From IMG/VR virus record IMGVR_UViG_3300036766_001364, positions 1 through 64,000 of that record: a DNA stretch of 64,000 bases; one strand, written 5' to 3'. Source of the DNA: a virus. Its lineage: Duplodnaviria > Heunggongvirae > Uroviricota > Caudoviricetes. How positions within the stretch are numbered: position 1 is the stretch's first letter; every line of letters starts with the position of its first letter. A model generated the notes under the pieces. The model was not told where the DNA came from. It saw only the letters and a program-made list of their open reading frames with translations, and searched no databases. Both the position numbers and the translations under genes were made by a program. This document shows, piece after piece, positions 1 to 64,000 of this stretch.

Positions 1-10
1 CCAGCTAATC

Positions 11-307
11 ATGCAAACATTCAAACTCAACACCGAATCAGCCGCAGCCGTCGACCGCACCTACGACAACGACACTACCGTCACGTCGACCGTCCTCGAT
101 TTCATCGGCCCCGCCATCGCCCAAGCCGTCGATGCCGCCGTCGCCATCGACCACGACACCGACTTCATCAGCTCACTCGACTTCAAGGCCACCTTCGTCT
201 GCGACCACACATTCTACTTTCTCGACGACCTCATCCTCACCGTCCGCGTCCCCAACATCGACGACGACATCGTCATCACGCACAACGTCCAAGCTCACAA
301 CAACTAA
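11..307 (+). CDS. Possible acidic 98-aa protein with atypical codon usage (almost only NNC/NNA codons, + strand strongly G-depleted). It may instead be a non-coding stretch with strand asymmetry.
   Basis: ORF in track. No Gly/Arg-rich junk. Third positions nearly all C or A, unlike the rest of the window. Only 10 nt upstream inside the window. Confidence 0.3.
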   Translation: MQTFKLNTESAAAVDRTYDNDTTVTSTVLDFIGPAIAQAVDAAVAIDHDTDFISSLDFKATFVCDHTFYFLDDLILTVRVPNIDDDIVITHNVQAHNN

Positions 308-1024
308 CGCCCGTCAGCAGCCAGCCGGCCCTCACCGGCCGGCTGCGCTGTAACCGCTCTCGTCCCCCTCTCCAGCTCTCTCTGTGGCAGCCCTCCACCC
401 CTGACCCGGGTCGGAGGGTTTTCCCATGTCCGGGCGCTGGCCCTCTCTCCCTCCTTCTCTCTGTCTCTCGCCCCCCCGCACAGAAAAAGGCCGACCGGGG
501 GTGGGGGCGCCTCCGTATATGGCGAACAGGGGGCGGGGGGTACCTCTAAGGTCCCCCGAACGGTCTCGATGCTCATCGCCCCGTCTGGACCGTCTCTCCC
601 CAGAGCCCCACGGGTCCGTCGGTGGAGAGAGGCCGCCCGCCCGCGTGGCCGACGCGGCGAGGAGTCCACGGGCGCGACCGGACCGGGAGCCTCCGTCTGT
701 CCGAGAACGGGCGGGGGGAGGACCGCGCGATCGCCCGCTGCCGACGGGCGACCCCCTTTCCCACGCCGCGGGCGCGCCGCGCTCTGCCGGCCCCGCCGTC
801 GCCGTGCCGAGCCGGGCTTCGCCGCGGCCTTGCGTTGCCCGGCTGTGCATTGCCGTCGCCGAGCCGTGCGACGCGTCGCCGACGCATTTCCCTGCCATGC
901 ACAGCCGTAGCCACGCTACGCTCCGCCACGCTCCGCCAGCGCAGCGCGTAGCATCGCCTTGCCCGTGCTCTGCTGTCTCCGCGCGTTGCCCGGCCTTGCG
1001 TTTCTCGCGCGAGACACCGCCGCG

Positions 1025-1062
1025 CAGGGCGTCGCCGACACAGGGCGTCGCCGACACAGGGC
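1025..1062. repeat. Exact tandem duplication of the 16-mer gtcgccgacacagggc (1031-1046 and 1047-1062), preceded by a cagggc copy
   Basis: Read directly in the sequence. Confidence 0.8.
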
Positions 1063-1200
1063 CGTGCCGCGCTCCGCTACGCAGCGCCGCGCTAGACTCT
1101 GCCGCTGCTGAGCCACGCGCGGCTGGGCTATGCCCTCGCTGCGCAGTGCCGTCGCCGGACGGGACCTCGCCGCGGCCTTGTAGCGCGTCGCCGCTGCCTG

Positions 1201-1312
1201 ACGCGGCATAGCAGTGCCGTAGCCGCGCTTATACTGTGCTGTGCCCGCGCTTCTGCCGCCGCTCGACTCTACGGCGCATCGCCGCCGCCTGACATGGCAT
1301 AGCAGTGCCGTC
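1201..1312. repeat. Imperfect direct repeat of about 30 nt, gcctgacRYggcatagcagtgccgtMgc (about 1205-1233 and 1283-1312). A third gcagtgccgtcgc copy lies at about 1143-1158.
   Basis: Read directly. Lies in a 75% GC region (340-1350) with no convincing coding frame. Confidence 0.7.
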
Positions 1313-1352
1313 GCGTCGTCGCGACCCACGGGGACGGGTCGCGCTCGCTCGC

Positions 1353-1955
1353 CTATTCGCGAGTGAGCTCGTAGGTGAACGTGCCCCAGGAACCCGAGCG
1401 CCACTGCCCGAGGCCGATGAACTGCCCGTAGTCGAGCAGCTCGCGCAGCAGGCCCTCGGTGATCTCGGGCTTCAGGACGGAGAGCTCCGCGGAGATCGAG
1501 GTGCCCGCGGGCAGCTCCTCGGAGCGCGCGAGGCCGACGCGCGGCCCCTGCTGCGTCATGGCGCGCAGCGGGCGCTCGTTGATCGTGACGCCCCCGCCGT
1601 CGGGCACTCTCAGCGGGATCAGGCGCGGGCCGACGAACACCGTCGCGGCCACCTTCGAGCGGAGGTTCTTCACCCCGCCCGAGTTGCCCGCGCCGTTGAA
1701 CACCAGCCCGGCCTCCTTGAGGAACCCCTTGACCTGGTAGTTCCAGAGCGCGGGGTCTCCGGCCGCGTCGCGGTGGAACCCCGTCGTGCCCTTCTCGATC
1801 GCCTCGGGGATGGAGTCGATCGTCTCGTCGACCTCTCCCTCGGTCGCGCCCGCGTCGAGCGCCTTCTTCCTGAGGAACTCGGTCGCCACTTCGCGCTGTG
1901 GCTGCGAGCCGAGCAGCGGCTCAGAGAACGTCAGGACCAACCTGTACTTCTGCAT
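1353..1955 (-). CDS. Hypothetical protein, 200 aa. The C-terminal Gly-rich segment GLGQWRSGSWGTF is noted.
   Basis: ORF on the minus strand with normal amino-acid composition. The overlapping + strand frames are Arg/Pro-rich junk. Confidence 0.5.
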   Translation of the reverse strand: MQKYRLVLTFSEPLLGSQPQREVATEFLRKKALDAGATEGEVDETIDSIPEAIEKGTTGFHRDAAGDPALWNYQVKGFLKEAGLVFNGAGNSGGVKNLRSKVAATVFVGPRLIPLRVPDGGGVTINERPLRAMTQQGPRVGLARSEELPAGTSISAELSVLKPEITEGLLRELLDYGQFIGLGQWRSGSWGTFTYELTRE

Positions 1956-2085
1956 CGCACGTCTCCCGTGTGTGTCGCGGCGACGGGCGGCGTCGCCGAT
2001 CCCCGGGCCACCCAGGACGGGCGCCCCGGCCCCACCGTACCATCGCGGACCGGAAGAGAGACGGATCCGCCGCTCGTGGCCGGCG

Positions 2086-2349
2086 TCACTCCGCCCGATC
2101 TGCGTTGAGCCTCGGTCTTTGCGCTTCGGAGACGGTCTCTTTCAAAGCGATGGCCGCGTACCAGTCTGCGGCCGATGCGACCGTCCCGCAGTGCTGGCAG
2201 AAGAGGTGGCGATCGACCGTCGAGTCGGAATATTCGCGCAGGACGTGCGTGCGATCGACATAGCCCGCGCCGATCTGCCTCGGCGCGGCGCACGCGTTGG
2301 TCGGCAGGAACATGGCAACCACCTCTCTCGCGATACGAGCGCATCGCAC
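2086..2349 (-). CDS. Hypothetical small protein (87 aa or shorter)
   Basis: Minus-strand ORF diverging from the 2375 promoter region. Confidence 0.3.
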   Translation of the reverse strand: MRCARIAREVVAMFLPTNACAAPRQIGAGYVDRTHVLREYSDSTVDRHLFCQHCGTVASAADWYAAIALKETVSEAQRPRLNADRAE

Positions 2350-2370
2350 CGCGGCTGAACGCGCTCTCCG

Positions 2371-2380
2371 GTACTATAAT
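2371..2380 (+). promoter_or_regulatory. Promoter-like gtacTATAAT, a perfect -10 hexamer at 2375-2380, 30 nt upstream of the GTG at 2410
   Basis: AT-rich island in a GC-rich genome, followed by the RBS GAGGAGG at 2393-2399. Confidence 0.5.
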
Positions 2381-2409
2381 AGCGCCACGACGCAGAGGAG
2401 GACCGATCA

Positions 2410-2796
2410 GTGAACGACCGAACCGATCCGTCGCCGACGGGCCGCCTCGGCGGGCGTGGCCCCAGCATCCAGAACGCGACGGTCCGCACCGCGAGGGGCG
2501 GCGAGATCCGAGACGCTTTCACGGGCGCGCGCCTTCCGACCGGGGCAGAGAGAGCGGCCCTCGCCGTCGCCGCGAGAGGGACGGTCCACGACTGGCCCTA
2601 CGAGATCCGCGACGAGGAGATACGCGAATGCCGCCGCCGGGGATGGCTCTTCACGTGGCACTCGGTCGTCACGTCGGCGGGCGGCGGCGCTGTGGGCGGC
2701 CGGAACAAGGACGAGATCACGGCGCTTGGGCTGCGCGCACTCCACGCCTATTCGACGCCGGCCAGCGGGCCGTCATCGCTCGCGGAGGGATCGTGA
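2410..2796 (+). CDS. Hypothetical protein (128 aa), GTG start
   Basis: GAGGAGG RBS 10 nt upstream; ORF in track. Confidence 0.6.
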   Translation: MNDRTDPSPTGRLGGRGPSIQNATVRTARGGEIRDAFTGARLPTGAERAALAVAARGTVHDWPYEIRDEEIRECRRRGWLFTWHSVVTSAGGGAVGGRNKDEITALGLRALHAYSTPASGPSSLAEGS

Positions 2797-2972
2797 CCGT
2801 CGCCAGCTGCCTGGACTGCGGGAGAGAGATCTCCGGTCGCCCGATAGAGGATCGATTGAAGATCCTCACGGCGCTGGGGATACCGGCCGCCGTCCGCAGC
2901 GTGGTCTGCGCTCCCTGCGCTCGGGCCGGTGCGGAGCGCGAGAAGGCGTCCGACGGGAGCGGCGGGCGATGA
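2793..2972 (+). CDS. Small zinc-ribbon protein (CxxC...CxxC), 59 aa, GTG start
   Basis: GGAGGGA RBS; 4-nt overlap with the previous stop. Confidence 0.4.
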   Translation: MTVASCLDCGREISGRPIEDRLKILTALGIPAAVRSVVCAPCARAGAEREKASDGSGGR

Positions 2973-3295
2973 CCAAGACCGAGATCGCGGTCTTCGTCGC
3001 CGTCGGCGCCGGCGCTTTCTTCATGCGTTTCGAGGGGTGGACGCCGAACTTCTACTTCACGTTTATCGGCGGCGTGATCGGCGGCGCGCTCATCGGGTTC
3101 GACGAGGGCAAGCGCAGCGCGATCAAGTCTGCGCGCTCGCTAGGCGAGGACGCGATCGCCGACGAGCCCTGCTTGACGTGCGGACTCCAGTACAGCGCGG
3201 GCGACTCGATCGGGCCGGCGGGCTGGCACGACGGTCACTTCTGGCGCGACCGAGCGGGCCTGACGCCGGCCCAGAAGCGGAGGACCCGTGCCTGA
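2969..3295 (+). CDS. Small membrane protein (hydrophobic N-terminal half)
   Basis: ATGA overlap with the upstream gene; hydrophobic segment FVAVGAGAFFM...FIGGVIGGALIG. Confidence 0.5.
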   Translation: MTKTEIAVFVAVGAGAFFMRFEGWTPNFYFTFIGGVIGGALIGFDEGKRSAIKSARSLGEDAIADEPCLTCGLQYSAGDSIGPAGWHDGHFWRDRAGLTPAQKRRTRA

Positions 3296-3509
3296 CGAAT
3301 TCCCACAGGACGCGATCTGCCACGGCGGGAGCTCGAACGCCTTTGGTGCCCCGTGTACGAAAGACCCGACGCACGACATCACGGTTGACGGCGGGGGTGG
3401 GTTCATCGGCAGACTCTGTGACGAGTGTCTGGATCGCTACGAGGAGCTCTTTACCGGTAACGCTCGACGAGCGCTGCGGTACAAGACTGAGCAGGAAGTG
3501 AGAGGATGA
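3288..3509 (+). CDS. Hypothetical Cys-containing small protein
   Basis: ORF in track, overlapping gene chain. Confidence 0.35.
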   Translation: MPDEFPQDAICHGGSSNAFGAPCTKDPTHDITVDGGGGFIGRLCDECLDRYEELFTGNARRALRYKTEQEVRG

Positions 3510-3793
3510 CTGAACGCGAAGACGCCGATGACTTTCGTTTTCACGGCGATGCTCCAGTCCGTCTCGTGCTGACAGACTCTTATGTGGTCGCGCCAGGTGG
3601 GATCCCGGCATTCGAGGCCGCCGCGGCTCGAGACGCCCGCGTCGAGACTCTGGTGCGCTTGCTCCGAGCGCGCGAATGGTCGCCCACCGGCGGCCCAGAG
3701 GGGCGTGAATGCGACGACTGCGGGCGCTTTCAAAGCGAGGGTCACGCCCGGGACTGCGAGCTCGCGAGGGCGATCGAGGGACGAGATGGATGA
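3506..3793 (+). CDS. Hypothetical protein (95 aa)
   Basis: ATG with GAGAGG RBS. Confidence 0.45.
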   Translation: MTEREDADDFRFHGDAPVRLVLTDSYVVAPGGIPAFEAAAARDARVETLVRLLRAREWSPTGGPEGRECDDCGRFQSEGHARDCELARAIEGRDG

Positions 3794-4196
3794 CGCCCGG
3801 CTGCCAGACGACGAACAGTTCGAGCGCGCGACGGCCGCGAAGGTGGTGCGATCCTCAGACGGCGGGTGGTCTGTCACGCGGACGAACGGCTGGGGCTGTT
3901 CGTCCAAGACGCCGGGATCACGCCCGAGGTCGGCGACGCGTTCAGGCTCTACGGGCGCGGCATCGGCTACGCCGTGCGCGGGCGAGGTGACATGCGCCCA
4001 TTTCCGTGGCACCCGCGACCCATTCGGCACGACGACGCGCATCCAGCACGGCGACGACCCCGAGGCCGCCCGCGACTTCACGGCGGGGGTCATGCCCGAG
4101 GGGGTGTGCGAGAACGGTCACGACGTGGCGCTTGAGCGGTGGCTGTTTGCCACGATGCGCCACGCCGGGTGCGCACCGACAGGAGAGGAGCGATGA
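3786..4196 (+). CDS. Hypothetical protein (136 aa)
   Basis: In-frame ATG at 3786 after GAGGGA; upstream part of track ORF 3582 is probably not translated. Confidence 0.45.
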   Translation: MDDARLPDDEQFERATAAKVVRSSDGGWSVTRTNGWGCSSKTPGSRPRSATRSGSTGAASATPCAGEVTCAHFRGTRDPFGTTTRIQHGDDPEAARDFTAGVMPEGVCENGHDVALERWLFATMRHAGCAPTGEER

Positions 4197-4642
4197 CCCA
4201 GACGAACCGCGAAGCGACGCAGGCGGTGGTGGATGCCGCGCGAAAGGACGCCGCCGCGGCGAATCACCCGTTCGCATCGCTCTGTGGGTGCGATATCCAC
4301 ATCGCCCTTCGCACCCTCGACGCCACGCTGGAGACGGAGAGCGAGCGCATCTTCCGCAAGCTGTCACTCGCCTTCAACCGATGGGCTGACGGGGAGCGAC
4401 ACAGCCACGCGGATGAATGCCTGAGCGCCGGATTCCTTACCCGCGTTACAGGCGGACGATTCACAGGCTCTCATCCATTGAACGACGTTGAAGCCACGCT
4501 AGACGCCTACCTCGCCTCCAAGCCGGAGATGCTGGATATCGCAAAGCGCGGAATACAGGATGCGCTGAACTGCTTGGGCGATACCAGATCGGTGGGGAAC
4601 CGTCTCAGCGCTCTGCTGATCGAGTTGGAGGCGGAACGATGA
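4193..4642 (+). CDS. Hypothetical protein, paralog family A (paralog at 16529..17008)
   Basis: AGGAGAGGAG RBS. Shared block ERIFRKLSLAFNRWADGER...ATLDAYLA matches DRVFRKLARSFPIWRDGQR...AALDAYLA. Confidence 0.55.
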   Translation: MTQTNREATQAVVDAARKDAAAANHPFASLCGCDIHIALRTLDATLETESERIFRKLSLAFNRWADGERHSHADECLSAGFLTRVTGGRFTGSHPLNDVEATLDAYLASKPEMLDIAKRGIQDALNCLGDTRSVGNRLSALLIELEAER

Positions 4643-4854
4643 GCGGTGAAGTCGGGCGTTCTCAACTCGATTCGATGCTGTGCGACGGCGATGGCTGTCT
4701 CGGTGATCATGACGGGCTTTTCTTCCATTCACGGTGTCACAGCAGTGTCCCGACGTGGGTGGTCTACAGCCATGGAGTTGCCACGATTACCTGCGCCGAA
4801 TGCAAAGAGCCGATAGCGCGCCTGCTCATCGGCGACTGCGAGGCGGCATCGTGA
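4639..4854 (+). CDS. Hypothetical Cys/His-rich small protein
   Basis: ORF in overlapping gene chain. Confidence 0.4.
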   Translation: MSGEVGRSQLDSMLCDGDGCLGDHDGLFFHSRCHSSVPTWVVYSHGVATITCAECKEPIARLLIGDCEAAS

Positions 4855-5033
4855 CGCAGCCCAACAGTTCTCCACAGCTACTTGGCAGAATGGAGTTCGA
4901 TGATGGCACTGGTATTGAACTGTTCCAGTGTCCTGACTGCGAGACTGTTCTCACAACCGAGATTCTTTGCCCTGTTTGTATGCTTCGTCGGGAGATAGCG
5001 GACATGCGGGAAGACTTGCGAGCGATTCGATGA
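4851..5033 (+). CDS. Small zinc-ribbon protein, paralog family B (DDGTG...CPxC...CPxC); paralog at 21310..21498
   Basis: GTG start. FDDGTGIELFQCPDCE...CPVCMLRRE matches VDDGTGFDVFLCPVC...CPICLLREE. Confidence 0.5.
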   Translation: MTQPNSSPQLLGRMEFDDGTGIELFQCPDCETVLTTEILCPVCMLRREIADMREDLRAIR

Positions 5034-5269
5034 CGCAGCCCACAAGCATCGAACTGGCAGAGGCGCTACGCACCTGTCTAGCCCGCAGTTGGCGCTATCA
5101 CGAATCAAACGACCTACAGGCCATTCTTGACGCATTTGACCCCGAGCAGGCGCGGCTAGAGGCGATGGTGGTAAAGGCGGCGCTGGTGTGGCCAAGCTCC
5201 CTCACCGAACTATGGATGGCAGTCAAATCTCTCGAAACTCACATCGCAGTGAAGGAGGCCAAGCCGTGA
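5030..5269 (+). CDS. Hypothetical protein, paralog family C (paralogs at 9327..9713 and 19545..19838)
   Basis: Shared FDPEQARLEAMVVKAAL...LETHIAVKEAKP-type C-terminus. Confidence 0.55.
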   Translation: MTQPTSIELAEALRTCLARSWRYHESNDLQAILDAFDPEQARLEAMVVKAALVWPSSLTELWMAVKSLETHIAVKEAKP

Positions 5270-5500
5270 TTAGCAGGGAACTGGCAATCGAACTGCATAA
5301 ACGGCTGAACAATGCAGGCACGCTCACTGGCTTGGGTGACGTGAAAACGGCGGTCTACGAATTAATCGAGGTAATGAGCCGACTGGTGGACGCGGCCACG
5401 GAGCACCCGCGATGAACGTACACCTGCCCGCCGAGTACCGCCTGTCGCCCGAGCGTCGTGAGCTGGTGCCGACGTGGCGGGTAATCGCGTGGAGGCCGTC

Positions 5501-5737
5501 ATGACCAAATTGCAGACCAAAGAAGTCCTGCGAGACATCGAGCGGGAACGCCGCCAGTGGGCCGATCTGATCAACCTCATCGAACGACTGGCGGAGGATA
5601 TCAGAGTCCACCTCGGCTGGTGCGAGGAACACCAGCGCTACGAACCGAACGGAGAACCGTTCGACGGGTTTCCGGGGAGCACGTACCAAGCCGACCTGCT
5701 CGCCAAAGCCGAGCGCGTGACGAAAAGAGAGGCGTAA
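5501..5737 (+). CDS. Hypothetical protein (78 aa)
   Basis: GGAGG RBS then ATG at 5501, internal to track ORF 5474. Confidence 0.45.
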   Translation: MTKLQTKEVLRDIERERRQWADLINLIERLAEDIRVHLGWCEEHQRYEPNGEPFDGFPGSTYQADLLAKAERVTKREA

Positions 5738-5738
5738 C

Positions 5739-6065
5739 ATGGGAGACATGGCGGACTTTGCCTTAGACGCCGTGATGGATGACGAAGAAGCGCGACTCGA
5801 CTTCCACATGGGTCTGACGAACATCGTCGAAGCCTATGAGCGTGGAATAGTCGATGAGCTTGGGCGCGAGCTGTCCTATCGCCTCGCTTTGCTCATCCGA
5901 TGCAAGTACTGTAGCGCTCCCGATCTTCATTGGAAAGACGTTGAACGCGGCTGGCGTCTAGTTGACGGCGCAGGAGACGTCCACAGTTGCGCGAAGTATG
6001 GACGCGCGAAGCACTCGGAGAAGCGGCGGCCCGGTTCGATGCCGGAGCTCCCGGAGGCGAAGTGA
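5739..6065 (+). CDS. Hypothetical protein (108 aa)
   Basis: AGAGAGG RBS; ORF in track. Confidence 0.45.
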   Translation: MGDMADFALDAVMDDEEARLDFHMGLTNIVEAYERGIVDELGRELSYRLALLIRCKYCSAPDLHWKDVERGWRLVDGAGDVHSCAKYGRAKHSEKRRPGSMPELPEAK

Positions 6066-6307
6066 GCGGTCTGAATCGCTATCGGCTGGCGGTCGGCCCG
6101 TGGTTGGACCGCTGGAGGGTGATGTACTCGGCGACGGTCTGCGACGGGTGGGCCCAGTCGTTCGTGGTCATCGCGCGAAGCGAGGCGGCGGCACACCTGG
6201 TCGCGAAGGGCATCAGGCTGTCGATCGCGGAAGGACTCGCCGACGCGAGCGACGTCCAGTCGCTGTACCGCGCCGCCCGGACGACCCTCGGCAGAGTCGA
6301 CTCGTGA
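6062..6307 (+). CDS. Hypothetical protein (81 aa), GTG start
   Basis: GGAGG at 6050-6054; overlap chain. Confidence 0.35.
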   Translation: MSGLNRYRLAVGPWLDRWRVMYSATVCDGWAQSFVVIARSEAAAHLVAKGIRLSIAEGLADASDVQSLYRAARTTLGRVDS

Positions 6308-6732
6308 ACGCACGTCTGTCGGTGTATTATCGCGGCGTGCGCGTCCTCGTCTGCGGAGGTCGAAACTTTGGACACCTGGCCGACTGTCGCGGTGGCGACT
6401 GCCTTTCCTGCGACCCCGTGGACTTCAAGATCATCGAGGCAGAGCTGGCGAAGCTCGGCTCGGGCGACATCGTGATCGAGGGCGACGCGCGCGGAGCCGA
6501 TCGGATCGGCGGCCACATCGCCGCGGCGTTGGGCCACGAGGTCCTCGTCTTTCCGGCGCAGTGGGATAAGTTCCACAGAGCGGCCGGACTGATCCGCAAC
6601 CAACAGATGCTCACCGAGGGGAAGCCAGACCGAGTGCTCGCGTTCCACCGCGACCTCGCGCGCTCGAAGGGGACGAAAGACATGGTAGCCCGTTCAAAGT
6701 GGGCGGGACTGCCCGTGGAGGTGTTGCCTTGA
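6304..6732 (+). CDS. SLOG / DUF2493-like Rossmann-fold protein (YspA/DprA/LOG-like)
   Basis: VLVCGGRNFG...IVIEGDARGADRIGGHIAAALG...VLVFPAQW matches the GGR...GGA.GAD SLOG signature. Confidence 0.55.
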   Translation: MNARLSVYYRGVRVLVCGGRNFGHLADCRGGDCLSCDPVDFKIIEAELAKLGSGDIVIEGDARGADRIGGHIAAALGHEVLVFPAQWDKFHRAAGLIRNQQMLTEGKPDRVLAFHRDLARSKGTKDMVARSKWAGLPVEVLP

Positions 6733-7091
6733 CTTATCCACCGGACATCCCCAAGGGGTTGTTCAGAGACGACGAGGGGTTCCTGAAGGCGGTCAAGGAC
6801 TATGACGAGAATGGCCTCCCGCGGCGGCCATCCGTCGATCCCTACGACTTGACCGGCAAAGCGTGCACGGCAGTCTCTGCGCGGGACGGGTTCAAAGGGG
6901 AGTGCGGACACCCCGCGTTCACCGTCTGGTCGTGGGCGCCTGGGCACCTCGACGGGTACCGCTGCGTCTGTTGCGTCCGCAGGGCGTGGGAGGAATCGTC
7001 TGCCAATTTGAAGAAAGAACTCGATTCCCTGCCATCGGGCTGCTCAGCGCAGTCCGAAGGACAGTCGGGAATGGAGGAAACCGATGATTAA
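6699..7091 (+). CDS. Hypothetical protein; true start is either GTG 6699 or TTG 6729
   Basis: GGAGG 7 nt before the TTG at 6729. Confidence 0.4.
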   Translation: MGGTARGGVALTYPPDIPKGLFRDDEGFLKAVKDYDENGLPRRPSVDPYDLTGKACTAVSARDGFKGECGHPAFTVWSWAPGHLDGYRCVCCVRRAWEESSANLKKELDSLPSGCSAQSEGQSGMEETDD

Positions 7092-7497
7092 GCTGGAGCG
7101 CGGCGACTATCATGTGGAGATCGAGTATCCGAAATTGGTCTGGATCGAAGGCAGACTGATTGGAGGTCACTTCGGCGACGGGTACATCGTGCGCGTGTGG
7201 CGAGACGTCCCAGAGGCCCCCGGGCCGGCGACGTGGGCCCGTTACAGCGGCGTGGGACCGGTCAATGAAGTGTACCCCTATCAGTGCTGCCTGCGGGGCG
7301 AGCTGAAGAAGCCGGGGCTGCTGTTCAACAGATCAGTTCCAAGCGTCGAGCGACAGCTCTCAGACGCCGTCGTTCGCGCCATCGTCTTGGCTGAGCGAGC
7401 TGCAGATGAGGCGCAAAAGCGACGCGTCGCCGATGAAGCGCTCGCTGATCTCATACGCAAGGAGATGGTGAGCGGACCGCATGTGGCGTCCCTGTGA
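7084..7497 (+). CDS. Hypothetical protein (137 aa)
   Basis: GGAGGAAACCG then ATG. Confidence 0.5.
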   Translation: MIKLERGDYHVEIEYPKLVWIEGRLIGGHFGDGYIVRVWRDVPEAPGPATWARYSGVGPVNEVYPYQCCLRGELKKPGLLFNRSVPSVERQLSDAVVRAIVLAERAADEAQKRRVADEALADLIRKEMVSGPHVASL

Positions 7498-7654
7498 CGA
7501 CCGTCGGGACCATATACGATCGCGTCTTACCGAGGATCAGAGAGTTGCGGGTCGGCTTCGATCGTGAGCGCGTCCTGCGCTTCGATCTATACGGATCTCC
7601 TCCGCGAGCCGTCTGGCTTCGCCTGAAGAAAGCGCGCGAAGAGAGGAAGGCGAT

Positions 7655-7975
7655 TTGACACTAAGCGTCGAAGTCAAGGCCGAACGCACGGACGCGTGGA
7701 CGGGCGCCGTCTCGGAAGGCGTCTGTCGCCTCGAGATCCGCGACGGCCACGATAAAAAGCCGTGGATCTACATTACGCGCGGGGGCGTGACCGGCTACGA
7801 GTCCCTGTCCGTCGAGTCTTTTCTGAAGCGCGACCGCTGCGATCCCGACGCGTGCGACAAATCCTGGAACGCCTGCTGGGGCACGGAGAAGCGATGGGAC
7901 GGGCTCGTCGTGCCCGCCCGCGAGTTCCACCGCGCGCTGAAAGAGCTGGGGGTCTTCGATGACGTGCGAGCGTAA
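7655..7975 (+). CDS. Hypothetical protein (106 aa), TTG start
   Basis: GAGGAAGG RBS. Confidence 0.45.
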   Translation: MTLSVEVKAERTDAWTGAVSEGVCRLEIRDGHDKKPWIYITRGGVTGYESLSVESFLKRDRCDPDACDKSWNACWGTEKRWDGLVVPAREFHRALKELGVFDDVRA

Positions 7976-8064
7976 GAACTGCGTCGGCGAGTCAGACGCA
8001 CGCGAGCACCGTCGGCCGTGCGGCCCGATCCAGCCGAACGAGGTCGTATGCGGGGAGGACGACC

Positions 8065-9222
8065 ATGCTCCAGACTGAAGGAGAGAGCGCGGTGGGCATA
8101 TTCGGTCACGTCGCGATGACGGTCTCTCCCCTGACGTACACGATTTCTGTCGCGGGCATCATCGATCTCGCGTTCGCCTCTAACCTCTCTCGATGGGAGA
8201 GCGTCTACCTCGTGCAGGTGATGAGCGAGTCGGGGCTGCCGGTCGTCGACCCGCTGCTCGCGCTCAAGGGACTCGAGTTCGCGTGTCTCGTGAGCAGGAC
8301 AGACAGCATCTCGGTGGACGCGTTCTGCTCGACAGGCGGCTGCTTCGTGCGCTCGACTTACCACCGCAGCGACCGCAGGCTCATCGCCGAGGTCGCCGCT
8401 CAGACCGCGGCGGACGCCGAGCGGATCGCCGGCCTGATCAGGGCGAACATGCCCGCGCCCGTCAAGGCCCTGGACGGGACCTGCCCGTTCACTTTCTGGA
8501 ACAGGTCTGACAGCGGCCCGCGCAGCTTCTATCGGAGGCTTGCGGTCCCGGCGTGGGACGCGATCATGGACAACTACGCCGAGAGGACAAGGGACGCGCT
8601 GGACGACCTCATGAGCATGGCGCCGCCGCTGCCCGGCGGGCGCCTGGTGCTGCTGCACGGTGACCCCGGGACGGGAAAGTCCTACGCTATCCGCGCGCTC
8701 GCGAACCGGTGGGCGCCGTGGTGCGCGGCCCACTACGTGACCGACCCCGAGGCGTTCTTCGGAGACGCTTCCTACCTGATGTCGGTGCTCCTCAGTCAGA
8801 GTGAGACGGCAGCGGCGGTGGAACCGGACGAGGGGGCGGGCAGCCGCTGGCGGCTGATCATCGCAGAAGACGCAGACCAGTACCTCTCGTCGGACGCGCG
8901 CGAGCGCAGCGGGTCGGCTCTCGGCCGCTTGCTCAACGTCACCGACGGGCTGATCGGCCAGGGGTTGAACATGATCGTCCTGCTGACGACGAACGAGCCG
9001 CTGGACAAGATCCACCCCGCCGTGAGCCGCCCCGGCCGCTGCCTCAACAGCACCGAATTCATGGCGCTGTCGCTCGAAGAATCGACGCGATGGCTGGCGA
9101 ACCGCCGCACAGACGCGCCCGTCGACAAGCCCCTCACCATCGCCGAACTGTACGAACGAGCCAGCGGTACGGAGCATGGGAACACGCGCTCGTCTCGCCG
9201 CGCGATCGGCTACTTGACCTGA
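8065..9222 (+). CDS. AAA+ family ATPase with an N-terminal domain of about 190 aa of unknown function
   Basis: Walker A LLHGDPGTGKSY, Walker B LIIAEDADQYL, sensor-2 PAVSRPGRC. Confidence 0.8.
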   Translation: MLQTEGESAVGIFGHVAMTVSPLTYTISVAGIIDLAFASNLSRWESVYLVQVMSESGLPVVDPLLALKGLEFACLVSRTDSISVDAFCSTGGCFVRSTYHRSDRRLIAEVAAQTAADAERIAGLIRANMPAPVKALDGTCPFTFWNRSDSGPRSFYRRLAVPAWDAIMDNYAERTRDALDDLMSMAPPLPGGRLVLLHGDPGTGKSYAIRALANRWAPWCAAHYVTDPEAFFGDASYLMSVLLSQSETAAAVEPDEGAGSRWRLIIAEDADQYLSSDARERSGSALGRLLNVTDGLIGQGLNMIVLLTTNEPLDKIHPAVSRPGRCLNSTEFMALSLEESTRWLANRRTDAPVDKPLTIAELYERASGTEHGNTRSSRRAIGYLT

Positions 9223-9282
9223 CTCGGCCACGCGGGCGTGTCGCCGACTGGTCTCCGTTCGCCCCATGACGCACGCTCTCGC

Positions 9283-9297
9283 GTGATATATTAGTAC
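9283..9297 (+). promoter_or_regulatory. Promoter-like gtgaTATATTagtac, 30 nt upstream of gene 9327
   Basis: AT-rich island; same motif at 14699-14714. Confidence 0.4.
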
Positions 9298-9326
9298 CAG
9301 CAACGCAACGGCGAGAGGACGACCAG

Positions 9327-9713
9327 ATGAAGTCCACGAACAGCGACATGACTGAGGCGCTGCGTTTAATTGCAGACCTTTCACCCGTAGCATCGGACGT
9401 CCGATGGGATGCAGAAGACGGCTATGCAGCCTATCGCACGCTCGACGGTAAACGTGAGTCCGTGCGGTGCTACGTTGGTGCGCATAACTCGGGGGACTCA
9501 GAGGATTTTGGCTACGAAATGGGCCTGTGGGCCGCAGCTAAAATAGCTCGGAAGTACCTTGTGGGCTTCGACCCCGCGCAGGCGCGGCTAGAGGCAGCGG
9601 TGGTAGAAGCTGCGTTGGCTACTCATACCAAAAGAGCCTATGCCAACCAAGAGTTCGATACCGCCCTTTACAATCTCGAAGCTCACATCGCAGCGCAGGA
9701 GGCAGGAGCGTGA
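9327..9713 (+). CDS. Hypothetical protein, paralog family C
   Basis: FDPAQARLEAAVVEAAL...LEAHIAAQEAGA C-terminus. Confidence 0.5.
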   Translation: MKSTNSDMTEALRLIADLSPVASDVRWDAEDGYAAYRTLDGKRESVRCYVGAHNSGDSEDFGYEMGLWAAAKIARKYLVGFDPAQARLEAAVVEAALATHTKRAYANQEFDTALYNLEAHIAAQEAGA

Positions 9714-9982
9714 ACAGGTCCACTCAAGAAGAGCGCAGAGCCGCCCGAGCGAAGCGCGCTGTCGCCTACGCTGCTCGCGACGCGGCCAAGTACGACGGCC
9801 CAGAAATCGGCTGGAGTGATCTCACGCTCGCGGAGCGGGAGCGCGTGAAAGCGATGCCCTGCTGGGGCGGTCGCGCGTGGCCGTTCGAGCGCTACGGCTA
9901 TCGGCGCGAGCGAGCGGGCGGGATGTCTGTCCGCGACTACGACGCGCTGGCCGACGTGTTCTTCGTCGAGGCCGAGCGGTGA
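9710..9982 (+). CDS. Hypothetical protein (90 aa)
   Basis: GTG overlap start. Confidence 0.4.
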   Translation: MNRSTQEERRAARAKRAVAYAARDAAKYDGPEIGWSDLTLAERERVKAMPCWGGRAWPFERYGYRRERAGGMSVRDYDALADVFFVEAER

Positions 9983-10494
9983 TGCAGCCATTCGAACGTG
10001 TCGAGCCGATTCTCAACGCGGCGATCATCGATGAGGCCAGGCGCGACCCAGAGTTCGCGAACGTGCTCGAGGAGCATCAGAGGAAGTACGCCTCTGGAGA
10101 GTCGACGCTCTGGCGCAACGACGCCTATCAGGTCGAGGTCGACACGAACCCGTCTGTCCATTCGGCGTGGCCGAAGACCGTCCACCTCTCGATCAAGCGC
10201 GTCGACAGAGAGCCGATCCACGACTGGCGCGAGCTGCAAGAGATCAAGAACGCGCTCGTCGGCCCCGAGGTCGAGGCGATGGAGCTCTACCCAGCCGAGA
10301 GCCGCGTCGTGGACACGGCCAATCAGTACCACCTGTGGGCGATCGTCGAACCCGGTGCGCGGTTCCCGGTCGGGTTTGAACAGGGATCGCGCGTCGGGGC
10401 CGACGACGCCGCGAGGGTGGGAGCGAGACAGCGCCCATTCAACAAGCCAGCGAACCGGGCCGCGCGGCGCAGGGCGATGAGGGATCGCCGATGA
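9982..10494 (+). CDS. Hypothetical protein (about 170 aa)
   Basis: ATG at 9982, inside track ORF 9877. Confidence 0.45.
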   Translation: MQPFERVEPILNAAIIDEARRDPEFANVLEEHQRKYASGESTLWRNDAYQVEVDTNPSVHSAWPKTVHLSIKRVDREPIHDWRELQEIKNALVGPEVEAMELYPAESRVVDTANQYHLWAIVEPGARFPVGFEQGSRVGADDAARVGARQRPFNKPANRAARRRAMRDRR

Positions 10495-11489
10495 AGTCGA
10501 CGCGCTACCTCCAGGCCCTCGAGACGCAGATCGACCTCAAGCGGTTCTACGAGTCCGCCGACGGGAAGGCCATCTACTTCGCCTCGCGGACGGGAGACAC
10601 GACGCCCGGCGGCAGGGATCTGGCCGACGCGCGCAGCGTCCACTACGACGCGCTGCTGTGCCTACTGGACGTCGGCACGCCGACGTATGTCGACCCGAGG
10701 ATCACGCAGGCGCTGTCTGACGCGATGCCCACCCTGCCGGACAAGATCCCGCTCCACGCCGACGACGTGCCCATGCCCAGCGGGTTCGCCTACCTCGACG
10801 GAGCGCCGTGGCGCCTGCCGCCGACGGTCGCCGGGTTCGAACAGTCGATCACCGCGATCGGCTGGCTGACGCTGAAGGACGGCCTCATCTGGGTCAGCGC
10901 GTTCGGGACCGTGCGCGAGCCGGGTCATCCGTCGGCCGTCGACCACCTGTCTCAGGTGCTGTTCTCGGAGGCCTGGCGCGTGGGAGACCCCATCGACCAC
11001 GACGGCGACCTGGCGAGAGAGCTCGCGCACGTCGGAGAAGACACGTCGGTCCACGTGAAGTTCATAGACCACACCCAGACCGCGCGCGTCATCGACGTCC
11101 CGGCCGCCGACGTGTACGCGTCTGAGTACATGCGACGGATCGAGGGGCGGCGATTCGCCTACGCGCTGTGGCACTTCATGGGGCAGCGGATCGTCTCGCT
11201 AGAGCGCGGCCACCTAGATCGGGCGACGCGACGGAGGATGCCGCCAGAGCGCCAGGACTCGGTCGTCCAGATCGTCGAACTGCGCGCGCGACAGGTGACG
11301 CCGCGCGAGCCGGGGATGGAAGAAGCGTCGCGCCAGTACAGCGTGCGCTGGGTCGTGCGCGGGCACTGGCGCTCGCAGTGGTACCCGTCGCTCGACAGGC
11401 ACAAGCCCCTCTGGATCTCGGCCTACGACAAGGGGCCAGAGGGCGCTCCCCTCAGGAGCGCTACCAAGCTCTTCGCGGTGGCGCGCTGA
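10491..11489 (+). CDS. Hypothetical protein (332 aa)
   Basis: ORF in track, overlap chain. Confidence 0.5.
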   Translation: MKSTRYLQALETQIDLKRFYESADGKAIYFASRTGDTTPGGRDLADARSVHYDALLCLLDVGTPTYVDPRITQALSDAMPTLPDKIPLHADDVPMPSGFAYLDGAPWRLPPTVAGFEQSITAIGWLTLKDGLIWVSAFGTVREPGHPSAVDHLSQVLFSEAWRVGDPIDHDGDLARELAHVGEDTSVHVKFIDHTQTARVIDVPAADVYASEYMRRIEGRRFAYALWHFMGQRIVSLERGHLDRATRRRMPPERQDSVVQIVELRARQVTPREPGMEEASRQYSVRWVVRGHWRSQWYPSLDRHKPLWISAYDKGPEGAPLRSATKLFAVAR

Positions 11490-11710
11490 TGTCGCGCGAT
11501 CTTCAGGCCCTAAGTGATGCAGCCGGATACGACGAGGCTGGCCAACTCGCCCTCGCTGAGATCCTAGACCTGGCCTCGTCCGAGGACAGATCGATCACGC
11601 GCCTGCGCGAGATCCGCGCCCTCTGCCTCGATATCCGGCGGCACCACTACGCGCTGGCAGGTATGCCGGACCCAGGCGACGACTCTTCATTCACGCGAGC
11701 GACACGCTGA
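11486..11710 (+). CDS. Hypothetical protein (74 aa)
   Basis: ATG internal to track ORF 11168. Confidence 0.4.
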   Translation: MMSRDLQALSDAAGYDEAGQLALAEILDLASSEDRSITRLREIRALCLDIRRHHYALAGMPDPGDDSSFTRATR

Positions 11711-12006
11711 TGTACGTCCACGAATGCGGGGCCTGTTTCGCGCCGATGAATCGCCACAGCGAGATGTGCGTCTTCGGCTGTTTCCACTGGCCAGCGCTCT
11801 GTTGCCCAGGCTGCGACTGCGAATCATTCCAGGAAGCTCATCCACCCGACACAGTGCTGCGCCCCGGCGTCGACCGCGTTTTTGGGCGATTCACCTATAT
11901 TGGGTTCGATCAAGCCGCGTGGAACGAGCTCGGAGCACGTGTCTCTGCACTACCTGACGGCCCTGGTGGCGCGGCGCGCGGTCGAGATGGGGAGATATAC
12001 GCATGA
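11710..12006 (+). CDS. Cys-rich protein, paralog family D (HEC..C...C...C.HW...CCPGC.C.SF.E.H); paralog at 19348..19548
   Basis: HECGACFAPMNRHSEMCVFGCFHWPALCCPGCDCESFQEAH matches HECLVCFTLIGRHGRCPLGCDHWEPFPCCPGCKCGSFEESH. Confidence 0.5.
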   Translation: MYVHECGACFAPMNRHSEMCVFGCFHWPALCCPGCDCESFQEAHPPDTVLRPGVDRVFGRFTYIGFDQAAWNELGARVSALPDGPGGAARGRDGEIYA

Positions 12007-12239
12007 GCCGCGCGAACGAAGTCAACCGCAAACTCAGAGACATCTCACAGTTCGGCAACCTCTATCCGACCGACGTCGCCTACTTGCAGCGGAAGATCTT
12101 GGCGGCGGGAGAAATGAAGTCTGCGATCAAACACTTCCTCGATCGCGTGGAAACTGATAGCGGCACGAGCTTGATGTATGAGCTCAACATCGCCGAGCTC
12201 AAGATACGGATGGAGGAGTACCTGAATGTCAAGAACTGA
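12003..12239 (+). CDS. Hypothetical protein (78 aa)
   Basis: ORF in track. Confidence 0.4.
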   Translation: MSRANEVNRKLRDISQFGNLYPTDVAYLQRKILAAGEMKSAIKHFLDRVETDSGTSLMYELNIAELKIRMEEYLNVKN

Positions 12240-12284
12240 CGAGCAGCTCATCGCGGCGACCGCCGCGCCGAGGAGGCTCATCAC

Positions 12285-12584
12285 GTGAACTGGCAGATCA
12301 TCGACATACTCACGCTTACGATCGGTCTTGCGGTCGCGATCGTGATGGTCGCGTCGCCCGGCGCGAAGACGACTCCACACGCGCCCAAGATGTCGGTCGA
12401 GTTCGTCCCAAAGTCGCTGGATGAATGGCTGGCCCAGGCAGACTGTCCGGTGCCCTGTCGCCCGCTGATGTTCCGTCAAGACGGTCACAGCTGGGAAGAC
12501 GTCCCGCTTCAGACGGTGACGTATACGGCCGCCGAGCAGTGTCATCTGTGCGGCGCGCGGCGGGCTTTCAGGCACTCGTACTGA
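12285..12584 (+). CDS. Small membrane protein (N-terminal TM segment)
   Basis: GTG start; hydrophobic ILTLTIGLAVAIVMVA. Confidence 0.4.
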   Translation: MNWQIIDILTLTIGLAVAIVMVASPGAKTTPHAPKMSVEFVPKSLDEWLAQADCPVPCRPLMFRQDGHSWEDVPLQTVTYTAAEQCHLCGARRAFRHSY

Positions 12585-12683
12585 CGGCGCTTGAGAGAGC
12601 CCGTGTCTTCGAGGCCAGAGTCGAACTCGGCAGACGGTCCCGCGCGCGCGAGGTGTATTATCATCGGGGGGGAGGTGGCGTCG

Positions 12684-13166
12684 ATGAATGACGACAACGA
12701 CTTCGTCGAACAGCTCGTTGAAGCCGTGAATGCTTCCGACAGTTTCCTCGACGAGATCGGGTTCCTCGGCCTCGCTCACCTGGAAAAGATCGAGGCGATC
12801 CCAGCCGTCCCAGCCGCTATCACGCGCGAGAACATCCCGCATCGCGAGTTCAGGATGCGCTGTCTCGCGATCTACGAGAAGCGAGACGGGCGCCGCCCCA
12901 CGATCGAGCAGTGGATGGCGCTCACCGGGGTGAGCAAGCCGACGGCCAAGAGAGACATCGAGATCGCCGAGACCGCTAACCACGCGGGTTCATTCGACGC
13001 GGGCGACGGGTCGAGGCACCTCGGGACCGTCTCCATCGGCGCTCTAGCGCGGGCCGCAGACAGAGCAGATCTCGGCGGCAATCGTGCGCTGACCATCGAC
13101 AGGCCGAGGAGTCTTCTGCCCGACGACCTCGACGACGACCTCGACGACGACTACGGCGATGAATGA
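12684..13166 (+). CDS. Putative HTH DNA-binding protein with an acidic C-terminus
   Basis: GGGGGGAGG RBS then ATG at 12684; HTH-like TIEQWMALTGVSKPTAKRDIE. Confidence 0.45.
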   Translation: MNDDNDFVEQLVEAVNASDSFLDEIGFLGLAHLEKIEAIPAVPAAITRENIPHREFRMRCLAIYEKRDGRRPTIEQWMALTGVSKPTAKRDIEIAETANHAGSFDAGDGSRHLGTVSIGALARAADRADLGGNRALTIDRPRSLLPDDLDDDLDDDYGDE

Positions 13167-13500
13167 TCGGCTCGACAGGGCGCTCAATCGCGTCACGATG
13201 TGGCGTAGCGCATTTGCGGGCTGGCAGCTGGGGACGCGCCCGAAGGGAGACCCAGAGTGCGACGCCGTCCGCGATCATCGCGAGCTGTCTATCGCGCTTC
13301 GCGTCGAAGCGTCCGCTCTCGCGCGAGTCCTGATCGACAGGGGGATCATGACAGTCCAGGAATGGGAGAACGCGGTGGCCAGCGAGGCCGACGCGCTCGA
13401 GCTCCTCTACGAAGCGAGCTTTCCCGGCATCAGCGCCACCGTTGATGGTCTCACGTTCGACGAGCGCGCCGTTAAGACGATGCGCGGCTGGAAGCCGTAG
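13159..13500 (+). CDS. Hypothetical protein (113 aa)
   Basis: ORF in track. Confidence 0.4.
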   Translation: MNDRLDRALNRVTMWRSAFAGWQLGTRPKGDPECDAVRDHRELSIALRVEASALARVLIDRGIMTVQEWENAVASEADALELLYEASFPGISATVDGLTFDERAVKTMRGWKP

Positions 13501-13901
13501 TGACGGCGGTCGCGAAGAAGCCGAAACCGAATCCGGTCATCGGCGTGGGGCAGCCGGGGCTGATCAGGCTGAACCTCTTCGGTCGGATAGTCGACGAGGT
13601 GTTCGGCACCATGCCCTACCTCGTCGGGTCTGCGGCGCGCGGGAAGCAGTGGCGAGACGTGGACGTGCGGCTGATCCTCACCGATGAAGAGTACAGGCAG
13701 TGGTGCGGAGAGCCGGCGAGACCGGAGTGGGTCAACCCGCGCTGGTCGGGGCTGTGCCTGGCGTTCGCGACGCTCGGGCGCGAGATGACGGGCCTCCCCG
13801 TCGACTTCCAGATCCAGACGATGGCTATGGCGAACGAGCTCTTTGGCGGCGAGGTCCGCGTCCCGCTCGGCCTCGCGCTCGCCTCGGGAGCGAGGCCGTG
13901 A
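13500..13901 (+). CDS. Minimal nucleotidyltransferase-fold protein (Pol-beta superfamily)
   Basis: YLVGSAARGKQWRDVDVRLIL fits the GS-x(8-13)-DhDh NTase motif. Confidence 0.5.
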   Translation: MTAVAKKPKPNPVIGVGQPGLIRLNLFGRIVDEVFGTMPYLVGSAARGKQWRDVDVRLILTDEEYRQWCGEPARPEWVNPRWSGLCLAFATLGREMTGLPVDFQIQTMAMANELFGGEVRVPLGLALASGARP

Positions 13902-14203
13902 TCGCGCTCACCCACGAAGAATATCTGAAGAGGACAGGCGCCCAAAACGTGCGTGATCGTGAGCGTTTCACGGGCGTTCGTGTCGACGCCGTGGTCTTCG
14001 ACATCAGGTCTGGACTTCCGGTGGACCTGACAGGACCAGAGCCGCGTCGCGTCGGTCCGGCCGCATTCATGCTCCACGGGATCAGCTTTCCCGTCGAGGA
14101 GATCGACGCGTCAGAACTCAGATTGAACATGGTCGCGATGCTCGCGCGGGCGTTTCAAGTTCCTGCATTCCCACGCGATGAACGCGTTGGACTCGGACGA
14201 TGA
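13898..14203 (+). CDS. Hypothetical protein (101 aa), GTG start
   Basis: Overlap chain. Confidence 0.4.
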   Translation: MIALTHEEYLKRTGAQNVRDRERFTGVRVDAVVFDIRSGLPVDLTGPEPRRVGPAAFMLHGISFPVEEIDASELRLNMVAMLARAFQVPAFPRDERVGLGR

Positions 14204-14607
14204 GCTGCGCTCACGTCGATGACGATGGCCTCTCCTGGTGGGGCGGAGCCGTCAAGATCATGCTCTCCTGCCACCACACCCCGAGGGGATATGTCCTGCT
14301 CGGGGTCGTCGAGCATCCGGAGGTCGCCGTCTACCTCGGGACGAGCCTCCACTGGGAGGAGAATCACGCGCGACCGGGCGGATGGACCGACTGCCGACAC
14401 TGGTACGGGGACGATCCGGACGACATGAGGATGGTCTACGCAGCGATGCGCCAGTGTCTCATCGCGGGCGACAGCGAAGCTCGCTGGCAGGACTTCGCGG
14501 CAGACGAGGACGTCGGCAAGCGCTCGCCGCGCGGCATGGCCGCGACTCTGGGCATCGTCTCAGCCACATTCAAGGCCCTCCTCGGCGATGAGCAGCGCTC
14601 CACCTAG
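14200..14607 (+). CDS. Hypothetical protein (135 aa)
   Basis: ORF in track. Confidence 0.45.
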   Translation: MSCAHVDDDGLSWWGGAVKIMLSCHHTPRGYVLLGVVEHPEVAVYLGTSLHWEENHARPGGWTDCRHWYGDDPDDMRMVYAAMRQCLIAGDSEARWQDFAADEDVGKRSPRGMAATLGIVSATFKALLGDEQRST

Positions 14608-14698
14608 GACAGGCAGGGGGACGCACAAACAGTCTGGTAAGATGTCTTATAATGCGCAAGAGACTGGAGATTGCCGAGCGCTTCACCCTCAATTCTCC

Positions 14699-14714
14699 CG
14701 TGGTATATTAGTAC
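14699..14714 (+). promoter_or_regulatory. Promoter-like gtggTATATTagtac directly upstream of 14724. A tcttATAATg hexamer also lies at 14648.
   Basis: AT-rich intergenic island 14610-14723. Confidence 0.4.
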
Positions 14715-14723
14715 TACACGACG

Positions 14724-14960
14724 GTGAATGATGGGGAATCGATGATCGGCTACCAGCGCTTCGGGGGTTTGGCCGAGGTGGACATCGCCAAACTGACGGC
14801 CGAGTGTTCTAAGGTCGCGTACTCGTCGGCCGCCACGGCGCACCATTCGCTGGCCGAGATCCGCGTGAAGAACCTCGATGACGGCCTGCGCGTATACCAC
14901 TGTCCGCACTGCGAGCTCTGGCATGTGGGACACAGCAAGCGGCCGCGAGTAACGCCTTGA
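14724..14960 (+). CDS. Hypothetical protein (78 aa) with a C-terminal CPHCxxWH motif
   Basis: ORF in track after the promoter-like island. Confidence 0.45.
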   Translation: MNDGESMIGYQRFGGLAEVDIAKLTAECSKVAYSSAATAHHSLAEIRVKNLDDGLRVYHCPHCELWHVGHSKRPRVTP

Positions 14961-15119
14961 CTGCCGCTGACAAGGGCGATGTTCAGGCGATCTCGATCGG
15001 CAGCCAGACGCTGTGGGGCAGGGTCGCAGCGATCGGCCTCATAGGGGGCGAGCGGTACTACTGGATGGTGGACAAGAACTCCGTGTCAACGATGCCGGCG
15101 TGCGTGGTGGAAGCGTGAA
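14958..15119 (+). CDS. Possible small ORF (53 aa, TTG start)
   Basis: GC3-rich frame after the 14960 stop; weak support. Confidence 0.2.
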
Positions 15120-15290
15120 GACTCTCTCGTTTGGACGCGTTCATCTTGGCGTCTCGACCCAGCTCATGCTCGGCGTGGCTTGGTTCGACTCCTCGCTCGA
15201 GCTGAGCGTTGGCCCGTTCTTCGTGCTCGTGCTCTTCTGGAAAATAAAGAGCGACGGCGCCCACGGCGCTGTCGAGACAGCGGGCCCCAG

Positions 15291-16532
15291 ATGATTGATG
15301 TCTTCAAGACCGAGAACGCGTTCGGGACCGGGGAAGTCCGCTCGTGGGCGTCTCTGCTCGACGAGAACTGCCGCCGGCAAGCCGAGGCGATCAGTCGCGT
15401 GCCGATCCTGGACGGCTACCTCGCGCTCATGCCCGACGCCCACTTCGGCTACGGGCCGCCTGTCGGCTCGGCGTTAATCACGACCGACGCGATCATGCCC
15501 TACGCGGTCGGGAGTGACATCGGCTGCGGGATGATCGCCATCAAGACAACCATAGAACGGGGCCGATTCGGCGAAACCGAACTGCACCGGCTGGCGGGGA
15601 ACGTCCGCACCCTGATCCCTTCGGGGCCAGCAGCACACGAGACGCCCTCGGAACTCAGCGATGAGTTCTTCGCGGGCTATGGCGATGCGCCGGGCCTCAC
15701 TCTGTTTGGGCAACGGGCGGAACACATGGCCTCAACCGCTCGGCGACAATTCGGTACTCTCGGCGCGGGCAATCATTTTGTGGAAGCGTGCGTCGGATTC
15801 GATTCGCCCGAAGCGCCCGTTTGGCTTGTGCTTCACAGCGGATCACGCGGCATCGGGAAGATGCTCTGCGACGTTCATGTAGCGGCTGCCAAGGCGGTCT
15901 GCATGAGAGACGTGGAGCGGCTGGAGTCCCCCGACTTCGCCTTCGTGCGGCGGGGCGATCCCGCGTATGGGGCATACATCGCGGACATGGTGTGGGCGCA
16001 GAATTTCGCTCACCACCAGCGCGAGGCAATGATGGAGGCGTTCATCGACGCCGTCAAGACTTCGCTCGGTATCACACACGACTCGCTCGACTACGAGACC
16101 GTGGCGAACTGCCACCACAACTACGCCGAGGAGATCGCCCCGAGTCGGTGGCTGACCCGCAAGGGCGCGATCGACGCTTCGCTCGGCGCCGTGGGCGTCA
16201 TCCCCGGCTCGATGGGCGCCGCGACATACATCGTCCGCGGCCTCGGCAACGAAGAAGCGTACTGCACGTCTCCGCACGGGGCGGGTCGACTGCTCGGACG
16301 CGGCGTCGCTCGGCGCACCCTGAGCCTCGACGACTTCAGGGCGCAGATGGGCGGCCGGACGTGGCAGGACCGAGACGCCGACGAGCTGCTCGACGAAGCG
16401 CCGGGGGCGTACAAGCCGATAGAGACCGTGATCGCAGACAGCGCGTCGCTGGTCGAGACGACCGCCGTGTTGAGTCAGTTCTTCAACTACAAGGGGGTCG
16501 GCTCGGGCCACGGGAAAGGCGTGAAGCGATGA
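15291..16532 (+). CDS. rtcB: RNA-splicing ligase RtcB (3'-phosphate/5'-hydroxyl RNA ligase)
   Basis: LMPDAHFGYGPPVGS, GSDIGCGMIA, NCHHNYAEE, SPHGAGR. ATG at 15291 is the likely start; the upstream part of track ORF 15180 is not RtcB-like. Confidence 0.9.
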   Translation: MIDVFKTENAFGTGEVRSWASLLDENCRRQAEAISRVPILDGYLALMPDAHFGYGPPVGSALITTDAIMPYAVGSDIGCGMIAIKTTIERGRFGETELHRLAGNVRTLIPSGPAAHETPSELSDEFFAGYGDAPGLTLFGQRAEHMASTARRQFGTLGAGNHFVEACVGFDSPEAPVWLVLHSGSRGIGKMLCDVHVAAAKAVCMRDVERLESPDFAFVRRGDPAYGAYIADMVWAQNFAHHQREAMMEAFIDAVKTSLGITHDSLDYETVANCHHNYAEEIAPSRWLTRKGAIDASLGAVGVIPGSMGAATYIVRGLGNEEAYCTSPHGAGRLLGRGVARRTLSLDDFRAQMGGRTWQDRDADELLDEAPGAYKPIETVIADSASLVETTAVLSQFFNYKGVGSGHGKGVKR

Positions 16533-17008
16533 GTCCCTCAACGAGCCGTGACGACGCCACCAGAATGTTGATAGAGGCCGTGCGGCTAGAACACGCGGCC
16601 CATGGGAACCCACGCGACGGCGATTGCGCGCTCTGCGTCGCTCTCCGCGACCTCGACGATGCGCCTGAAGAGACCGACGCAGACCGCGTCTTTCGCAAGC
16701 TGGCACGATCGTTCCCCATCTGGCGAGATGGCCAGCGGACGCCGGCAAACCACGATTGGCTGTGTGGACGATTTCTCAACGAAGTCTTGGGGACGACCTA
16801 CAAACACGAGTGGATAGGCGTCCAAGCCCAAGAATGGACCGATGCCGATGCGGCGCTCGACGCTTATCTCGCTCACGCTCAATCGAACGGCGGGGTGAAG
16901 CTAGAGAAGCTGCGACGCGCCGCGGCTGGCGTGTTTCCCGACGGCGATAGGAACGCGCCATCGAGGGCTTGGGATGAGCTCCGCAGCGCACTGGATGAGA
17001 CGCGATGA
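16529..17008 (+). CDS. Hypothetical protein, paralog family A
   Basis: See 4193..4642. Confidence 0.5.
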   Translation: MSPSTSRDDATRMLIEAVRLEHAAHGNPRDGDCALCVALRDLDDAPEETDADRVFRKLARSFPIWRDGQRTPANHDWLCGRFLNEVLGTTYKHEWIGVQAQEWTDADAALDAYLAHAQSNGGVKLEKLRRAAAGVFPDGDRNAPSRAWDELRSALDETR

Positions 17009-17211
17009 GCGATCGCGCTGTCGAGTGTTGGTCATATCTGTGTGCCGCGATCGTGAGTATGTCGATCGCGTGGCTCATCGGCCTGGCGGCTTTTGTAGAT
17101 TGGAACAATCGCGATCTCACTTTTCGCGCCTGCGTAGCTTACGCCTACGGAATACTGCCGTTCGTGCTGGCGGGGGTCGTCGGCGCCGTTATGGCTTGGA
17201 GGAAGCGATGA
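17005..17211 (+). CDS. Small membrane protein (2 TM segments)
   Basis: Hydrophobic ORF in overlap chain. Confidence 0.4.
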   Translation: MSDRAVECWSYLCAAIVSMSIAWLIGLAAFVDWNNRDLTFRACVAYAYGILPFVLAGVVGAVMAWRKR

Positions 17212-17606
17212 ATCACTATCACAGTTCCAAGGAGACATGTCCGGTGTGTTCTCCCGTTGCCGATATGACGACGCTACACGACAGGATGGAAGCCGCGATC
17301 ACACGAGCTGCGTCTGAGCACGACTACGGCTGCGGACACCTCGGCCTGATGATCGAGCTCGTCGCCTGTCTTCGCGGCGTCTCGGCAGAATTAGACGCGA
17401 AGCGCTCCGAGAACACAGACACCATGAACCGCATCATCGAACGAGATCTCCTGGTCGCTCAGCTCCGGCGCGTTCTCGCGATCTACGCGCAGCTTGGCAA
17501 CCCGGAGTTCATCAAGCAGTTAGTAGAATCCAAGCGGTTCTTCGACGATGGTGGCGTGGGAAAGACGCTCGCAGACTTGGTCACAGAGATCGGTGACGAC
17601 CGATGA
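17208..17606 (+). CDS. Hypothetical protein (132 aa), CPVC near the N-terminus
   Basis: ATG internal to track ORF 16974. Confidence 0.45.
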   Translation: MNHYHSSKETCPVCSPVADMTTLHDRMEAAITRAASEHDYGCGHLGLMIELVACLRGVSAELDAKRSENTDTMNRIIERDLLVAQLRRVLAIYAQLGNPEFIKQLVESKRFFDDGGVGKTLADLVTEIGDDR

Positions 17607-17782
17607 GCGTGTGCGTCTACGTCGCCTGCGATCGCTGCGGAGCCGCGACCGAGGCGTACCGCCTGAGGGCGCAGGCAGTCAGATCTGCGAAGCTCTCCGG
17701 ATTCTTGACGCGCGGAAAGAGGAACTACTGCTCTGTCGAATGCGACCGCCTCGAGAGCGTCCGACTGGAGAAGGAGGCGTAA
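17603..17782 (+). CDS. Small zinc-ribbon-like protein (59 aa)
   Basis: CDRCG...CSVEC; below the 60-aa track cutoff. Confidence 0.3.
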   Translation: MSVCVYVACDRCGAATEAYRLRAQAVRSAKLSGFLTRGKRNYCSVECDRLESVRLEKEA

Positions 17783-17980
17783 GTGGCAGGCGAGATGGCG
17801 CAGTTCCGCGGCGGCGGGCCGTGGGACGGCAAGCGCGCGAAACTGTCTGTGTGGCCGCCGCCAGAACGCATCGGCGACTACGAGCGCGTTTCTTACAGTC
17901 AGCTCACAGAAGAGCAGGCGGGACAGTACGTCGTGCGCGGTGCCGATTACAGGTACGCCCCGCAGATCGAGGAGGCGTGA
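17783..17980 (+). CDS. Hypothetical protein (65 aa)
   Basis: AAGGAGG RBS then GTG. Confidence 0.4.
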   Translation: MAGEMAQFRGGGPWDGKRAKLSVWPPPERIGDYERVSYSQLTEEQAGQYVVRGADYRYAPQIEEA

Positions 17981-18309
17981 TGTTTCGGAGAAGGGTCGCT
18001 CCCGAATCAGAATACGTCGCTCGCGCGCGAGCCAACCTCGCAATATTAGATGAGCTCATCGCCTGCGCCAGAGAGCAGGTCAGGCTCGGCGAGGAGCTCT
18101 TTGAGGTCCGTCGGAACGCGTATCTGACTATGGCGAAACTGCCCACGTCGCTAGAGGCGCTCCGCGAACTGTATGCCTCTCCCGGCGTCGTTGACGTCGA
18201 ACGAGCGCGAACGGCCAGGGAGCGGACTCGCGATGTGTTGGCATGCGTCGACGGAGATGGGGTCGATATGGGCCAGTCGACGACGATCGAGGCGGTGTCT
18301 GGGTCATGA
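17980..18309 (+). CDS. Hypothetical protein (about 110 aa)
   Basis: ATG inside track ORF 17548. Confidence 0.4.
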   Translation: MFRRRVAPESEYVARARANLAILDELIACAREQVRLGEELFEVRRNAYLTMAKLPTSLEALRELYASPGVVDVERARTARERTRDVLACVDGDGVDMGQSTTIEAVSGS

Positions 18310-18701
18310 AGATGCCGAAATTCAGGCGCTCGCCCGCGCCGCCCAAAGAGACGGGACGCGAATACGACTACACGAAACCAGGGGATGGACACGGCCTCAC
18401 GTTCGTCCACATGGACGAAAAGAACGTCCACCATGTCTCCGGCTTTGGACCAGACTGGGGCTCGTGTCAGCAGTCCAAAGACACCGTGCAGGCCATCATG
18501 CGCGTCGGTGGGATCATCAACGACTGGACGGTATTCGACCGCAAGCTCGTGCCCGGCGACGTGCTCCTGGCCCGGTTCGCCGACGCGGACGATGAGCCGT
18601 ACACGGGGCGCTGTCTCGTCATGACGGTGGAGTACTACGACGATCCCAAGGACATGTTCCAGGCGACACTGAGGAACATGGGAAGGCAGTCGGAGCCGTG
18701 A
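18306..18701 (+). CDS. Hypothetical protein (131 aa)
   Basis: ATG inside track ORF 18243. Confidence 0.45.
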   Translation: MKMPKFRRSPAPPKETGREYDYTKPGDGHGLTFVHMDEKNVHHVSGFGPDWGSCQQSKDTVQAIMRVGGIINDWTVFDRKLVPGDVLLARFADADDEPYTGRCLVMTVEYYDDPKDMFQATLRNMGRQSEP

Positions 18702-18943
18702 TCGCCCTTGAACGCAGCGACGGGACGGCAGAGCCTGAGCTCGCCGACAGTTATGGATTGGCCGTGACCTTCGCCTGCGAGGGCGGTAAACGCGCCATTT
18801 CGTTCTGTTCGCGTCCCATCGCGTACGGGCACCTCGTCCCTGATTTTGGCCCTGGCATCTGGGGGCTTCAGTGCAAGATGCACTCAGCGGGATGCAGGCG
18901 AAGCCACCCCGATCACGTGGTGGCCGTGAAGGTGGCCTCGTGA
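18698..18943 (+). CDS. Hypothetical protein (81 aa)
   Basis: GTG overlap start. Confidence 0.35.
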   Translation: MIALERSDGTAEPELADSYGLAVTFACEGGKRAISFCSRPIAYGHLVPDFGPGIWGLQCKMHSAGCRRSHPDHVVAVKVAS

Positions 18944-19167
18944 ATTCGCGTCCGATACCCGACGTGGGGACCATCGAGCGCAAGACGTTCTTTGCGGTCT
19001 TCCCGCGGTGGTGCAAGCCGACCAGGAATTGGGTGTGGCTGGCCGATGTCGTCCTCGTGTGCGAAGTCAATACTGAGCGTAAGTTCGACTGGGACTTGGA
19101 CAGGTGGGTTGACGAGCCACGATGGATCAGCTGGTATGAGATGTCACCTGAGGAAGCAGCACCGTGA
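18940..19167 (+). CDS. Hypothetical protein (75 aa)
   Basis: GTG overlap start. Confidence 0.35.
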   Translation: MNSRPIPDVGTIERKTFFAVFPRWCKPTRNWVWLADVVLVCEVNTERKFDWDLDRWVDEPRWISWYEMSPEEAAP

Positions 19168-19355
19168 CGCGGCTCAATGCCTGTTGCGAGCACCAAGTGC
19201 CGAGCGCTGGGTATGCGCGGCATGGCGACCTGTGGACGTGCCCCACCTGCGACTCGCGGTGGGTTCACGACTGCGATGAGGCCGAGGGGTGTGCGTGGTA
19301 TTTGTCCAAGCGCAGGGGGCCAGACAGCCCGACGAGGGGAGCGCACTATGCATGA
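19164..19355 (+). CDS. Hypothetical Cys-rich small protein
   Basis: ORF in track. Confidence 0.35.
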   Translation: MTRLNACCEHQVPSAGYARHGDLWTCPTCDSRWVHDCDEAEGCAWYLSKRRGPDSPTRGAHYA

Positions 19356-19548
19356 GTGCCTGGTATGCTTTACCCTCATCGGCAGGCACGGTCGATGCCC
19401 GCTTGGCTGCGACCATTGGGAGCCATTTCCCTGTTGTCCTGGCTGTAAGTGTGGCAGTTTCGAAGAATCCCACCGGGGCGTGATCCTGTCTGCTGAACAG
19501 CAAGAATGGGTGCGAGAGTTTCGAGAGACAATGGAAGCAGCATCGTGA
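19348..19548 (+). CDS. Cys-rich protein, paralog family D (CCPGC)
   Basis: ATG at 19348 after GAGGGGA; see 11710..12006. Confidence 0.5.
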   Translation: MHECLVCFTLIGRHGRCPLGCDHWEPFPCCPGCKCGSFEESHRGVILSAEQQEWVREFRETMEAAS

Positions 19549-19838
19549 CACGGCCCACGAGCGATGACGCTCTCACGCCACATGTAATCGAATTCGCCGA
19601 GGCGCTGCGCGACGCCGCGCGATTCCTCTGGGATGACTATCACGCCATCGCTGCCGAGTACCAAGCCCTGCTCACCGAGTTCGACTATCGCTTCGATCCC
19701 GAACGGGAGCGGCTAAGGGACGCGGTGGCGGACGCGGCGCTGACAGCCGCGCTTCCTCACGACGCGTGGGCGAGTCGGGTATGGAACGCCAGCCGCGCAC
19801 TCAGAGACCACATCGCGACAAAGGAGATCAAGACATGA
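19545..19838 (+). CDS. Hypothetical protein, paralog family C
   Basis: GTG at 19545; VTRPTSDDALTPHVIEFAEALR matches MTQPTSIELAEALR of 5030..5269; C-terminal FDPERERL...LRDHIATKEIKT. Confidence 0.5.
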   Translation: MTRPTSDDALTPHVIEFAEALRDAARFLWDDYHAIAAEYQALLTEFDYRFDPERERLRDAVADAALTAALPHDAWASRVWNASRALRDHIATKEIKT

Positions 19839-20029
19839 TTGATCGTCGGCACGCTCTCGGGGGAGTCTGCGTCGTCTGCTCACCGGCCTCGCACGTTGTG
19901 AAAGATGAAATTGAAGCGCAATATCTACTGGCCATCGGAAAAGCCACGAATCGGGGAGACAACGATAGGGCGCAGCACCTCTCAACGGGGCTGGCGGAAT
20001 ATCGGCATCACTACAAGGTGCTCTCATGA
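19835..20029 (+). CDS. Hypothetical protein (64 aa)
   Basis: AAGGAG RBS then ATG at 19835. Confidence 0.35.
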   Translation: MIDRRHALGGVCVVCSPASHVVKDEIEAQYLLAIGKATNRGDNDRAQHLSTGLAEYRHHYKVLS

Positions 20030-20424
20030 CCGACGCGCCGCACGAGACGATGGACGCCGCAGACAGTGTGGTCGAGTGGCTCGCTGAGCACCTATTCGGA
20101 TGGAAGCATGGCTCGGGACCACTGAGTCAGTGGTGGATCACCCCGCCGGGCGCACATGTGAGCCCGATCGGCTGGACATGTTATCTAAAGTCGTGGTCTG
20201 AGACCGGCGATGGGATGCTGCTGGTCATGGAGGCGATGCGTGAGCGCGGCTACCTGGTGGAACTAGTCAGCCACGCTCAAACGCTCCCTGCCTACATCTG
20301 GGGGGTTGAGTTCGCAGATGTCGAGAGGTCGTATGAGACCGCATACAGCGCATCAGCGCCGATGGCCGTCGCGAAGGCCGCAAAGCGGGCGTTGGAAGAT
20401 AGCGTGAGAGGGGACCGGCAATGA
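20026..20424 (+). CDS. Hypothetical protein (132 aa)
   Basis: ORF in track. Confidence 0.45.
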   Translation: MTDAPHETMDAADSVVEWLAEHLFGWKHGSGPLSQWWITPPGAHVSPIGWTCYLKSWSETGDGMLLVMEAMRERGYLVELVSHAQTLPAYIWGVEFADVERSYETAYSASAPMAVAKAAKRALEDSVRGDRQ

Positions 20425-20458
20425 CTGACGCTTCGCGTGAAGCCAGAACGACCGGGCC

Positions 20459-20881
20459 TTGAACGTCATCTTCCTCGACATCGACGGCGTGCTGAACACG
20501 CCCGAGACCCCAACCCGCACGCGCGACGGGCGTTTCCTCGGCCTGGACCCCGTCTTAGTCGCGCGGTTCTGTGAGCTGCTCGCGCGGACGGACGCGAGGG
20601 TCGTCCTGTCGTCGACGTGGCGCGGGGTTCTAGAGCTCTACGACATAGTGGCCGCGGCCGTGCCGGTCATGGACGTGACCCCGTATTTCCCAGGAGAGAT
20701 GCGCGGGACCGAGATCGCTTCTTGGCTGGGCTCTCACCCAGACGTCGAGCGATACGCGATCATCGACGACGACCGAGACATGCTGCCGTCGCAGATCGCA
20801 TTCTTCACTGACTACAGCGAGGGGTTGACAGACGGGATCGTCGAGCAGATATGCGCGCACTTCGAGAGGGGAACGCGGTGA
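20459..20881 (+). CDS. HAD-superfamily phosphatase (polynucleotide 3'-phosphatase / nucleotidase-like)
   Basis: Motif I IFLDIDGVLNT, motif AIIDDD; TTG start. Confidence 0.6.
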   Translation: MNVIFLDIDGVLNTPETPTRTRDGRFLGLDPVLVARFCELLARTDARVVLSSTWRGVLELYDIVAAAVPVMDVTPYFPGEMRGTEIASWLGSHPDVERYAIIDDDRDMLPSQIAFFTDYSEGLTDGIVEQICAHFERGTR

Positions 20882-21141
20882 CGATCTACGTCGACGCCAT
20901 GTACGCGCGGTTCGGGCGCATGAAGATGTCGCACATGATCACGGACGGAGACGACGATGAGCTGCACGCGATGGCCGACGCGATCGGGGTCGCGAGAAAG
21001 TGGTACCAGGGAGATCACTACGACGTCTGCATGTCTAAGCGCCGGCTCGCCGTGGCGCGGGGAGCGCTTGAGATCGGACCGCACGAACTGGGCGCGTGGC
21101 TCAGGAATCGCCGCAAGGACGGGAGAGCGCACCGTGGCTAA
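20878..21141 (+). CDS. DUF4031-family protein
   Basis: VTIYVDAMYARFGRMKMSHMITDGDDDELHAMADAIG...WYQGDHYDV; GTG at 20878. Confidence 0.55.
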   Translation: MTIYVDAMYARFGRMKMSHMITDGDDDELHAMADAIGVARKWYQGDHYDVCMSKRRLAVARGALEIGPHELGAWLRNRRKDGRAHRG

Positions 21142-21313
21142 GCGCTGCGCCGGCGGGTTCCCAGATCGCGGCGACCAGTGCGACAGCCCTCCCGGCCCGA
21201 GGAACCCGGTCTGGTGCGACGCGTGCGACGTGATCCGCATGGAACACTTGGACGGGCAGATGAAAGCGCTCGCCGAAAAGTTCGGGATGAAACCGAGCGA
21301 TGAACGGCGATGA
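21134..21313 (+). CDS. Small Cys-containing protein (59 aa)
   Basis: GTG overlap start. Confidence 0.3.
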   Translation: MAKRCAGGFPDRGDQCDSPPGPRNPVWCDACDVIRMEHLDGQMKALAEKFGMKPSDERR

Positions 21314-21498
21314 AACCACCAGGATACATCGGGCGGATCACCGTGGACGACGGCACTGGGTTCGACGTGTTCCTGTGTCCAGTCTGTCGCATCCTGCTGT
21401 GGGACGACGCCGCGTGCCCCATCTGTCTGCTGCGCGAAGAGGTACGGACACTGGAGCGGAGACGGATCGGTCACGAGCCGCCCGCTCTTCGGTTGTAG
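21310..21498 (+). CDS. Small zinc-ribbon protein, paralog family B
   Basis: See 4851..5033. Confidence 0.5.
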   Translation: MKPPGYIGRITVDDGTGFDVFLCPVCRILLWDDAACPICLLREEVRTLERRRIGHEPPALRL

Positions 21499-21529
21499 AA
21501 TGACGCTAACATCAAAATAGGGGAGAAAG

Positions 21530-21745
21530 ATGATGGCCGAAGGCTGGATCGATCGAGAACGCGACAAGCTGGCGCGGGCGCTCTTTGGGAAAGACGCGAA
21601 GGACCTCTCGGTGAGCGCGCTCATGCCCATCTTCAACTTTCAGGCCGCCCTCGAGCGGATGGTCGAGCGCGGGTGCGCTTGCAACGGAGACACGTTCGAC
21701 AGTCACCAGGAGACGTGCCTCGTGGGGAAGAATTCTCATGAGTGA
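21530..21745 (+). CDS. Hypothetical protein (71 aa)
   Basis: AGGGGAGAAAG RBS; AT-rich upstream with tagaat at 21496. Confidence 0.45.
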   Translation: MMAEGWIDRERDKLARALFGKDAKDLSVSALMPIFNFQAALERMVERGCACNGDTFDSHQETCLVGKNSHE

Positions 21746-22025
21746 ACAAGACAAGCGCTGCGCCAGCTACGAAGACCACGAGCGCAGTCTGTTTCACCGA
21801 CACGTTGGGCCGATCGCGCCGCGTCCGAATCTGCGATTTCGCACTCGCGACGGGTGCTCTGGTGCGGCCTGCACAGAGTGCGCGCCGCGCGTCGGGATCT
21901 GCGAAATCGTCGAGATCGATTGCGACGGGATCCCGCTCGATCGGAGCGTGTGGACCGAGGGCGACATCATTGGAGACTTGATCAGGTGGGCGCCCGAGAC
22001 CGCAGACGTGAGAATGAAGCGATGA
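21738..22025 (+). CDS. Hypothetical Cys-rich protein (95 aa)
   Basis: ORF in track. Confidence 0.4.
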   Translation: MSEQDKRCASYEDHERSLFHRHVGPIAPRPNLRFRTRDGCSGAACTECAPRVGICEIVEIDCDGIPLDRSVWTEGDIIGDLIRWAPETADVRMKR

Positions 22026-22306
22026 CGTACACGCCGCCGACGGCTGAAGCGCGTGCCGCGATCATCAAGCTAGCGGCTATCCCTTGCTTTTTTGAGATCA
22101 CGGTCGGCGGGCTGATCGACGCCTGTACTGCGTGTCGGCTCGACATCGACGCTAAAGACATGGAGATCGTCCGTCAGAAGTCGTTGATAGATAGGTTGGG
22201 CAGAGCGCTCAGGTCGGCAAAAGCGGAAGTCTCTCTGCATTTCGTGCCGATGCCAGAATGGCACGCGCTGCTCGCCGAAGCGGGCATTGAGGAGAGCGAA
22301 GAGTGA
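22022..22306 (+). CDS. Hypothetical protein (94 aa)
   Basis: ATG inside track ORF 21854. Confidence 0.4.
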   Translation: MTYTPPTAEARAAIIKLAAIPCFFEITVGGLIDACTACRLDIDAKDMEIVRQKSLIDRLGRALRSAKAEVSLHFVPMPEWHALLAEAGIEESEE

Positions 22307-22815
22307 TCCTCCGCATGCTCGTCGTCTTTGTGGTCGCCGTGGGGTTAACTGCGATGGGGGCGTCGCATCGCCTCCCGGTCATCGCCGACGCGCAGGTCTC
22401 AGACGCGACCGTCGCCGCGTCTCCGACTGTCGTGACGTCTACGCCCGCGTCCACAGTCTTGCCCGCGTCCACGGTCGCGCCGATGACCGCCGTCCCGTCT
22501 GCCCAGGTCTCGCCCGCATCGAGCCCGATCTCGACGCCCACGCGGATTTCTGCGCCGAGCCAGATCGCCTCTTCGACGCCGCCCGTTTCTACGGCGACTC
22601 CGACGCCGCAGAACGCGAACGGTTCGTTCTGCTTCACGTACAACAATCCCGGCGCGGCGATAGCGGACACCGTCAAGCGCATGGGCGCCGCCTATTATTC
22701 GGTCAACCTCCCCGGCGAAGAATGGGCGCTGGCCGTGCTGACATCGATATCATCGCTGCTCTCGGCCATCCCGTCGGGACCACAGATCTGCGTCCCGATC
22801 CCAGCGGCACGATAG
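22303..22815 (+). CDS. Secreted or membrane-anchored protein with a signal peptide and a Ser/Thr/Pro/Ala-rich linker
   Basis: N-terminal ILRMLVVFVVAVGLTAMGA followed by a low-complexity STPA tract. Confidence 0.5.
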   Translation: MILRMLVVFVVAVGLTAMGASHRLPVIADAQVSDATVAASPTVVTSTPASTVLPASTVAPMTAVPSAQVSPASSPISTPTRISAPSQIASSTPPVSTATPTPQNANGSFCFTYNNPGAAIADTVKRMGAAYYSVNLPGEEWALAVLTSISSLLSAIPSGPQICVPIPAAR

Positions 22816-22827
22816 GAGATATTTGAA

Positions 22828-23052
22828 TTGGCGATGCGACAGGCGACCTGCTATATCCCCGCCTGCGACGGGTGCGGCGTCGAAGACGAGGGCGGAGACT
22901 ATCTCGTCCATTTCGCGAGCGAGAGCGTAGCGCTCGATCAGTGTCGTGAAGGCCCGGAAGAATTCTGGAGAGTACGCGATGTCGACGGCGCGACGAAACT
23001 GTTCTGCGAGACGTGCGATCCGGGCGACGCGATCGAGAGCGGAGATGCCTGA
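22828..23052 (+). CDS. Hypothetical Cys-rich small protein
   Basis: ORF in track. Confidence 0.35.
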   Translation: MAMRQATCYIPACDGCGVEDEGGDYLVHFASESVALDQCREGPEEFWRVRDVDGATKLFCETCDPGDAIESGDA

Positions 23053-23162
23053 CGGCATGTGGACCGCTATTGCTATATTCGTCACGGCTTCTGTCGTCGG
23101 AGACATCGGATACCATTCTGCGGCGACGATCCTCGTGATATTGGGGATCGCGAGGCTGTTCG

Positions 23163-23405
23163 ATGACTGAGTCAGACGCAGACCTGATCGCGCGGATGCT
23201 CAGTGGGGCGTCTCCGGCCCCTGATGCCACGTCTATGGCGACCGATATACGGTCCCTCGCTCAGCGGCTGAGAGAGGCGGCCGGTCAGCTCGAGCTCTGT
23301 CGAGCGCAGCGCGATGAGATGACGAGGCTGGCGCTCGGACGCGCCGGAGAGATCGACGCGCTGCGGATTGAGATATCGGATCGAGCACCGAAGAGCGCGC
23401 TGTGA
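23163..23405 (+). CDS. Hypothetical protein (80 aa)
   Basis: ORF in track. Confidence 0.35.
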   Translation: MTESDADLIARMLSGASPAPDATSMATDIRSLAQRLREAAGQLELCRAQRDEMTRLALGRAGEIDALRIEISDRAPKSAL

Positions 23406-23686
23406 ACGCCGCGCCGCGCGACATGATGCTCGTCGAACTCGCCACCGACGAGGCGAAGTTTCGCGAAGCCAACGACGAGCACGCTTCCCTCAAGACGGTC
23501 GCTGAGATGCGGCTCAAGCAGTCTGAAGCCCTGCTCGACTACTTGGAAAATTACGCGGCGAAGCATCCTGACGAGCTGACCGACGATCAGAGAGAAGAAA
23601 TCCGGCGTGCCCGTGTCCAGATGGGAGAGATCAGGCCGTCGCTCTGTCGCCTGAAGCCCGTGCGTCAGAAGGGGAAGTCCGCGTGA
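23402..23686 (+). CDS. Hypothetical protein (94 aa), coiled-coil-like
   Basis: ORF in track. Confidence 0.4.
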   Translation: MNAAPRDMMLVELATDEAKFREANDEHASLKTVAEMRLKQSEALLDYLENYAAKHPDELTDDQREEIRRARVQMGEIRPSLCRLKPVRQKGKSA

Positions 23687-24018
23687 CTGACGAGACGACT
23701 GAGCTCCTCGCCGCGGCATTTCACCGAGTCGCGTTCTTCTTCATGGTCGGCGAGCGCTTCCCGCGGATCCCGGCGTCAGTCGGAGACCTGGCGATAGAAG
23801 CGTCGTCATTTCCAGGGTTCCACACGTACTTTGAGCGGATCGGATTCATCGTCGATCTAGACAGAGACGATCCCTTCGGGCCCGTGACCGTCGAGCAACT
23901 CGACGGCGCGCGCTTGAGATGGGAGAACAGCGAATGGATCGCGATGCCAGAAGGTTGCACGGGCGAGATAAGACGCGCGATGGACAGTGCGCGTGCGCGC
24001 TGGAGGAAGATCTCGTGA
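23683..24018 (+). CDS. Hypothetical protein (111 aa)
   Basis: ORF in track. Confidence 0.4.
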   Translation: MTDETTELLAAAFHRVAFFFMVGERFPRIPASVGDLAIEASSFPGFHTYFERIGFIVDLDRDDPFGPVTVEQLDGARLRWENSEWIAMPEGCTGEIRRAMDSARARWRKIS

Positions 24019-24237
24019 GTCACAACGTCTGCGGAGAGAACCACGGCGGCGAGTGCGACGAAGAGTGCTATCAGCTACTGCGAGACGCCTGCGTCTGTCG
24101 GGAGTTCCTGGTGTCTCAGGGGAGACACGCGAAGTTCTGTCCGCTGGCGCGGGCCGCAGAGCGATCTCTCCGAGCGACCGCTCTTCGGGTTTTTCTGGTG
24201 AGACGCCGAAGCTAGGCTGTGGGCGGAGGACGCTGCC

Positions 24238-24483
24238 GTGTCGATGGATCCCTTCGCGCTCCGGCGCGCCTGGCCGACGGGCGCCGACCGCGTCAAGGCC
24301 TGGCAGATCAAGTGTGACGGCTGCGGGCTGATGCGCCCGCCGCTCTTCACGCGAGCGGGAGTCCTCACGGACGCGACGCTGAGGTTCGAGGCCAAGATCT
24401 CGGGGTGGGAATCGACAGAGAGCGGAGCCGACTACTGTCCGAGGTGTTCGGCGCGACGCCCGCGCGGGATGACGCGAGGCTGA
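24238..24483 (+). CDS. Hypothetical zinc-ribbon-like protein
   Basis: CDGCG...CPRC. Confidence 0.35.
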   Translation: MSMDPFALRRAWPTGADRVKAWQIKCDGCGLMRPPLFTRAGVLTDATLRFEAKISGWESTESGADYCPRCSARRPRGMTRG

Positions 24484-24728
24484 TGGTTGGGAACAGGCTC
24501 TCGCCAGACCTTCCGAGGCGCGCGTGTCACAGGTGCGAAAAGACCTACGCTCCGTCGCAGTCGACGTCTGCGCTCCCGCTGACGTACTGCGGGTTCTTCT
24601 GCGAGAAGGGAGACCTGGGCTACGGGATGGACGGCCTCGAGAGCATGAGGTTCACGCTCGAGAAGAACGTCGCCGACGGGATCAGGAAGGCCATCGAAGA
24701 GGCGGAGTCGACGCGGTCGTCGCGGTAG
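24483..24728 (+). CDS. Hypothetical protein (81 aa)
   Basis: ATG inside track ORF 24405. Confidence 0.35.
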   Translation: MVGNRLSPDLPRRACHRCEKTYAPSQSTSALPLTYCGFFCEKGDLGYGMDGLESMRFTLEKNVADGIRKAIEEAESTRSSR

Positions 24729-24737
24729 ATTCAGTGT

Positions 24738-25274
24738 GTGAACGCGGCGCTGGATGAGGACGCGGGGGCAGTCTTTCGCGGGAACCATCGACTGGAGGCT
24801 TGGGAGACCTGGGGCCCCGGGGCGTTCGCGTGCTTCATCGTCGACTCTCCCCCTGTCTCAGGCGCGGTCGACACGGCGTTCGGCAAGTGCAGGCGTGTCG
24901 CGCGAAAGTGGGGACTCGACGGGCTCATCGTCGTCGCGCTGTGGTCTCTCCGCGGCTACTCTCCCGGAAGCGACTCAGGAGAAGACCCGATGACAGACGG
25001 GTGCGACGCGACCATAGACGCGGCCGCGTTCGGGACATCGCTCCGAGGGGGACCGGTGGTCGCGTGCTGGGGGCTGGCGGCGCACAACACGCCCAGAGCC
25101 GCCGAAGTCGCCGCGCGGCTCGGCGGGCGCGGCGTCGAGCTCGCGGCCGTGGCGATCACCGGCCACGGCGCTCCCGCGCACGCGTCGGCGCGCGTGCGAG
25201 TCCTCTCGGGACCTATCCCGTTCGCCTATTCGCCCCCCAGACGGCGCTATTTCCCCGATCGCGCGGGGATCTGA
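24738..25274 (+). CDS. DUF1643-like protein
   Basis: FACFIVDSPPVSGAVDTAFGKCRRVARKWGLDGLIVVALWSLR...VVACWG resembles the DUF1643 consensus (recalled from memory). Confidence 0.45.
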   Translation: MNAALDEDAGAVFRGNHRLEAWETWGPGAFACFIVDSPPVSGAVDTAFGKCRRVARKWGLDGLIVVALWSLRGYSPGSDSGEDPMTDGCDATIDAAAFGTSLRGGPVVACWGLAAHNTPRAAEVAARLGGRGVELAAVAITGHGAPAHASARVRVLSGPIPFAYSPPRRRYFPDRAGI

Positions 25275-25289
25275 CCATCAGTTCTGTCG

Positions 25290-25299
25290 TACTAAGATA
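25290..25299 (+). promoter_or_regulatory. Promoter-like gtacTAAGAT only 5 nt before the GTG at 25305, suggesting a leaderless transcript
   Basis: AT-rich island; motif shared with 2371, 32483 and 34495. Confidence 0.35.
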
Positions 25300-25304
25300 C
25301 GGGC

Positions 25305-26186
25305 GTGACGCTCTCTACAACATCGACTAGGGTCGTCGGCATCGACGAAGCCGGTCGCGGAGCGTGGTCTGGCCCACTCGTCGTCGGCGCTGCGGTCGAG
25401 CCCGACGGCGTCCCGCCGTGGTGGGGACAGCTCGACGACAGCAAGCTCCTCTCGCCGCGCCAGCGCGAAGGGCTCTATTCGCTCATGCTCCGCGACGGAG
25501 TCAGGCACGCGCTCGGATGGGTCTCGGCGTGGGAGATCGACGGGCGCGGCATGCAGTGGGCTTTCAGAGAGGCCGTCAGGCGGGCGCTGTTCGCGCTCGG
25601 TCCCATCGAGGGCGGCCGCACGATCCTCGACGGAGACACGACCGCGGGCGTGGCAGACGAGTGCCTCATCGGGGCCGACAAGGTCGTCCCCGCGGTGTCC
25701 GCGGCGTCGATCGCGGCGAAGGTGTCACGCGACCGCTACGTGACCGAGGTCGACGGAGCGCTCTGGCCAGAGTACGGGTTCGCCGCGCACAAGGGCTACG
25801 GCACGGGCGACCATCGGAACCGCATCGCGGAGCACGGATCGGCGATGGTCCACAGGCGATCGTTTAAGCCGCTGCGGGGGACGCGCGTCACCGAGCGCAT
25901 GGCGCGCCCGCGCTACAGGCTCGGCAGCCTGTCGATCGACCACGCCGGGACGCCGCTCCTGACGCTCAGGGGCGAGAAAGACGCCGACCGCGACGCCGTC
26001 CGTCACGGAGACCTCCGGCAGCGGCAGGTCTATCCGCTCGATCAGCAGGCCATATCTCACTTCACGCTCCATCCGGCGTTCGCCTCGGGCGCAACTGCCG
26101 CAGAGACGCGCTACGAGATGGCGCGCGTCTTCAACGCGTGGGAGATGATGAAGAGCGTCGACGACAGGTTCTGGAGGTACCAGTGA
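25305..26186 (+). CDS. rnhB: Ribonuclease HII with a C-terminal extension of about 80 aa
   Basis: VGIDEAGRGAWSGPLVVGAAV...DSKLLS...KVSRDRY...HKGYG matches the RNase HII core. Confidence 0.8.
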   Translation: MTLSTTSTRVVGIDEAGRGAWSGPLVVGAAVEPDGVPPWWGQLDDSKLLSPRQREGLYSLMLRDGVRHALGWVSAWEIDGRGMQWAFREAVRRALFALGPIEGGRTILDGDTTAGVADECLIGADKVVPAVSAASIAAKVSRDRYVTEVDGALWPEYGFAAHKGYGTGDHRNRIAEHGSAMVHRRSFKPLRGTRVTERMARPRYRLGSLSIDHAGTPLLTLRGEKDADRDAVRHGDLRQRQVYPLDQQAISHFTLHPAFASGATAAETRYEMARVFNAWEMMKSVDDRFWRYQ

Positions 26187-26272
26187 GCGTGCTCCAGACG
26201 GTCAAGAGCCGCCTTACGATCGTCCTGTCCTATTTTCCCTTATCGGCCGGCGCTCATCCGAGGTAGATTGTA

Positions 26273-26941
26273 TTGAACGACACAGCAACGATACGGAGCA
26301 AGGCGATGGACCTGTTCGGAACAGAGGCAGAAGCGCTGTCGCGCGTCAGAGAAATGCGACTGGAGTCGATCGAGACGGCGATCGGCGTCCCGGCGAAAGC
26401 GTGGGCGGGTCGATGCTACGAGATCGCGTGTCGCGCGGTGCGCGCGAAGGCCGTCGACGGATCCCCCAGGTACGGACACTGGCTCGGCCCCGTGGCGAAG
26501 GGGATTCGGTTCGACAACTCCTACCCGTTCCAGCGACACGGGTGGATCGAGAAGGGCGACGGGGCGATCGTCGACCCGACGCGGTGGGTGTTCGAGGGCG
26601 CGCAGCCGTACGTCTACGTGGGGCGCAACGACCACTACGACGCGGGCGGGAACAGGCTCAGGGAGTCCATGGAGCGACCGTGCCCGCCGTTCATGCCCGA
26701 CGACCAGTCGTTCACGGTGCGGCTGCCCGCCGAGGTGGAGGGCATGCTGCCGCCCAACGCGTTGACGTCGTTCGCCAAGGAGTCGGCGACGGTGTCGTTC
26801 CCGCAGCTCGTGTGGCTCGCGAACCTGTCGCTGAACCGGCTCGGAGACTTCGCCCGGCCCGTGTACCGCGAGATCGAGCGGGTCGGGATGCGGGCGCTCA
26901 TCCCGCTCGACAACAGGACCGCCGTGCTCGGCGAGAAATAG
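26273..26941 (+). CDS. Hypothetical protein (222 aa); possible papain-like Cys/His/Asp arrangement
   Basis: CYEIACRAV...HGWIEKGDGAIVDPT; assignment speculative. Confidence 0.4.
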   Translation: MNDTATIRSKAMDLFGTEAEALSRVREMRLESIETAIGVPAKAWAGRCYEIACRAVRAKAVDGSPRYGHWLGPVAKGIRFDNSYPFQRHGWIEKGDGAIVDPTRWVFEGAQPYVYVGRNDHYDAGGNRLRESMERPCPPFMPDDQSFTVRLPAEVEGMLPPNALTSFAKESATVSFPQLVWLANLSLNRLGDFARPVYREIERVGMRALIPLDNRTAVLGEK

Positions 26942-26952
26942 GGGGACGGGCG

Positions 26953-27204
26953 ATGGGCGCGAAGCTCAACGACGCGATGTTCCCCGGCGGCAGGCGGCGC
27001 CGTCAGATCAGTCGCAGATACGACGCCGTCGCGTTCGCGAAGACCTGCACGACGTGTTGGATTGGGTTCAGGGCCCAGAGGCCAGACGCGCGCGACTGTC
27101 CGGCGTGTGAAGACCTGATCGACATGTTGTCGGGACTGCGACGGCGCAGCCGCGACGGGTACGCCGCGCTCGTCGAATCGATGCATCGGGGGCTCGCGCG
27201 ATGA
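26953..27204 (+). CDS. Hypothetical Cys-rich small protein
   Basis: ATG inside track ORF 26401. Confidence 0.35.
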   Translation: MGAKLNDAMFPGGRRRRQISRRYDAVAFAKTCTTCWIGFRAQRPDARDCPACEDLIDMLSGLRRRSRDGYAALVESMHRGLAR

Positions 27205-27581
27205 AGAGGGGACGGCGGGACGCGGCCAGCAAGCGACCGCGGGTGGCGCTCAAGAAAGTCGTGTGGCGCGCGGCGATCGCGCGGGTCGGCCGAGATCGCG
27301 ACGCCACCGCGCTGGGGAAGGAAGCGCTCGCCGACGCGATCGCCGGGTACAAGACGCCGGCGCCGCTCGCTCTCGATTTCGATGCGCGTCGCGAGCCGAT
27401 CGGGCGGGTGCTGTCCGTGAGCATGGAGGGAGACACGGTCTTCGCCGACGTGGAGGTGGACGAGGACTTCGCCGGCCTCGCTCTCCGTCCCGCTTTCCAG
27501 ATGAGCCTGCTGGCCGCTGAGTGGAAGCTGTCGGCGATCAGCGCGACGTCGCGTCCGGGTCCGCTCCCCGAAAGGAGATAG
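27201..27581 (+). CDS. Hypothetical protein (126 aa)
   Basis: ORF in track. Confidence 0.4.
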   Translation: MKRGRRDAASKRPRVALKKVVWRAAIARVGRDRDATALGKEALADAIAGYKTPAPLALDFDARREPIGRVLSVSMEGDTVFADVEVDEDFAGLALRPAFQMSLLAAEWKLSAISATSRPGPLPERR

Positions 27582-27583
27582 AC

Positions 27584-27997
27584 ATGTTCGAACAGACCGA
27601 CATGGTGTGCGAGAAGCACCCGTTGACCGAGTGGCCGCACGACGGGTGTCTCGGTCCGGGCATGCCGATCGGCGCGGGGATCGACTGGGTCCGCGGCGTC
27701 CTGGCCAACAGCGCGAACGGCGGCTACGCCTTCTGGCAGATCATGAAGCGCGGCGTGGCGATCCCGCGGCGACCGTGGTGCTGCTACATCGATCAGATCA
27801 CGCGCGAGGGCTGTACGAGCGCGGCCGAGTGGAACATCTCGTGGCCGTTCATGGACGAGGCGCTCGCGCCGGGAGGCGTCCGCGATCCCTACGCGGCTGA
27901 CACGCAGGCCTGTTCAGACCACTTCGGGCACCTGATCCCAGACGGAGTGCACAGTCTCGAAATAGAACGCGTCAAAACGACGCAGGAGGCACGATAA
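27584..27997 (+). CDS. Hypothetical Cys/Trp-rich protein (137 aa)
   Basis: AAAGGAGATAGAC then ATG at 27584. Confidence 0.45.
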   Translation: MFEQTDMVCEKHPLTEWPHDGCLGPGMPIGAGIDWVRGVLANSANGGYAFWQIMKRGVAIPRRPWCCYIDQITREGCTSAAEWNISWPFMDEALAPGGVRDPYAADTQACSDHFGHLIPDGVHSLEIERVKTTQEAR

Positions 27998-28359
27998 TGG
28001 GTACGCGACAACAGGACCTATTCGTCATCTTCGACGGGCCCCCGGGCCCCACGTCGGGGCGCTTCGTCGAAGTCGAAGACGCCGCCGGTCAGTCCCACAG
28101 ACTGGGCGAATGGGAACAGCGCCTTGACGGAGAGTGGACGCTTGGCCCGATCGCCGCGTTCGACGACGCGTGCCTGATGAAGGTCAAGCCCGGAGAACCG
28201 ATCTTTGTGCTGCGGGCGCAAGACCTGCTCTCGCCCGTGTTCGTGCGCGGTTGGGCGCTCGCCGCACAGGCTGTCGGGCTGCCGAAGGAGAGGTTCGACG
28301 AGGCGATGGCCTGCGCCGCGGCGATGGAGGCGTGGCCGAACAGGAAGATGCCGGACTGA
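27997..28359 (+). CDS. Hypothetical protein (120 aa)
   Basis: ORF in track. Confidence 0.45.
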   Translation: MGTRQQDLFVIFDGPPGPTSGRFVEVEDAAGQSHRLGEWEQRLDGEWTLGPIAAFDDACLMKVKPGEPIFVLRAQDLLSPVFVRGWALAAQAVGLPKERFDEAMACAAAMEAWPNRKMPD

Positions 28360-28595
28360 TGGTCAAGACACCGATCCAAGTCTCCGCCTATGACGTGCGT
28401 TGGGTGGCGCAGACCGTGCACAACGCGTATCACCAGCCGCCCGAGGGGCGAGGTGGCGTTTGGCAGGACTGCTCCAAGACGGTCTGCCGATGGGCGATCC
28501 AGTTGCTGACAAAGCACGACGTAGATGTCGCTGCGCCGTTCGACGCGGCTTTCTCAGAAACGGATCACAACACTCACTCCGAGACGCGGAGATAG
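28359..28595 (+). CDS. Hypothetical protein (78 aa)
   Basis: ATGA overlap. Confidence 0.35.
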   Translation: MVKTPIQVSAYDVRWVAQTVHNAYHQPPEGRGGVWQDCSKTVCRWAIQLLTKHDVDVAAPFDAAFSETDHNTHSETRR

Positions 28596-28612
28596 CGAAA
28601 GAGGAGATTCAA

Positions 28613-28879
28613 ATGACAGAAGACCGGATCAGGCTCGGACAGGTCGTTCGCGATCGGATCACCGGATATGAGGGCACCGTGGTCGCCATCACTCACTGGC
28701 TGTACGGATGCACCAGGTTGGTCCTTCAAGCCAGTGGGCTGCACGAGGGAAAACCGATCGAATCATATGCGTGCGATGAACCACAGTGCGACATCGTCAA
28801 TAAGGACGCTCCAGAACCCGCAGCGCCGCGCCATGGAGATCGCCCACGCGTCAGTCGACACGCGGACCCATCGCGGTGA
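28613..28879 (+). CDS. Hypothetical protein (88 aa)
   Basis: AGAGGAGATTCAA then ATG. Confidence 0.4.
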   Translation: MTEDRIRLGQVVRDRITGYEGTVVAITHWLYGCTRLVLQASGLHEGKPIESYACDEPQCDIVNKDAPEPAAPRHGDRPRVSRHADPSR

Positions 28880-29112
28880 CGGAGGCGACGATCTCAGATT
28901 GCGCGTGTGGCAGATCGCTGCACTACAACGATCCTGAGATCGGCGCGATCATCCGCGACATCTCAGACACGAACGGCGAGTTCATAACCATCAACATCGG
29001 CGAGCGCGCGTTCAAGGTGCAGCGCCACTACATCGCACTCCACGGCATCAAAGCGCAGGACCTCCTGGCGGCGCGCGTGCCGTGCGAGGAGATAACGGAG
29101 AAGAGCGAATGA
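28876..29112 (+). CDS. Hypothetical protein (78 aa)
   Basis: ORF in track. Confidence 0.35.
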   Translation: MTEATISDCACGRSLHYNDPEIGAIIRDISDTNGEFITINIGERAFKVQRHYIALHGIKAQDLLAARVPCEEITEKSE

Positions 29113-29342
29113 ATCCCATATGCGTCACGCACGCGTGCGAGTTCAAGATCCACAAGAACGGCTTCGACGTCCTCGAGAAACACGCTGACGATCGCCCGTA
29201 CCGCGTGAGGTCGGGAGACGCGTACGTCTGTCCCGTGGGCGGCGAGTCGATCGTGTCCGGCTTCGGGAGCCCGATCTATCCCGACCATCCCGCGTTCGAG
29301 CGCGACGCTGGACACGCAGACCTCACCGTGGCGGTGGCGTAG
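29109..29342 (+). CDS. Hypothetical protein (77 aa)
   Basis: ATG inside track ORF 29082. Confidence 0.4.
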   Translation: MNPICVTHACEFKIHKNGFDVLEKHADDRPYRVRSGDAYVCPVGGESIVSGFGSPIYPDHPAFERDAGHADLTVAVA

Positions 29343-29758
29343 TGTCCGCCGACCTGCACATCCACGTCTACCGAGGGCTGACCGAAGACGACCTGCGAGC
29401 GTTCTTCGCCAACACGATGGGTTCGAAATACTTCGCAGGCTGGGACAACCTTACGGACACACCCAAAGAGCGCGCGTACGAGAAGATCAGTAGAACGCCC
29501 GATTTCTGGATCGGTGAGGTGTCGTGGCTGAAGGCCGCGCTGTTCGATGACGGAGCACAGTTCATCCCGTCCACCGTGCAACTGGTGCACGACGCGATCG
29601 GCGAAGACCTTCCCGTACTGACCGACGAGCTCGTGGGCGAGATCGTCGCGGCGTTCGACGCTCCGAACGACACGGGCTACAGGCTCGCCAAGCGCGGCGA
29701 CGTCGAGCGCTTCCTCGCCGAACACGCGGGCGAGAGGCTCTTTACGGTGAGCTGGTGA
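29342..29758 (+). CDS. Hypothetical protein (138 aa)
   Basis: ORF in track. Confidence 0.45.
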   Translation: MSADLHIHVYRGLTEDDLRAFFANTMGSKYFAGWDNLTDTPKERAYEKISRTPDFWIGEVSWLKAALFDDGAQFIPSTVQLVHDAIGEDLPVLTDELVGEIVAAFDAPNDTGYRLAKRGDVERFLAEHAGERLFTVSW

Positions 29759-29973
29759 TGGATATTTTATCGTTGAACAGTCGGAGACATCGGTGGGCCG
29801 TGTGCGGCCCGCGTGAGATGGCGGTCGTCCGCCTTCCCGCCGATGAATGGCGCGCGATGCGCGACCTGATGCAGCGCTACGCCGACGACGTCGCCGCGTG
29901 GGGCGGATCGGTCGCCATCGCCGAGGACTTCCTCAACGCTATCGACACGCTGGACATCGAGGACGAGCCGTGA
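29755..29973 (+). CDS. Hypothetical protein (72 aa)
   Basis: ORF in track. Confidence 0.35.
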   Translation: MMDILSLNSRRHRWAVCGPREMAVVRLPADEWRAMRDLMQRYADDVAAWGGSVAIAEDFLNAIDTLDIEDEP

Positions 29974-30182
29974 AGCCGATCCTCTCTCGCGATCTTTACG
30001 TGGCGGTGCTCGTGATCCAGGTGTTCGCGCTTGGAATGATCGCGACGCTGATCGCGAGCGCGATGTTCTCGCCTGCGACCGCCGCCGCGTTTGGAGTCTT
30101 CTTGAGCGCCGTCGTCGTCGTCGCGTCGTGTGTCGCGATATACTTGCGCCACAGAGCGCGTGAACAGAGCGCGCGCCGTTGA
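29970..30182 (+). CDS. Small membrane protein (2 TM segments)
   Basis: GTG start; hydrophobic. Confidence 0.35.
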   Translation: MKPILSRDLYVAVLVIQVFALGMIATLIASAMFSPATAAAFGVFLSAVVVVASCVAIYLRHRAREQSARR

Positions 30183-30438
30183 ACAGGGCTCTCAAACACA
30201 GACGGCCACGAGTCGTCACGATCGAGATCTGTCTTCGCCACAGACCGCTGCGGCTGGACTATGCGGCCTGGCACGAGGAAGCCGAGCGTCGCCACTCGGC
30301 GGGTCGGAAACAGAAGCGGTGTCCAGACTGCGAGCACTGGTTCTGGAGCGACGAGATGGGATCGAAGCGATGATTTAAACGATTCACTCAGTCATCCATC
30401 GACATACATCTCAGAGCATCGATCTACAGGAGGTCCCA

Positions 30439-31431
30439 ATGGCTTGGATAGGTTTCGTCATCTTTTTCACGCTCGCGCTCGGTGGGGCGATCGCCTTCGC
30501 GCGATTCTACGACGCCGAACCCAGACCCACAACGGGCGAATATGGGAATGCCATTGCGCCAACCGACACGCGCCCGTGGACGCGACGCATTAGGCGTTAC
30601 TCGGTCATCGCGTACGCCGTGCTCGTGGCGCTCTTCTCGTTCCTCTTTTCGGTCAACGTCATCCAAGCGGGAGACGTCGGCATCGTCTATCAGTTCGGCT
30701 CGATCGTCGGACAGCGGGACGCGGGGTTCCAGCTCACCTTCCCGTGGCAGAGCATCACGACTCAGAGCGTCCAGGTCCAGCGGTTCTCGAACAACGGCGA
30801 GAAGGACCAGCCGTACGTCGGCTTCTCGAAAGAGACCCAGGACGTCTTCATCAGGGCCACGGTCAACTACTCGGTCTCGCCGGACGCCGTCCAGAACCTC
30901 TATCGCACGGTCGGCAGCGATTGGTTCAACAAGCTCGTCGCCCCGAGAGTGCAGAACTTTCTCAAGGAAGAGACCGTCAAGTACTCTGTTACAGACATCG
31001 CGCCGCAGCGCGAACAGATCCGCCTCGCCGTGAAACAGCGGCTCATCAACGAGCTGAAGCCCTACTCGATCACGGTCCAGGACTTCCTCCTCGACAACGT
31101 CGACTTCGACCAGTCGTTCAAGGATTCTATCCTCGCAAAACAGCGGGCCGTCCAGGACGCCGAAGCGGCCAAGAACAAGGTCGAGCAGACGAAGGCAGAA
31201 GCGCAGCAGGCCGTCGAGCAGGCGACGGGTCAGGCGAACGCGGCCGTCGCGTTGGCCACCGGTCAGGCCAAAGCGAACGACCTGCTCAACGCGTCGCTGA
31301 CGCAGAACGTGCTCGAATACGCGGCCATCAACAAGTTCTCGCCCAACGTCCAGATCGCGCTCATCCCGTCTGGGCAGGGGCTCATCTTGGACCCGTCGAC
31401 GTTCCTGAAGCCGGTGACGGCGGGGAAGTGA
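30439..31431 (+). CDS. SPFH/band-7 (prohibitin/HflK-like) membrane protein with a C-terminal coiled coil
   Basis: N-terminal TM, then the SPFH core VNVIQAGDVGIVYQFGSIV...FIRATVNYSV...ILAKQRAVQDAEAAKN. Confidence 0.8.
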   Translation: MAWIGFVIFFTLALGGAIAFARFYDAEPRPTTGEYGNAIAPTDTRPWTRRIRRYSVIAYAVLVALFSFLFSVNVIQAGDVGIVYQFGSIVGQRDAGFQLTFPWQSITTQSVQVQRFSNNGEKDQPYVGFSKETQDVFIRATVNYSVSPDAVQNLYRTVGSDWFNKLVAPRVQNFLKEETVKYSVTDIAPQREQIRLAVKQRLINELKPYSITVQDFLLDNVDFDQSFKDSILAKQRAVQDAEAAKNKVEQTKAEAQQAVEQATGQANAAVALATGQAKANDLLNASLTQNVLEYAAINKFSPNVQIALIPSGQGLILDPSTFLKPVTAGK

Positions 31432-31815
31432 ACGCAGAGATCCTCAGCGGTCCCTTCCGCCACGGCGTCCGCGCCGATGGGCGGGAGGGACGCTGCAACA
31501 GGCCGGGCTGCCCGGGTTCGCACGCGTATGCGTTCGACAACGCGCACCCGATCTACAGTTCGGACGGCGCCTTGAAGCACTACAGCGCCTGCAGACGGGC
31601 AGACTGTAAGATAGCGCGATGAGAAAGAGGCTGGGGATTCTCTCAACGCTCCGCCAGGGTAGAGTATCGCGAAGCACGGCGGTAACGCGCCGGTCGAGGA
31701 GAAGACGCACAATGTTGTATGCGAACGGACGCCCGACGATCGGGCTGATCGAGCCGGTGCACGCGCCGGCGCCGACAGAGAGAGAGCCCTGAGGGCGGCA
31801 CTGTGCGCTGCGACG

Positions 31816-32457
31816 TTGACCGTGGCGCTGCTCGCGATGGCCTGCCAGGCCGTCGGAGAAAGAGAAGATCAACAGGAAATTCGCGTGGGGACCGATCGCG
31901 CCCTGTCGGCGTCCACGCCCATCGAGGCAACGGCGCCCGTGGGGGAGACGCCGACGATGCCGAGCGTGCCGGCGACGGTCAGCGCAGAGACGGGCGCGGT
32001 CGACGCGGCCAGCGCTGGGGTCGCTTCGCCGATCTCATCGAGACCGACGGCCGCGGTATCTGCGACTGTCACAGTAGAAAACAGAGTCTTGGCGGTCGCC
32101 CATTACCTGCGCGGGACGCCTCTCGAGGGCGAGGCCGCGATGCTCGTGAGAGTGGCCGCAGACTTCGACATAGACTGGAGGACGCTCCCGGCGATCGCGA
32201 TCAGAGAATCGTCGGGCGGGGCAGCGGCCTGTGGTTTCAACGCGTGGGGGCTCGGCAACTGCGAGGGCCCGGCGTTCTCGTCGTGGGAAGAAGCGGCGCG
32301 CGCATCGGCGAAGCTCTTCGTCGAAGTGGGGGGACGCGACGACCCGTATTACGCGCTGCGCGTGTGGCAGGCGGGCGGAAACGGCGCCGCGGCCGGCGGG
32401 GGACTGTCCTACGCCACCGAGGTCGCTCAGATGATGGACGCCATGGGCCCGGCGTGA
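31816..32457 (+). CDS. Putative lipoprotein; its C-terminal domain may be lytic-transglycosylase-like
   Basis: LLAMAC lipobox-like signal, S/T/A-rich linker, AIAIRESSGG...NAWGLG; start is uncertain (31804-31816). Confidence 0.45.
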   Translation: MTVALLAMACQAVGEREDQQEIRVGTDRALSASTPIEATAPVGETPTMPSVPATVSAETGAVDAASAGVASPISSRPTAAVSATVTVENRVLAVAHYLRGTPLEGEAAMLVRVAADFDIDWRTLPAIAIRESSGGAAACGFNAWGLGNCEGPAFSSWEEAARASAKLFVEVGGRDDPYYALRVWQAGGNGAAAGGGLSYATEVAQMMDAMGPA

Positions 32458-32482
32458 TGGGACGCGCATTCGACGCTCTCCT

Positions 32483-32492
32483 GTACTAAAAT
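32483..32492 (+). promoter_or_regulatory. Promoter-like tgtacTAAAAT 20 nt upstream of the ATG at 32513 (RBS GAGGAGG)
   Basis: AT-rich island; identical core at 34495. Confidence 0.45.
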
Positions 32493-32512
32493 AGAATACA
32501 CGAGGAGGCGCG

Positions 32513-32737
32513 ATGCCAGACTTCACGATCAATCCCGTGCGGAGCACGTTCCACGTGCGCGAGTACCGCATCGTCAGCGTCGACTTGGACAAGTACTACG
32601 GTCGCGTCTTCACCGACCACGATTCGCGCGGGTGGATCGCAGTCGACGTAGACGACGGTGAGGCGTCCGGGTTCACCAACAAGCATCGGGCGGCAGCCCA
32701 CCTGTTCGGGCTCGGCGGCAAGGCGTGGAAGTGGTGA
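32513..32737 (+). CDS. Hypothetical protein (74 aa)
   Basis: Good RBS and promoter-like motif. Confidence 0.45.
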   Translation: MPDFTINPVRSTFHVREYRIVSVDLDKYYGRVFTDHDSRGWIAVDVDDGEASGFTNKHRAAAHLFGLGGKAWKW

Positions 32738-32798
32738 TCCTCCAGAGAGTCTCACGTGGTAGGATCCCCCGAGACTAAAAACCGAGGAGATCAAACCC

Positions 32799-33842
32799 GT
32801 GAAGATCGCGACCGTCGAGACGGGCAAGGGCACAGACCTGGAGAGCGCGCTGGCGTACGCCACGCCGCGCGCGAGAGAGCACATGCTCGTGGGCATGGAC
32901 GAGCTGCGGATCGACGGCGATTCGGGCGAGCTCGTCTACGGTGACGGGCGCTACACGATGACGGGCAGGGCCGCCGAGCGACTCGCGGGACGCTTGGGCA
33001 TCAACCCGCGCTACGCTCTGAAGATCCCCAACGACCTGGCGGCGACCAACTTCAACACGTTCCTCGAGACTGCCCAAGGCCACGCTCAGATGTGCGTCGA
33101 GGTCAGACCAGACGGCGAGCACGTCGTGACCGGGTTCCTCCGCGAAGGGACGATGCCAGTCGAGCCCATCCAGCTCATCGAGGCGTTGGGAGACAGGCTC
33201 AACGACAACCTCAGGCTCCACACGTGGACGTCGAACGACGCCGGCCTCATCTTTCGCACGGGCTGGCAGTCGATGGCGGTCGAGCCGCGCGTGGGAGACA
33301 TCGTCTACGGCGGCGCAGACGTCACTCTCTACGAGGACGAAGACGTCGCGCTCTCGACGCGCGGGATACTCTTGCGGCTCATCTGCACGAACGGCGCGAC
33401 GACGCCGATCATGTCGTCGGTCCGTCGGAGCGTGCGGCGCGACATGGGCGCGGACCCCGCCGCGCGGATCCAGACGGCGCTCGACGCGGGCGAGGACGCT
33501 GCTCAGATCGCTCACGGCGCGTCTGAGAACCTCCGGCGCATGACGACCATGGAGCTCGCTGACATGCCCGTCGAGTTCGAAGACCGGGTGGGATACGTCG
33601 GGCTCGCCTGCCGAGCGATCGCCTCTCGACCGATCCGTGGCACGGCGAACATCGAGGCCGTGGCCGAGGCGATATCGACCGAAGAACGCACCCTCTACGG
33701 CCTCTACAACGCGATCACGCGGATCGGTCGCGACGCCGTGTGGGACCGTCGGCGCGAGCGGTACGAGTCGGCGGGGCTGTGCCTGGCAGTCGACCCGGAC
33801 CCCGTGGCCGCGGCGCTGCTCGAGTTCGACTCAGAAGACTGA
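32799..33842 (+). CDS. Hypothetical protein (347 aa)
   Basis: GAGGAG RBS then GTG; normal composition. Confidence 0.55.
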   Translation: MKIATVETGKGTDLESALAYATPRAREHMLVGMDELRIDGDSGELVYGDGRYTMTGRAAERLAGRLGINPRYALKIPNDLAATNFNTFLETAQGHAQMCVEVRPDGEHVVTGFLREGTMPVEPIQLIEALGDRLNDNLRLHTWTSNDAGLIFRTGWQSMAVEPRVGDIVYGGADVTLYEDEDVALSTRGILLRLICTNGATTPIMSSVRRSVRRDMGADPAARIQTALDAGEDAAQIAHGASENLRRMTTMELADMPVEFEDRVGYVGLACRAIASRPIRGTANIEAVAEAISTEERTLYGLYNAITRIGRDAVWDRRRERYESAGLCLAVDPDPVAAALLEFDSED

Positions 33843-33944
33843 TCTGAGCGTTCTGGATGGTCAAGAGCGGCCGCGACGCCGTTCAGTCGGGGAATCCTGC
33901 CGGATCGGACGGTATCCTATACGCGTGGATGAAGAGGCGTCGCC

Positions 33945-34463
33945 GTGACGACAGACGCGATCGCTCGACTGCTCGCCGAGCTCGGGTTCACGGTGACGGC
34001 TCAGGACGGCGACGCGGTGATCGCCACGGTCACCGATCCCGTCCGAGACTCGGTCCTGGTCATGGCCGTGCTCGCGAGCTTTGGCGCCCACCTCAGTTCC
34101 ATCAACTACGGGAAGAGCGTCAGCGGGATGTTCGACCCGCTGCGCCGAAGCGCGACCGTGGCGGTGACGGGGATCGGTGACGCCGACATCGTCCGCGGCG
34201 CCACCGTCAAGAAGCCGGCGGCGAACGCGCGCGTCGGCGGGGACAATTATATCCACTCGACGTTCGATCACGCCGTGACGGCGTGCGGTCGGGCCGCGAG
34301 CTACGTGTACCGGACAGAACCGGGACCCGTCGACTGTCCTGAGTGCGCCGAGTGGGCGCGAAGGATCATCGCCGCCGTCGGCGCCACCGGACCAGAGGGT
34401 CGGATGGCCATCGCCAAGATGGCGGTGAGGCGCGCCGAGTACGAGGAGCGCATGGGCGACTGA
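33945..34463 (+). CDS. Hypothetical protein (172 aa)
   Basis: ORF in track. Confidence 0.45.
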   Translation: MTTDAIARLLAELGFTVTAQDGDAVIATVTDPVRDSVLVMAVLASFGAHLSSINYGKSVSGMFDPLRRSATVAVTGIGDADIVRGATVKKPAANARVGGDNYIHSTFDHAVTACGRAASYVYRTEPGPVDCPECAEWARRIIAAVGATGPEGRMAIAKMAVRRAEYEERMGD

Positions 34464-34494
34464 AGAGAGAGCCCGTGTTCTTCTTCCACTTTGT

Positions 34495-34504
34495 GTACTA
34501 AAAT
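34495..34504 (+). promoter_or_regulatory. Promoter-like tgtgtacTAAAAT 30 nt upstream of the ATG at 34534
   Basis: AT-rich island; identical to 32483. Confidence 0.45.
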
Positions 34505-34533
34505 AAGGGCATCACAACAAAGGGAATAAGCAG

Positions 34534-35049
34534 ATGCCGACCAATACGCTCACGCGACCGAGCGCGAAGACGCCGAGATCCAAGAAGAAATCGCTTCCCA
34601 AGATCCGCAAGCCCCTCAGCAGCGCGACGCGCGCCGCCCTGCAGCCGCTCATCGTCAAGCTGAACGAGGCCAAGACCCAGAAAGCCGCGGCCGAGAAAGA
34701 ACACGACGCGGTTCGCGACCAGATCGTCGCGATCGTCCGCGATCGGCAGCTGCCGATCGTGGGACCGAAGTCCGAGTACCTCAACTCGAACACCATCGAC
34801 AAGGCGCTCTGCGTCACCCGCCCCGAGCCCAAGCTCACCGTCGACCCGACCAAGCTCTTCGAAGCCGTCGGGCCCGCCGTGTTCTTCAAGGTCTGTCGGG
34901 TGCTCAAGGTCGACTTCAACCTCGCGATGTGGGAAGTCCTCAAGGAGCAGGAGATGGTCACCGACGAGCAGCTGACCAGGTCGCTGCCCGACGAGGACCC
35001 AGACGCTAAGGACTCGATCACGATCTCGCTCGCCGCGATCCAGAAATAG
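34534..35049 (+). CDS. Hypothetical protein with a basic N-terminus (171 aa)
   Basis: AAGGGAATAAG RBS; strong promoter-like motif upstream. Confidence 0.5.
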   Translation: MPTNTLTRPSAKTPRSKKKSLPKIRKPLSSATRAALQPLIVKLNEAKTQKAAAEKEHDAVRDQIVAIVRDRQLPIVGPKSEYLNSNTIDKALCVTRPEPKLTVDPTKLFEAVGPAVFFKVCRVLKVDFNLAMWEVLKEQEMVTDEQLTRSLPDEDPDAKDSITISLAAIQK

Positions 35050-35104
35050 CGGATCGCGCGGGCGATCTCGACCGCGACGACCGAACACTGAAGGAGACGA
35101 AAGC

Positions 35105-35326
35105 ATGGCAGACACGTGTAGCCACGGGTTCATCGATCCGCTCGCGTTGGATGCGCTTCTCTCTGAGATGCGCGACATCACCGGTGCAGAATGCGTCGAG
35201 GTGCGCATCTCGCGATCTCCGACGGGGACCGGCGCAGTCCTGTGGGTGAACACGGAGAAGGGGTGCGTCCTGCGGATCTGCCGGGTCAAGGAGCTGAACA
35301 TCGAGGACGAGAGGAAGACGCGATGA
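35105..35326 (+). CDS. Hypothetical protein (73 aa)
   Basis: AAGGAGACGAAAGC then ATG. Confidence 0.4.
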   Translation: MADTCSHGFIDPLALDALLSEMRDITGAECVEVRISRSPTGTGAVLWVNTEKGCVLRICRVKELNIEDERKTR

Positions 35327-35787
35327 GCCGAGAAGCGCGGCGCGCGCCCAAGAACTTCAACTGGCCGCTGCACGAGGTCTGGTGGGGGTACGTCCTCGAT
35401 CCGATGCCGTGCCAGGAACGGTTCGAGGACGGCGACCACGCCGAGTGTCAGGTCTGCGAGGGTGAAGGCCGCGTCTACTCCAGGATCGAATGTCCCGCGT
35501 TCGCCGTGAACGACCAGACTGACGGGCAGAAGCGCCGCGCTGAGCGCCTCGACTACGGCTGGCAGATGTGGGAGACGACGAGTGAGGGTTCACCGACGTC
35601 TCCCGTGTGCGACTCGCCCGAGGAGCTCGCGCACTGGCTGACCGACAGCGGCGCTTCGACGTTCGCGGGCATGACGACCACCTACAAGAGATGGCTCGCG
35701 ATGATCCGGGCCGGGAGCAGCGTCGCGTCCACGGTCGCGATCGGCGATCAGCTGGTGTCTGGAGTCGACGCGGTCTCAGATGTCTAG
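35323..35787 (+). CDS. Hypothetical protein (154 aa)
   Basis: ATG inside track ORF 35191. Confidence 0.45.
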   Translation: MSREARRAPKNFNWPLHEVWWGYVLDPMPCQERFEDGDHAECQVCEGEGRVYSRIECPAFAVNDQTDGQKRRAERLDYGWQMWETTSEGSPTSPVCDSPEELAHWLTDSGASTFAGMTTTYKRWLAMIRAGSSVASTVAIGDQLVSGVDAVSDV

Positions 35788-35823
35788 GGTGAGGCGAAGG
35801 ATCTCATCGATCAGATCTGCGAC

Positions 35824-37857
35824 GTGACGAACCTCTCGACAGAGACGGTCAGTCGGCCAGATCGGCTCTCGCGTGATAAGATTGTCCCAACAGCAACGGG
35901 ACAGGGATGTCGCATGCGGGTCAACGATCTAGTCAACGACGCGCTCTTGAGATGGGCCGGTCTGCACGCGGGCGAGAAGAACTCCTGGGAATTCAATGAA
36001 CAGCGCCGGGACCTGAACGCAAGCCGGGACCTCGATCCCACGGGCCTGACCGCGTTCATGATGGTCCGCGGCCTGCTCGAAGAGTGGCTGAAAGATCGGA
36101 CGTTCACCGGCCTCGATATCGTCACCGATTTCGCCGACGTCTCCGAGAAATTAGCGCCCGCGCGCGCGCTCAGAGAACTGCTGGAAGACCCCCAGATCGC
36201 GGCGATCAGCGACGCGTTCGTCGACAAACTCAGGGACGCGGCGAAACACTACGCTCTGTCTGAGGGACGGGCGCTGGCATTCGAGGACCTCCTGGCAGAC
36301 AAGTACGACCTCGCTTACGTCCGCCGAGACGCCCTCCGGTCTATGGAGCGTCTCGCTGCGCACCAGTTCGTCCAGGGAGAGCCAGACGCCGCTCCGCTCA
36401 AGTTCAACCCCGAGATCTTCGAGTTCTGGAACGTGAACTCGCTGCTCAGGGCGATGATCGGACAGAAGGAGTCTGGCATCACTCTCTGCCTCATCAGGGA
36501 CCCCGAGTTAGAATTGGCCTCGTACTTCGTTTTCGCGGTGCGCAACGGCGAGACCCTGACGATCCTCACCGACCGGGAAGAAGGGCCTCATCCCGCCTTC
36601 AACAGGATGTCAAGGCGCCCAGACAGGAACTTTGAAAGACGAGCGGCGAAGCACTGGTTTCCGTACCACTTGCTCGATCTTGAGCGGACGCCGGACGACG
36701 AGTACCTCAAGGTGAAAGCGCGCAGCGCACTGGTGCCGATCGACGCGAAAGCGGTCGTGCTGGCTTGCGTCGGAGACCTCTATCCAGAAGAGTTCGTCTG
36801 GCTGACGCTCGTCTTTGAGCTGATCCTCGACCGCTACGGTCGGCAGAACGCCCTCCTTCCTGAGGTCTCCTACACCGGTGAGATGGTGGTCGCGCCCAAC
36901 GCTCTCATCGGCGAACACGGCGCCCTGGCGGTCGCGGAACGGTACACGCCGCTTGCCATGGCCTCACTCACCAGGAAAGACGTGACCGCGAAGACGACCA
37001 GAAAGCAGTGGGCCAGAGAGCCCGTGCTCTGGAACCGGTGGATGATCGAGCGCTACGGTGATCAAGTCCCAGACGAAGTCCTCAATCCGGTCGGAGAGGG
37101 TGCTCGCCTCATCGTTGAAGCCGCTGTCGACGCGCTCGCGCTCGATCCCGCAGACCGTCGCCTCGCGCTCTTCGAGAAGAAGCCAAGGCGCGTAGAAACG
37201 CTCTCTCCGGTCACCTTTGGGACGCGCGACAAGCTCGAGAAAGACAGGCTCTGGGTGGCGCGCGTGAACCAGATGCGGACCATCGACAGGCTCGCCAGAG
37301 ACGAGTACGAGCGCGAGAATAAAGCGATCCGCGCCTGGTGCAAGGAACGCCTCAGCGCTAACCGCGAGGCGCTCCTCGACGCCGCAGCGTGCGGCGAATT
37401 GCTCGGGCCGCGTCAGTCGTTCTGGGAAAAGGGAACGATCGGATTTTTGCACGGGTACGCCAAAGAGGAGCGCACAAACCTGCTCTCGCAGCGCGTCGAT
37501 CGGCCAAACGGGGGCGGGTACGCGGACTTCGGCGTCGACGAGGGCGAGACGCCCGCGCTCTACTCTCACGTCGCGCCGACATGTCCGGGAGCGTTGGCCA
37601 TCCTGTACGGCGTGGCCGAAGAAGACCTGCCGTGGCCCCTGAGGCACTGGTACCCCGACGAGCCGTATAGGGGGAACTCGATCCTGGAGCGTCTTGACCC
37701 CGAGGACTGGATCCTTAAGAATCCGTGGAGAGGGATTGGCCTCTCCCTCCGTATCGCGCAGTCTCGCAGTGCCTACAACGCGCGCCGCAAGGCTCTAGGG
37801 TTGCCGCTCAAGCGGCTGCCAGAGCCTCCGCCGAAAGATGATGAGAGATGGCGATGA
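35824..37857 (+). CDS. Large hypothetical protein (about 677 aa) of unknown function; alternative ATG start at 35911
   Basis: Long ORF with balanced composition; no motif recognised. Confidence 0.6.
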   Translation: MTNLSTETVSRPDRLSRDKIVPTATGQGCRMRVNDLVNDALLRWAGLHAGEKNSWEFNEQRRDLNASRDLDPTGLTAFMMVRGLLEEWLKDRTFTGLDIVTDFADVSEKLAPARALRELLEDPQIAAISDAFVDKLRDAAKHYALSEGRALAFEDLLADKYDLAYVRRDALRSMERLAAHQFVQGEPDAAPLKFNPEIFEFWNVNSLLRAMIGQKESGITLCLIRDPELELASYFVFAVRNGETLTILTDREEGPHPAFNRMSRRPDRNFERRAAKHWFPYHLLDLERTPDDEYLKVKARSALVPIDAKAVVLACVGDLYPEEFVWLTLVFELILDRYGRQNALLPEVSYTGEMVVAPNALIGEHGALAVAERYTPLAMASLTRKDVTAKTTRKQWAREPVLWNRWMIERYGDQVPDEVLNPVGEGARLIVEAAVDALALDPADRRLALFEKKPRRVETLSPVTFGTRDKLEKDRLWVARVNQMRTIDRLARDEYERENKAIRAWCKERLSANREALLDAAACGELLGPRQSFWEKGTIGFLHGYAKEERTNLLSQRVDRPNGGGYADFGVDEGETPALYSHVAPTCPGALAILYGVAEEDLPWPLRHWYPDEPYRGNSILERLDPEDWILKNPWRGIGLSLRIAQSRSAYNARRKALGLPLKRLPEPPPKDDERWR

Positions 37858-38020
37858 TCGACGCGCGTGGAGACCGAGTGATGGTGCTCTATCGGGGGTC
37901 GTGGCCGCTCTACATGGATCGAGGCGTGGTGGTCGCCTTCTATCAGACGCGCGTCGAGGTCCAATTCGATCAGGTCGTCGGCGCGCAGCGTGGCGATCCG
38001 AAGCACCTGAGGCGGCTGCC

Positions 38021-38365
38021 GTGAGCGCTCGCGACGAGGCAGACGTGGCGATCGGCCTCGAAGAAGCGCGTCGCTTGAACGCGGGAGAGACGATCCTGAT
38101 TGACTATGCCTCGGATCGGTACGGCGTGGACAGCTCTGTCGCCGTCGCGCTGAGCATCGAGGCCATAGAATGCGATGCGCTCAGAGGCGCGGTCCTGCGG
38201 GCAGCGCTCCGCGTGACGACGGCCTTCCAGAAGGCGAACGAATCTGGCGAGAGAAGCGTCCAGGTCTATGTCACTGACGACGCCGCGTCGCCGATCGGGC
38301 GGCTGGTGCTGGCGGCGCGCCGTCTCGAAGAGTTCGAGGCGCTATTTGAGAGGAGACAGAGATGA
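38021..38365 (+). CDS. Hypothetical protein (114 aa)
   Basis: GTG in frame of track ORF 37838. Confidence 0.4.
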   Translation: MSARDEADVAIGLEEARRLNAGETILIDYASDRYGVDSSVAVALSIEAIECDALRGAVLRAALRVTTAFQKANESGERSVQVYVTDDAASPIGRLVLAARRLEEFEALFERRQR

Positions 38366-38568
38366 TCACCGATTTCGATCGCGAGCACGTCCAGGAGATC
38401 CTCGTCAACAAAGATGGTCGGTTCGACTGGTACTCGTGCCACGTGATCCGCACAGTCGCGAAGGCAGATCGCGCCAACAGGGAAGTCATGCGCGCGGCCT
38501 ATCCAGAGCACGTCGCGGCCTACGAGCGCTGGCTGTTTTCATCGACCGACGGGAGGACACTGAGATGA
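38362..38568 (+). CDS. Hypothetical protein (68 aa)
   Basis: ORF in track. Confidence 0.35.
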   Translation: MITDFDREHVQEILVNKDGRFDWYSCHVIRTVAKADRANREVMRAAYPEHVAAYERWLFSSTDGRTLR

Positions 38569-38984
38569 CCAAGACGTATCGCGGCCACCGGGCAGCAGAC
38601 GGCCATGTCGTCGTGCAGCGCTCAGACGGAGACGGTCCGCCGTGGAAAGCCCTGCCCCACGTCGCTTTCCATTCGCCCACGGGATTCGAGTGGGGGTACG
38701 GAGGATCGGGACCCGCTGACCTCTCGCTCTCGCTGCTGTGCGACGCTTTAGGCGTCGCGCCCAGCTCGATGCGGTCTTACGCGAAGGGGTCGATCAGGGA
38801 CTTTCCGGTCGAGCGCTACGTCTCGTGCCACGCCGTATACGGGATGCACCAGCGGTTCAAGTTCGAGGTCGTGGCGAAGCTCGATCACAACCAGTGGGAG
38901 CTGACTCAGGACAAGATCTCGTCCTGGTCGCTGAGGGCGTCGGCGCAGGATCGAGACCAAGAACACTCGGAGGACGAACGGTGA
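38565..38984 (+). CDS. Hypothetical protein, possibly DUF6166-like
   Basis: ATG inside track ORF 38268; motif HSPTGFEWGYGGSGPADLSLSLL. Confidence 0.45.
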   Translation: MTKTYRGHRAADGHVVVQRSDGDGPPWKALPHVAFHSPTGFEWGYGGSGPADLSLSLLCDALGVAPSSMRSYAKGSIRDFPVERYVSCHAVYGMHQRFKFEVVAKLDHNQWELTQDKISSWSLRASAQDRDQEHSEDER

Positions 38985-39538
38985 CGCATTTCACGTGCCT
39001 GGTGATCGGGGGCGACGTCGCGCGCCAGCTAGCGCCCTACGACAGGGGACTCGCCATGGAACCGTATCGCGACTACAAAGACGACCCAAAGATAGAACGG
39101 TTAGCCGAGATCTACGGAGTCGACGCCTCCGATCTCGAAGCGCTCGCCGCGACGCTCATCAAAGATGGGGACAGGCTGTGTGGCATTGACGAGACCGGTC
39201 TCTACGAAGTCACGACGTACAATCCAGACTCGAAGTGGGATTGGTACACAGTCGAAGGGCGCTGGTCTGGCTACTTCGCCCTCAAGGACGGGAGCCGGGT
39301 CGACGAAGCGCTGAAGGGCGACGTCGACTGGGAGAAGATGCGCTCAGAAGATGAACACAGTGGACGCCACCACACGGTGGCGATCGTCGGAGAAGGCGTC
39401 TACCAGGCGGTGGGCGTCGTCGGCTGGTTCGGCGCGGTCGACACGTCTCACGAGAGCGAATGGAGAGAGCGCTGGTGGAAGGTCGTCGACGGTCTGTCAG
39501 ACGACGCCCCGCTGACGCTCGTCGACATGCACATATGA
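38981..39538 (+). CDS. Hypothetical protein (185 aa)
   Basis: GTG inside track ORF 38738. Confidence 0.45.
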   Translation: MTHFTCLVIGGDVARQLAPYDRGLAMEPYRDYKDDPKIERLAEIYGVDASDLEALAATLIKDGDRLCGIDETGLYEVTTYNPDSKWDWYTVEGRWSGYFALKDGSRVDEALKGDVDWEKMRSEDEHSGRHHTVAIVGEGVYQAVGVVGWFGAVDTSHESEWRERWWKVVDGLSDDAPLTLVDMHI

Positions 39539-39579
39539 TACGACGCCTCCGGAGTCGAGCCCCCCTCGTTAGTAGTACA

Positions 39580-39903
39580 ATGACGCGGCGTATGACGATC
39601 AACGGTCTGCTTCGACACATCGGCTTTCGGGCGAGATTTCCACGTCAGAGTTCTCTGTCAGCGACAGAAAAGGCACTGATCGACGTTCTCGGTGACTGGT
39701 GGAACGCCTACTGTAAGTTGCCGGACCGCCACCTGACGGAGGAAAATGAGGTCGCGTCGATGGTCCACGAACTCCAACGGATCATCATGGCTCGCGTGGC
39801 CGAGCGGACAGATCCTGACGTGTTCAAGAGATCCGTGCGATCGACGAGACATCTCGCAGACGCTGGTAGAGATCCACGGATGGTGAAATATGAGCGTTCT
39901 TGA
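39580..39903 (+). CDS. Hypothetical protein (107 aa), apparently leaderless (tagtagtacaATG)
   Basis: ATG immediately after an AT-rich GTAC motif; no RBS. Confidence 0.4.
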   Translation: MTRRMTINGLLRHIGFRARFPRQSSLSATEKALIDVLGDWWNAYCKLPDRHLTEENEVASMVHELQRIIMARVAERTDPDVFKRSVRSTRHLADAGRDPRMVKYERS

Positions 39904-40056
39904 ATGGTGGTTCTTCTTCGGTGGACTGGTGCTGACGATCGCGATCGCCGCGTTCTGCGTCGGCTTCTATCTTGGCGTGTCGATGAAGCTGAAAGACCTC
40001 GAAGAGTACCTCAAAGGGAAGGTGGTAGAGAGCGATGAACCAGCCCGTCGAACTTG
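39890..40056 (+). CDS. Small membrane protein (55 aa)
   Basis: Hydrophobic WWFFFGGLVLTIAIAAFCVGFYLGV. Confidence 0.3.
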
Positions 40057-40247
40057 AGAGGGCGATGCAGGCGGCTCGGGAACTGTATTTTGAGTTCACG
40101 CAGGCCGACTTTCTCGAACAAGAACTGCGGCGAAAGCACGACGCTGCGATGGCCGACGTGACCCGACTCGTGGACAAGAAAGCCAAAGCAGAAGAACTGG
40201 TCAGAAGACTGGCCGTCGAAGCCTGCTATCAAGAAGTTTTCGAATGA
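40035..40247 (+). CDS. Hypothetical protein (70 aa)
   Basis: ORF in track. Confidence 0.35.
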   Translation: MNQPVELERAMQAARELYFEFTQADFLEQELRRKHDAAMADVTRLVDKKAKAEELVRRLAVEACYQEVFE

Positions 40248-40469
40248 CTCGCGGCCGTATGACCACGAGACAAGCCTGGCTGCAAGCGCGGTGAGAGCGG
40301 CGCGCGGCGTGAACCTCTCTGACGCGACACGCAGATGGGCCGCGACCGTCGACCTCGGAAACGTGGCCCCGGTCCTGGCCTGCGCGATATGTTCTCCCGT
40401 GGACCGCTGCAAAGCGTGCGGACGCCGAGAGATCTCACAGACTGAGATCGAGACCAAAGGTACCACGGT

Positions 40470-40649
40470 GTGAGCTGGAATTTCGTCGGTTGGTATCTGG
40501 TCGCGATGGAATGCTCAGTTTTTGCTGTGGTCGCGTGGGCGCGACAGTACGGTGGACGGATCGATCCCGTGAGGACTGGCGTCGTCGTGGTCGGTTTCGC
40601 GGCAGCGATCGTTGTTTGCTTCGGCTTCGGGGCGAGAGACTCCAGATGA
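40470..40649 (+). CDS. Small membrane protein (59 aa)
   Basis: GTG; two hydrophobic segments. Confidence 0.3.
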   Translation: MSWNFVGWYLVAMECSVFAVVAWARQYGGRIDPVRTGVVVVGFAAAIVVCFGFGARDSR

Positions 40650-40894
40650 GCGCGTTCGAGATCGTCAAGGGCATGCGGGCGTTCGTCGTCACAGACTGCG
40701 CTGGGCTCGGGCGCGTGGGGTTTGGGCGCGTGGCGCGCTACGACCCGGAGCGTTACCTCGTCCTGATCGCGCTCGATGACGGGCGCGAGATCTACGGCTG
40801 GGAGTGTTGGTGGCTCGACGGCGTTCAAGCAGAGCGCGACCTCTCGACGATAGCGCTTCCGATGTCGTTTGGGGTCGAAGACTCGGTGCCGTGA
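40646..40894 (+). CDS. Hypothetical protein (82 aa)
   Basis: ATG inside track ORF 40490. Confidence 0.4.
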   Translation: MSAFEIVKGMRAFVVTDCAGLGRVGFGRVARYDPERYLVLIALDDGREIYGWECWWLDGVQAERDLSTIALPMSFGVEDSVP

Positions 40895-41202
40895 TCTTCC
40901 TTACGCGTGTACGCGCGCAAGAGACCTGCGGTCTCTGGGCTGGAGGGCTCTGCTGATCCCGGTCTCTGGCTCTCTTGTCCTTCAGGAAACAGGAGCGCTA
41001 GGCCTCTCGGTCCAGAAATCCAGAGTTCCCGAGGGACGCGTCCTTCGAGGGGTCCAGTGCGCGGTCGGACGCCCCTGCGGGCGCCGCGGCGAACAGATGT
41101 TACCCGTGCTGGATCGGTCTCCGTCTCAACCGCGGGTGGGTACCATCGGTGCATGCTACAGGACGCTTCTGAGTGACGCGACAGACGAGCCTCGTCCCGC
41201 CG

Positions 41203-42369
41203 ATGAGATCGGGTGAGCTGGACCCGGCGAATGCGCAGAGCGTGAGCCTCGCCGACAGCTATCGAGACTCGAAGTGCACGCGGTGCTCGCTGTCAGAGTA
41301 CGCGCAAAACGTGTGCCTCCCCGGCGAGGGACCGGTGCCAGCGCGCGGGATGATCGTCGCCGACGCCCCCGGCATCCCAGACGACGAGAACGGGAGGCCG
41401 CTCCACCAATCGACCGAGGCGGCGGCCTATTTCGACGCCGTGATCAGGGACGCCGACCTCGATCGCGCCGACCTGTACGTCACGTATGCGGTCAAGTGCC
41501 GACCGCCGTACGGAGACCGGCGCGCCGACCTCATCAAGGTCGCCCAGAAGGAGTGCGCGGTCTATCTCGACAGCGAGATCGCGGCCGTGAAGCCGCGGGC
41601 GGTGCTGTCGATGGGGGCGCCGGGTTACTACTACTTCACGCACGCGCAGGGCATCATGAAGCACCGCGGACAGGCGGTCTACGACGCCGCGCGCGGGCTG
41701 TGGGTCGTCCCCACGGTGTCTCCGATCGCCGTCCTCACGAACCCCGCGCTCGAGGAGGATTTCACCGCCGACGTGAAGAAGTTCAGGAGGCTGATGCTCG
41801 GGATCGACGACGCGCCGAGGGTCAACGTCATCGAGGTCCGCACGATCGAGGACCTGCGCGCGATGGTCTCCGACCTGGATTCGCAGGCGCCCGCCGTGCT
41901 CACGTTCGACCTCGAGACGCGCGGGTTCAACGACGTCAGGGTCGACGGGACGAGCTTCGTCTGGACCGTGGCGCTGACGCGCGGGCACCGGACGCGGGGC
42001 CTGATCGACTCCTACGTCGTGCCGTTGGAGCACCCCGAGTCTCCGTTCCTGGACGACGTCGGACAGCTCAGGGAGGCGGTGGGCTCGGTCGTCGGGCTCG
42101 TGCAGGGGTCTCGGTGCAGCGGGCACAACGTCAAGTTCGACTATCGCTGGCTCGAAATGCTGCGGCTCCGCTACGCCGAGTGCGGCGACGAGGCGCTCAG
42201 AGACGCAGCGCGACGGCTGAAGGAGCGCGAGTACTGGCCCGTGGTCGCTCCAAAGCGCCGCGGCAAGAAGGCGATCCTCGCAGAGCAGCCAGAGCTCCCC
42301 ATGGGATCGGGAGCGATCGATCGCTCCAGCGACGACGATCCGCGCTCCACGCTCTCCGATGAGTTATAG
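41203..42369 (+). CDS. Fusion of a family-4-like uracil-DNA glycosylase to a 3'-5' exonuclease (Exo I and Exo II motifs of a family-A polymerase proofreading domain)
   Basis: CTRCSLSEY...CLPGEGPVPARGMIVADAPG (UDG-4 Fe-S Cys plus GEAPG-like motif); VLTFDLETRGF (Exo I DxE); HNVKFDYRWLE (Exo II); low-complexity C-terminal tail. Confidence 0.8.
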   Translation: MRSGELDPANAQSVSLADSYRDSKCTRCSLSEYAQNVCLPGEGPVPARGMIVADAPGIPDDENGRPLHQSTEAAAYFDAVIRDADLDRADLYVTYAVKCRPPYGDRRADLIKVAQKECAVYLDSEIAAVKPRAVLSMGAPGYYYFTHAQGIMKHRGQAVYDAARGLWVVPTVSPIAVLTNPALEEDFTADVKKFRRLMLGIDDAPRVNVIEVRTIEDLRAMVSDLDSQAPAVLTFDLETRGFNDVRVDGTSFVWTVALTRGHRTRGLIDSYVVPLEHPESPFLDDVGQLREAVGSVVGLVQGSRCSGHNVKFDYRWLEMLRLRYAECGDEALRDAARRLKEREYWPVVAPKRRGKKAILAEQPELPMGSGAIDRSSDDDPRSTLSDEL

Positions 42370-42377
42370 TTGACTGG

Positions 42378-42905
42378 ATGACCGAGCAACTCGTGCACTT
42401 CTTGTTCCCCACTCCAAAGGCCGAACGCGACCTGTTGGCGAAGCTGGCGTCGAGCGACGGCCAGGAGGCCGTCGTGATCACGTCGGGAGAACGCGAGGTC
42501 GCCCTCGCCGCGATGCAGCGGGCGCACCGCGGAGACCGCCTCGCCGAGAGCGTCGCCGCCACGCGACACGTCCTCTTCGCGGTCGACGCGCACTCGTGCG
42601 CCACCGTCGAACAGTGTCGGGACGACTTCGAGAACGATCGCCTCGCTCCCGGAGACATGTGTCCCTGGCAGGCGTCTCAGATCATGGGCTACTACGCCGA
42701 TGACGATTCCCCCAAGGTCAGCGGCGTCAACGGTGAGCTCCTCGCGGCGCTGGTCGCGTACACGCTGTGGCCCGCGTGGGCGGTCGCGATGGGTTCGATC
42801 AAGCTCTATCGCAAGCGGTTCAGAAGCAGACCGGGCGGAGACCCGTTTGCATACGATGATATCGAGAACGTAGATCGATCAGGACGCATGCGCTCGGCTT
42901 CGTAG
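42378..42905 (+). CDS. Hypothetical protein (175 aa) interposed between the exonuclease and polymerase parts of the PolA-like gene
   Basis: ORF in a third frame; no polymerase or nuclease motif recognised. Confidence 0.45.
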   Translation: MTEQLVHFLFPTPKAERDLLAKLASSDGQEAVVITSGEREVALAAMQRAHRGDRLAESVAATRHVLFAVDAHSCATVEQCRDDFENDRLAPGDMCPWQASQIMGYYADDDSPKVSGVNGELLAALVAYTLWPAWAVAMGSIKLYRKRFRSRPGGDPFAYDDIENVDRSGRMRSAS

Positions 42906-43129
42906 GGACGCGGCCCTGACGCACGAGGCGCTGTGGCGCCTGCAGAGGCGCGTCGAACCGCTGCTGGACCTCATGAGAGCGGCGAGAGAGGCAGACAGGC
43001 TCGCGTCCCTTGGAGACCACCCCGACGCCCGCGCGGCGCTCTTCCTGAGGGCAGCGATAGAGAAGTTTGAGGCGGACATCAGGCCGATCGGTTGAGCCGC
43101 CCGCCGGGACCGTCAGGTACCATCTCCGT

Positions 43130-44743
43130 ATGTCCATCTTCTACGACACGATGCTGGCCGCGCACTGCCTCGGAGAGGAGCGCGGCCTCTCGCTGCTGAA
43201 CCAAGCGAGCACCGAGCTTGGCGTCGACGACTGGGGCAAGGGCACCCACTCGTTCGGCGATGCGAAGACGCCTCCCGACCCGCTCTGGGGACCAGACGGA
43301 CTTGCGTACTACAACGCCCGCGACGCCGGGTACACCCACCTCCTCTACGAGGCGCAGCGCGATCAGCTCGTGGCGCACCAGGACCAGGCGAGGCTGATGA
43401 AGCTGCTCGCTTTCCCCGGGATGAACGCTGTGTGTCAGATGGAGCTCAACGGCATCTGGGTCGACCTCGACCGCCTTGAAAAGAGGCGCGAAGAGCTCCT
43501 CGCCAGGCGCGAGGCGGCCAGGATCGAGATGCTGCAGTACGTGTCTGATGATTTTCGAGAGAGCGCAGATTTCGCCAACGAACACTTCCTGCGCAGATGG
43601 ATCTTCGGCCAGCTCCCCGACGGGCTCGGTCTCGAGCCCGTCTCGTTCACCGAGAAGACGCAGAAACCGCAGGTCGACGAGGCGGCGCTCACGGCGCTCT
43701 CGGCGAAGCATCCCGCGATGGAGGTGCTCATGCGATTCCGTCGCGCGACGAAGCACGTGCAGTTCCTCGATGGGTGGAAGACGTTCATGGATCGCGGGCA
43801 CCGACTGCACCCGAGGTTCAACATGACGGGGACGGTCACTGGGCGGAGGTCGTGTTCCGATCCGAACCTCCAGCAGGTCCCGCGCGACAAGTACATCAGG
43901 TCGATCATCGGTGCGCCGCCAGGATGGCGGCTGCTCGAGATCGACTATTCACAGATTGAGGTGCGCCTGTCTGCGTGGTTCGCTGAGGAAGACACGATGC
44001 TCGCCCTCTACGCCGACGACAAGGACGTCTACATCCACATCGCGTCGCTCATCTACGAGAAACCAGAGTCCGAAGTCACGAGGTCCGAGCGGCAGGGAGC
44101 GAAGGCCGTCGTGCTCGGGTTCCTGTACGGCATGGGTCCGCGCAGTTTCGTCATCTACGCCAAGGAAACATTCGACGTCGACTTCACGCTCGACCAGGGG
44201 CGCGCGTTCCGAGAGACGTTCTTCAGCGCGTACCCGCGCCTGCTGCCGTGGCACGATCGCCAGCGCAAGCTCGTCAGGCAGCACCTCCAGGTCTCGTCGC
44301 CGATCGGCAGGGTGCGCCACCTCAAGAGGGTGCTCAGCCTGGACGAATTCACGCGGGCGAAGGCCGAGCGCCAGGCGATCAACAGCCCCGTGCAGGGGTT
44401 CGGCGGGGACCTGACGCTCGCCACCAACCTGAGCCTCATGCCCGAGCTCGACCCCGAAGAGTGTCTCGTCGTGGGCGACATCCACGACGCGCTGCTCTTT
44501 CAGGTGCGCGACGACGTGTGGGAGAAGTGGGCCCATCGGATACTCACCGTCATGCAGGACCCGCCAGCGCTGAGCCCGTTCAACGCCAACGCGCCCGTCA
44601 GGTTCCTCGCCGAGGGCAAGATCGGCCAGCACTGGGGGCAGGGGCTCGAGTTCCTGCTGAAGGACTTCGGTCCAGACGGGACGCTCCCCGTCCAGTGGCA
44701 CGAAGAGTGGGAGAAGCTCTTGGCCGGATACGCGGTGGCGTGA
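43130..44743 (+). CDS. Family-A DNA polymerase, polymerase domain, beginning with the Exo III motif
   Basis: YYNARDAGY (Exo III YxxxD); motif A DYSQIEVRL; RRSCSDPNLQQVPRD; motif B RQGAKAVVLGFLYGMG; motif C VGDIHDALLF. The start may be further upstream (43067). Confidence 0.85.
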   Translation: MSIFYDTMLAAHCLGEERGLSLLNQASTELGVDDWGKGTHSFGDAKTPPDPLWGPDGLAYYNARDAGYTHLLYEAQRDQLVAHQDQARLMKLLAFPGMNAVCQMELNGIWVDLDRLEKRREELLARREAARIEMLQYVSDDFRESADFANEHFLRRWIFGQLPDGLGLEPVSFTEKTQKPQVDEAALTALSAKHPAMEVLMRFRRATKHVQFLDGWKTFMDRGHRLHPRFNMTGTVTGRRSCSDPNLQQVPRDKYIRSIIGAPPGWRLLEIDYSQIEVRLSAWFAEEDTMLALYADDKDVYIHIASLIYEKPESEVTRSERQGAKAVVLGFLYGMGPRSFVIYAKETFDVDFTLDQGRAFRETFFSAYPRLLPWHDRQRKLVRQHLQVSSPIGRVRHLKRVLSLDEFTRAKAERQAINSPVQGFGGDLTLATNLSLMPELDPEECLVVGDIHDALLFQVRDDVWEKWAHRILTVMQDPPALSPFNANAPVRFLAEGKIGQHWGQGLEFLLKDFGPDGTLPVQWHEEWEKLLAGYAVA

Positions 44744-44744
44744 C

Positions 44745-45218
44745 ATGGCGATCAGGACGCGGAAGCCGGCGAACAGGGTGTTGCCAGAGCAGGACATCGT
44801 CGACAGGATATACGCCGACCTGCAGGAGACGGGCGTCCCGATGCCTCTCCATCGAGCGGTCGTCAAGCGGGTCTCGAGCTTCCTCCAGGACGTCGACGAC
44901 AGGGCGCTCGTCGAGCTGGTCATCCGCGAGAGCGTGCGCGCAGACGGCGCGAACTTCAGCATCCCATTCACGCTCGACCCAGTGGCGTTCGAGCACACGC
45001 GCCGGCGGCTCGACATCCCGGACGGAGCGTGGCGATACGCGCTCTGGGCGTACGACTGCGATCGGCCCGATCTGAAGCAGAGCGTCGAGTACTGGATCAA
45101 CGCGTGGCGCGACGGCATCGACGCCGAGGACGGGGCGATCGTCGAGCGCGCCAGAGAGATGCTCGCGAAGCTGATGGACTATACGGGCGACGGCACGCTC
45201 GAGGAGATCGTGATTTGA
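44745..45218 (+). CDS. Hypothetical protein (157 aa)
   Basis: ORF in track. Confidence 0.45.
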   Translation: MAIRTRKPANRVLPEQDIVDRIYADLQETGVPMPLHRAVVKRVSSFLQDVDDRALVELVIRESVRADGANFSIPFTLDPVAFEHTRRRLDIPDGAWRYALWAYDCDRPDLKQSVEYWINAWRDGIDAEDGAIVERAREMLAKLMDYTGDGTLEEIVI

Positions 45219-46504
45219 CGGTCCACATCGGCGAGGCCAGCCCAGAGGAGGTCGAGCTGTACGTCCTCTCGTCGCTTCGGACGCCCGAGGCCGTCGCGCG
45301 CGCCGCCGACGCCGGCATAAACGACGAATCTTGGCAGGTCGACGACCACGCTGAGGCGTGGAAATACGTCCGTGAGCGCCTGCGCGGCGGCGGCGAGATG
45401 CCGAGCGTCGCAGACGTCGAGGCCGCGTGCGGCATCGCGCTCATCAGGGACGTCACGGACGAAGACACGTTCCTCTCAGAGCTAGTCAAGCGGACGATCG
45501 AGCGCCAGGCGACGCGTCGCATCTTGGAGGGGGTCGAAGGGCTGCGCGACGACCCGCGAGCGGCGGTGGCGAAGCTCATCGGCGACCTGTCTGAGATCTC
45601 GGCCTCGACGACGGCGCATTCGGCCGTGTACGACGGATCGATCCAGAGCCGGCTCGACTTGATGCGCGAACGGACCGATCGGAAGGCCAGAGGGGAAGTG
45701 ATCGGCATACGCACTGGGCTGCGCGTGCTCGACGACGCCGGCTACACTTTTCGCCCGGGCGTGCTCGTCTGCCTCCAGGGGCCCATGAACGTCGGAAAAT
45801 CGGGGCTCCTGCTCTGGTTCTGCGCTCGCGCGTACCACCACGACCGGGCGCGCATACTGTTCCTCACGCCCGAGTCGACGATCAACGACATCCACGACCG
45901 GCTCGATCCCATGCTCGCGCGCTTCAGGGGGTACGAGCTGTCGAACCACGACCTCCGCATGGGCACGGTCGACATGGACCTGTATTCGCAGTACGTCGCG
46001 GACGTCGCGCTCGACGGGCGGAACGACTGGATCACGCGCGACTCGGGCGACTCGGGCGTGTTCAGCGTCGGCGAGATCATCCAGCTCGCTCGCGAGCACA
46101 GGCCAGACATCATCGCGATCGACGGCGTGCACCTGATCAGCGGAGAGGGTCGCACGTGGGAGCGCATCAAGGACGCTGCGGAGATGCTCAAGGGGCTCGC
46201 CCAGAGCATGGGACTCGTCGTCATCGGCGGGACGCAGGTCACGCGCGAGGCCATGCTCTCAGACGACCCGGCCGAGCTCGGACAATCGGCGTACGGCCTC
46301 GCCTTCTTAGAGGCGTCGAACATGGTCATCAGCCTCGCGACGAAGCGCGGAGACTCGATGCAGCGCACCTGGAAGCTGGTCAAGAACAGGGACGGACGCC
46401 AGATCTTGGCGCGACAGTACCTCAGGTTCGACATCGACGCGGGGAACCTCGGCGACGTCCAGATCAACGTCGACGGGTCCACCGGGATCGTGGGGTTCGA
46501 TTGA
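45215..46504 (+). CDS. DnaB-like replicative helicase (RecA-fold C-terminal domain)
   Basis: Walker A GVLVCLQGPMNVGKSGLLLWF, Walker B DIIAIDGVHLI, GLVVIGGTQVTRE; TTG at 45215 after GAGGAG. Confidence 0.8.
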   Translation: MTVHIGEASPEEVELYVLSSLRTPEAVARAADAGINDESWQVDDHAEAWKYVRERLRGGGEMPSVADVEAACGIALIRDVTDEDTFLSELVKRTIERQATRRILEGVEGLRDDPRAAVAKLIGDLSEISASTTAHSAVYDGSIQSRLDLMRERTDRKARGEVIGIRTGLRVLDDAGYTFRPGVLVCLQGPMNVGKSGLLLWFCARAYHHDRARILFLTPESTINDIHDRLDPMLARFRGYELSNHDLRMGTVDMDLYSQYVADVALDGRNDWITRDSGDSGVFSVGEIIQLAREHRPDIIAIDGVHLISGEGRTWERIKDAAEMLKGLAQSMGLVVIGGTQVTREAMLSDDPAELGQSAYGLAFLEASNMVISLATKRGDSMQRTWKLVKNRDGRQILARQYLRFDIDAGNLGDVQINVDGSTGIVGFD

Positions 46505-47058
46505 GCCAGACCGAGCTGCCGACGACAGAGGGCGGTTTCAGGACGGTCGTGGCGGACCCCCCGTGGCCGTACAACGACAGGCTCCCCGGAAAGGGCCGAG
46601 GCGCAGCGAAGCACTACGGACTCATGGACGTCGACGCGATATCGGCGCTGCCGGTCGCGGACGTCGCCGCAGACGCCGCGCATCTCTACGTGTGGACGAC
46701 GAACGGTTTCCTCGGCGAAGCGATCGCGGTGTGTCGCGCTTGGGGCTTCGACCCGAAGACGGTGCTCACGTGGGTCAAGGTGTCGCGCGCCGGCAACGTG
46801 CGCATCGGCATGGGGAGGACCTTCAGGAACGCCACAGAACACGCGGTATTCGGCGTGCGCGGAAAGCTGCCGGCGCTGCGACGCGACGTCCCCAACGTCT
46901 TCTTCGCCGAGCGCACAGAACACTCGCGCAAGCCCGATCGGTTCTATGAGATAGTCCGCTCGATGTCCCCCGGACCGTACCTAGAACTGTTCGCGCGGCG
47001 ACACGAGCCCGACTTCGTCGCTTGGGGCGATGAAGCGCCGCGATCGGACCTCGGCTGA
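46501..47058 (+). CDS. MT-A70-like DNA N6-adenine (or N4-cytosine) methyltransferase
   Basis: VVADPPWPY catalytic motif with the downstream WTTNGFLGEA...WGF...LTWVK core; TTG at 46501; track ORF 46156 is extended upstream by GC bias. Confidence 0.75.
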   Translation: MSQTELPTTEGGFRTVVADPPWPYNDRLPGKGRGAAKHYGLMDVDAISALPVADVAADAAHLYVWTTNGFLGEAIAVCRAWGFDPKTVLTWVKVSRAGNVRIGMGRTFRNATEHAVFGVRGKLPALRRDVPNVFFAERTEHSRKPDRFYEIVRSMSPGPYLELFARRHEPDFVAWGDEAPRSDLG

Positions 47059-48017
47059 TGCAGTACGGGTCGGAAGTCGTCCTGATGGTCATCGAAGAAC
47101 TCGGCATCGCCGAGGTCCGTCCCGACGCATTCGGGTGGATGGACGCCTGCTGCCCGCTCCACGAAGAGAACAATCCGTCGTTCTCCATCAACCTCAACCA
47201 CGGCGGCTGGGTCTGCCGTTCGAGCTGCGGGACTGGCGGCCTGGAGTCGCTCGTCGCCGGGGCTACGGGAGAGCCGACCAGGGACGTGGCGCGACGCCTT
47301 CGCAACAGGATGCCGATGGACTCCTCGACCATCGAGCGACTCTTGGGCCGCACGGAAGGGGTCGAGATCGATTCTGCTGGGGAGCCGCTTTTCTACGAGA
47401 GGAACAGGGTCCCAAAATACATGGTCGACCGCGGGTTCGACGTCGACACTCTTAAGCGGTGGCAGGTCGGCTACGACGCAGAGAGCGATTCGGCTGTGAT
47501 GCCCGTGCGCTTAGACGGAAAGCTCGTCGGGCTGATCAGGCGCCTGGTCGATCCCGGAGACGGTCCAAAATACCTCTATACGCGCGGCATGGCGAAGGAT
47601 CAGGTCCTGTTCGGCGAATGGATGATCGGGCCGGACGTCAGAGACGTCATCGTCGTAGAGGGCCCGCTCGACGCGATGTGGCTCGACCAGCACGGGCTCC
47701 CCGCCGTGGCCATCCTGGGATCGGCGATGAGCGATCAGCAGGCCGCGATGCTCAAGAAGCGGTTCTGGGGGGCCGTCTTGGCGTTCGACGCAGATTACGC
47801 CGGAAGGCGCGCGACCAAGCTCGTGGCCGAGAAGCTCGGGCGGATGAGGCTGAGCGTGGCGGCGCTTCCAGACGGCCGAAAGGACGTCCAGGAATGTTCA
47901 GAAATTGAGCTGAAGACGATGTTTTCATCAGTCTCGGACGTGTGGTATGATCGCCTGCGCTCGAGACGCCGCGGTCGTCGAGAAGTGGATCGATGGGCCC
48001 GGCCAGCGGCGTCATGA
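47058..48017 (+). CDS. DnaG-like DNA primase (zinc-binding domain plus TOPRIM)
   Basis: CCPLHEENNPSFSIN...WVCRSSCG; TOPRIM VIVVEGPLDAMWL ... AFDADYAGRRA. Confidence 0.8.
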   Translation: MQYGSEVVLMVIEELGIAEVRPDAFGWMDACCPLHEENNPSFSINLNHGGWVCRSSCGTGGLESLVAGATGEPTRDVARRLRNRMPMDSSTIERLLGRTEGVEIDSAGEPLFYERNRVPKYMVDRGFDVDTLKRWQVGYDAESDSAVMPVRLDGKLVGLIRRLVDPGDGPKYLYTRGMAKDQVLFGEWMIGPDVRDVIVVEGPLDAMWLDQHGLPAVAILGSAMSDQQAAMLKKRFWGAVLAFDADYAGRRATKLVAEKLGRMRLSVAALPDGRKDVQECSEIELKTMFSSVSDVWYDRLRSRRRGRREVDRWARPAAS

Positions 48018-48047
48018 CGACAGCTTAACGCGTGGGGATGGAAGAGC

Positions 48048-48800
48048 ATGGATGCATCGGATAACGGTCGCCTCGAGAGCGTCGCAGGACTGTCAGCGGC
48101 CCAGATACGCGGACTTAGCGACGACGAGTTCCTCAGGCTGATGCACCCGCTGATGATCAAGTTCGCCCATCGGTCATACATCCCCGGATACGAATTCGAC
48201 GACAAGATGCAGGAGCTCGCGATCGTCCTGTTGCGGTGCAAGAAGCAATATGCGCCCGACGACCCGAGCAAGCTCGGTCACGGCGGGAAGCCGTCGGGCT
48301 TTATGAACTATACGATCAGGGCCGTGCGCAATTTCCTAGGCAAGCTCGACGAGGCCGGCAAGCGCGGAAGCTTCGTGGCGAGCCACATGGAGTGCAAGGC
48401 GTGCGGCAACGTCGTCATCGCGCGGCGCAAGGACACGTGTTCCTTCTGTAGCGGCCGACGCTGGCAGCTCGTGCGCGTCTCTCCCGCCTCGGTGGACGCG
48501 CTCAAGGAAGCCCTCGTCCCGTGGGAACCGATGTCCATGGATGACTACCCGATCGAGATCGAGGACCTCGTGGACAGGGTCCTGGCGCTCTTGCCCGCGG
48601 CGCAGCGCGACTCGGCCGTCGGCTACTTTTACGGGCACGCGTCGCTCACGGCGCCGCTCAGGCGATCGATCACGGAAGCGATCATTTCTCATCCCGGTAT
48701 CCTCATGGGTGGCCCATTTGATGCGATTCGAAACGACGCAGACGTTGAGGGCCGGGAGCACTCAGAGAGATGCCTTCAGGTGGATTCGGCAGAGGTCTAG
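48048..48800 (+). CDS. Sigma-70-like factor (region-2-like) with an inserted CxxC...CxxC zinc ribbon
   Basis: FLRLMHPLMIKFAHRSYIPGYEFDDKMQELAIVLLRCKKQYAPD resembles sigma region 2; CKACGN...CSFCSG. Confidence 0.45.
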   Translation: MDASDNGRLESVAGLSAAQIRGLSDDEFLRLMHPLMIKFAHRSYIPGYEFDDKMQELAIVLLRCKKQYAPDDPSKLGHGGKPSGFMNYTIRAVRNFLGKLDEAGKRGSFVASHMECKACGNVVIARRKDTCSFCSGRRWQLVRVSPASVDALKEALVPWEPMSMDDYPIEIEDLVDRVLALLPAAQRDSAVGYFYGHASLTAPLRRSITEAIISHPGILMGGPFDAIRNDADVEGREHSERCLQVDSAEV

Positions 48801-49600
48801 CATTCCTCAAGTCCCAGCAGGACAAGATGCCCAAGGGCTGGGGCCAGCGCACGAACAAGCTCTGGCTGAGGACGAACGAGACGGCGCAGTTCTATTTTCT
48901 GGTGGAATACGACCAGCTCACGAACCTGTTCCTCCACGTGATCGAGAAGCCGCGCGGCGGCGGGAAGAACCCGATCAAGCTTGACGTCCTGTGCACGCGA
49001 AGGGACTACGACGACGATTCGTCGACGTGCCCGATATGCGTCGAACAGGAGCGCGGCCCGATGCTCCGCATCGTCACCCCCGTCTGGGTGAAGCAGATCA
49101 TCCATCCCAACAACGTTCCCGGGTCGAAGTGGCGCCAGATCAACACGCGCGACGGGGCGACGGGCGAGCAGAAGGCCATGTTCGCCGAGTCGATCGAGGA
49201 CGTCATGCTGTGGAACATCCGTCCCAAGGTGGCGGACCAGCTCATCTCCTACTTGAGCACGGGTGGAGACGACGTGAACCCGACGCCGGTGGACACGATC
49301 CTCGACCGTGGGTTCCGCGTCCGCATCCTCGGCGAGGGGCAGCAGCGCAACGATGTCTTCTCGCACGAGCACGTCCCCGGCGTCCCCGACGCCGTGCTCG
49401 ACGCTCGCAAGAACGCGCGCGACATCGACGAGTGGATGGCGGCCGAATTCACGGACGAGATGCCCAAGGCGACGGCCGCGGGCGGCGCTAAGAAGGCCGC
49501 CGCGTCGGCCGGTCAGACCGTGAGCTACGCGACCGGCCCAGACACCGACGCCGACGCCGACGAAGCCGCGTCGGACGATGAGGAGTTCAACTTTGACTGA
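48770..49600 (+). CDS. T4 gp32-like single-stranded DNA-binding protein with a zinc site and an acidic C-terminal tail
   Basis: H...CTRRDYDDDSSTCPICV (compare gp32 C-x9-C-x2-C with DYD); tail DADADEAASDDEEFNFD; alternative start at 48827. Confidence 0.6.
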   Translation: MPSGGFGRGLAFLKSQQDKMPKGWGQRTNKLWLRTNETAQFYFLVEYDQLTNLFLHVIEKPRGGGKNPIKLDVLCTRRDYDDDSSTCPICVEQERGPMLRIVTPVWVKQIIHPNNVPGSKWRQINTRDGATGEQKAMFAESIEDVMLWNIRPKVADQLISYLSTGGDDVNPTPVDTILDRGFRVRILGEGQQRNDVFSHEHVPGVPDAVLDARKNARDIDEWMAAEFTDEMPKATAAGGAKKAAASAGQTVSYATGPDTDADADEAASDDEEFNFD

Positions 49601-49946
49601 TGAGGCGGGCCGTTCTCTTACGGTCGAACTCGGCCTCACGATCCAGTGGGGCGAGATGAACTTCATAAAGCCGTGCATCACGATCTCGATCGACCCGGAC
49701 GGGGACGTCGAGGCTCAGTTGGACCGCGGGCTCGCCGCTGCTGACGTGGCGTTCGCGCGCATCGACGGCCACATCGAGAACGTGATCGCCGACCTCATCG
49801 CGCCGAACGCGGGGCAGCCGGGGTTCAACGAGCGCGTCGAGAAGATGGAGAAGGCGCTAGAGATCGCTCGGAAGAACATCAAGACGATCAAGGAAAAGAT
49901 CGACGAACTGATCGCCGCGCCGCAGCGCGGGGCCGGCGTGACGTGA
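49578..49946 (+). CDS. Hypothetical protein (122 aa)
   Basis: ORF in track. Confidence 0.35.
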   Translation: MRSSTLTDEAGRSLTVELGLTIQWGEMNFIKPCITISIDPDGDVEAQLDRGLAAADVAFARIDGHIENVIADLIAPNAGQPGFNERVEKMEKALEIARKNIKTIKEKIDELIAAPQRGAGVT

Positions 49947-51049
49947 CAGCGAAGGCCGATCGGAAGGCGCCGATCCAGCCCCGAGCCGCGGCCGGCCGGA
50001 GCGTCGACCTCATCGGACCGTCAGACGGGATGCTCACGCTCGACGACCTGGCCGACCTGCGGAAGTCTGTCGAGAAGGACCTCGGCGCGCGCATCTATTT
50101 CGGCAACGACGAGCGGTTGAAGCTCAGGAAGCTCACCCTCGGGATCGCGCCGATAGACAGGGTGCTCGCCGGCGGGTTCGCCTTCGATCGGATGTCGCTG
50201 ATCATCGGCGAGTTCTCGGCGGGCAAGACGCTGCTCGCGCTGTTCGCCCTCAAGGCGGCGATCGAGCTGGGCGTGTCGTGCGCGTACATCGACGGAGAGA
50301 AGACGTGGACCCCCGAATGGTCTGAGAGCCTCGGCGTTGACACGTCGAAGGTCCTCGTCGTGAGGCCCCGCTCGGGAGAGGACGCGTTCAACACGGCCCT
50401 GACGCTCGTGAAGCGGCGCGTCGGTGTGCTGATCATCGATTCTCTCGCGTCGCTCAGGCCGAAGACCGAGATCGAGGGGGACGAGAAAGAGATATTCGAC
50501 CGCCAGCACGTGGCCGTGCACGCTCGCCTCATCAACCGCGGGATCGAGGACCTCGAGCAGGTCAATGACGGGACGCTCATCATCGCGATCAACCAGCTCA
50601 GGTCTGGCGTCAACGCGTACGGCAACCCCGAGACGCTGCCGGGTGGAAAGGCGCAGGGGTTCTACGCGTGGCAGCTGATCCGCGTGAGGCGCACCGCGTT
50701 CATCGAGGAGGGCGTCGGGGCCAAGAAGAAGAAGATCGGCTACAAGCTGCTGATCAGGGTGGAGAAGAGCAAGCAGTCAGAGCCGTATCGCGAAGTCGAG
50801 GTGTCATACTACTACACCGGCCAGATCGACGAGCTCATGGGCATCATCGAGATGTGCATCGAGGCCGGCGTCATCAGGCAGGAGGGCACCTATTACTTCA
50901 TCGATGACGTGGTCGACGAGGCGACGGGAGAGCTGAGCCAGCTCAAGATCTGGGGTCGACCGCGCCTGCTCGAGGCGCTCAAGGCTTCAGAGGCGCTCCA
51001 GGAGCTCATCGTCAAGCGCGTCGAATCAATGCCATCGATCGAGATCTGA
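49943..51049 (+). CDS. RecA/UvsX/RadA-family recombinase ATPase
   Basis: Walker A LIIGEFSAGKTLLAL; Walker B VLIIDSLAS; overall RecA-fold layout. Confidence 0.75.
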   Translation: MTAKADRKAPIQPRAAAGRSVDLIGPSDGMLTLDDLADLRKSVEKDLGARIYFGNDERLKLRKLTLGIAPIDRVLAGGFAFDRMSLIIGEFSAGKTLLALFALKAAIELGVSCAYIDGEKTWTPEWSESLGVDTSKVLVVRPRSGEDAFNTALTLVKRRVGVLIIDSLASLRPKTEIEGDEKEIFDRQHVAVHARLINRGIEDLEQVNDGTLIIAINQLRSGVNAYGNPETLPGGKAQGFYAWQLIRVRRTAFIEEGVGAKKKKIGYKLLIRVEKSKQSEPYREVEVSYYYTGQIDELMGIIEMCIEAGVIRQEGTYYFIDDVVDEATGELSQLKIWGRPRLLEALKASEALQELIVKRVESMPSIEI

Positions 51050-51050
51050 G

Positions 51051-51425
51051 ATGCCGCAGTGGGATCGACCGGTCGAAGACACGACGGGGACGCGCGGTCA
51101 CCGCGCGCTCCACGACGCTATCGTGGCGGTGGGGTTCGACGTCGAGGACGAGCACGCCGTGGGCCGATATTCGATCGATTGTTACGTGCGCGAAGCGCAC
51201 CTCGGCTTTGAGTTTGACGGCCCCAAGCACGGCTGGAGGAGCGCCAAGAAGCGCGATTCAGAACGCGACCTGTGGATCCGTGAGAACGGCGGGATACCGA
51301 TCATGCGCGTGACCGATAGAGACGTCTCACGGCGGAGCGAGCTGGCCGGTAGGATCCGACAGTTCATCATCGACAATGAGCACGACATCGCCGACAGGAG
51401 GGCCCAAGGATGGGCGCTGGTATAG
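51051..51425 (+). CDS. DUF559 / Vsr-like (PD-(D/E)xK) endonuclease-domain protein
   Basis: YSIDCYVREAHLGFEFDGPKHGW...RDLWIRENGGIPIMRV. Confidence 0.55.
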   Translation: MPQWDRPVEDTTGTRGHRALHDAIVAVGFDVEDEHAVGRYSIDCYVREAHLGFEFDGPKHGWRSAKKRDSERDLWIRENGGIPIMRVTDRDVSRRSELAGRIRQFIIDNEHDIADRRAQGWALV

Positions 51426-51793
51426 CGGACAACCTCCAGCAGATCATGGACGCGCAGGGACGCCTCCAGGAGCGCATGCTCCCGAAGTGGGTCGCGATGG
51501 GCGAAGCGCTCGGCCTGGACTACATGTCGCTCTACCTCAAGGAGAACTGCGTCATGCTGGTTGACGAAGCGCTCGAGGCGATGCACGAGACGCCGTGGAA
51601 GTTCCACAAGAATGACTTCGGACGAGCGATGCTTGACGGCGAGCGCGACCGCTATCTCCATGAGACGATCGACTGCCTCCATTTCGTGGTGAACATGCTC
51701 ATCTTCGCGGGCGTCACGTCTGCCGACGAGGTCTTGGCGCTCTATATGGAAAAGAACGAAATCAATCACGATCGCCAGGATCGGGGGTACTGA
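51410..51793 (+). CDS. MazG-like / dimeric-dUTPase-like all-alpha NTP pyrophosphohydrolase (candidate dCTPase/dUTPase, like T4 gp56)
   Basis: Alpha-helical protein with VDEALEAMHETPWKFHK...LHETIDCLHF acidic motifs; assignment from memory. Confidence 0.45.
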   Translation: MGAGIADNLQQIMDAQGRLQERMLPKWVAMGEALGLDYMSLYLKENCVMLVDEALEAMHETPWKFHKNDFGRAMLDGERDRYLHETIDCLHFVVNMLIFAGVTSADEVLALYMEKNEINHDRQDRGY

Positions 51794-51833
51794 GACGCCA
51801 CAGCTCCAGCCGAGGCAGACCCATAGCGCGATC

Positions 51834-52241
51834 GTGTGGATGCTCTCGGGCATGAGCGGGGTGTCGCGCGAGACGGTGCACGAGAAGTTCCAGGCGTTTC
51901 TGCAAGAGATATATGACAACCCAGACTTCAGGAAGAAGAAGGACGGATCGAAGATCAATTTCACGACGTTCAGGGGGAACGTCCACGACGCGTTCAGGAT
52001 GATCGAGACGGTGATCTACGAGCTGGACACGGCGAACGGCGCCGTCCTGAAGGCCATGCACGAGGGATACTTCGGCGGCGGGAATCTGAAGTCGATCAGG
52101 GAGAAGGTCGTGAGACTGGTCCGCGAACGGAAGCGCATCCCGATGCGAGCGAAGCGCGAGGGGATCAGAGTCGACCAGAAGCACAGGGGCGCGATCATCA
52201 CCGATCCCGCCGCAGCCGAAGCTCGACCGAGAGCAAGCTGA
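51834..52241 (+). CDS. Hypothetical protein (135 aa)
   Basis: ORF in track. Confidence 0.4.
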   Translation: MWMLSGMSGVSRETVHEKFQAFLQEIYDNPDFRKKKDGSKINFTTFRGNVHDAFRMIETVIYELDTANGAVLKAMHEGYFGGGNLKSIREKVVRLVRERKRIPMRAKREGIRVDQKHRGAIITDPAAAEARPRAS

Positions 52242-52699
52242 TGGCGGCAGATGACATCAATCGGTTCGAGGGAGAGTTCGAGTTCCTGTCGAACTTTTCG
52301 ACGTGTCGGATCGAATTCCGTGGACGGACGTTTCCGACCGTGGAGCACGCGTACCAGTCGGCTAAGACCGACGAACACCACTGGATCGACGCGATCCGGC
52401 AGGCGCCGACGCCGGCCGAGGCCAAGAAGCTCGGGCGGAAATCTCCCGTCCGGTCCGACTGGGAAGAAGTGAAGGAGGGCGCGATGATCGGTCTCCTCCG
52501 CGAGAAGTTCACGAACGAAATGCTGAGGTCGCTCCTCGTCGCTACCGGAGATCGGAAGCTCATCGAGGGAAACTGGTGGGGCGACCGATACTGGGGAGTC
52601 CATCGCGGCGAGGGCCTGAACCGGCTCGGCGAACTGCTGATGCAGGTCAGGAAAGAGATCGCGTCCGTGTATCCTCAGCCTGAGGAGTTTGTGTACTAG
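52241..52699 (+). CDS. NADAR (YbiA-like, DUF1768) domain protein
   Basis: FEGEFEFLSNFS...FPTVEHAYQSAKT...KKLGRK...REKF...LLVATGDRKLIEGNWWGDRYWG. Confidence 0.8.
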   Translation: MAADDINRFEGEFEFLSNFSTCRIEFRGRTFPTVEHAYQSAKTDEHHWIDAIRQAPTPAEAKKLGRKSPVRSDWEEVKEGAMIGLLREKFTNEMLRSLLVATGDRKLIEGNWWGDRYWGVHRGEGLNRLGELLMQVRKEIASVYPQPEEFVY

Positions 52700-53815
52700 A
52701 TGAACATCGCGCTCTTCAGGATCATGAAAAGCTTCAACTCTGGCCGCCAGGCCCTCGGAATGGGCGGGGGCGAGGAGTTCTCGACGATCGCGCGCGAGAT
52801 GGCGCGACGCGGACACCGCGTGACGGTCTACTGTGAGGTAGCGCGCACGTCCCGCGACGACCTCCTCGAGTGGGGCCTCAGGCTGAAGCCCGACGCCGCG
52901 CGCCTCGACGACGACGAGAACTGCCTGATCGTGGACAACGGGGCCGGGATCAATCTCCTGTGGGCGCCGAACCAGCTCGTCTTACCGCGGAGACTCGCTC
53001 GGTTCTACCAGCTCGTGTCGACGTGCGACGTACCGATCTTCTACTCGCAGAGCGACCCGGCGGTCAGCATGGCGATCGTCACCGAGATCGACGACTGGCT
53101 CAAGCTCCCGTCGAAGGTGGGCGTGCTCGAGTATATCACCGTACCAGAACGGGCGCTCGACGGCAAGCAGGTCATCGTGATGTTCACGCAGCATTGGCCA
53201 GACGAGTTCGCCACCAAGATCAAGTCGCGCTACGTGCAGATGGCGAAACACGGCATGAAGTACGAGCACCTCGACCTCTCGCCGACGGCGCTCATCGGCC
53301 GCGAGCGCCAGAACCCAAAGCAAGACCCCGAATACGACATCGTCTACGTGGGGAATTCACGCCGCCGAAAACGGCTGATCCCATACGTCAATCGTCCCGA
53401 CGCGCATGTGTGGGGCCAGTGGTCAGACCGCGTCCGCGCAGATCAGGTGCCGCTCGCCACGATGCACGGGAAGGTCGGCGTGCACCTGGTCCCCGGTGTG
53501 TACCACGACGGGCGCATGACGTTCGTCGTGCGCGACGACCACGAGCTCGGGTTCAACGCGCGGCCGACGCGCATATTCGAGTCAGTGCAGGCGGGATGCC
53601 CGACGTGGGTCGACGCGAAGACGTTCCGGGAGGGGTCTGAGCCGTATTGGCCGTGGCTGATCGAGCACGCCGACATCGATGCGCGGCTCGACGAGATGCG
53701 CGATCCGAATCGGCGTCGGAGCCTGGTCGGCCTGCAGCAGGACTTGGTCTCGTCTGTCGACCCGTTGCAGCCGATCGACGATCTTGAGGCCATCCTCGAG
53801 AAGCACCTGCGGTGA
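52700..53815 (+). CDS. GT-B fold glycosyltransferase (GT4-like); candidate DNA (hydroxymethylcytosine) glycosyltransferase
   Basis: N-terminal MNIALFRIMKSF..GGGEEFSTIAREMARRGHRVTVYC; C-terminal RIFESVQAGCPTWV (E...G.P motif). Confidence 0.6.
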   Translation: MNIALFRIMKSFNSGRQALGMGGGEEFSTIAREMARRGHRVTVYCEVARTSRDDLLEWGLRLKPDAARLDDDENCLIVDNGAGINLLWAPNQLVLPRRLARFYQLVSTCDVPIFYSQSDPAVSMAIVTEIDDWLKLPSKVGVLEYITVPERALDGKQVIVMFTQHWPDEFATKIKSRYVQMAKHGMKYEHLDLSPTALIGRERQNPKQDPEYDIVYVGNSRRRKRLIPYVNRPDAHVWGQWSDRVRADQVPLATMHGKVGVHLVPGVYHDGRMTFVVRDDHELGFNARPTRIFESVQAGCPTWVDAKTFREGSEPYWPWLIEHADIDARLDEMRDPNRRRSLVGLQQDLVSSVDPLQPIDDLEAILEKHLR

Positions 53816-54243
53816 GGCCGCCGCGAAAGCAGGCGTATTTCGACACCGCAGCGGTGTGGGCGCAGCAGTCCACCTGCAATCGGAAGCACGTGGGCTGCGT
53901 CCTGGTCAGTCCAGATGGGTTCGTGATCGCGACCGGGTACAACGGGTCTGAGCGCGGCCGACCGCACTGCGTGGATGTCGGGTGCTACGTTGTCGAGGGG
54001 CACTGCGCGCGGACGATCCACGCCGAGAAGAACGCCCTGCTGCAGGCCGCTTTTCGGGGCGAATCGACGCGGGGGGCGGGCTGCTACAGCACCATGAAAC
54101 CGTGCTTCCGATGTCAGATGGAACTGCGCCAAGCCGGGGTCGCCGAGTTCTTCTGGGTCGAAGACTACGACGACTATCCCGACAACCCGGGCGACATGTT
54201 CGACCTCGACGGGACGATTCGCGAGAGCTCAGAAACAGGATAA
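53812..54243 (+). CDS. dCMP deaminase (cytidine/deoxycytidylate deaminase family)
   Basis: HAEKNALLQAA ... PCFRCQMEL zinc-binding motifs; GTG start overlapping the upstream stop. Confidence 0.85.
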   Translation: MRPPRKQAYFDTAAVWAQQSTCNRKHVGCVLVSPDGFVIATGYNGSERGRPHCVDVGCYVVEGHCARTIHAEKNALLQAAFRGESTRGAGCYSTMKPCFRCQMELRQAGVAEFFWVEDYDDYPDNPGDMFDLDGTIRESSETG

Positions 54244-54282
54244 TATCCGGTCCATACGGTAGACGAGGGTGAATGTCAACGC

Positions 54283-55089
54283 ATGACAGCGCGATCGATG
54301 TCGATTGAGACTAGAGAGAAGATCAGCATTGCGACTCGGGGCCGTCCAAAGGGACCGATGCCGGTTGAGACGCGCGCGAAAATTGGTCAATCGCTCATTG
54401 GAAAGCCATGGGACACTGAGCGTAAACAGCGATATACGTCGCCGATGTTCGGTAAAACGCATACTGCCGAGTCGCGCGCCAAGATAAAGGCCGCCCGGGC
54501 ACTGCAGGTTATGACGCCGATGAGCGAAGACACACGAGAAAAATTAAGGGTCGCCAAGATCGGGTGGAATCCATCGGTTGAGACACGTAAAAAGATTGGT
54601 GATGCGCATCGCGGCAAGGCGGCCTGGAACAAGGGAATTGCATGCCCTGATGACGTGAAAGAGAAACTTCGTCAGGCGAATCTCGGCAAGAAGGCGTCTT
54701 TCGAGACTCGTGAAAAGCTCAGTCTGTTCTTCAGGAATGTGCCACGAACGCCAGAGTGGTGTCAGCGCATAGCTGAAGGTAAGCGACGGCACATTGTTGC
54801 TGGGACAGATTGCGCGGGCGCGTGCTGTCGCCCTAAATGGAGCAATACGCTCCTCGAACAGGCCCTCGCTAGATTGCTTGGCGATTTTCCGCACGTCGTT
54901 CAGTGGAAACGTTTTGGACATTTCACGGTCGACGCATATCTGCCTCATCCATATCATTTAGCGTTTGAAGCGGACGGCTGGCATCATCAGTTCAGGATAG
55001 AGCGCGATCTTGAGAGAGATCAATGGTTGCTTAAAAATCATCAGTTGATCGTCATTCGCCTGACCACTGATGATTTGAAAGGAATATAA
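54283..55089 (+). CDS. Free-standing homing-endonuclease-like protein: about 7 N-terminal NUMOD3 repeats plus a C-terminal DUF559/Vsr-like nuclease domain
   Basis: Repeats ETREKIS / ETRAKIG / ESRAKIK / DTREKLR / ETRKKIG / DVKEKLR / ETREKLS; C-terminal FGHFTVDAYLPHPYHLAFEADGWHH...RIERDLERDQWLL. Confidence 0.65.
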   Translation: MTARSMSIETREKISIATRGRPKGPMPVETRAKIGQSLIGKPWDTERKQRYTSPMFGKTHTAESRAKIKAARALQVMTPMSEDTREKLRVAKIGWNPSVETRKKIGDAHRGKAAWNKGIACPDDVKEKLRQANLGKKASFETREKLSLFFRNVPRTPEWCQRIAEGKRRHIVAGTDCAGACCRPKWSNTLLEQALARLLGDFPHVVQWKRFGHFTVDAYLPHPYHLAFEADGWHHQFRIERDLERDQWLLKNHQLIVIRLTTDDLKGI

Positions 55090-57315
55090 GTGAACTCTCA
55101 GCCTACGGCCATTGGGGTTCACATATACTCTGGCGCCTTTGTTTTAGGATTCCGTGAAAAATTCAAGGTGCTTGGAAAGTGGGAGGAGCTCGACGCTGGC
55201 GCTGAGACATTCAGAATAAACTTGGGTCACGAGATCCCACAGATCATTTCACGACAGGGATTAGACGGTTGGCCGATCGATCAGCATCGCGGCCGTGTGA
55301 ACGTCGTGTTCGCGAACCCGCCGTGCTTTTCGGCGGACACTGTCGTTCTGACTGAGAACGGTTGGGAGAAGATCGGCAAGCTCGTGAAATCCAGATCCAC
55401 CGATAGGGTCTGGGCTATCGGCAGCGACGGCGCGATGGGTTTTCATCGCATCGACGGCTGGCACGACAATCCGTATACAGGCGATCTGTACGCCGTGTCG
55501 TTGAAACACGGCAGGGGCGGAAGTTGGGGGAAGCGACCCGCGATCGCGACGTATAACCATCGCTTTTTGACGACGCGCGGGTGGGTTCAGGCCGCGTCGC
55601 TTCAGCAGGATGATCTGGTGGCCACCGGTGAGATCGCTCCCAATGCGCGGCAGCGCGAGCTCATCGACGGCATGATGCTTGGAGACGCCACTATCAAGGC
55701 ACGACAAGCGCAGTTTGGCACGTCACAGACGTGTGAGGAGCTCGTCGCCATGAAACGCGATGCTCTGGGCGATCTCGTGTGTGGCGACGGTGTCGAACCG
55801 CGAGGGATGGGCGGAGACGGATATTTTCGCCGGCCGCTTCATGGCTTTTATTGCAAGACGTTGAACTGGGCGAAGGTCGAACGCGAGCGCTGGTACGGGG
55901 GCGACGGTCGGAAGATCGTGCCTGTCGACGTCCGATTGACCGACCTCGCTCTCGCCGTTTGGTTTATGGACGATGGCCACGGGATAGGTCAGAGATGGTC
56001 ACATCGCCCCGAGTATAAAACTCGGTATCACGGTCCTTGGCTGTCGATGGCTACCTGCAGTTTCGATGCGACGAGCCTTGAGATACTCACGCGCGGTCTG
56101 GAAGCGATCGGCATAACGGCGGTTCAACACCGGCGAAAGAGCGGCTACGTGGATCTCGAGATAAGGGGCGAATCGGCGATCGCGTTCATCGATCGTATCG
56201 GGCGGTTCGTGCCGCCATCGATGCGCTACAAGCTGCCCGACTGGGCTCCGGGGTTTGAACAGGACAACTGGCAGCTTGGCGCGTCGATCACCGGTTGGGA
56301 CAGTCCCGTGGTCGTGAATCGCGGTCCGGCGCCAGACAGTTTTAGAGCGTACTGTCTGGACGTTCCCGAAGCCCAGAATTTCGTGACGCGCGGCGGCGTC
56401 GTCCATAACTGTGCTATCTGGTCGACGATGGGGTCGCGGCTGGGCGAGAACGACCCGCGGATCGTGTTCACCAAGAACTGCGCAGAACTCGCAAAGCGGC
56501 TCGAACCGGATTTCTTCGTCATGGAGTCCGTCTGTAGAGCGTGGAGCCCGACAGGCGGCAGGCCGACCTACACGCGCATGGCGCAGGAATTTGGCGCTCT
56601 CGGGTACGCGACGACTATATTCATGACGAACACCATGCTCCACGGAGCTCCGCAGTCGCGCGAACGCTTTCACTTCATCGCGCATCGATACGCCATAGAC
56701 CTCCACGGGCCAGACATGCGAACGTTCAGGCCGGCGACCGTCAGAGACGCGATCGGAGACCTCGAAGAGAGCGCGGTGTCGACGGTCTCAGGGAGGGATC
56801 CGACGCTCGCGAACCATGTCTATCCCGTGCTCTCTCCGAGCGAGATGAACGTCGTGAAGCGCATGTGCCCGGGCGAGGGCTGGGACGTCGGCATCGGACG
56901 CTGCATCGAGGACGGCGTCCCGTTCCGCAAGTCCAGGTTCCTGGCCGGACGCATGGAATACGATCGGCCGTCGCGCACGATGGTCGACATCTCGTGTGTG
57001 TTCCATCCCGCGCGCGATCGCATCATTACGATGCGCGAGGGGGCGAGGCTCTGCGGGTACCCAGACTGGTTCAGGTTCTCGGACTCTCCGTCGAACCGCA
57101 CGTATGGGGCAGAGCACGTCGAGCTCACCCAGGCGGCCCTGCCGTTCATGGGCAGGTTCCTCGGAGACGAATTCGCGCGCGCCCTAGACAGGGCCGACGG
57201 CGTCCGACCGACGGCGTCCGCAGACGACATCAAGGTGGTGGACCTGAGGCCGCTCACGGCGCGGTTCGGGCCGCGTTCGCTCAGAGAGCTGCAGACCGAC
57301 GACACGGTAGCATGA
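55090..57315 (+). CDS. DNA (cytosine-5)-methyltransferase-like protein interrupted by an intein (extein about 379 aa)
   Basis: Extein motif IV FANPP|C-AIWSTMGSRLGENDPR (compare GPPCQAFSxxGKxKGxxDxR), ESV (ENV-like), HGAPQSRERFHFIA (motif VIII QxRxR); N-terminal IYSGAFVLGF is a degenerate motif I. Confidence 0.75.
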   Translation: MNSQPTAIGVHIYSGAFVLGFREKFKVLGKWEELDAGAETFRINLGHEIPQIISRQGLDGWPIDQHRGRVNVVFANPPCFSADTVVLTENGWEKIGKLVKSRSTDRVWAIGSDGAMGFHRIDGWHDNPYTGDLYAVSLKHGRGGSWGKRPAIATYNHRFLTTRGWVQAASLQQDDLVATGEIAPNARQRELIDGMMLGDATIKARQAQFGTSQTCEELVAMKRDALGDLVCGDGVEPRGMGGDGYFRRPLHGFYCKTLNWAKVERERWYGGDGRKIVPVDVRLTDLALAVWFMDDGHGIGQRWSHRPEYKTRYHGPWLSMATCSFDATSLEILTRGLEAIGITAVQHRRKSGYVDLEIRGESAIAFIDRIGRFVPPSMRYKLPDWAPGFEQDNWQLGASITGWDSPVVVNRGPAPDSFRAYCLDVPEAQNFVTRGGVVHNCAIWSTMGSRLGENDPRIVFTKNCAELAKRLEPDFFVMESVCRAWSPTGGRPTYTRMAQEFGALGYATTIFMTNTMLHGAPQSRERFHFIAHRYAIDLHGPDMRTFRPATVRDAIGDLEESAVSTVSGRDPTLANHVYPVLSPSEMNVVKRMCPGEGWDVGIGRCIEDGVPFRKSRFLAGRMEYDRPSRTMVDISCVFHPARDRIITMREGARLCGYPDWFRFSDSPSNRTYGAEHVELTQAALPFMGRFLGDEFARALDRADGVRPTASADDIKVVDLRPLTARFGPRSLRELQTDDTVA
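55324..56409 (+). mobile_element. Intein (362 aa) with a LAGLIDADG homing-endonuclease domain, inserted directly before the PC-motif catalytic Cys
   Basis: Block A CFSADTVVLTENG, block B ATYNHRF, two LAGLIDADG blocks LIDGMMLGDATI and AVWFMDDGHGIG, C-terminal VVHN followed by Cys+1. Confidence 0.75.
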
Positions 57316-57319
57316 TCGC

Positions 57320-58267
57320 ATGACAGATCCCTTCGTCGTCATAGAGGGCATAGATGGAGCGGGGAAATCTACGCTCGCCAGGGCTTTCGTCGCTCAAGGG
57401 ATGGCGTACGGACACTTTGGTCCACCCGACAGACCCGCGTACCGATTCTACTCAGAGATCTTTGACCGCCACCCACACCAGGCGACCGTCGTCGATCGGA
57501 TGCACGTCGGGAGCTTCGTGTATGGCACGATCTTTCGCGGGATGGACGAACTGACGCCCTACGAGCACTGGCTCATCGAGGGCCGGCTCATGGGCCGGAA
57601 CAGCGTCATGGTCTACGCGTGTCCCCCGGCGGTCGCCTCGGATCGCGCGCTCGACCGCGGTCCGCGCGACGCCGTTGAGGAGCTCTATGAGGACGCGAGC
57701 CGACGAGACGACGTGCGCCGGCTCTACGAACAGTACATGAGCAGCATGTCTGCATTGCCGATCTTCGCTTACGATTTCACGGCCGCTCCAGACGCGATGC
57801 AGCGCACTGTGTCTGAGGTGATGGCGACGCTCGCGTATTTCTCTGATGCGCCCCGCCCCGTGGCGTCGGCAGACCCATTTGGGAATGCCTATTCTCCACA
57901 GTACTGTCTCGTCGGCGCTGCGCCGAGTCGCTACCTGCACGGGGCGCTCGTCGCCGCTCGAATACGGTTGAATGCCACGTGCATCGTTGGGCGGCTGCCG
58001 GACGATTATGAACCGAGCGAGTTCTGGCTGTCGACAGTCTTCGTCGCGCTTGGCAGGAAGGCGCACGCGCAGCTCGATGAGATGGGAATCAAGCACGTCG
58101 CCGTGCCCCATCCCGGCCTCGTCGAGGCGGCGCATTACGCCGACATCGTCCGCTATGCGAAGGCGATCAGGGGCGATACAGACTTCCCGCTCGATCGCCC
58201 GACGAAGCGCGAAGAGCTCGCAGCGACCGCGTCTAGGCTCAGGAAGATCGGGCTTGTTCTGCCGTGA
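57320..58267 (+). CDS. P-loop deoxynucleoside monophosphate kinase (thymidylate-kinase-like; T4 gp1 analogue) with a C-terminal extension of about 110 aa
   Basis: VVIEGIDGAGKSTLARAF Walker A of the Tmk/dNMP kinase type. Confidence 0.7.
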   Translation: MTDPFVVIEGIDGAGKSTLARAFVAQGMAYGHFGPPDRPAYRFYSEIFDRHPHQATVVDRMHVGSFVYGTIFRGMDELTPYEHWLIEGRLMGRNSVMVYACPPAVASDRALDRGPRDAVEELYEDASRRDDVRRLYEQYMSSMSALPIFAYDFTAAPDAMQRTVSEVMATLAYFSDAPRPVASADPFGNAYSPQYCLVGAAPSRYLHGALVAARIRLNATCIVGRLPDDYEPSEFWLSTVFVALGRKAHAQLDEMGIKHVAVPHPGLVEAAHYADIVRYAKAIRGDTDFPLDRPTKREELAATASRLRKIGLVLP

Positions 58268-59109
58268 AGGTCTACAGGCTCGATGCCCTTGGCACGGGAT
58301 ACGCAGACCTCCTCAGAGACGTCGAGCAGAGCGGCGACATCGTGAGGCCGCGCGGGATGGAGGTCCGCGAGGTCAGGCCGCTCGTGCTCGAGATCTTAGA
58401 TCCGACGCGATCGCTCGTGAAGCGTCCGGGGATCAACCGCGCGCTGATGTGGATGGAGATCGCGCAGCTCATCGCGGGTGAATGGGACGAGGGGCTCATG
58501 CGCGCGATGTCCGCGCAGGCAGCCGTACTCATGTCCGCTCAGGGCGCGTACGGGCCGCGCACGGCGATGCAGCTCGAGCAGGCCGTCCTCGAGCTGGTCC
58601 ACGACGCGGACTCGCGTCGTGCGACTGTGATCGTGGCGCGCGAGAGCGACCTGTTGAAAGCGCGGGCCGGCGCGAATGAACAGCCGTGCACGCTGTCTTG
58701 GCAAGTTTTCGCGAGAGGCGGCAGGCTCGAGATGGTGGTCAGCATGCGCTCGTGGGACCTCGTCTGGGGGCTCGCAAACGACGTGCCGATGTTCACCATG
58801 ATCCAGCGATGTCTCGCGTGGGCGCTCGGCCTCGAAGTCGGGACGTACACCCATGTCGCGGGCAGCGGCCACGTCTATAGCCGCCACTACGGGCTCTGGG
58901 AGCGGGTGTCGCCGACGACCGAGCGGCTCGCGCTCGTGATTCCACGCGATCTGCCAAGCGGCTTCATGGCGCAGGACAGGTGGGTCGGCGTCGTCGCTGG
59001 AGCGATATCGGCTCTCAGGCTCGCGAGGGTCGGTAAGCTTGACGAGCTGCCCGCGCATTGGAGCCACGTCGCTCCCCTCTGGAAGAAGAAGCTGGAGAAT
59101 CATGGCTGA
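58264..59109 (+). CDS. ThyA-fold pyrimidine hydroxymethylase/methylase, predicted deoxycytidylate hydroxymethylase (T4 gp42-like)
   Basis: DSRRATVIVAR; catalytic QPCTLSWQ; MRSWDLVWGLANDVPMF aligns with E. coli [17 protein letters not shown] so that ThyA Asn177 becomes Asp, the cytosine-specificity determinant of gp42; LEVGTYTHVAGSGHVYSRHY. Confidence 0.75.
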   Translation: MKVYRLDALGTGYADLLRDVEQSGDIVRPRGMEVREVRPLVLEILDPTRSLVKRPGINRALMWMEIAQLIAGEWDEGLMRAMSAQAAVLMSAQGAYGPRTAMQLEQAVLELVHDADSRRATVIVARESDLLKARAGANEQPCTLSWQVFARGGRLEMVVSMRSWDLVWGLANDVPMFTMIQRCLAWALGLEVGTYTHVAGSGHVYSRHYGLWERVSPTTERLALVIPRDLPSGFMAQDRWVGVVAGAISALRLARVGKLDELPAHWSHVAPLWKKKLENHG

Positions 59110-60004
59110 CGCCGTGGCCGATCGCCGCATCGGGCTCGACAGGCTCCTCAGGCAGCTGAAGTCCAATGACTGGGTGTCGCGTGCGCTCGACGGGATCGGC
59201 GTCCAGCCGGAAGACGCGTGGGTCCCTCCCAAGCTCGAGATAAACCCGTCGGGGACGGGAGGGCCGTGCGCTCTCGACATCCAGTTCGGCATGCTCGGGC
59301 ACAGGACGCCGATCGCGCCCAAGAATCGACGGCGCATGGACAACGGGACGATGGCCCACCGGAGGTGGTCTGAGTACTTCGAACAGACCAATCTGCTCGT
59401 GGTCGCGTCCAAGAGGCTCAAGCAGGCGGGCGTCTGGAGCGGAGAGATCGATGTCATCGTGAAGAGCCCGGCGACGGGGTCGTTCCATGTCGGCGAGATC
59501 AAGACGACCAACTCGAACAGTTTCGGTCGACTCCCGCGGCAGGTCGCCGACCTCGACGCGATGGCCCTCGCGATGGCGGGGCACAACAAGGCCTACCTCT
59601 TCCAGCTTGCGCAGTACGTCGTCAAGTTCAAGCAGGCGTACTCAGCGCTGTCAGACGAAGCGTTCTTCCTGTTCGAGAACACCGATGACCAGGACTATCG
59701 CGTCCTGTGGCTGCGGATCGGCGCGAACCTCAAGCGCGACGCGTTCCTCAACGGCGAACTCGCGCGACAGGCCACGATCGATGGGCGAGTCATCGAGAGG
59801 CCGTTCGCCAAGGGATCGAGCACGTGCAAGCGTTGCTATCGCAGGAAGGTCTGCGACGACTATCACGCCGGGATCGGGGACGTCGTCCAGCGCGTCGAAG
59901 AAGCGATGTTCAAGGCGGGACAGCTTCCTCCGCCGAGCACGGTATGGACCGAGGGGTTCGACCGCGATCAGTCTGACGAATTCGACGAGGAGATCGCGTG
60001 GTGA
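59101..60004 (+). CDS. PD-(D/E)xK nuclease (RecB/Cas4-like) with a C-terminal Cys cluster
   Basis: IDVIVKSPATGSFHVGEIKTTN (D...E.K); C-terminal CKRCYRRKVCDDYH; ATG at 59101 after GGAG. Confidence 0.55.
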
Positions 60005-60555
60005 CGACAGATTTTGAACTCATCGACACCCAGGTCGAGGAGGGGACTCAGCAGGCTCCCGAGGACGGCATGACGGTGGGAGAGCTGTTCGAGAACGGTC
60101 GCCGCTTCATGCGCGGTCTGAACATGCCGGCGATGCGCAAACCCGTGGGTCACGAGAGTGAGTATGATTTCCCCACCGACGTGACCGTGTTGAGGTCTCC
60201 TCAGCTCGGAGCGTTGCAATTGCGATTGGCGGCGTGGTACACCTATTCGCTGTCGATCATCGGCCGTGAGGAGTCTGAACTCGGGGTCTTCAAAGAGATC
60301 TTCGACGTGAAGGTCGGAGCGGCGATGGCGGTGGAGAAGACGAGGCACGACAAGCTGGTCGCGAAGGAGATCCTGCGATCGATCTGCATCCAGAACGTAC
60401 TGGAGCTCAGGAAGCTGCACAAGGCCATCCTCGCGCGTCAGCACCGTGTGGACCTCATCAAGGCTCAGGCGAACGTCTATCACGAGCAGCTCGTGAGGCT
60501 TTCGCGTGAGCAGAGCAGGCGGGAATCCGAGGCCTCAGTCGGACGCGCGTACTGA
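59998..60555 (+). CDS. Hypothetical protein (185 aa), coiled-coil-like C-terminus
   Basis: ORF in track. Confidence 0.4.
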   Translation: MVTTDFELIDTQVEEGTQQAPEDGMTVGELFENGRRFMRGLNMPAMRKPVGHESEYDFPTDVTVLRSPQLGALQLRLAAWYTYSLSIIGREESELGVFKEIFDVKVGAAMAVEKTRHDKLVAKEILRSICIQNVLELRKLHKAILARQHRVDLIKAQANVYHEQLVRLSREQSRRESEASVGRAY

Positions 60556-60913
60556 TGAGGGCAAGCGCTCGAACAGCCTCGGGTGGGTCGCCGGCGCGTT
60601 CGCGCTTACGACTCCGTCTTCGATGCTCTCGCAAATCACCTGCATCGACGACTGTCCAAACTGTCCGCTGTTCATGAAAGGATGCGCGGGCATGTGCGTC
60701 AGGTGGGACGAATTGGTCTGTCACAACTGTCCCTGTCTGGGGTCTCAATACGCCGACAAGGACGGCGATCCGACGACGGTCGACGCGGTCACGAACGAGC
60801 CGAAGGGTGCTCGCGCAGAGCTTCTAGAGATCCGTCGGATCAGGCGGTTCTTGTGGGACGGTGAACAGGTACCGCTAGAATTGATACTATCTACAAAGGA
60901 GTCAGTCCCATGA
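60506..60913 (+). CDS. Cys-rich hypothetical protein (CIDDCPNCP...CAGMC...CHNCPC); start uncertain
   Basis: ORF in track; overlaps the upstream gene by about 50 nt; an internal Met at about 60623 is an alternative start. Confidence 0.35.
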   Translation: MSRAGGNPRPQSDARTDEGKRSNSLGWVAGAFALTTPSSMLSQITCIDDCPNCPLFMKGCAGMCVRWDELVCHNCPCLGSQYADKDGDPTTVDAVTNEPKGARAELLEIRRIRRFLWDGEQVPLELILSTKESVP

Positions 60914-61527
60914 AGCATCCTACGATAGAACGGGGGTCAAGAAGGCGGGCGGCGAAGCCCGTCGACGGCGTCTCCTCGGTGGACACGCTGACAGAGATCG
61001 ACGCGATCAGAGACGAATACATCGGCGCCAGCGTGGCAGCGATCGAACCGCCTAGTGCCGACGTCGCGGTCAAAGACGAGTCGACGGGACCCGATGAGAC
61101 AGAATCGCTCATTTTACCCACGGCGCCAGGCGAGCTCGTGTCGAGCTGGTACGCGCTCAGGACAGAATACGACGCGGCGCTCGCGCGGACGACGACGATC
61201 GCCGGCGACCTCGAGAAGATCAGGAGCGATCTCCAGCGCTACTATCAGATCGCCGTGCCGTCGTTCGTGTCTGACGACCGGCCCGTGGTGTCGCGCGTCT
61301 CCTCGATATCTGAGAACGCCGACGTCGCCAGCGGCGTCAAGACTTCCGACGCCGTTCAGGGTGAATGGAGCCTTCCCGTGCAGATGCCAGTAAACACAGA
61401 TCAGCTTCAGGACGCTGAGATCGCGAGGATCAGGAGAGAGGCGACGCTCGGCGATTCAGATCAGAGCTTCGCCACGGGCATCGCCAACAAATTCAAGATG
61501 ATCACGGACGGAGGGAAATACAGATGA
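60910..61527 (+). CDS. Hypothetical protein (205 aa)
   Basis: ORF in track. Confidence 0.45.
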   Translation: MKHPTIERGSRRRAAKPVDGVSSVDTLTEIDAIRDEYIGASVAAIEPPSADVAVKDESTGPDETESLILPTAPGELVSSWYALRTEYDAALARTTTIAGDLEKIRSDLQRYYQIAVPSFVSDDRPVVSRVSSISENADVASGVKTSDAVQGEWSLPVQMPVNTDQLQDAEIARIRREATLGDSDQSFATGIANKFKMITDGGKYR

Positions 61528-62126
61528 GCGACGGATTCGGACCGCCGATCACGGTGAGGCCGTCTGTGCTCCTCGACCCGACGGCACAGACGACGGACGT
61601 CCCGTACTACGAGATGATGAGCATGGAGCGCCTCGTGCCGCGGTTCGATCAGTACGGGCCAGAGCTCAAGACGCTCTCGGCCGCGGTGGCGATGCCAGCG
61701 CCAGACGCAGTCGCGGCTTCAGACCCAGAGACCATCGACTTCCTATTCGAGGTCCCGGGCGTGGAGCCAGGACTCTCGTTTGAGGACTTCATCAGGGGCG
61801 CGGCGATCGCGACGCGGACCATCGACAATCGCTGGCATAACGCGATACGCGACGCTCTCATCAGCGTTGGACAGAGCGTGATCGACGGGGGGATGTTGCC
61901 GACGATCGACGTCGACTTCTACGATTCGTTCAAAGTCGTAGAGCGGACGATTTTCGCGAACGGTGAATCGGTGAGCTGGAAGCCGCTCATCGCGTTCACG
62001 GAGGGCGCGTACTGGCTTCTCAGTTTCGTTCAATCGCCCGAGCGACGCCGAGGGAGCATGAGCCCGCTCGAGTTCGTCGAGCGCCGCGTGATGCTCTCGG
62101 CGAGCCTCGGGTACGTCCCGCGATAG
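61524..62126 (+). CDS. Hypothetical protein (200 aa)
   Basis: ORF in track. Confidence 0.45.
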   Translation: MSDGFGPPITVRPSVLLDPTAQTTDVPYYEMMSMERLVPRFDQYGPELKTLSAAVAMPAPDAVAASDPETIDFLFEVPGVEPGLSFEDFIRGAAIATRTIDNRWHNAIRDALISVGQSVIDGGMLPTIDVDFYDSFKVVERTIFANGESVSWKPLIAFTEGAYWLLSFVQSPERRRGSMSPLEFVERRVMLSASLGYVPR

Positions 62127-62143
62127 GGAGGGAGACTGCCGGC

Positions 62144-62830
62144 GTGTCGCTCGTTTCATCGTCTAATATAGAGCGCTTGACGTTGGGCCACCCGTTCTGG
62201 GATGAGGCCGTCGCTATGCGACAGAATCAGTCGGCGATCGGAGCGATCGCCGAACGCGCGCACGCGCTCGGTTACGACGGACTCACCTACGGCGAGATAT
62301 CGCGTGGGCTCAGGCGCGCTCCTGCAGATCTACATCTTCCCATCCAGACGTCGGCGTTCCTGCGCAGACGCTATCTAGAAGTGGCGCGCGATTTCAATTC
62401 GTTCAAGATAATGAAGGACCTCGTCCAGGAGGCGCTGAGCAAGATTGGTGAGTTGGAAGAAGAACTCATGGACCCCGGGATCTCTGGGTCGCGAAAGGCG
62501 ATCATAGAGAGTGAGCTGTACCGCTGGTACGGGCGCGCATTCGGCTGGTCAGAACAGTGTTCTGTCCTCGCGATCAAGATGCAGGGCGTCAACGTCAGGA
62601 GCCCATTCGGCGATGACGATGTCCCAGATCAGGCGCGCGACCAGCGACGGACGACGGACGACATCAAGACTGAGATCGAGGAGTTGGCGAAAGAGTTTCA
62701 ACGGCAGCTGCCATCCCCGCCGTCGCACGACGGCCTCGTCATGCTGTACGGCCCGGACAACGTGCGCCCCGTCGGGGTGGTCATCGACGGCGACACGGGC
62801 GACCTCGACGACGATGACGACGAGGGCTAG
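62144..62830 (+). CDS. Hypothetical protein with an acidic C-terminal tail (DTGDLDDDDDEG)
   Basis: ORF in track. Confidence 0.45.
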   Translation: MSLVSSSNIERLTLGHPFWDEAVAMRQNQSAIGAIAERAHALGYDGLTYGEISRGLRRAPADLHLPIQTSAFLRRRYLEVARDFNSFKIMKDLVQEALSKIGELEEELMDPGISGSRKAIIESELYRWYGRAFGWSEQCSVLAIKMQGVNVRSPFGDDDVPDQARDQRRTTDDIKTEIEELAKEFQRQLPSPPSHDGLVMLYGPDNVRPVGVVIDGDTGDLDDDDDEG

Positions 62831-64000
62831 AGGGCCGATCGAGCCGTTCACCGTCCGCGAACGCGCGGTCATCCGCGCGGGTCAAGCGTCGTTCCAGTTC
62901 TTCCTCATGCACATCTACCCGCTCTCGTTCGAGAAGCGCATGTGGAAGATGGCAGACGGTCAGAAGCACGCGTTCTCGCTCGGCTATATCCACTACCTGT
63001 GGGCGAAGATCGTCGAAGAGAACCCGCGCGCGTGCGTATTGGCGCCGCGCATGCACCTCAAGTCCACTGTCTTGAATCACGCATTCATCTTCTGGAAGCT
63101 CTTTGGAGCCAACGAGGATCACGACGCGATCGTCATATCGTACAAGGACGAGCTGGCGTCAGACCACGTCGAGAAGATCAAGAAGGCGATCGACGCCAAT
63201 GCCTTCTGTCGTTTTTGGAAGGACAATAAGCCGCTCGCCGAATCGATCGTCGACTACGATATCTCATTCGATGACGGGCACACGTGGAACGGTAAAGTGG
63301 ACGCGCATGGCATATTTTCGACCGTCCGTGGACTGCACCCGCGCACGGTCGTCTGCGACGACATCTTGAGCGACTTCGCGAACGCGCTCGAGCCCGTGCA
63401 GATAAAGCGCATCGACCAGATATTCCGCCAGTCGCTCGAGTCGCTCCCCGACGAGGCCGACAGCCTCGTGGTGATCGGAACGTCGCAGTCGTACGAAGAC
63501 ACGCTCTTCAAGCTGAAGAAGAACGAGCAGTACGCCTGGTTCAGGTTCCCGGCTGAGCTCCCCAACGGGTCCGTCCTCTGGCCCGAGAAGTTCGACGCGG
63601 CTCGGCTCGCGCGCACGAAGCGCCGCGTCGGCCCGACGGCGTACCAGGTCGAGTACCTGCTCGTCCCGTTCATGGCCGTCGACAGCTTCCTGCCCATCGA
63701 GGTCGTGCAGGCGTGCCTCGACCCACGGCTCAGGCAGTTCGAGCTCGATGCCGAGTTCGACTCAGCTGGGATCGCCGGAGTGTACGGCGGCATGGACATC
63801 GGAAAGAACGTCCATCCGAGCCACATATCGATCGGGGCGCTCATGCCGACGGGCGACATCATCCAGATCTACCAGCAGTTCCTCGACGGCATGGACTATC
63901 GATCGCAAGCCAGGCACGTCAAACACATCATCGATCACTTCGGGGTGAAGCGCTTCTACTACGACTCCACGCGGTCAGAGATGGACGATCGCGACATGAC
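62814..64000 (+). CDS. Terminase large subunit-like ATPase, N-terminal part; the ORF runs past the end of the window
   Basis: Frame opened at ATG 62814 (traced by hand; not one ORF in the track because of the window end); Walker-A-like ACVLAPRMHLKSTVL, Walker-B-like RTVVCDDILSD, motif III VVIGTSQ. Confidence 0.55.
   Translation, partial: MTTRARGPIEPFTVRERAVIRAGQASFQFFLMHIYPLSFEKRMWKMADGQKHAFSLGYIHYLWAKIVEENPRACVLAPRMHLKSTVLNHAFIFWKLFGANEDHDAIVISYKDELASDHVEKIKKAIDANAFCRFWKDNKPLAESIVDYDISFDDGHTWNGKVDAHGIFSTVRGLHPRTVVCDDILSDFANALEPVQIKRIDQIFRQSLESLPDEADSLVVIGTSQSYEDTLFKLKKNEQYAWFRFPAELPNGSVLWPEKFDAARLARTKRRVGPTAYQVEYLLVPFMAVDSFLPIEVVQACLDPRLRQFELDAEFDSAGIAGVYGGMDIGKNVHPSHISIGALMPTGDIIQIYQQFLDGMDYRSQARHVKHIIDHFGVKRFYYDSTRSEMDDRDM

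Follow-up and report, generated by a model that had tools for sequence, protein, structure and literature searches.

An uncultured, lytic-type phage with a high-GC genome of roughly 172 kb (64% GC) carries short AT-rich islands ahead of plus-strand genes. An earlier note had described these islands, in the 64,000-nucleotide stretch analysed here (the window), as a single promoter motif built around GTAC. The locus raises the question of what is actually repeated, and which polymerase would read it. The strings quoted for the seven listed sites are all present, with coordinates good to within one base. Two positions shift by one (25289 rather than 25290 for GTAC, and 14700 rather than 14699 for the second TATATTAGTAC block), the two TATATTAGTAC blocks are identical at 14 of 15 positions rather than 13, and TGTACTAAAATA is an identical 12-mer at 32482 and 34494.

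Two short patterns are enriched above chance: GTACTANNAT was found 6 times where dinucleotide shuffles give 0.07, and TCTNNNGTNNTANNNT 8 times (all 8 on the plus strand) where 0.33 are expected. All of the sites lie in true intergenic gaps, with 12–40 nt between the T at −12 and a plus-strand start codon, and many are followed, as described before, by a GGAG-type ribosome-binding site. The proposal that the islands are −10 regions of predicted promoters upstream of plus-strand genes is supported. GTAC by itself is not special; the window contains 173 occurrences against 102 ± 9 expected, mostly intragenic, and the approximately 2.7 kb of intergenic DNA contains 12, against ∼7 expected from the overall frequency. 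Three things are combined in the idea of one shared GTAC motif, as GTAC can take any of three positions with respect to the −10 hexamer: −16 to −13 at 2371, 25289, 32483 and 34495, −5 to −2 at 9294 and 14711, and −13 to −10 at 39575. Nor does GTAC serve as a general −10 extension. Over 24 aligned sites the consensus at −16 to −13 reads GTGR, the usual extended −10 TGn with a G in front, and GTAC is a variant found in 4 of the 24. The TATATTAGTAC blocks are not a reversed copy of that motif: on the plus strand they read as box, GTGR, TATATT and AGTAC. A single base separates TATATTAGTAC from the consensus TARAATAGTCC, its AGTAC being one base from the conserved discriminator AGTCC. GTAC thus marks a minority of copies of a longer sequence, conserved in predicted early promoters, which spans −25 to +8, more than first described, and has further window sites at 21492, 32756 and 35873.

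The element as a whole covers ∼45 nt, cGCTCTCnC-GTGR-TARAAT-RgtCCC-A(+1)-aCAaCA…GGAG…ATG, and in the consensus cassette the ribosome-binding site falls at about +14 to +17 and the start codon at about +24 to +30. The pattern GCTCTC..GT..TA...T was recovered by de novo EM on intergenic DNA. A matrix trained on 10 window sites and then applied to the 7.2 kb that adjoin the window on its left side returned 14 new sites of 15–27 bits, with 0.035 expected from shuffles. All 14 are on the plus strand, in short gaps ahead of small ORFs (36–333 aa), and the same matrix has zero matches on the minus strand of those 7.2 kb. In the reverse test, a matrix built solely from these 14 sites retrieved the hexamers at 2375, 9287, 14704, 21496, 32487, 32760 and 35877 at 14.5–23.9 bits, and four of the seven sites originally listed were strongly recovered; bit scores given below for window sites are from this independent matrix. 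The density of the motif is highest at the left end of the contig, before the leftmost tiny ORFs; matrix scans found it absent from the replication module at 41–62 kb, and the late region, of which about 8 kb was seen, has one copy only. That the sites are chance matches of AT-rich intergenic DNA has in its favour that GTAC alone is common in the genome, but this explanation is refuted by the enrichment counts and the out-of-sample sites, the strict plus-strand, pre-gene placement also speaks against it, and we give it practically no credence.

Consensus-class promoters are predicted on the plus strand of the window at 9275–9299 (GCTCTC 9275–9280, GTGA 9283–9286, −10 TATATT 9287–9292, AGTACC, predicted +1 A at 9299, gene start 9327; 21.9 bits), which contains TATATTAGTAC, and at 14692–14716 (ATTCTC box, GTGG 14700–14703, −10 TATATT 14704–14709, AGTAC discriminator, predicted +1 A at 14716, gene start 14742; 15.1 bits). 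Newly added to the class are 21484–21508 (GCTCTT, GTTG, −10 TAGAAT 21496–21501, predicted +1 A at 21508, gene start 21530; 19.1 bits), 32748–32772 (AGTCTC box, GTGG, −10 TAGGAT 32760–32765, predicted +1 A at 32772, gene start 32799; 14.5 bits) and 35865–35889 (GCTCTC, GTGA, −10 TAAGAT 35877–35882, leader TGTCCCA(+1)ACAGCAAC with predicted +1 at 35889, gene start 35914; 22.3 bits). A weaker plus-strand candidate of the same family lies at 26252–26276 (GCTCAT box, GAGG, −10 TAGATT 26264–26269, gene start 26306; 10.5 bits).

The logo of the 24 sites (10 window seeds plus the 14 found by scanning) has T−12, A−11 and T−7 in 24/24 each, a conservation that is partly circular for the seeds though not for the scanned sites. 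G−16 is likewise present in every site, and T−15 (22/24) and G−14 (18/24) form a canonical extended −10. T−22, C−21 and T−20, each in 22–23 of 24 sites, are part of a conserved GCTCTC box at −24 to −19, and this block together with C−17 is as well conserved as the hexamer. The predicted +1, 7 nt past the hexamer, is A in 19 sites. Variation is found at −10 positions 3–5, at −13 and at −18. There is no −35 element; information content at −36 to −30 of the logo is 0.01–0.1 bit, and a scan for two-hexamer sigma-70 promoters showed no enrichment (3 found, 2.5 expected).

The sequence TGnTAnnnT without a −35 defines the extended −10 class, which is recognised by group 1 sigma factors, and the gram-positive ‘−16 region’ TRTG motif belongs with the extended −10 promoters of primary sigma factors. 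The phage element shares with these an invariant T−12/A−11/T−7, a TG one base upstream of the hexamer, a purine before the TG (cGTGr here, TRTGn there), independence from a −35 and a predicted purine start 7 nt downstream. From these sequence features we infer which polymerase and sigma factor would read the motif, where transcription would start and when. With a probability of roughly 0.7, the islands are copies of one early-promoter cassette read by the host RNA polymerase carrying its primary (group 1) sigma factor. This holoenzyme would bind without a −35 contact, sigma domain 2 touching T−12/A−11/T−7 and sigma domain 3 touching T−15/G−14, and would start at the conserved A, giving short, CA-rich, unstructured leaders, or leaderless mRNA where the start codon is itself +1 (25305). 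The GTAC sites would be a subclass that has lost G−14.

Unlike in known extended −10 promoters, G−16 is invariant here, C−17 and the GCTCTC box are as strong as the hexamer, and the GTAC subclass lacks G−14. The box and G−16 belong, to our knowledge, to no described primary-sigma promoter element, and we know of no polymerase contact described for the C−17/GCTCTC block; a phage-specific or host-specific factor may therefore take part, the box and G−16 perhaps adding specificity through a further contact with polymerase or a regulator. An element of an ordinary kind with an unusual spacer box is our best reading. One could instead regard GCTCTCnCGTG as an operator for a phage or host regulator, with TAnnnT incidental, on the model of the stoperators of cluster A mycobacteriophages. 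Stoperators are one-orientation and intergenic, as is the box, whose −10-like conservation is not explained by polymerase contacts. However, the invariant positions are exactly those of a sigma-70-type −10 plus TG, the spacing to the conserved purine, the ribosome-binding site and the start codon is fixed, and dyad symmetry is absent. An operator role is thus very improbable, and a box-binding regulator would be compatible with reading by the host polymerase rather than replace it.

The GTAC subclass (GTACTAnAATA) has five members, with GTAC at −16 to −13: those starting at 2371, 25289, 32483 and 34495, where the TG at −15/−14 is missing (A−14), and one at about 70.7 kb. The hexamers are near-perfect (TATAAT, TAAAAT) and the upstream box is mostly kept. 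In the window the plus-strand members are 2363–2387 (GCTCTC 2363–2368, GTAC 2371–2374, −10 TATAAT 2375–2380, predicted +1 A at 2387, ribosome-binding site AGAGGAGG, gene start 2410; 19.0 bits), 32475–32499 (GCTCTC 32475–32480, GTAC 32483–32486, −10 TAAAAT 32487–32492, ribosome-binding site GAGGAGG, gene start 32513; 23.9 bits), 34487–34511 (poor box CACTTT, GTAC 34495–34498, −10 TAAAAT 34499–34504, predicted +1 A at 34511, gene start 34534), which at <6 bits is missed by the independent matrix, and the weak 25281–25305 (GTTCTG box, GTAC 25289–25292, −10 TAAGAT 25293–25298; 7.0 bits). With neither the TG dinucleotide nor a CCCAACA leader, the subclass might differ in function from the consensus class.

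The earlier note had suggested that a phage protein recognises the motif. The phage does encode a member of the sigma-70 family (48048–48800, plus strand), a counterpoint to the host-sigma reading, in which N-terminal helices of sigma-2-like type are followed by a CxxC...CxxC zinc ribbon and a putative sigma-4-like C-terminus. Its sigma-like character, proposed before, is upheld by the family profile and Pfam matches, although it is divergent. Among its 117 homologs, Pfam Sigma70_r2 was matched in 62 of the 84 scanned and region 4 models in only 2–3 of 84; the family profile against PDB hit sigma factors only (FliA 4.5e-7, SigE 1e-6), the query alone remaining sub-threshold (E 0.19). The C-terminal three helices have pLDDT 75–82, and an LLPxxxR motif is present. 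No link between this protein and the motif was found, nor a motif of its own. Recognition is unlikely because the zinc ribbon replaces domain 3, the part that reads TG; the gene also sits in the replication module, from which the motif is absent, its highest density being ahead of the tiny ORFs furthest left.

A narrower version would make the GTAC subclass a single-element promoter for polymerase carrying this protein, a delayed class apart from the GTGR class. The five sites share a coordinated change of G−14 to A and R−13 to C, and the leftmost 7.2 kb contain none of them. There is also a precedent in single-element promoters of phage sigmas, in that phiEco32 gp36 reads tAATGTAtA (PMC8948821). 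Against this, the class box is retained at its usual position in three or four of these sites, T−12/A−11/T−7 are perfect, and the consensus-class matrix scores 2371 and 32483 at 19–24 bits. Four members are found upstream of the sigma gene amid early-type small ORFs, only one is in the late region seen, and no replication gene has one in front of it. Known phage sigmas serve middle or late genes (PMC8948821). The motifs dependent on the phiEco32 and 7-11 sigmas (tAATGTAtA; GTAAtg-16-aCTA) precede such genes and differ from the host consensus (PMC8948821). The phage studied here resembles those two (PMC8948821) in having a divergent sigma gene in a middle-gene position and host-type promoters at early genes, but its recurrent motif resembles the host-type consensus (TGnTAnAAT) and precedes early-type genes. 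We consider a GTAC class read by the phage sigma unlikely.

Two leaderless starts had been proposed. That at 25305 has the exact geometry expected, with TAAGAT, six bases and the GTG of RNase HII at the predicted +1, and no ribosome-binding site. The start at 39580 cannot be leaderless from TACAAT, because its ATG is part of that hexamer; a second ATG in frame, at 39592 and 10 nt past TACAAT, would fit better. The site itself (39564–39594, plus strand; GTAG, then TACAAT 39576–39581, with GTAC overlapping −13 to −10; 10.8 bits) is weak and atypical. A second promoter-like class, G-TACCAT followed by six bases and ATG, has 2 matches against 0.03 expected, both on the plus strand. At 43117–43132 (hexamer from 43118) the ATG at 43130 is that of DNA polymerase A, an arrangement that recurs ahead of RNase H in the relative L020 (6722). 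At 41140–41155 (hexamer from 41141), again with no ribosome-binding site, the ATG at 41153 would open a 7-codon leaderless uORF overlapping the UDG start at 41173. Leaderless mRNAs are known in Actinobacteria and Deinococcus-type bacteria, and the arrangement of TAnnnT, six bases and ATG or GTG with no ribosome-binding site at 25305, 43130 and 41153, seen also in L020 and a second relative, L025, is like theirs. Here, in contrast, it concerns a minority of genes, and most cassettes carry a 24–30 nt leader and a strong GGAG.

Relatives also retain some of the elements. The core GGTAGGATCCCC of 32748–32772 is kept before the L025 ortholog (32% protein identity), 39 and 40 nt from the start codon in the two phages, and L020 has a promoter-like element at the position orthologous to 34487–34511. 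The promoter grammar of the relatives (TGn-TAnnnT, TTGACA, leaderless six-base spacings) is of host type. In Thermus phage P23-45, middle and late promoters are −35-less extended −10 promoters, helped by phage proteins that block −35 recognition. Both are phages of high-GC hosts with −35-less extended −10 promoters for host primary-sigma polymerase, as predicted here, but the class serves presumed earliest genes in our phage, in which no −35-blocking proteins were identified.

The cassettes might, finally, be alike mainly as recombination substrates that shuffle small ORFs, with a secondary promoter role, as with T4-type PeSLs. In the left arm, nearly every tiny ORFan-like gene has a cassette of its own (14 sites in 7.2 kb), and comparison of two strains of 99.5% identity shows a swapped gene cassette with its left breakpoint within the promoter and 5′UTR, 23 nt of leader being unchanged. 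PeSLs provide a precedent (PMC2839356). As in T4 early promoters and the PeSL cassettes of RB49 and phi1 (PMC2839356), many near-identical strong promoters occur about once per small, fast-evolving early ORF at one genome end, the conserved block reaches through the ribosome-binding site, and a gene swap between strains has broken within a cassette; unlike them, ours lie in a high-GC genome, are unrelated in sequence and have no −35, AT-rich upstream region, stem-loop or terminator. The defining stem-loop of PeSLs is missing, the 50 nt upstream folding about as well as shuffled sequence (mean z 0.04), with a mean MFE of −14.0 kcal against −14.5 for random 50-mers. Moreover, the variable positions follow promoter logic rather than uniform homology, and only one such swap was seen, so that a primarily recombinational role seems improbable. 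A second strain indel, the stretch 39067–40543 that holds the 39564–39594 site and is absent from a 99.9% identical strain, is not at a cassette. The sole hint of the host is RtcB, which is closest to Chloroflexota MAGs.

All seven of the AT-rich strings that the earlier note proposed as promoters are present in the window, two of their coordinates being one base off. The pattern GTACTANNAT occurs 6 times where 0.07 matches are expected and, as judged after gene calls were completed, every site lies in a genuine intergenic gap, with the T(-12) of TAnnnT 12-40 nt before a + strand start codon. The observation itself is real and non-random. The GTAC tetramer, which had been taken as the key element, loses that role: it is common genome-wide (173 copies in the window, mostly in coding sequence, against 102 +/- 9 expected), and it falls in three registers relative to the hexamer, at -16 to -13 (2371, 25289, 32483 and 34495), at -5 to -2 (9294 and 14711) and at -13 to -10 (39575).

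A longer motif emerged when listing the matches to GT..TA...T first revealed a TCTC upstream at a constant distance, a feature which had not been selected for. The pattern TCTNNNGTNNTANNNT is matched 8 times where 0.33 matches are expected, each time on the + strand and upstream of a gene. An unbiased EM search of the intergenic DNA converged on GCTCTC..GT..TA...T. Beyond four of the original sites, the window holds further sites at 21492, 32756 and 35873. The same contig extends to the left in L028 (window coordinate = L028 coordinate - 7241), where a matrix built from ten window sites finds 14 additional sites of 15-27 bits within 7.2 kb. Each of them is a + strand site in a 30-120 nt gap preceding a small ORF, no site occurs on the - strand, and the dinucleotide-shuffled left arm gives 0.035 matches. 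In the reverse test, a matrix from the 14 left-arm sites alone recovers 2375, 9287, 14704, 21496, 32487, 32760 and 35877 at 14.5-23.9 bits; it gives ~10.5 bits to 39576 and 26264 and 7.0 bits to 25293, and does not recover 34499.

The logo of the 24 sites has the consensus c G C T C T C n C G T G R T A R A A T R g n C C C A(+1) a C A a c a. T-12, A-11, T-7 and also G-16 are invariant (24/24 each), T-15 is present in 22 and G-14 in 18 of the 24, and T-22, C-21 and T-20 of the box in 22-23. The 12th base after T-12, the predicted +1, is A in 19 of 24; downstream come ribosome-binding sites of GGAG type, near +14 to +17, and then start codons, near +24 to +30. The logo has essentially no information over -36 to -30, and a classical two-hexamer -35/-10 scan showed no enrichment (3 matches against 2.5 expected). 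The 24-site motif has the grammar of a -35-independent, extended -10 promoter, to which a spacer box and a CA-rich leader, both conserved, are added.

Within this framework TATATTAGTAC (9283 and 14700) resolves into the box, GTGR, TATATT and AGTAC. As the discriminator consensus is AGTCC, the downstream GTAC is a one-base variant of it, and the reversed-motif reading GTACTAATAT was a by-product of reading the reverse strand, there being no - strand genes at either position. GTAC does replace GTGR at -16 to -13 at four window sites and at a fifth to the right of the window, at about 70.7 kb (L027:18487, GTACTATAATAG). These five share two coordinated changes, have the best hexamers (TATAAT, TAAAAT and TAAGAT) and lack the CCCAACA leader, and none of the five lies in the leftmost 7.2 kb. 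The common changes, the lack of the leader and the absence from the left arm set them apart as a true subclass. In most of them the box is still in register, and the consensus-class matrix gives 2371 and 32483 scores of 19-24 bits. In the divergent intergenic region of the 2371 promoter, a decayed cassette copy lies 40 nt upstream at 2322-2342 (CCTCTCTCGCGATACGAGCG, 11.3 bits), and the 2371 island, which has GCGC-TATTAT-AGTAC as its - strand sequence, could serve the leftward genes 2313..1353.

Two sites had been suggested to give leaderless transcripts. At 25305 this is supported: six bases separate TAAGAT at 25293 from the GTG of RNase HII, no ribosome-binding site is present, and the RNase HII Pfam domain begins at residue 11. 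At 39580 it is not supported as stated, the ATG sitting within TACAAT itself, with the predicted start at ~39588, 4 nt upstream of an in-frame ATG at 39592. A second promoter-like arrangement, G-TACCAT, six bases and then ATG exactly at the predicted +1, occurs at 41140-41155 and 43117-43132 (2 against 0.03 expected). The latter is predicted from this spacing to make DNA polymerase A (43130) leaderless, and the former yields a 7-codon uORF (41153-41176) overlapping the UDG start codon. G-TACCAT with this spacing and an ATG also lies ahead of RNase H in L020 (6722-6737), a relative with 62% identity in PolA, and it may represent a promoter class of its own that serves replication genes.

The GC content of the window is 64%, and from 2410 rightward nearly all called genes are on the + strand. 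The interval 2.4-40 kb is packed with small, unannotatable ORFs, and the replication module occupies 41-60 kb, with genes for UDG (41173), DNA polymerase A (43130), DnaB (45215), MT-A70 (46549), primase (47058), RecA (49943), an intein-bearing C5 methyltransferase (55090) and thymidylate synthase (58264); a large terminase starts at 62814. A 171,975-bp metagenomic contig carries an identical DNA polymerase. INPHARED gave no DNA match to the window and distant protein matches only (PolA 36% identical to Gordonia phages, best terminase match 26%). The one-directional layout, the identical PolA on the 171,975-bp contig and the lack of a close isolate together indicate an uncultured large phage with a single long rightward transcription. 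An IMG/VR protein search with PolA found no relatives, two DNA pattern scans for relatives gave single chance matches only, in unrelated low-GC contigs, and a metagenome scan with the early AAA ATPase returned one 2.8-kb contig (39% identity) without the promoter motif. No tRNAs were found in the window. The RtcB RNA ligase (15291-16532) is nearest to Chloroflexota/Dehalococcoidia MAG contigs (54-57% identity), followed by Acidimicrobiales (44%) and cyanobacteria (~40%), a hint, short of proof, that Chloroflexota may be the host or the gene donor.

The protein encoded by 48048-48800, described as sigma-like in the earlier note, deserves that description. By itself it matches Sigma70_r2 at E = 0.19 only; positional orthologs, between primase and RecA, occur in at least four related contigs, and their alignment conserves DDxxQE...YDP...SF.N and two CxxC pairs. 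An exhaustive profile search collected 117 homologs, Pfam Sigma70_r2 is matched by 62 of the 84 scanned (best 8.6e-18), and against solved structures the family profile finds sigma factors only (FliA 4.5e-7, SigE 1e-6). A low-confidence structure model from a three-sequence alignment (pLDDT 61) has sigma-2-like helices, a zinc ribbon and three C-terminal helices, and its top 50 Foldseek matches are sigma-factor structures almost throughout, at weak E values of 0.02-1. The zinc ribbon (C116, C119, C131 and C134) lies between the sigma-2-like and sigma-4-like parts of this divergent sigma-70 family member. Pfam gave no matches for neighbouring small proteins.

The link drawn between this protein and the motif is not supported, the motif being absent from the sigma-gene module and its consensus being of host type. 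A promoter motif belonging to this sigma was not found. Four points lead us to favour the host primary sigma as the reader. Group 1 sigma factors are characterised by TGnTAnAAT, with domain 3 reading the TG, and in the phage protein the zinc ribbon occupies the place of that domain. The motif is densest upstream of the leftmost tiny ORFs and absent from the sigma module, so that those genes would have to be transcribed before a phage sigma is present. The relatives carry ordinary host-type signals, TGATATAAT in L020 and, in L025, TTGACA -35 boxes and GTGATACGAT-six bases-ATG. Finally, the phage sigmas known so far serve middle or late promoters that are unlike the host consensus (PMC8948821). 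Function of the promoters is supported by conservation at an orthologous site, with GTGGTAGGATCCCC 39 nt upstream of 32799 and GCGGTAGGATCCCC 40 nt upstream of its L025 ortholog, the proteins being 32% identical.

The GCTCTC box at -24 to -19 and the invariant G-16 are possibly bound by a regulator or contacted by polymerase in a lineage-specific way. That these two elements, with or without the GTAC/GTGR split, have a reader other than the plain host holoenzyme seems to us unlikely; candidate readers would be an early protein of the phage, its zinc-ribbon sigma-like protein or a polymerase contact specific to the host lineage (possibly Chloroflexota). If true, the array would represent a new promoter element, either basal or regulatory, and two temporal subclasses with a switch between them. 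We also considered the CU-rich box as an anti-ribosome-binding-site hairpin in read-through RNA and found no site-specific pairing: the duplex energy of box and ribosome-binding site is -9.12 kcal in cognate and -9.17 in non-cognate combinations (permutation p = 0.54), and -8.54 +/- 0.48 with shuffled boxes. Nor was there surplus folding upstream of the box that would correspond to PeSL-like stem-loops. The PeSL cassettes of T4-type phages have a stem-loop (PMC2839356), whereas none is associated with the cassettes here, which are thus not PeSL in the strict sense.

The promoter family is real and strongly supported. In kind it is ordinary, probably an array of early promoters in a large lytic phage, which matches what such phages are known to do; the conserved spacer box is unusual. 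The array provides a high-information promoter model (~25 copies) for an uncultured phage clade with a high-GC host, possibly Chloroflexota, and to our knowledge almost nothing is known of the promoter grammar of such hosts. The model predicts transcription units, start sites and leaderless versus leadered genes, and distinguishes the early module from the replication module, which has another signal (GGTACCAT, six bases, ATG). Concrete leads open to testing are offered by the spacer box and by the zinc-ribbon sigma.

Comparison of strains, which at 99.5-99.9% identity gives no information on constraint, revealed a single gene swap, L028:7210-7599 against L029:7367-7949, in which a gene cassette is replaced; the left breakpoint lies within a promoter and 5'UTR, and 23 nt of leader are identical. 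The segment 39067-40543, which holds the 39575 site and several small ORFs, is missing from a 99.9% identical strain (L021) through a 1,477-bp deletion with GTA microhomology.

Several other features were noted. In 41173-44743, UDG and DNA polymerase A are encoded separately, with a 175-aa ORF in between, and many database homologs are fused UDG-PolA proteins (800-900 aa, 3'-5' exonuclease domain present or absent). The C5 cytosine methyltransferase (55090-57315) is split by an intein with a LAGLIDADG endonuclease, and immediately upstream lies a NUMOD3-like homing-endonuclease ORF of low GC (54283-55089, ~56%). At 308-1352, adjoining the sole - strand genes of the window (1353-2313), ~1 kb of 69-71% GC has a weak coding signal and several short tandem repeats of periods 10-16 (for example CAGGGCGTCGCCGACA x2.4 at 1025-1062); in the annotation of another assembly, a 261-aa + strand ORF is placed at 426-1211. 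In L028:1-7241 the 14 near-identical cassettes come at about one per ORF of 36-333 aa, the first 55 nt from the contig end, and as two independent assemblies end no more than ~170 nt apart here, this left end may be a genome terminus or a repeat. In L028:1955-2061, 14 consecutive G and ~90 nt without an ORF come after a good cassette (CCGCTCTCGTGGTATGAT, 17.9 bits) where the leader and ribosome-binding site would normally stand, which could mark a non-coding transcript or an assembly-prone homopolymer.

Follow-up and report, generated by a model that had tools for sequence, protein, structure and literature searches.

Four unrelated families of small proteins in the non-structural arm of a tailed phage

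We analyzed 64,000 nucleotides of viral DNA (IMGVR_UViG_3300036766_001364:1-64000, hereafter the window) and found that nine small genes, all on the + strand, form four families of paralogs, termed A to D. Distant kinship of A with C or of B with D was ruled out by hhalign, and the four families are mutually unrelated. The explanation we favor, with slightly better than even confidence, is that they are lineage-restricted accessory families whose copies would have arrived mostly by exchange and whose products may serve as binders or modulators. The families are real but represent fairly ordinary accessory-gene content for a phage.

Nine genes in a dense array

The window comes from a novel tailed phage, about 172 kb long with a GC content of about 64%, recorded solely in metagenomes. 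Profile matches identify a terminase large subunit (phrog_38, 1e-34) and a portal protein (phrog_18178, 5e-47) just past the end of the window, and a replication module with Pol A, DnaB, primase, RecA, dUTPase and dCMP deaminase lies at 41-62 kb. Upstream of this module, in the long rightward non-structural arm of the phage, the nine family genes are scattered through a dense array of about 55 small genes with coupled translation. Megablast of the 4-22 kb region against 50,697 deposited phages returned zero matches, and a search for syntenic relatives using anchors at 10491-11489 and 18306-18701 yielded nothing useful.

All nine ORFs proposed by an earlier sequence-only reading of the window lie exactly at the coordinates it gave, intact and in frame with ATG or GTG starts, and the motifs it quoted for each family are present in our alignments. 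All-vs-all BLASTP of 301 + strand window ORFs links the paralogs significantly (A1-A2 3e-8, B1-B2 1e-11, C1-C3 4e-7, D1-D2 2e-10) and finds no further paralog pair in the first 40 kb. Among 54 curated genes, phmmer gives E-values of 4.8e-15 for A1-A2, 1.4e-14 for B1-B2, 1.9e-12 for D1-D2, 6e-9 for C1-C3, 2.6e-7 for C1-C2 and about 1e-3 for C2-C3, the weakest link. No other pair falls below 0.02, leaving these as the sole paralog pairs of the 3.5-23 kb gene array, and HMMs of the four families searched against every frame of the window recovered zero extra members. The likeness extends beyond Cys spacing: A keeps one Cys and C none, while the copies of B, and likewise those of D, agree at many positions other than Cys (DDGTG and LR.E in B, HW.P and SF.E.H in D). 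The earlier description of all four families as Cys-rich, zinc-binding modules holds for B (CPxC...CPxC) and D (about 7 Cys and 4 His), where zinc binding is predicted from the ligand patterns, and fails for A and C, both predicted to be helical.

High-GC DNA yields many spurious ORFs and some family members are uncalled by gene finders, as would be expected if the similarities stemmed from chance, low complexity or non-coding ORFs, or from an assembly chimera of two related phages. We regard this reading as effectively refuted and its probability as negligible. E-values reach 1e-15 with composition correction, non-Cys residues are conserved, third codon positions have diverged more than first and second ones, and independent homologs of D exist elsewhere. 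Moreover, the independent assembly SRR11714510 is 100% identical to window positions 1-30881 and carries both clusters (A1-x-B1-C1 and D2-C3) on one contig, from which we conclude that the contig is free of chimerism.

The gene order is A1-x-B1-C1 ... C2 ... D1 ... RtcB-A2 ... D2-C3 ... B2. As had been claimed, A1, gene x, B1 and C1 are contiguous, joined by 4-nt stop/start overlaps, and likewise D2 and C3. The repeated cassettes described by the sequence-only reading did not emerge, because each two-family adjacency occurs just once. The order shows a single regularity: C1 lies immediately downstream of B1, and C3 of D2, both of them small Zn-type genes.

None of the families matches a known one in Pfam, PHROGs, NCBIfam, PADLOC, PDB sequences or the 50,697 deposited phages, in agreement with the first impression. 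Searches of the nine proteins and gene x against Pfam, PHROGs, NCBIfam and PADLOC produced sub-threshold noise only: the best PHROGs hit (E 1.3e-3) spans just 16 residues, and no PADLOC defense-system profile matched better than E=0.03. Tblastn of A2, B2, C3 and D2 against the deposited phages gave zero matches. In PDB sequence and profile searches there were no hits for A and D, while C reached E >= 0.38 and B E >= 0.03 (generic zinc fingers). Scans of viral contigs revealed no relatives of A, B or C, and we found no account of any of the four families in the literature. Structure prediction with AlphaFold, which the earlier reading had suggested, was of little help, with unusable models for A (2 sequences, pLDDT 47) and D (4 sequences, pLDDT 57).

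Predicted zinc proteins of families B and D and the predicted helical family A

Family B comprises B1 (4851..5033, 60 aa), which begins with a GTG that overlaps the stop of gene x, and B2 (21310..21498, 62 aa). Gene x itself (4639..4854, 71 aa, 6 Cys) sits between A1 and B1 and belongs to none of the four families, having no paralog by BLASTP or phmmer and no Pfam or PHROGs family match. The layout of B is a DDGTG motif, a CPxC-x9-CPxC zinc ribbon and a C-terminal helix. A search with B2 of 1.84e9 representative proteins returned B2 itself, generic CPxC repeats and one plausible relative (P0016, 55 aa, E 5e-4). The pattern C27-P-x-C30 ... C40-P-x-C43 is invariant in B1, B2 and P0016, with the two knuckles that define a zinc ribbon, and B is accordingly predicted to be a zinc ribbon of the classical four-Cys type followed by a C-terminal helix. 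With its two CPxC knuckles, x9 spacer and about 60 residues, B resembles the zinc-ribbon/rubredoxin-knuckle mini-proteins (zf-ChsH2 PF12172, DZR-type, bL32-type), and its weak matches are all to zinc ribbons of this sort. However, these families lack the DDGTG motif and LR.E helix of B, and scores against named families stay below threshold (zf-ChsH2 13.4 bits, cut-off 23.2; DVU_1557 15.5 bits, cut-off 60). B1 was uncalled by gene callers in L003.

Family D consists of D1 (11710..12006, 98 aa), with an N-terminal Cys/His mini-domain of about 44 aa followed by a variable tail, and D2 (19348..19548, 66 aa), with the mini-domain followed by a C-terminal helix; D2 is uncalled in two assemblies. 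The alignment gives the consensus HxCxxCF...H...HWPxLCCPGCxCxSFEEAH. Among 5.8e9 proteins D has two members outside this phage, and viral-contig scans bring the outside members to about 10, on unrelated phage-like contigs of 52-67% GC. These contigs have no other gene in common with the window, and analysis of the neighbors of the outside D loci revealed no recurrent partner gene. Six D members searched against Pfam matched zero families at E<=1, including WhiB (PF02467). From its candidate ligands, 7 Cys and 4 His in most members, we predict that the stretch of about 44 residues in D is a new and rare kind of viral Cys/His mini-domain that most likely binds two structural Zn ions.

WhiB-like proteins (PF02467) are small, Fe-S/Cys-rich proteins common in actinophages, with a pattern of four Fe-S cysteines and a G[VI]WGG turn. 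D is likewise small, Cys-rich and encoded in the non-structural region of a high-GC phage, but by-eye inspection of the alignment shows a different spacing (HxCxxC...H..C...HW...CCPGCxC...H) and no G[VI]WGG turn. The only occurrence of 'CCPGC' that we found in the literature is the engineered FlAsH tetracysteine tag.

The two members of family A, A1 (4193..4642, 149 aa; RxFRKL, WxDGxR, LDAYLA) and A2 (16529..17008, 159 aa), are its sole representatives in 5.8e9 proteins and are confined to this phage lineage. A is predicted to be a helical protein without metal ligands, in keeping with an all-helical AF2 model of low confidence (pLDDT 47). The start of A2 overlaps the stop codon of RtcB (ATGA). 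Archease (Pfam PF01951) activates RtcB and is frequently encoded beside it, and A2 resembles it in size (about 150 aa) and in its translational coupling to RtcB; A, however, has no PF01951 match and is predicted to be all-helical, whereas archease is alpha/beta. We rejected A2 as a conserved RtcB partner: none of 32 RtcB-bearing viral loci has an A-like gene beside RtcB, and A1 is not near any RtcB.

Age of the copies and strain variation at family C

Family C has three copies: C1 (5030..5269, 79 aa), directly after B1 with a 4-nt overlap; C2 (9327..9713, 128 aa), with a mid-protein insertion of about 50 aa; and C3 (19545..19838, 97 aa), directly after D2, also with a 4-nt overlap. They share the motif EALR ... 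FDPxxxRL..AV..AAL ... L..HIA..E with zero conserved Cys, so that C, like A, is predicted to be a helical protein without metal ligands. In 5.8e9 proteins there are no members beyond this phage and its strain variant.

The position of C1 and C3 admits a reading in which a Zn protein (B or D) is coupled to a downstream helical C partner as a two-gene module with an exchangeable Zn component; the partners might be an effector and a chaperone, adaptor or inhibitor. Both junctions, B1 to C1 and D2 to C3, are 4-nt overlaps, a Zn gene precedes both C genes of the variant strain (B1 before a mosaic one, D2 before C3), and by rough estimate the chance that two of three C genes follow one of four B/D genes among about 54 is about 0.02. 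Since 16 of the 44 array genes of <=140 aa encode at least 4 Cys, such adjacency is much less surprising than it appears. C2 lacks a Zn partner and is preceded by a promoter-like site of its own, no C gene is paired with D1 or B2, and a C-like gene occurs in none of the about 10 outside D loci, all of which makes this module improbable.

The copies are old, diverged and maintained as proteins. For the paralog pairs dN is below dS, dS ranges from 0.85 to uncomputable (saturated), and divergence is highest at third codon positions; RBS-like GGAGG motifs and the 4-nt overlaps point the same way. DNA-level likeness between copies is absent apart from a single 29-nt island (TTTGACCCCGAGCAGGCGCGGCTAGAGGC) in C1 (5135..5163, +), nearly identical to its partner in C2 (9567..9595, +); C1 and C2 are otherwise diverged, and 0.00 such matches are expected against the two found. 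The rare Leu codon CTA within the island is kept in C1, C2 and C3.

The island also forms the right-hand junction of a strain difference. A strain about 99.8-99.9% identical lacks the 4.5-kb segment at 5068..9564 (+) and has 74 unique nt in its place. The segment extends from 38 nt into C1 to the island in C2. Besides the 3' portion of C1 and the 5' portion of C2, it carries a promoter-like site and genes for a YAcAr/SLOG protein, an AAA+DUF5925 ATPase and 7 uncharacterized small proteins. The C gene at this site in the variant is a three-part mosaic. A simple C1xC2 crossover was rejected as its origin because the 74-nt middle is foreign, with zero match to the window. A second strain indel, at 39067-40543, has just about 5 nt of microhomology, so the C-bounded indel is different in kind. 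Because the 4.5-kb cassette begins in C1 and ends in C2, family C sequences are probably active recombination junctions in co-circulating strains. Tailed phages, among them T4-type phages with their non-essential regions, actinophages and lambdoid phages, carry accessory small-gene arrays and exchange modules in mosaic fashion. The array described here is similar in its dozens of co-oriented, overlapping small ORFans, in a block of several genes gained or lost between strains and in its sub-genic mosaic junctions; it differs in that one indel junction falls inside same-genome paralogs and not at gene boundaries or in unrelated sequence.

These junctions, the retained CTA codon and the contrast with the second indel could also mean that C serves mainly as an adapter for recombination: conserved DNA at its 5' and 3' ends would provide portable homology arms at which co-infecting relatives exchange cassettes, its protein being less important. 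Further in favor, the DNA of B1 opens like that of the C genes, with which it shares its first 16-17 nt (about 6 codons). But this is a single event, any paralog pair may recombine accidentally, a search of IMG/VR for the C DNA motif found it absent, and part of the 3' conservation reflects an RBS (AAGGAGG) for the gene that overlaps downstream. A dN below dS and amino-acid motifs conserved outside the island indicate that C is a selected protein, and we consider the adapter reading improbable.

The sequence-only reading had instead ascribed the families to duplication and shuffling of zinc-binding modules within the genome, partly as cassettes, and noted that such expanded families are often host-takeover or anti-defense factors. 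Every copy of A, B and C comes from this phage lineage, as in-lineage duplication predicts, and no outside donor lineage is known for these three, whose duplication may thus be an ancient one within the lineage. The region also encodes many small proteins with several Cys (16/44), and C1 and C3 each follow a Zn-type gene. Against it stand the unrepeated adjacencies, the low Cys content of A and C, the saturated dS and the limitation of DNA likeness to one island. The idea that 4-12 kb and 16-22 kb stem from one larger segmental duplication was rejected, since phmmer of the 54 genes found zero supporting gene pairs. GC3 is atypical in all nine genes (0.654 for family genes vs 0.771 for 44 neighbors; MWU p=6e-4, length-controlled permutation p=5e-5), although low GC3 could have causes other than foreign origin, such as fast evolution or weak expression. 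The outside relatives of D are nearer or equal: over about 45 residues D1 is 56-58% identical to them and 53% to D2, a gap within noise that hints at acquisition by exchange. Finally, the families matched nothing in the defense-related or other libraries searched. In-genome duplication is thus not favored, and we consider it unlikely. The preferred explanation is that the copies would have been assembled mostly by horizontal exchange and recombination in a pool of related phages, with recent in-genome duplication probably not the main source.

Expression, possible roles and significance

A promoter-like site (ATGACG-17-TGATATATT) at 9265..9297 (+) holds the 16-mer CGTGrTATATTAGTAC, found again at 14699-14714, and C2 is the first gene downstream of it. 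Early expression is plausible, given that the families lie upstream of the replication module and that two promoter-like sites of host type are present. We infer that the proteins may be stoichiometric binders or modulators, directed at host or phage macromolecules in early infection, and that diverged copies may address different targets or variants. If any of them is a host-takeover or anti-defense factor, it would be a new one.

A bolder combination, in which C genes are built-in recombination adapters flanking swappable cassettes and D is a new double-zinc fold around a CCPGCxC hairpin, would be a long shot. Were C genes such adapters, co-infecting relatives could trade multi-gene segments, of which the 4.5-kb AAA-ATPase/SLOG cassette is an example.

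In practical terms the analysis brings modest benefits. Family D, with its roughly 10 members, can now be described as a new and rare viral Cys/His mini-domain that neither Pfam nor PHROGs includes. The conserved small genes B1, D1 and D2 were missed by gene finders, and scans at the DNA level thus recover members missing from protein databases. The window also provides a clean natural case of a 4.5-kb cassette polymorphism with its junctions inside paralogs, which can serve to study how phages rebuild their accessory regions.

Paralogy and gene order of families A to D

All nine family ORFs are intact at the coordinates assigned to them by the sequence-only reading: A1 (4193..4642) and A2 (16529..17008), B1 (4851..5033) and B2 (21310..21498), C1 (5030..5269), C2 (9327..9713) and C3 (19545..19838), D1 (11710..12006) and D2 (19348..19548). 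An all-versus-all BLASTP of the 301 plus-strand ORFs of the window paired A1 with A2, B1 with B2, C1 with C3 and D1 with D2 at E-values of 3e-8 to 1e-11 and found no paralog pairs beyond those four in the first 40 kb. Among 54 curated genes, phmmer links the members of A (5e-15), B (1e-14), D (2e-12) and C (6e-9 for C1-C3, 3e-7 for C1-C2 and about 1e-3 for C2-C3), with no other pair below 0.02. Because phmmer connects C2 to both C1 and C3, C2 is a genuine third member of its family, though with an insertion of about 50 residues. Family HMMs run over all six frames of the window identified no further members, and profile-profile comparison shows A, B, C and D to be mutually unrelated. Many non-Cys residues are conserved in the family alignments which, together with the E-values, confirms that the proposed paralogous families are real.

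The same reading described these proteins as Cys-rich zinc modules, partly in repeated cassettes. The Cys-rich label holds for B (C-P-x-C-x9-C-P-x-C) and D and fails for A, which has one conserved Cys, and C, which has none; the blanket zinc label is not supported. Nor do cassettes repeat, as nothing recurs in the order A1-x-B1-C1, C2, D1, RtcB-A2, D2-C3, B2. Gene x (4639-4854), between A1 and B1, is itself Cys-rich and belongs to none of the four families. Neighbouring genes are coupled through 4-nt ATGA/GTGA overlaps, and a zinc-type gene immediately precedes both C1 and C3. Across the array (3500-23050), 16 of the 44 genes of at most 140 aa have at least four Cys and seven genes of this size have at least two CxxC/CxxH-type knuckles. 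Putative small metal-binding proteins are generally abundant in the array, beyond B and D.

In the paralog comparisons, third codon positions are the most divergent, with dN at 0.49-0.70 and dS going from 0.85 up to values that could not be computed. The copies are thus old and kept at the protein level. Codon-position and dN/dS comparisons revealed no trace of recent duplication among them. DNA-level likeness between paralogs is limited to a 29-nt island common to C1 and C2 (two matches versus zero expected). GC3 is lower in the nine family genes than in the other 44 array genes (0.654 versus 0.771; Mann-Whitney p=6e-4, and p=5e-5 with gene length regressed out).

Genome layout and promoter-like sites

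The window has a GC content of about 64% and belongs to a contig of 171,975 bp. From about 3.5 kb on, nearly all genes are on the plus strand, and GC3 periodicity is strong. Convincing minus-strand genes occur only at the left window edge (1353-1955 and about 2086-2349), where they diverge from the rightward array. Replication and nucleotide genes at 41-62 kb encode a UDG-family protein, DNA polymerase A (36% identical to Gordonia phage Pol I), DnaB, an MT-A70 methylase, primase, RecA, dUTPase, NADAR, dCMP deaminase, thymidylate synthase and a DNA cytosine methylase (55090-57315, 741 aa) that matches LAGLIDADG_2 and intein splicing domains and is probably intein-containing. The window's only paralog pair besides families A to D (51051-51425 and 54283-55089, E 1e-6) has weak DUF559/MTES_1575 and faint NUMOD3 matches in Pfam; the replication module thus seems to contain two free-standing genes of homing-endonuclease type.

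The large terminase (phrog_38, 1e-34) starts at about 62.8 kb (62814-64000) and continues past the window end, followed by a portal-matching protein of 1048 aa (phrog_18178, 5e-47); positions 11291-16797 of contig L053 cover both. With a terminase and a portal gene, the element is a tailed phage. The window end coincides exactly with the start of the packaging/structural module, and the family-bearing region is the distal part of a non-structural arm about 60 kb long. Deposited phages include no similar relative at the DNA level. The same phage was assembled independently from other samples, once with 100% identity over window positions 1-30881 and otherwise with 99.8-99.9%.

The family genes precede the replication genes and belong to operon-like arrays that include two promoter-like sites of host type. 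Intergenic gaps are few, and two of them share an identical 16-mer, CGTGrTATATTAGTAC, at 9282-9297 and 14699-14714. In the full sites (9265-9297 and 14682-14714; ATGACG/TTCACC-16/17-TGrTATATT), a spacer of 16-17 nt separates a -35-like hexamer from the extended -10 that follows it; the host sigma factor probably reads them as phage promoters. This position and these sites would be consistent with early expression and with A to D being small proteins that bind components of the host or the phage.

The phage-encoded RtcB RNA ligase (15291-16532) has relatives in two IMG/VR contigs, L018 and L019 (59% and 52% identity), whose neighbours are entirely different from those in the window (a ThyX-like gene is downstream in L018), indicating that RtcB is a mobile module. 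A role for A2 as RtcB cofactor was tested and ruled out.

Strain polymorphism at family C

From position 9565 on, a variant strain contig from sample ERZ27247924 matches the window at 99.75% identity. It begins with window 4924-5067, continues with 74 nt absent from the window and rejoins it at 9565. Its C gene (P0010, 86 aa) is a composite in which 25 unique residues separate the 13 N-terminal residues of C1 from the 48 C-terminal residues of C2. The missing 4.5 kb (5068-9564) encodes a YAcAr/SLOG protein, an AAA+DUF5925 ATPase and seven small genes of no known family, and includes the promoter-like site 9265-9297 directly upstream of C2. The right junction falls at the 29-nt island common to C1 and C2. 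A plain C1xC2 crossover is ruled out by the foreign middle 74 nt, and the variant must draw on one or more additional parental sequences. Insertion may have produced the window type, or the variant may reflect a deletion in which the lost segment was replaced.

A second strain indel (39067-40543, about 1.5 kb), missing from the SRR9617649 assembly, has, in contrast to the C-bounded indel, no more than about 5 nt of microhomology at its ends (ACCGTA/ACAGTA), pointing to illegitimate recombination. The first 16-17 nt of B1 are the same as those of C1 and the start of C3 is related, which indicates sub-genic mosaicism at gene starts. Upstream of the window, a DUF932 gene in variant-strain contig L004 is followed by a different small-gene module, a further mosaic difference.

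Family D and the origin of the families

Pfam, PHROGs, NCBIfam, PADLOC and PDB sequences gave no meaningful match for any of A to D, in line with the earlier statement that they match no known family. A family A profile found the two window proteins and nothing else among 5.8 billion proteins, and the family C search found the window proteins and one variant allele only. For B, an exhaustive search of 1.84 billion representatives returned, apart from B itself and generic CPxC repeats, a single plausible relative of 55 aa (E 5e-4). Family D has two proteins outside the window in the protein collection, and DNA scans yielded further members in IMG/VR, JGI/ENA metagenomes and a Thiodictyon MAG, for about 10 distinct members in all (contig GC 52-67%). 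These DNA-level scans recovered D members missing from the 5.8-billion-protein collection. B1, D1, D2 and a Cys-rich gene at 19164-19355 are likewise not called by gene finders in at least one public assembly (L003, L050, L051), though conserved.

The D consensus is H-x-C-x2-C-F ... H ... C ... [HY]-[WF]-P-x-L-C-C-P-G-C-x-C-x-S-[FH]-E-[ED]-A-H, followed by no tail or variable tails. Its invariant CCPGCxC (e.g. 11797-11820 and 19432-19455) closely resembles CCPGCC, the engineered tetracysteine hairpin tag used in FlAsH labelling, a curious likeness that suggests a tight Cys-lined hairpin. D is a new Cys/His domain that, judged from its ligand pattern, probably holds two zinc ions; B is a predicted zinc ribbon, and A and C are predicted to be helical. 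AlphaFold models from shallow alignments were unreliable (pLDDT 47 for A and 57 for D). The outside D loci have no other gene in common with the window and no A, B or C member. Their neighbours differ, including NUDIX, amidase, many small Cys-containing ORFs and one protein judged by eye to be SLOG-like. D1 is 56-58% identical to its best outside members versus 53% to D2.

The best-supported reading is that A to D are lineage-restricted accessory small-protein families, which would have been gathered and reshuffled through recombination among related high-GC phages, a pool that is poorly sampled. For A, B and C, which have no known outside donors, the copies may instead stem from ancient duplication within the lineage. 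This analysis chiefly yields a definition of family D, evidence that such small genes are under-called, and the C-bounded cassette polymorphism. Taken together, the families are new, and the phenomenon, orphan small-gene families with mosaic exchange in the accessory arm of a large phage, is of a familiar kind.

Follow-up and report, generated by a model that had tools for sequence, protein, structure and literature searches.

The rtcB gene and its genomic setting

The window analysed here, a stretch of 64,000 nucleotides, comes from Logan contig SRR11714510_2722 (89,104 bp) of an uncultured tailed phage. Beyond about 4 kb the + strand carries nearly all genes, many of them small and overlapping. 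Among the window genes is a replication module whose DNA polymerase I is split into two pieces and which further includes a UvsX/RecA-like recombinase, a DnaB-like helicase and a primase; nucleotide-metabolism genes are present as well. The large terminase gene starts at window position 62814 and runs past the window end, and the portal protein gene comes next on the contig. The rtcB gene, which encodes a 3'-phosphate/5'-hydroxyl RNA ligase homologue (Table 1), is carried by the phage. A 99.8%-identical phage in a second sample (ERZ27247924) keeps RtcB with three amino-acid differences. A megablast search of positions 15000-17000 against deposited phages gave no match, so the window phage is not close to any cultured phage; the identity of its DNA polymerase to those of Gordonia phages does not exceed 36%. 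Genes of DNA-repair type in the phage include an RNase HII with DUF1643, a UDG-superfamily domain, an HhH-GPD protein and a Cas4-like nuclease.

The rtcB reading frame is open over 15180-16532, and translation from the ATG at 15291 gives 413 aa, with the stop codon at 16530-16532. This ATG overlaps the stop of an upstream ORF (ATGA, 15291-15294), it was also picked as the start by an independent gene caller on the source contig, and homologue alignments start within the first residues of the 413-aa protein; on these three grounds 15291 was taken as the start. The 159-aa ORF that follows is probably co-translated with RtcB, judging from the overlap of its start with the rtcB stop. In a profile search, PF01139 matched with 293.5 bits (E 4.5e-87), from position 1 to 426 of its 426 positions and over protein residues 30-402, far above the curated cut-off of 27 bits, and PHROG 1075, 'tRNA splicing ligase', matched with 362.7 bits. 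The only solved structures matched by the sequence were RtcB proteins (Pyrococcus, Thermus, human). An earlier note on this DNA had claimed a complete RtcB at this locus, and the gene was recovered at exactly those coordinates with the whole PF01139 profile covered. The same note placed it among 'small early genes'; the block of small genes is there, and 'early' is read from position only. A promoter and terminator scan of 11.5-21.5 kb gave counts not above those of shuffled sequence, and no transcription unit was definable in that interval.

Table 1. Features of the rtcB locus and of its surroundings in window coordinates, with the active-site residues of RtcB in protein numbering.
Feature	Position	Strand	Basis
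Minimal Pol-beta-fold (MNT-like) nucleotidyltransferase, 133 aa	13500..13901	+	Fold and motifs
59-aa ORF with hydrophobic stretch, stop overlaps RtcB start (ATGA)	15115..15294	+	Called on source contig; no Pfam hit
RtcB 3'-phosphate/5'-hydroxyl RNA ligase, 413 aa	15291..16532	+	Pfam PF01139, PHROG 1075
RtcB putative Mn1 ligands	C79, H182, H276 (E. coli Cys78, His185, His281)		Alignment; roles from PMC8051266
RtcB putative Mn2 ligands	D76, C79, H162 (E. coli Asp75, Cys78, His168)		Alignment; roles from PMC8051266
RtcB putative site of covalent GMP attachment (guanylylation His)	H329, in SPHGAGR (E. coli His337, Pyrococcus His404)		PMC8051266
RtcB putative 5'-OH strand-holding Arg	R186, in HSGSRG (E. 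coli Arg189)		PMC8051266
159-aa ORF, ATG overlaps RtcB stop (ATGA)	16529..17008	+	No Pfam or PHROG match
Stand-alone HAD phosphatase, 'Swiss Army Knife RNA repair' type	20459..20881	+	PF18143 HAD_SAK_2, 85.4 bits
DUF4031 protein, 4-base overlap with HAD gene end	20878..21141	+	PF13223, 87.2 bits
RNase HII homologue	25305..26186	+	PF01351, 81.2 bits
SPFH/Band-7 protein	30439-31431

Active-site residues and predicted fold

Two alignments were used to examine the active site. The first contained E. coli RtcB (from NC_000913), two cultured-phage RtcBs and six database relatives, with the E. coli numbering mapped on, and the second contained 23 relatives. The catalytic columns are invariant in both, for the 10 residues D76, C79, N161, H162, H182, R186, H276, H329, R333 and R337. 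Residues kept beyond those in Table 1 are N161, R333 and R337 (E. coli N167, R341 and R345), plus the C-terminal K401-G402. Both sets of Mn ligands are conserved in the alignment with E. coli RtcB, which bears out the metal-binding His/Cys motifs read in the earlier note, and its HNY...GAGR signature was located as CHHNY at residues 274-278 and HGAGR at 329-333. Two findings had been named beforehand as able to overturn the reading, namely mutated catalytic residues or an inactive fragment; the residues tested are kept and the gene is full length.

The AF2 model of the protein has a mean pLDDT of 81.8 and a pTM of 0.86. In a structure search with this model, all 16 PDB matches at E<=0.001 were RtcB, with query TM-scores of 0.63-0.75, and the predicted fold is that of RtcB. 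Judged by its sequence, the window gene is a catalytically intact, complete and phage-borne rtcB, and its enzymatic assignment as an RtcB-type RNA ligase can be made with high confidence. The one oddity of the protein is an 11-residue Gly/Lys-rich C-terminal tail, VGSGHGKGVKR, beyond the conserved terminal Lys-Gly, which is predicted to be disordered.

Subtype, relatives and origin

Several known RtcB subtypes were considered and rejected. The E. coli-type equivalog model (NCBIfam NF007153) gave 143.9 bits against a cut-off of 407, and no RtcA or RtcR was seen among the called neighbours, which sets the gene apart from the rtcBA-rtcR type. The model of PrfH-associated RtcB (TIGR03073) gave 114.9 bits against a cut-off of 271.8, and no release-factor-like neighbour was found, so that assignment to the ribosome-repair type was also dropped. 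Among NCBIfam models the best score came from NF052663, one of two models of intein-containing RtcB, with a match that spans the extein parts. An intein was nevertheless ruled out, as the alignment of the 413-aa protein with E. coli RtcB is contiguous and the scores for NF052663 and NF038162 (273.7 and 85.9 bits) lie below the cut-offs of 1050 and 1150.

The nearest relatives of the window RtcB are uncultured sequences with 55-66% identity. Three near relatives were inspected; all are stand-alone chromosomal rtcB genes surrounded by housekeeping genes such as groES/groEL, uvrB and riboflavin genes, and their contigs measure 3.1 Mb, 34 kb and 85 kb. Another uncultured phage-like contig has an RtcB with 60% identity. 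Chloroflexota/Dehalococcoidia MAGs provide the best matches from named genomes (54-57%), more distant relatives come from Acidimicrobiales (44%) and cyanobacteria (~40%), and cultured actinophage RtcBs are 38-41% identical. In a rough neighbour-joining tree, built without support values, the window RtcB falls inside an uncultured/Chloroflexota clade, apart from the actinophage clade. The tree is indicative only and suggests separate capture of RtcB by phages; the position of the window copy apart from the actinophages is modest evidence that phages captured the gene more than once.

Neighbouring genes and candidate partners

The earlier note had pointed to a HAD phosphatase at 20459 and an RNase HII at 25305, and both are present. 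The HAD gene lies 3.9 kb and about 14 genes from rtcB, and its DxD motif is intact (DIDGV). The 120 homologues listed are all stand-alone and 130-200 aa long, and the HAD was for this reason rejected as a fused RNA-repair component. Cultured phages that carry HADs of the PF18143 type are mostly large ones with Gram-negative hosts, and there these HADs usually lack annotation. RtcB itself needs no 3'-phosphatase. In DNA replication and repair, RNase HII works on RNA-DNA hybrids; the homologue in the window, preceded by a weak DUF1643 match and lying 8.8 kb from rtcB, more likely serves DNA replication or repair than RNA repair. The nearby HAD and RNase HII thus add little to a counter-defence reading of RtcB. 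On DUF4031, essentially no literature was found.

A tRNA/tmRNA scan of the window and about 13 kb of flanking contig (~77 kb) detected no gene. Over the window and flanking contig, an Rfam scan gave no family at threshold, including introns, Y-RNA and tRNA-like partners. Pfam/PHROG scans of about 70 further ORFs revealed no polynucleotide kinase, 2H/cyclic phosphodiesterase, Tpt1, archease, RtcA or ATP-dependent RNA ligase. RtcR and PrfH were not detected among the RtcB neighbours scanned, nor was a recognisable endoribonuclease among the genes scanned.

Proposed function and alternatives

Metal-independent RNases leave 2',3'-cyclic-phosphate/5'-OH ends. The RtcB-type ligase made by this tailed phage probably reseals RNA cut in this manner by host RNases during infection. 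With GTP and two Mn2+ ions, His329 would become guanylylated, as in E. coli and Pyrococcus RtcB (PMC8051266). The enzyme would hydrolyse the 2',3'-cyclic phosphate of the RNA to a 3'-phosphate and move GMP onto this end to form RNA(3')pp(5')G, which the 5'-OH end would then attack to reseal the strand. The targets would be tRNA, or rRNA or mRNA, cut by metal-independent host RNases such as anticodon nucleases, HEPN-type toxins or CRISPR-associated RNases, and their repair would allow translation of phage proteins to go on. The sequence evidence favours none of these three RNAs as the substrate. For cellular RtcB operons, a response to cutting of the anticodon loop by colicin D and by VapC has been reported (PMC7790460).

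We lean towards a counter-defence role for the phage RtcB, which is what published work leads one to expect (PMC3203893, PMC7824862). Other genes of conflict type in the phage genome, namely NADAR, a YAcAr SLOG domain and the SAK-type HAD, agree with it. Its activity, its in vivo substrate, the timing of its expression and this role are all points that we infer. The earlier note went further in stating that the presence of the gene implies a host that deploys RNA-cleaving defence; such a host can be inferred from the gene and is not implied by it. Counting against a repair role, no end-healing partner of RtcB was detected among the neighbours scanned, and no tRNA gene in the ~77 kb examined. 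Its nearest relatives are also ordinary stand-alone chromosomal genes, so it could be a recently captured passenger.

Three other activities were weighed against resealing of host-cut RNA. RtcB could serve the repair or tolerance of DNA ends, by sealing or GMP-capping DNA 3'-phosphate ends and joining 5'-OH DNA so that the genome survives breaks made by nucleases or by damage. In vitro, the E. coli enzyme can join 5'-OH DNA and add a cap to DNA 3'-phosphate ends (PMC8051266, PMC7790460), and the phage has the many DNA-repair-type genes listed above; however, none of these adjoins rtcB, the nearest being 8.8 kb off, and the literature consulted gives no established in vivo DNA role for any RtcB, RNA sealing alone being physiologically supported. 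A DNA role is considered unlikely. It is also improbable that the enzyme mends or processes RNA cut by the phage itself, through an endoribonuclease of its own (in host shut-off or transcript processing) or in RNA circularisation or splicing. Against the tRNA-splicing role of RtcB in archaea and eukaryotes (PMC8051266), the proposed prophage-encoded tRNA endonucleases (PMC7790460) and the many neighbouring ORFs of unknown function stand the empty scans reported above, with no tRNA gene in ~77 kb, no Rfam family, introns included, at threshold in the window and no recognisable endoribonuclease among the genes scanned. Ribosome repair, with RtcB resealing 16S or 23S rRNA after ribotoxin cleavage on the model of PrfH-RtcB2, is a sub-case of the resealing of host-cut RNA rather than a true alternative to it. 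Here the precedent is a bacterial RtcB paralogue reported to repair damaged ribosomes together with PrfH (PMC9304027); the score of 114.9 bits against the 271.8 cut-off of the PrfH-associated model and the lack of a detected PrfH-like gene among the neighbours speak against it, and little probability is given to it.

The remaining alternative is that rtcB was recently acquired from a bacterial chromosome, has no role in infection and is not yet lost. This would agree with the stand-alone chromosomal setting of the closest relatives whose context is known. The comparison with the sister phage fits as well, since the three codon differences are all non-synonymous (3 of 3, with 0 synonymous), although they are too few to show selection. 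On the other side, the catalytic residues are all kept, ATGA start/stop overlaps are found on both sides of the gene, and its GC3 of 0.78 is like that of neighbouring genes. Another uncultured phage-like contig moreover encodes a 60%-identical RtcB, and phages with an RtcB number in the hundreds. There is a slim chance that the gene is such a passenger.

Relation to known phage and cellular systems

Of 50,697 deposited phage records, at least 648 encode an RtcB homologue; most of these belong to Mycobacterium, Bacillus, Listeria, Brevibacterium, Caulobacter and Gordonia phages, and the matches listed bear the annotation 'RtcB-like RNA ligase' or 'tRNA splicing ligase'. Pope et al. (2011) proposed for cluster K mycobacteriophages that a phage RtcB guards against host tRNA cleavage (PMC3203893), and Iyer et al. 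(2021) gave a general version of this proposal for jumbo phages (PMC7824862). The empty tRNA scan means that the pairing of tRNA and RtcB behind the 2011 hypothesis is absent here. A literature search found no experimental test of a phage RtcB, and the only functional datum found is that over-expressed Adephagia gp84 mildly inhibits growth of M. smegmatis (PMC11373665). Phage RtcB and its counter-defence hypothesis are already known, and the window gene adds one more intact example.

The closest counterparts in cultured phages are actinophage RtcBs, for example gp84 of Mycobacterium phage Adephagia (cluster K1) and gp74 of Gordonia phage Culver, which are likewise stand-alone RtcBs of ~400 aa, share the catalytic residues and have small non-structural genes around them. 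Cultured actinophage RtcBs differ from the window RtcB in forming a separate tree branch, and the window copy has no tRNA gene and carries the C-terminal tail. The RtcBs of Chloroflexota/Dehalococcoidia MAGs and of soil and groundwater bacteria have the same length and motifs as the window RtcB, yet the Chloroflexota-type copies are chromosomal, in housekeeping neighbourhoods on contigs of tens of kb to Mb, whereas the window copy is in a phage. E. coli RtcB is similar in length (408 vs 413 aa), all its experimentally defined essential residues align, and the same chemistry is expected of the window protein. The two are 36% identical, and E. coli RtcB belongs to the RtcR-regulated rtcBA operon, whereas the window copy has neither the RtcA cyclase nor RtcR nearby. 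Phage T4 follows the same proposed logic with Pnkp and Rnl1, which undo the PrrC cut of the tRNA-Lys anticodon loop with its 2',3'-cyclic-phosphate/5'-OH ends (cited in PMC7824862). In T4, healing by a kinase-phosphatase precedes an ATP-dependent ligase, whereas RtcB uses GTP and Mn2+ to seal the ends directly, with no healing required. Neither a kinase nor an ATP-grasp/Rnl ligase of the T4 type was found in the window by Pfam/PHROG scans.

The window gene is mildly distinctive in its clade affiliation, its lack of tRNA genes in the ~77 kb examined and its short C-terminal tail, none of which alters the picture. Mildly distinctive, too, is a neighbourhood with the HAD, DUF4031, nucleotidyltransferase and SPFH genes. 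It extends the phage RtcBs to a lineage common to Chloroflexota and uncultured soil and groundwater bacteria. Repeated capture of RtcB, if borne out, would agree with recurrent selection for the resealing of RNA breaks that have 2',3'-cyclic-phosphate/5'-OH ends.

A nucleotidyltransferase upstream of rtcB

The nucleotidyltransferase ORF of Table 1 lies 1.4 kb upstream of rtcB and has no Pfam or PHROG match, and its family comprises more than 1,500 proteins. Invariant positions in the family alignment are G43, with S44 next to it, D53, D55 and D102, which gives a G-S...DxD...D pattern, and the structure model (pLDDT 88.6) has the MNT-like fold. In a HEPN-MNT toxin-antitoxin pair an adjacent gene would encode a HEPN RNase; the ORFs flanking the nucleotidyltransferase matched nothing in Pfam or PHROG, and by eye they show no obvious Rx4-6H motif. 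HEPN RNases produce RNA ends of the type that RtcB seals, and for this reason a nucleotidyltransferase near RtcB is suggestive. Only eight cultured phage records carry the family, however, and in all three of the other phage contexts inspected no RtcB was nearby within the stretch examined. A conserved association of the two genes was rejected on these contexts, and their proximity is treated as coincidental until shown otherwise.

RNA-repair systems as laid out by Burroughs and Aravind in 2016 are said to combine a ligase, a nucleotidyltransferase, an end-modifying phosphatase or kinase and an SPFH or Ro scaffold. Their components reportedly sit in one operon or fusion and co-occur across genomes. 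In the window the nucleotidyltransferase, the SAK-type HAD and the SPFH protein are all present but dispersed over 18 kb, and no conserved linkage of the HAD, DUF4031, nucleotidyltransferase or SPFH gene with rtcB was found. These genes might conceivably work together, although dispersed, as a phage toolkit that counters HEPN-type or anticodon RNases. The nucleotidyltransferase, as a decoy antitoxin, would then AMPylate a host HEPN RNase and thereby silence it, RtcB would reseal RNAs already cut, and the SAK-type HAD with the DUF4031 protein and the SPFH protein would provide end-processing and a scaffold. Such a toolkit is very unlikely. If it existed, it would represent a phage strategy to 'neutralise and repair', captured from a Chloroflexota-like RtcB lineage.

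RtcB Tail, HAD Phosphatase and SPFH Genes

In the phage-encoded RNA ligase RtcB, residues 403-413 (16500-16532) form an 11-residue Gly/Lys-rich extension past the Lys-Gly where other RtcBs end. This tail, predicted to be disordered, is absent from all the homologues aligned. Its origin may be no more than read-through to the ATGA junction, where the RtcB stop overlaps the ATG of the next gene. Further features of the window are collected in the table.

Further features of the window
Feature	Position	Strand	Basis
YAcAr (SLOG-family) domain protein, 142 aa	6304-6732	+	PF10686, weak match
SAK-type HAD phosphatase and DUF4031 gene	20459-21141	+	HAD PF18143, stand-alone
SPFH/Band-7 protein	30439-31431	+	PF01145, 90.5 bits; PHROG 200 'lipoprotein'
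DNA polymerase I, two ORFs	41173-42369 and 43067-44743 (region 41173-44743)	+	Consecutive parts of PHROG 17
Nucleotide-metabolism cluster	51410-59109	+	dUTPase_2, dCMP deaminase, thymidylate-kinase-like, thymidylate-synthase-like
NADAR-domain protein	52241-52699	+	PF08719
C5 DNA methyltransferase with insertion	55090-57315	+	PF00145
Large terminase subunit	62814-64000, continuing past window end	+	PHROG 38, 121 bits

The HAD phosphatase, of the SAK ('Swiss Army Knife') RNA-repair type, is directly followed by the DUF4031 gene with a 4-base overlap, and there is essentially no literature on DUF4031. Burroughs and Aravind reportedly proposed in 2016 that SPFH modules are scaffolds of RNA-repair systems. 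No tRNA-like RNA was found near the SPFH gene.

Nucleotide-related Genes and Internal Insertions

ADP-ribose derivatives are substrates processed by NADAR enzymes, and the NADAR gene is therefore a candidate counter-defence gene. It is flanked by dUTPase-like and dCMP-deaminase genes. The weakly matched YAcAr domain is a further one of the NAD/nucleotide-signalling type, encoded in the early region. The nucleotide-metabolism cluster may be a sign of a modified-base pathway.

DNA polymerase I appears to be split across two ORFs separated by a 175-aa ORF (42378-42905), with a UDG-superfamily domain at the N-terminus of the first piece. The C5 DNA methyltransferase is itself split by a LAGLIDADG/intein-like insertion (PF03161; PF14890 faint), and the 1048-aa portal, encoded just past the window end, also carries an internal insertion, matching PHROG 36001 like that of the methyltransferase.

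Window Ends

Positions 1-4000 have a higher G+C content (0.69-0.70 vs ~0.63) and hold the only convincing minus-strand genes of the window (1353-1955 and 2086-2349); a 200-aa minus-strand product in these first 4 kb is without any family match. Toward the other end, the large terminase gene marks the beginning of the packaging and structural module.
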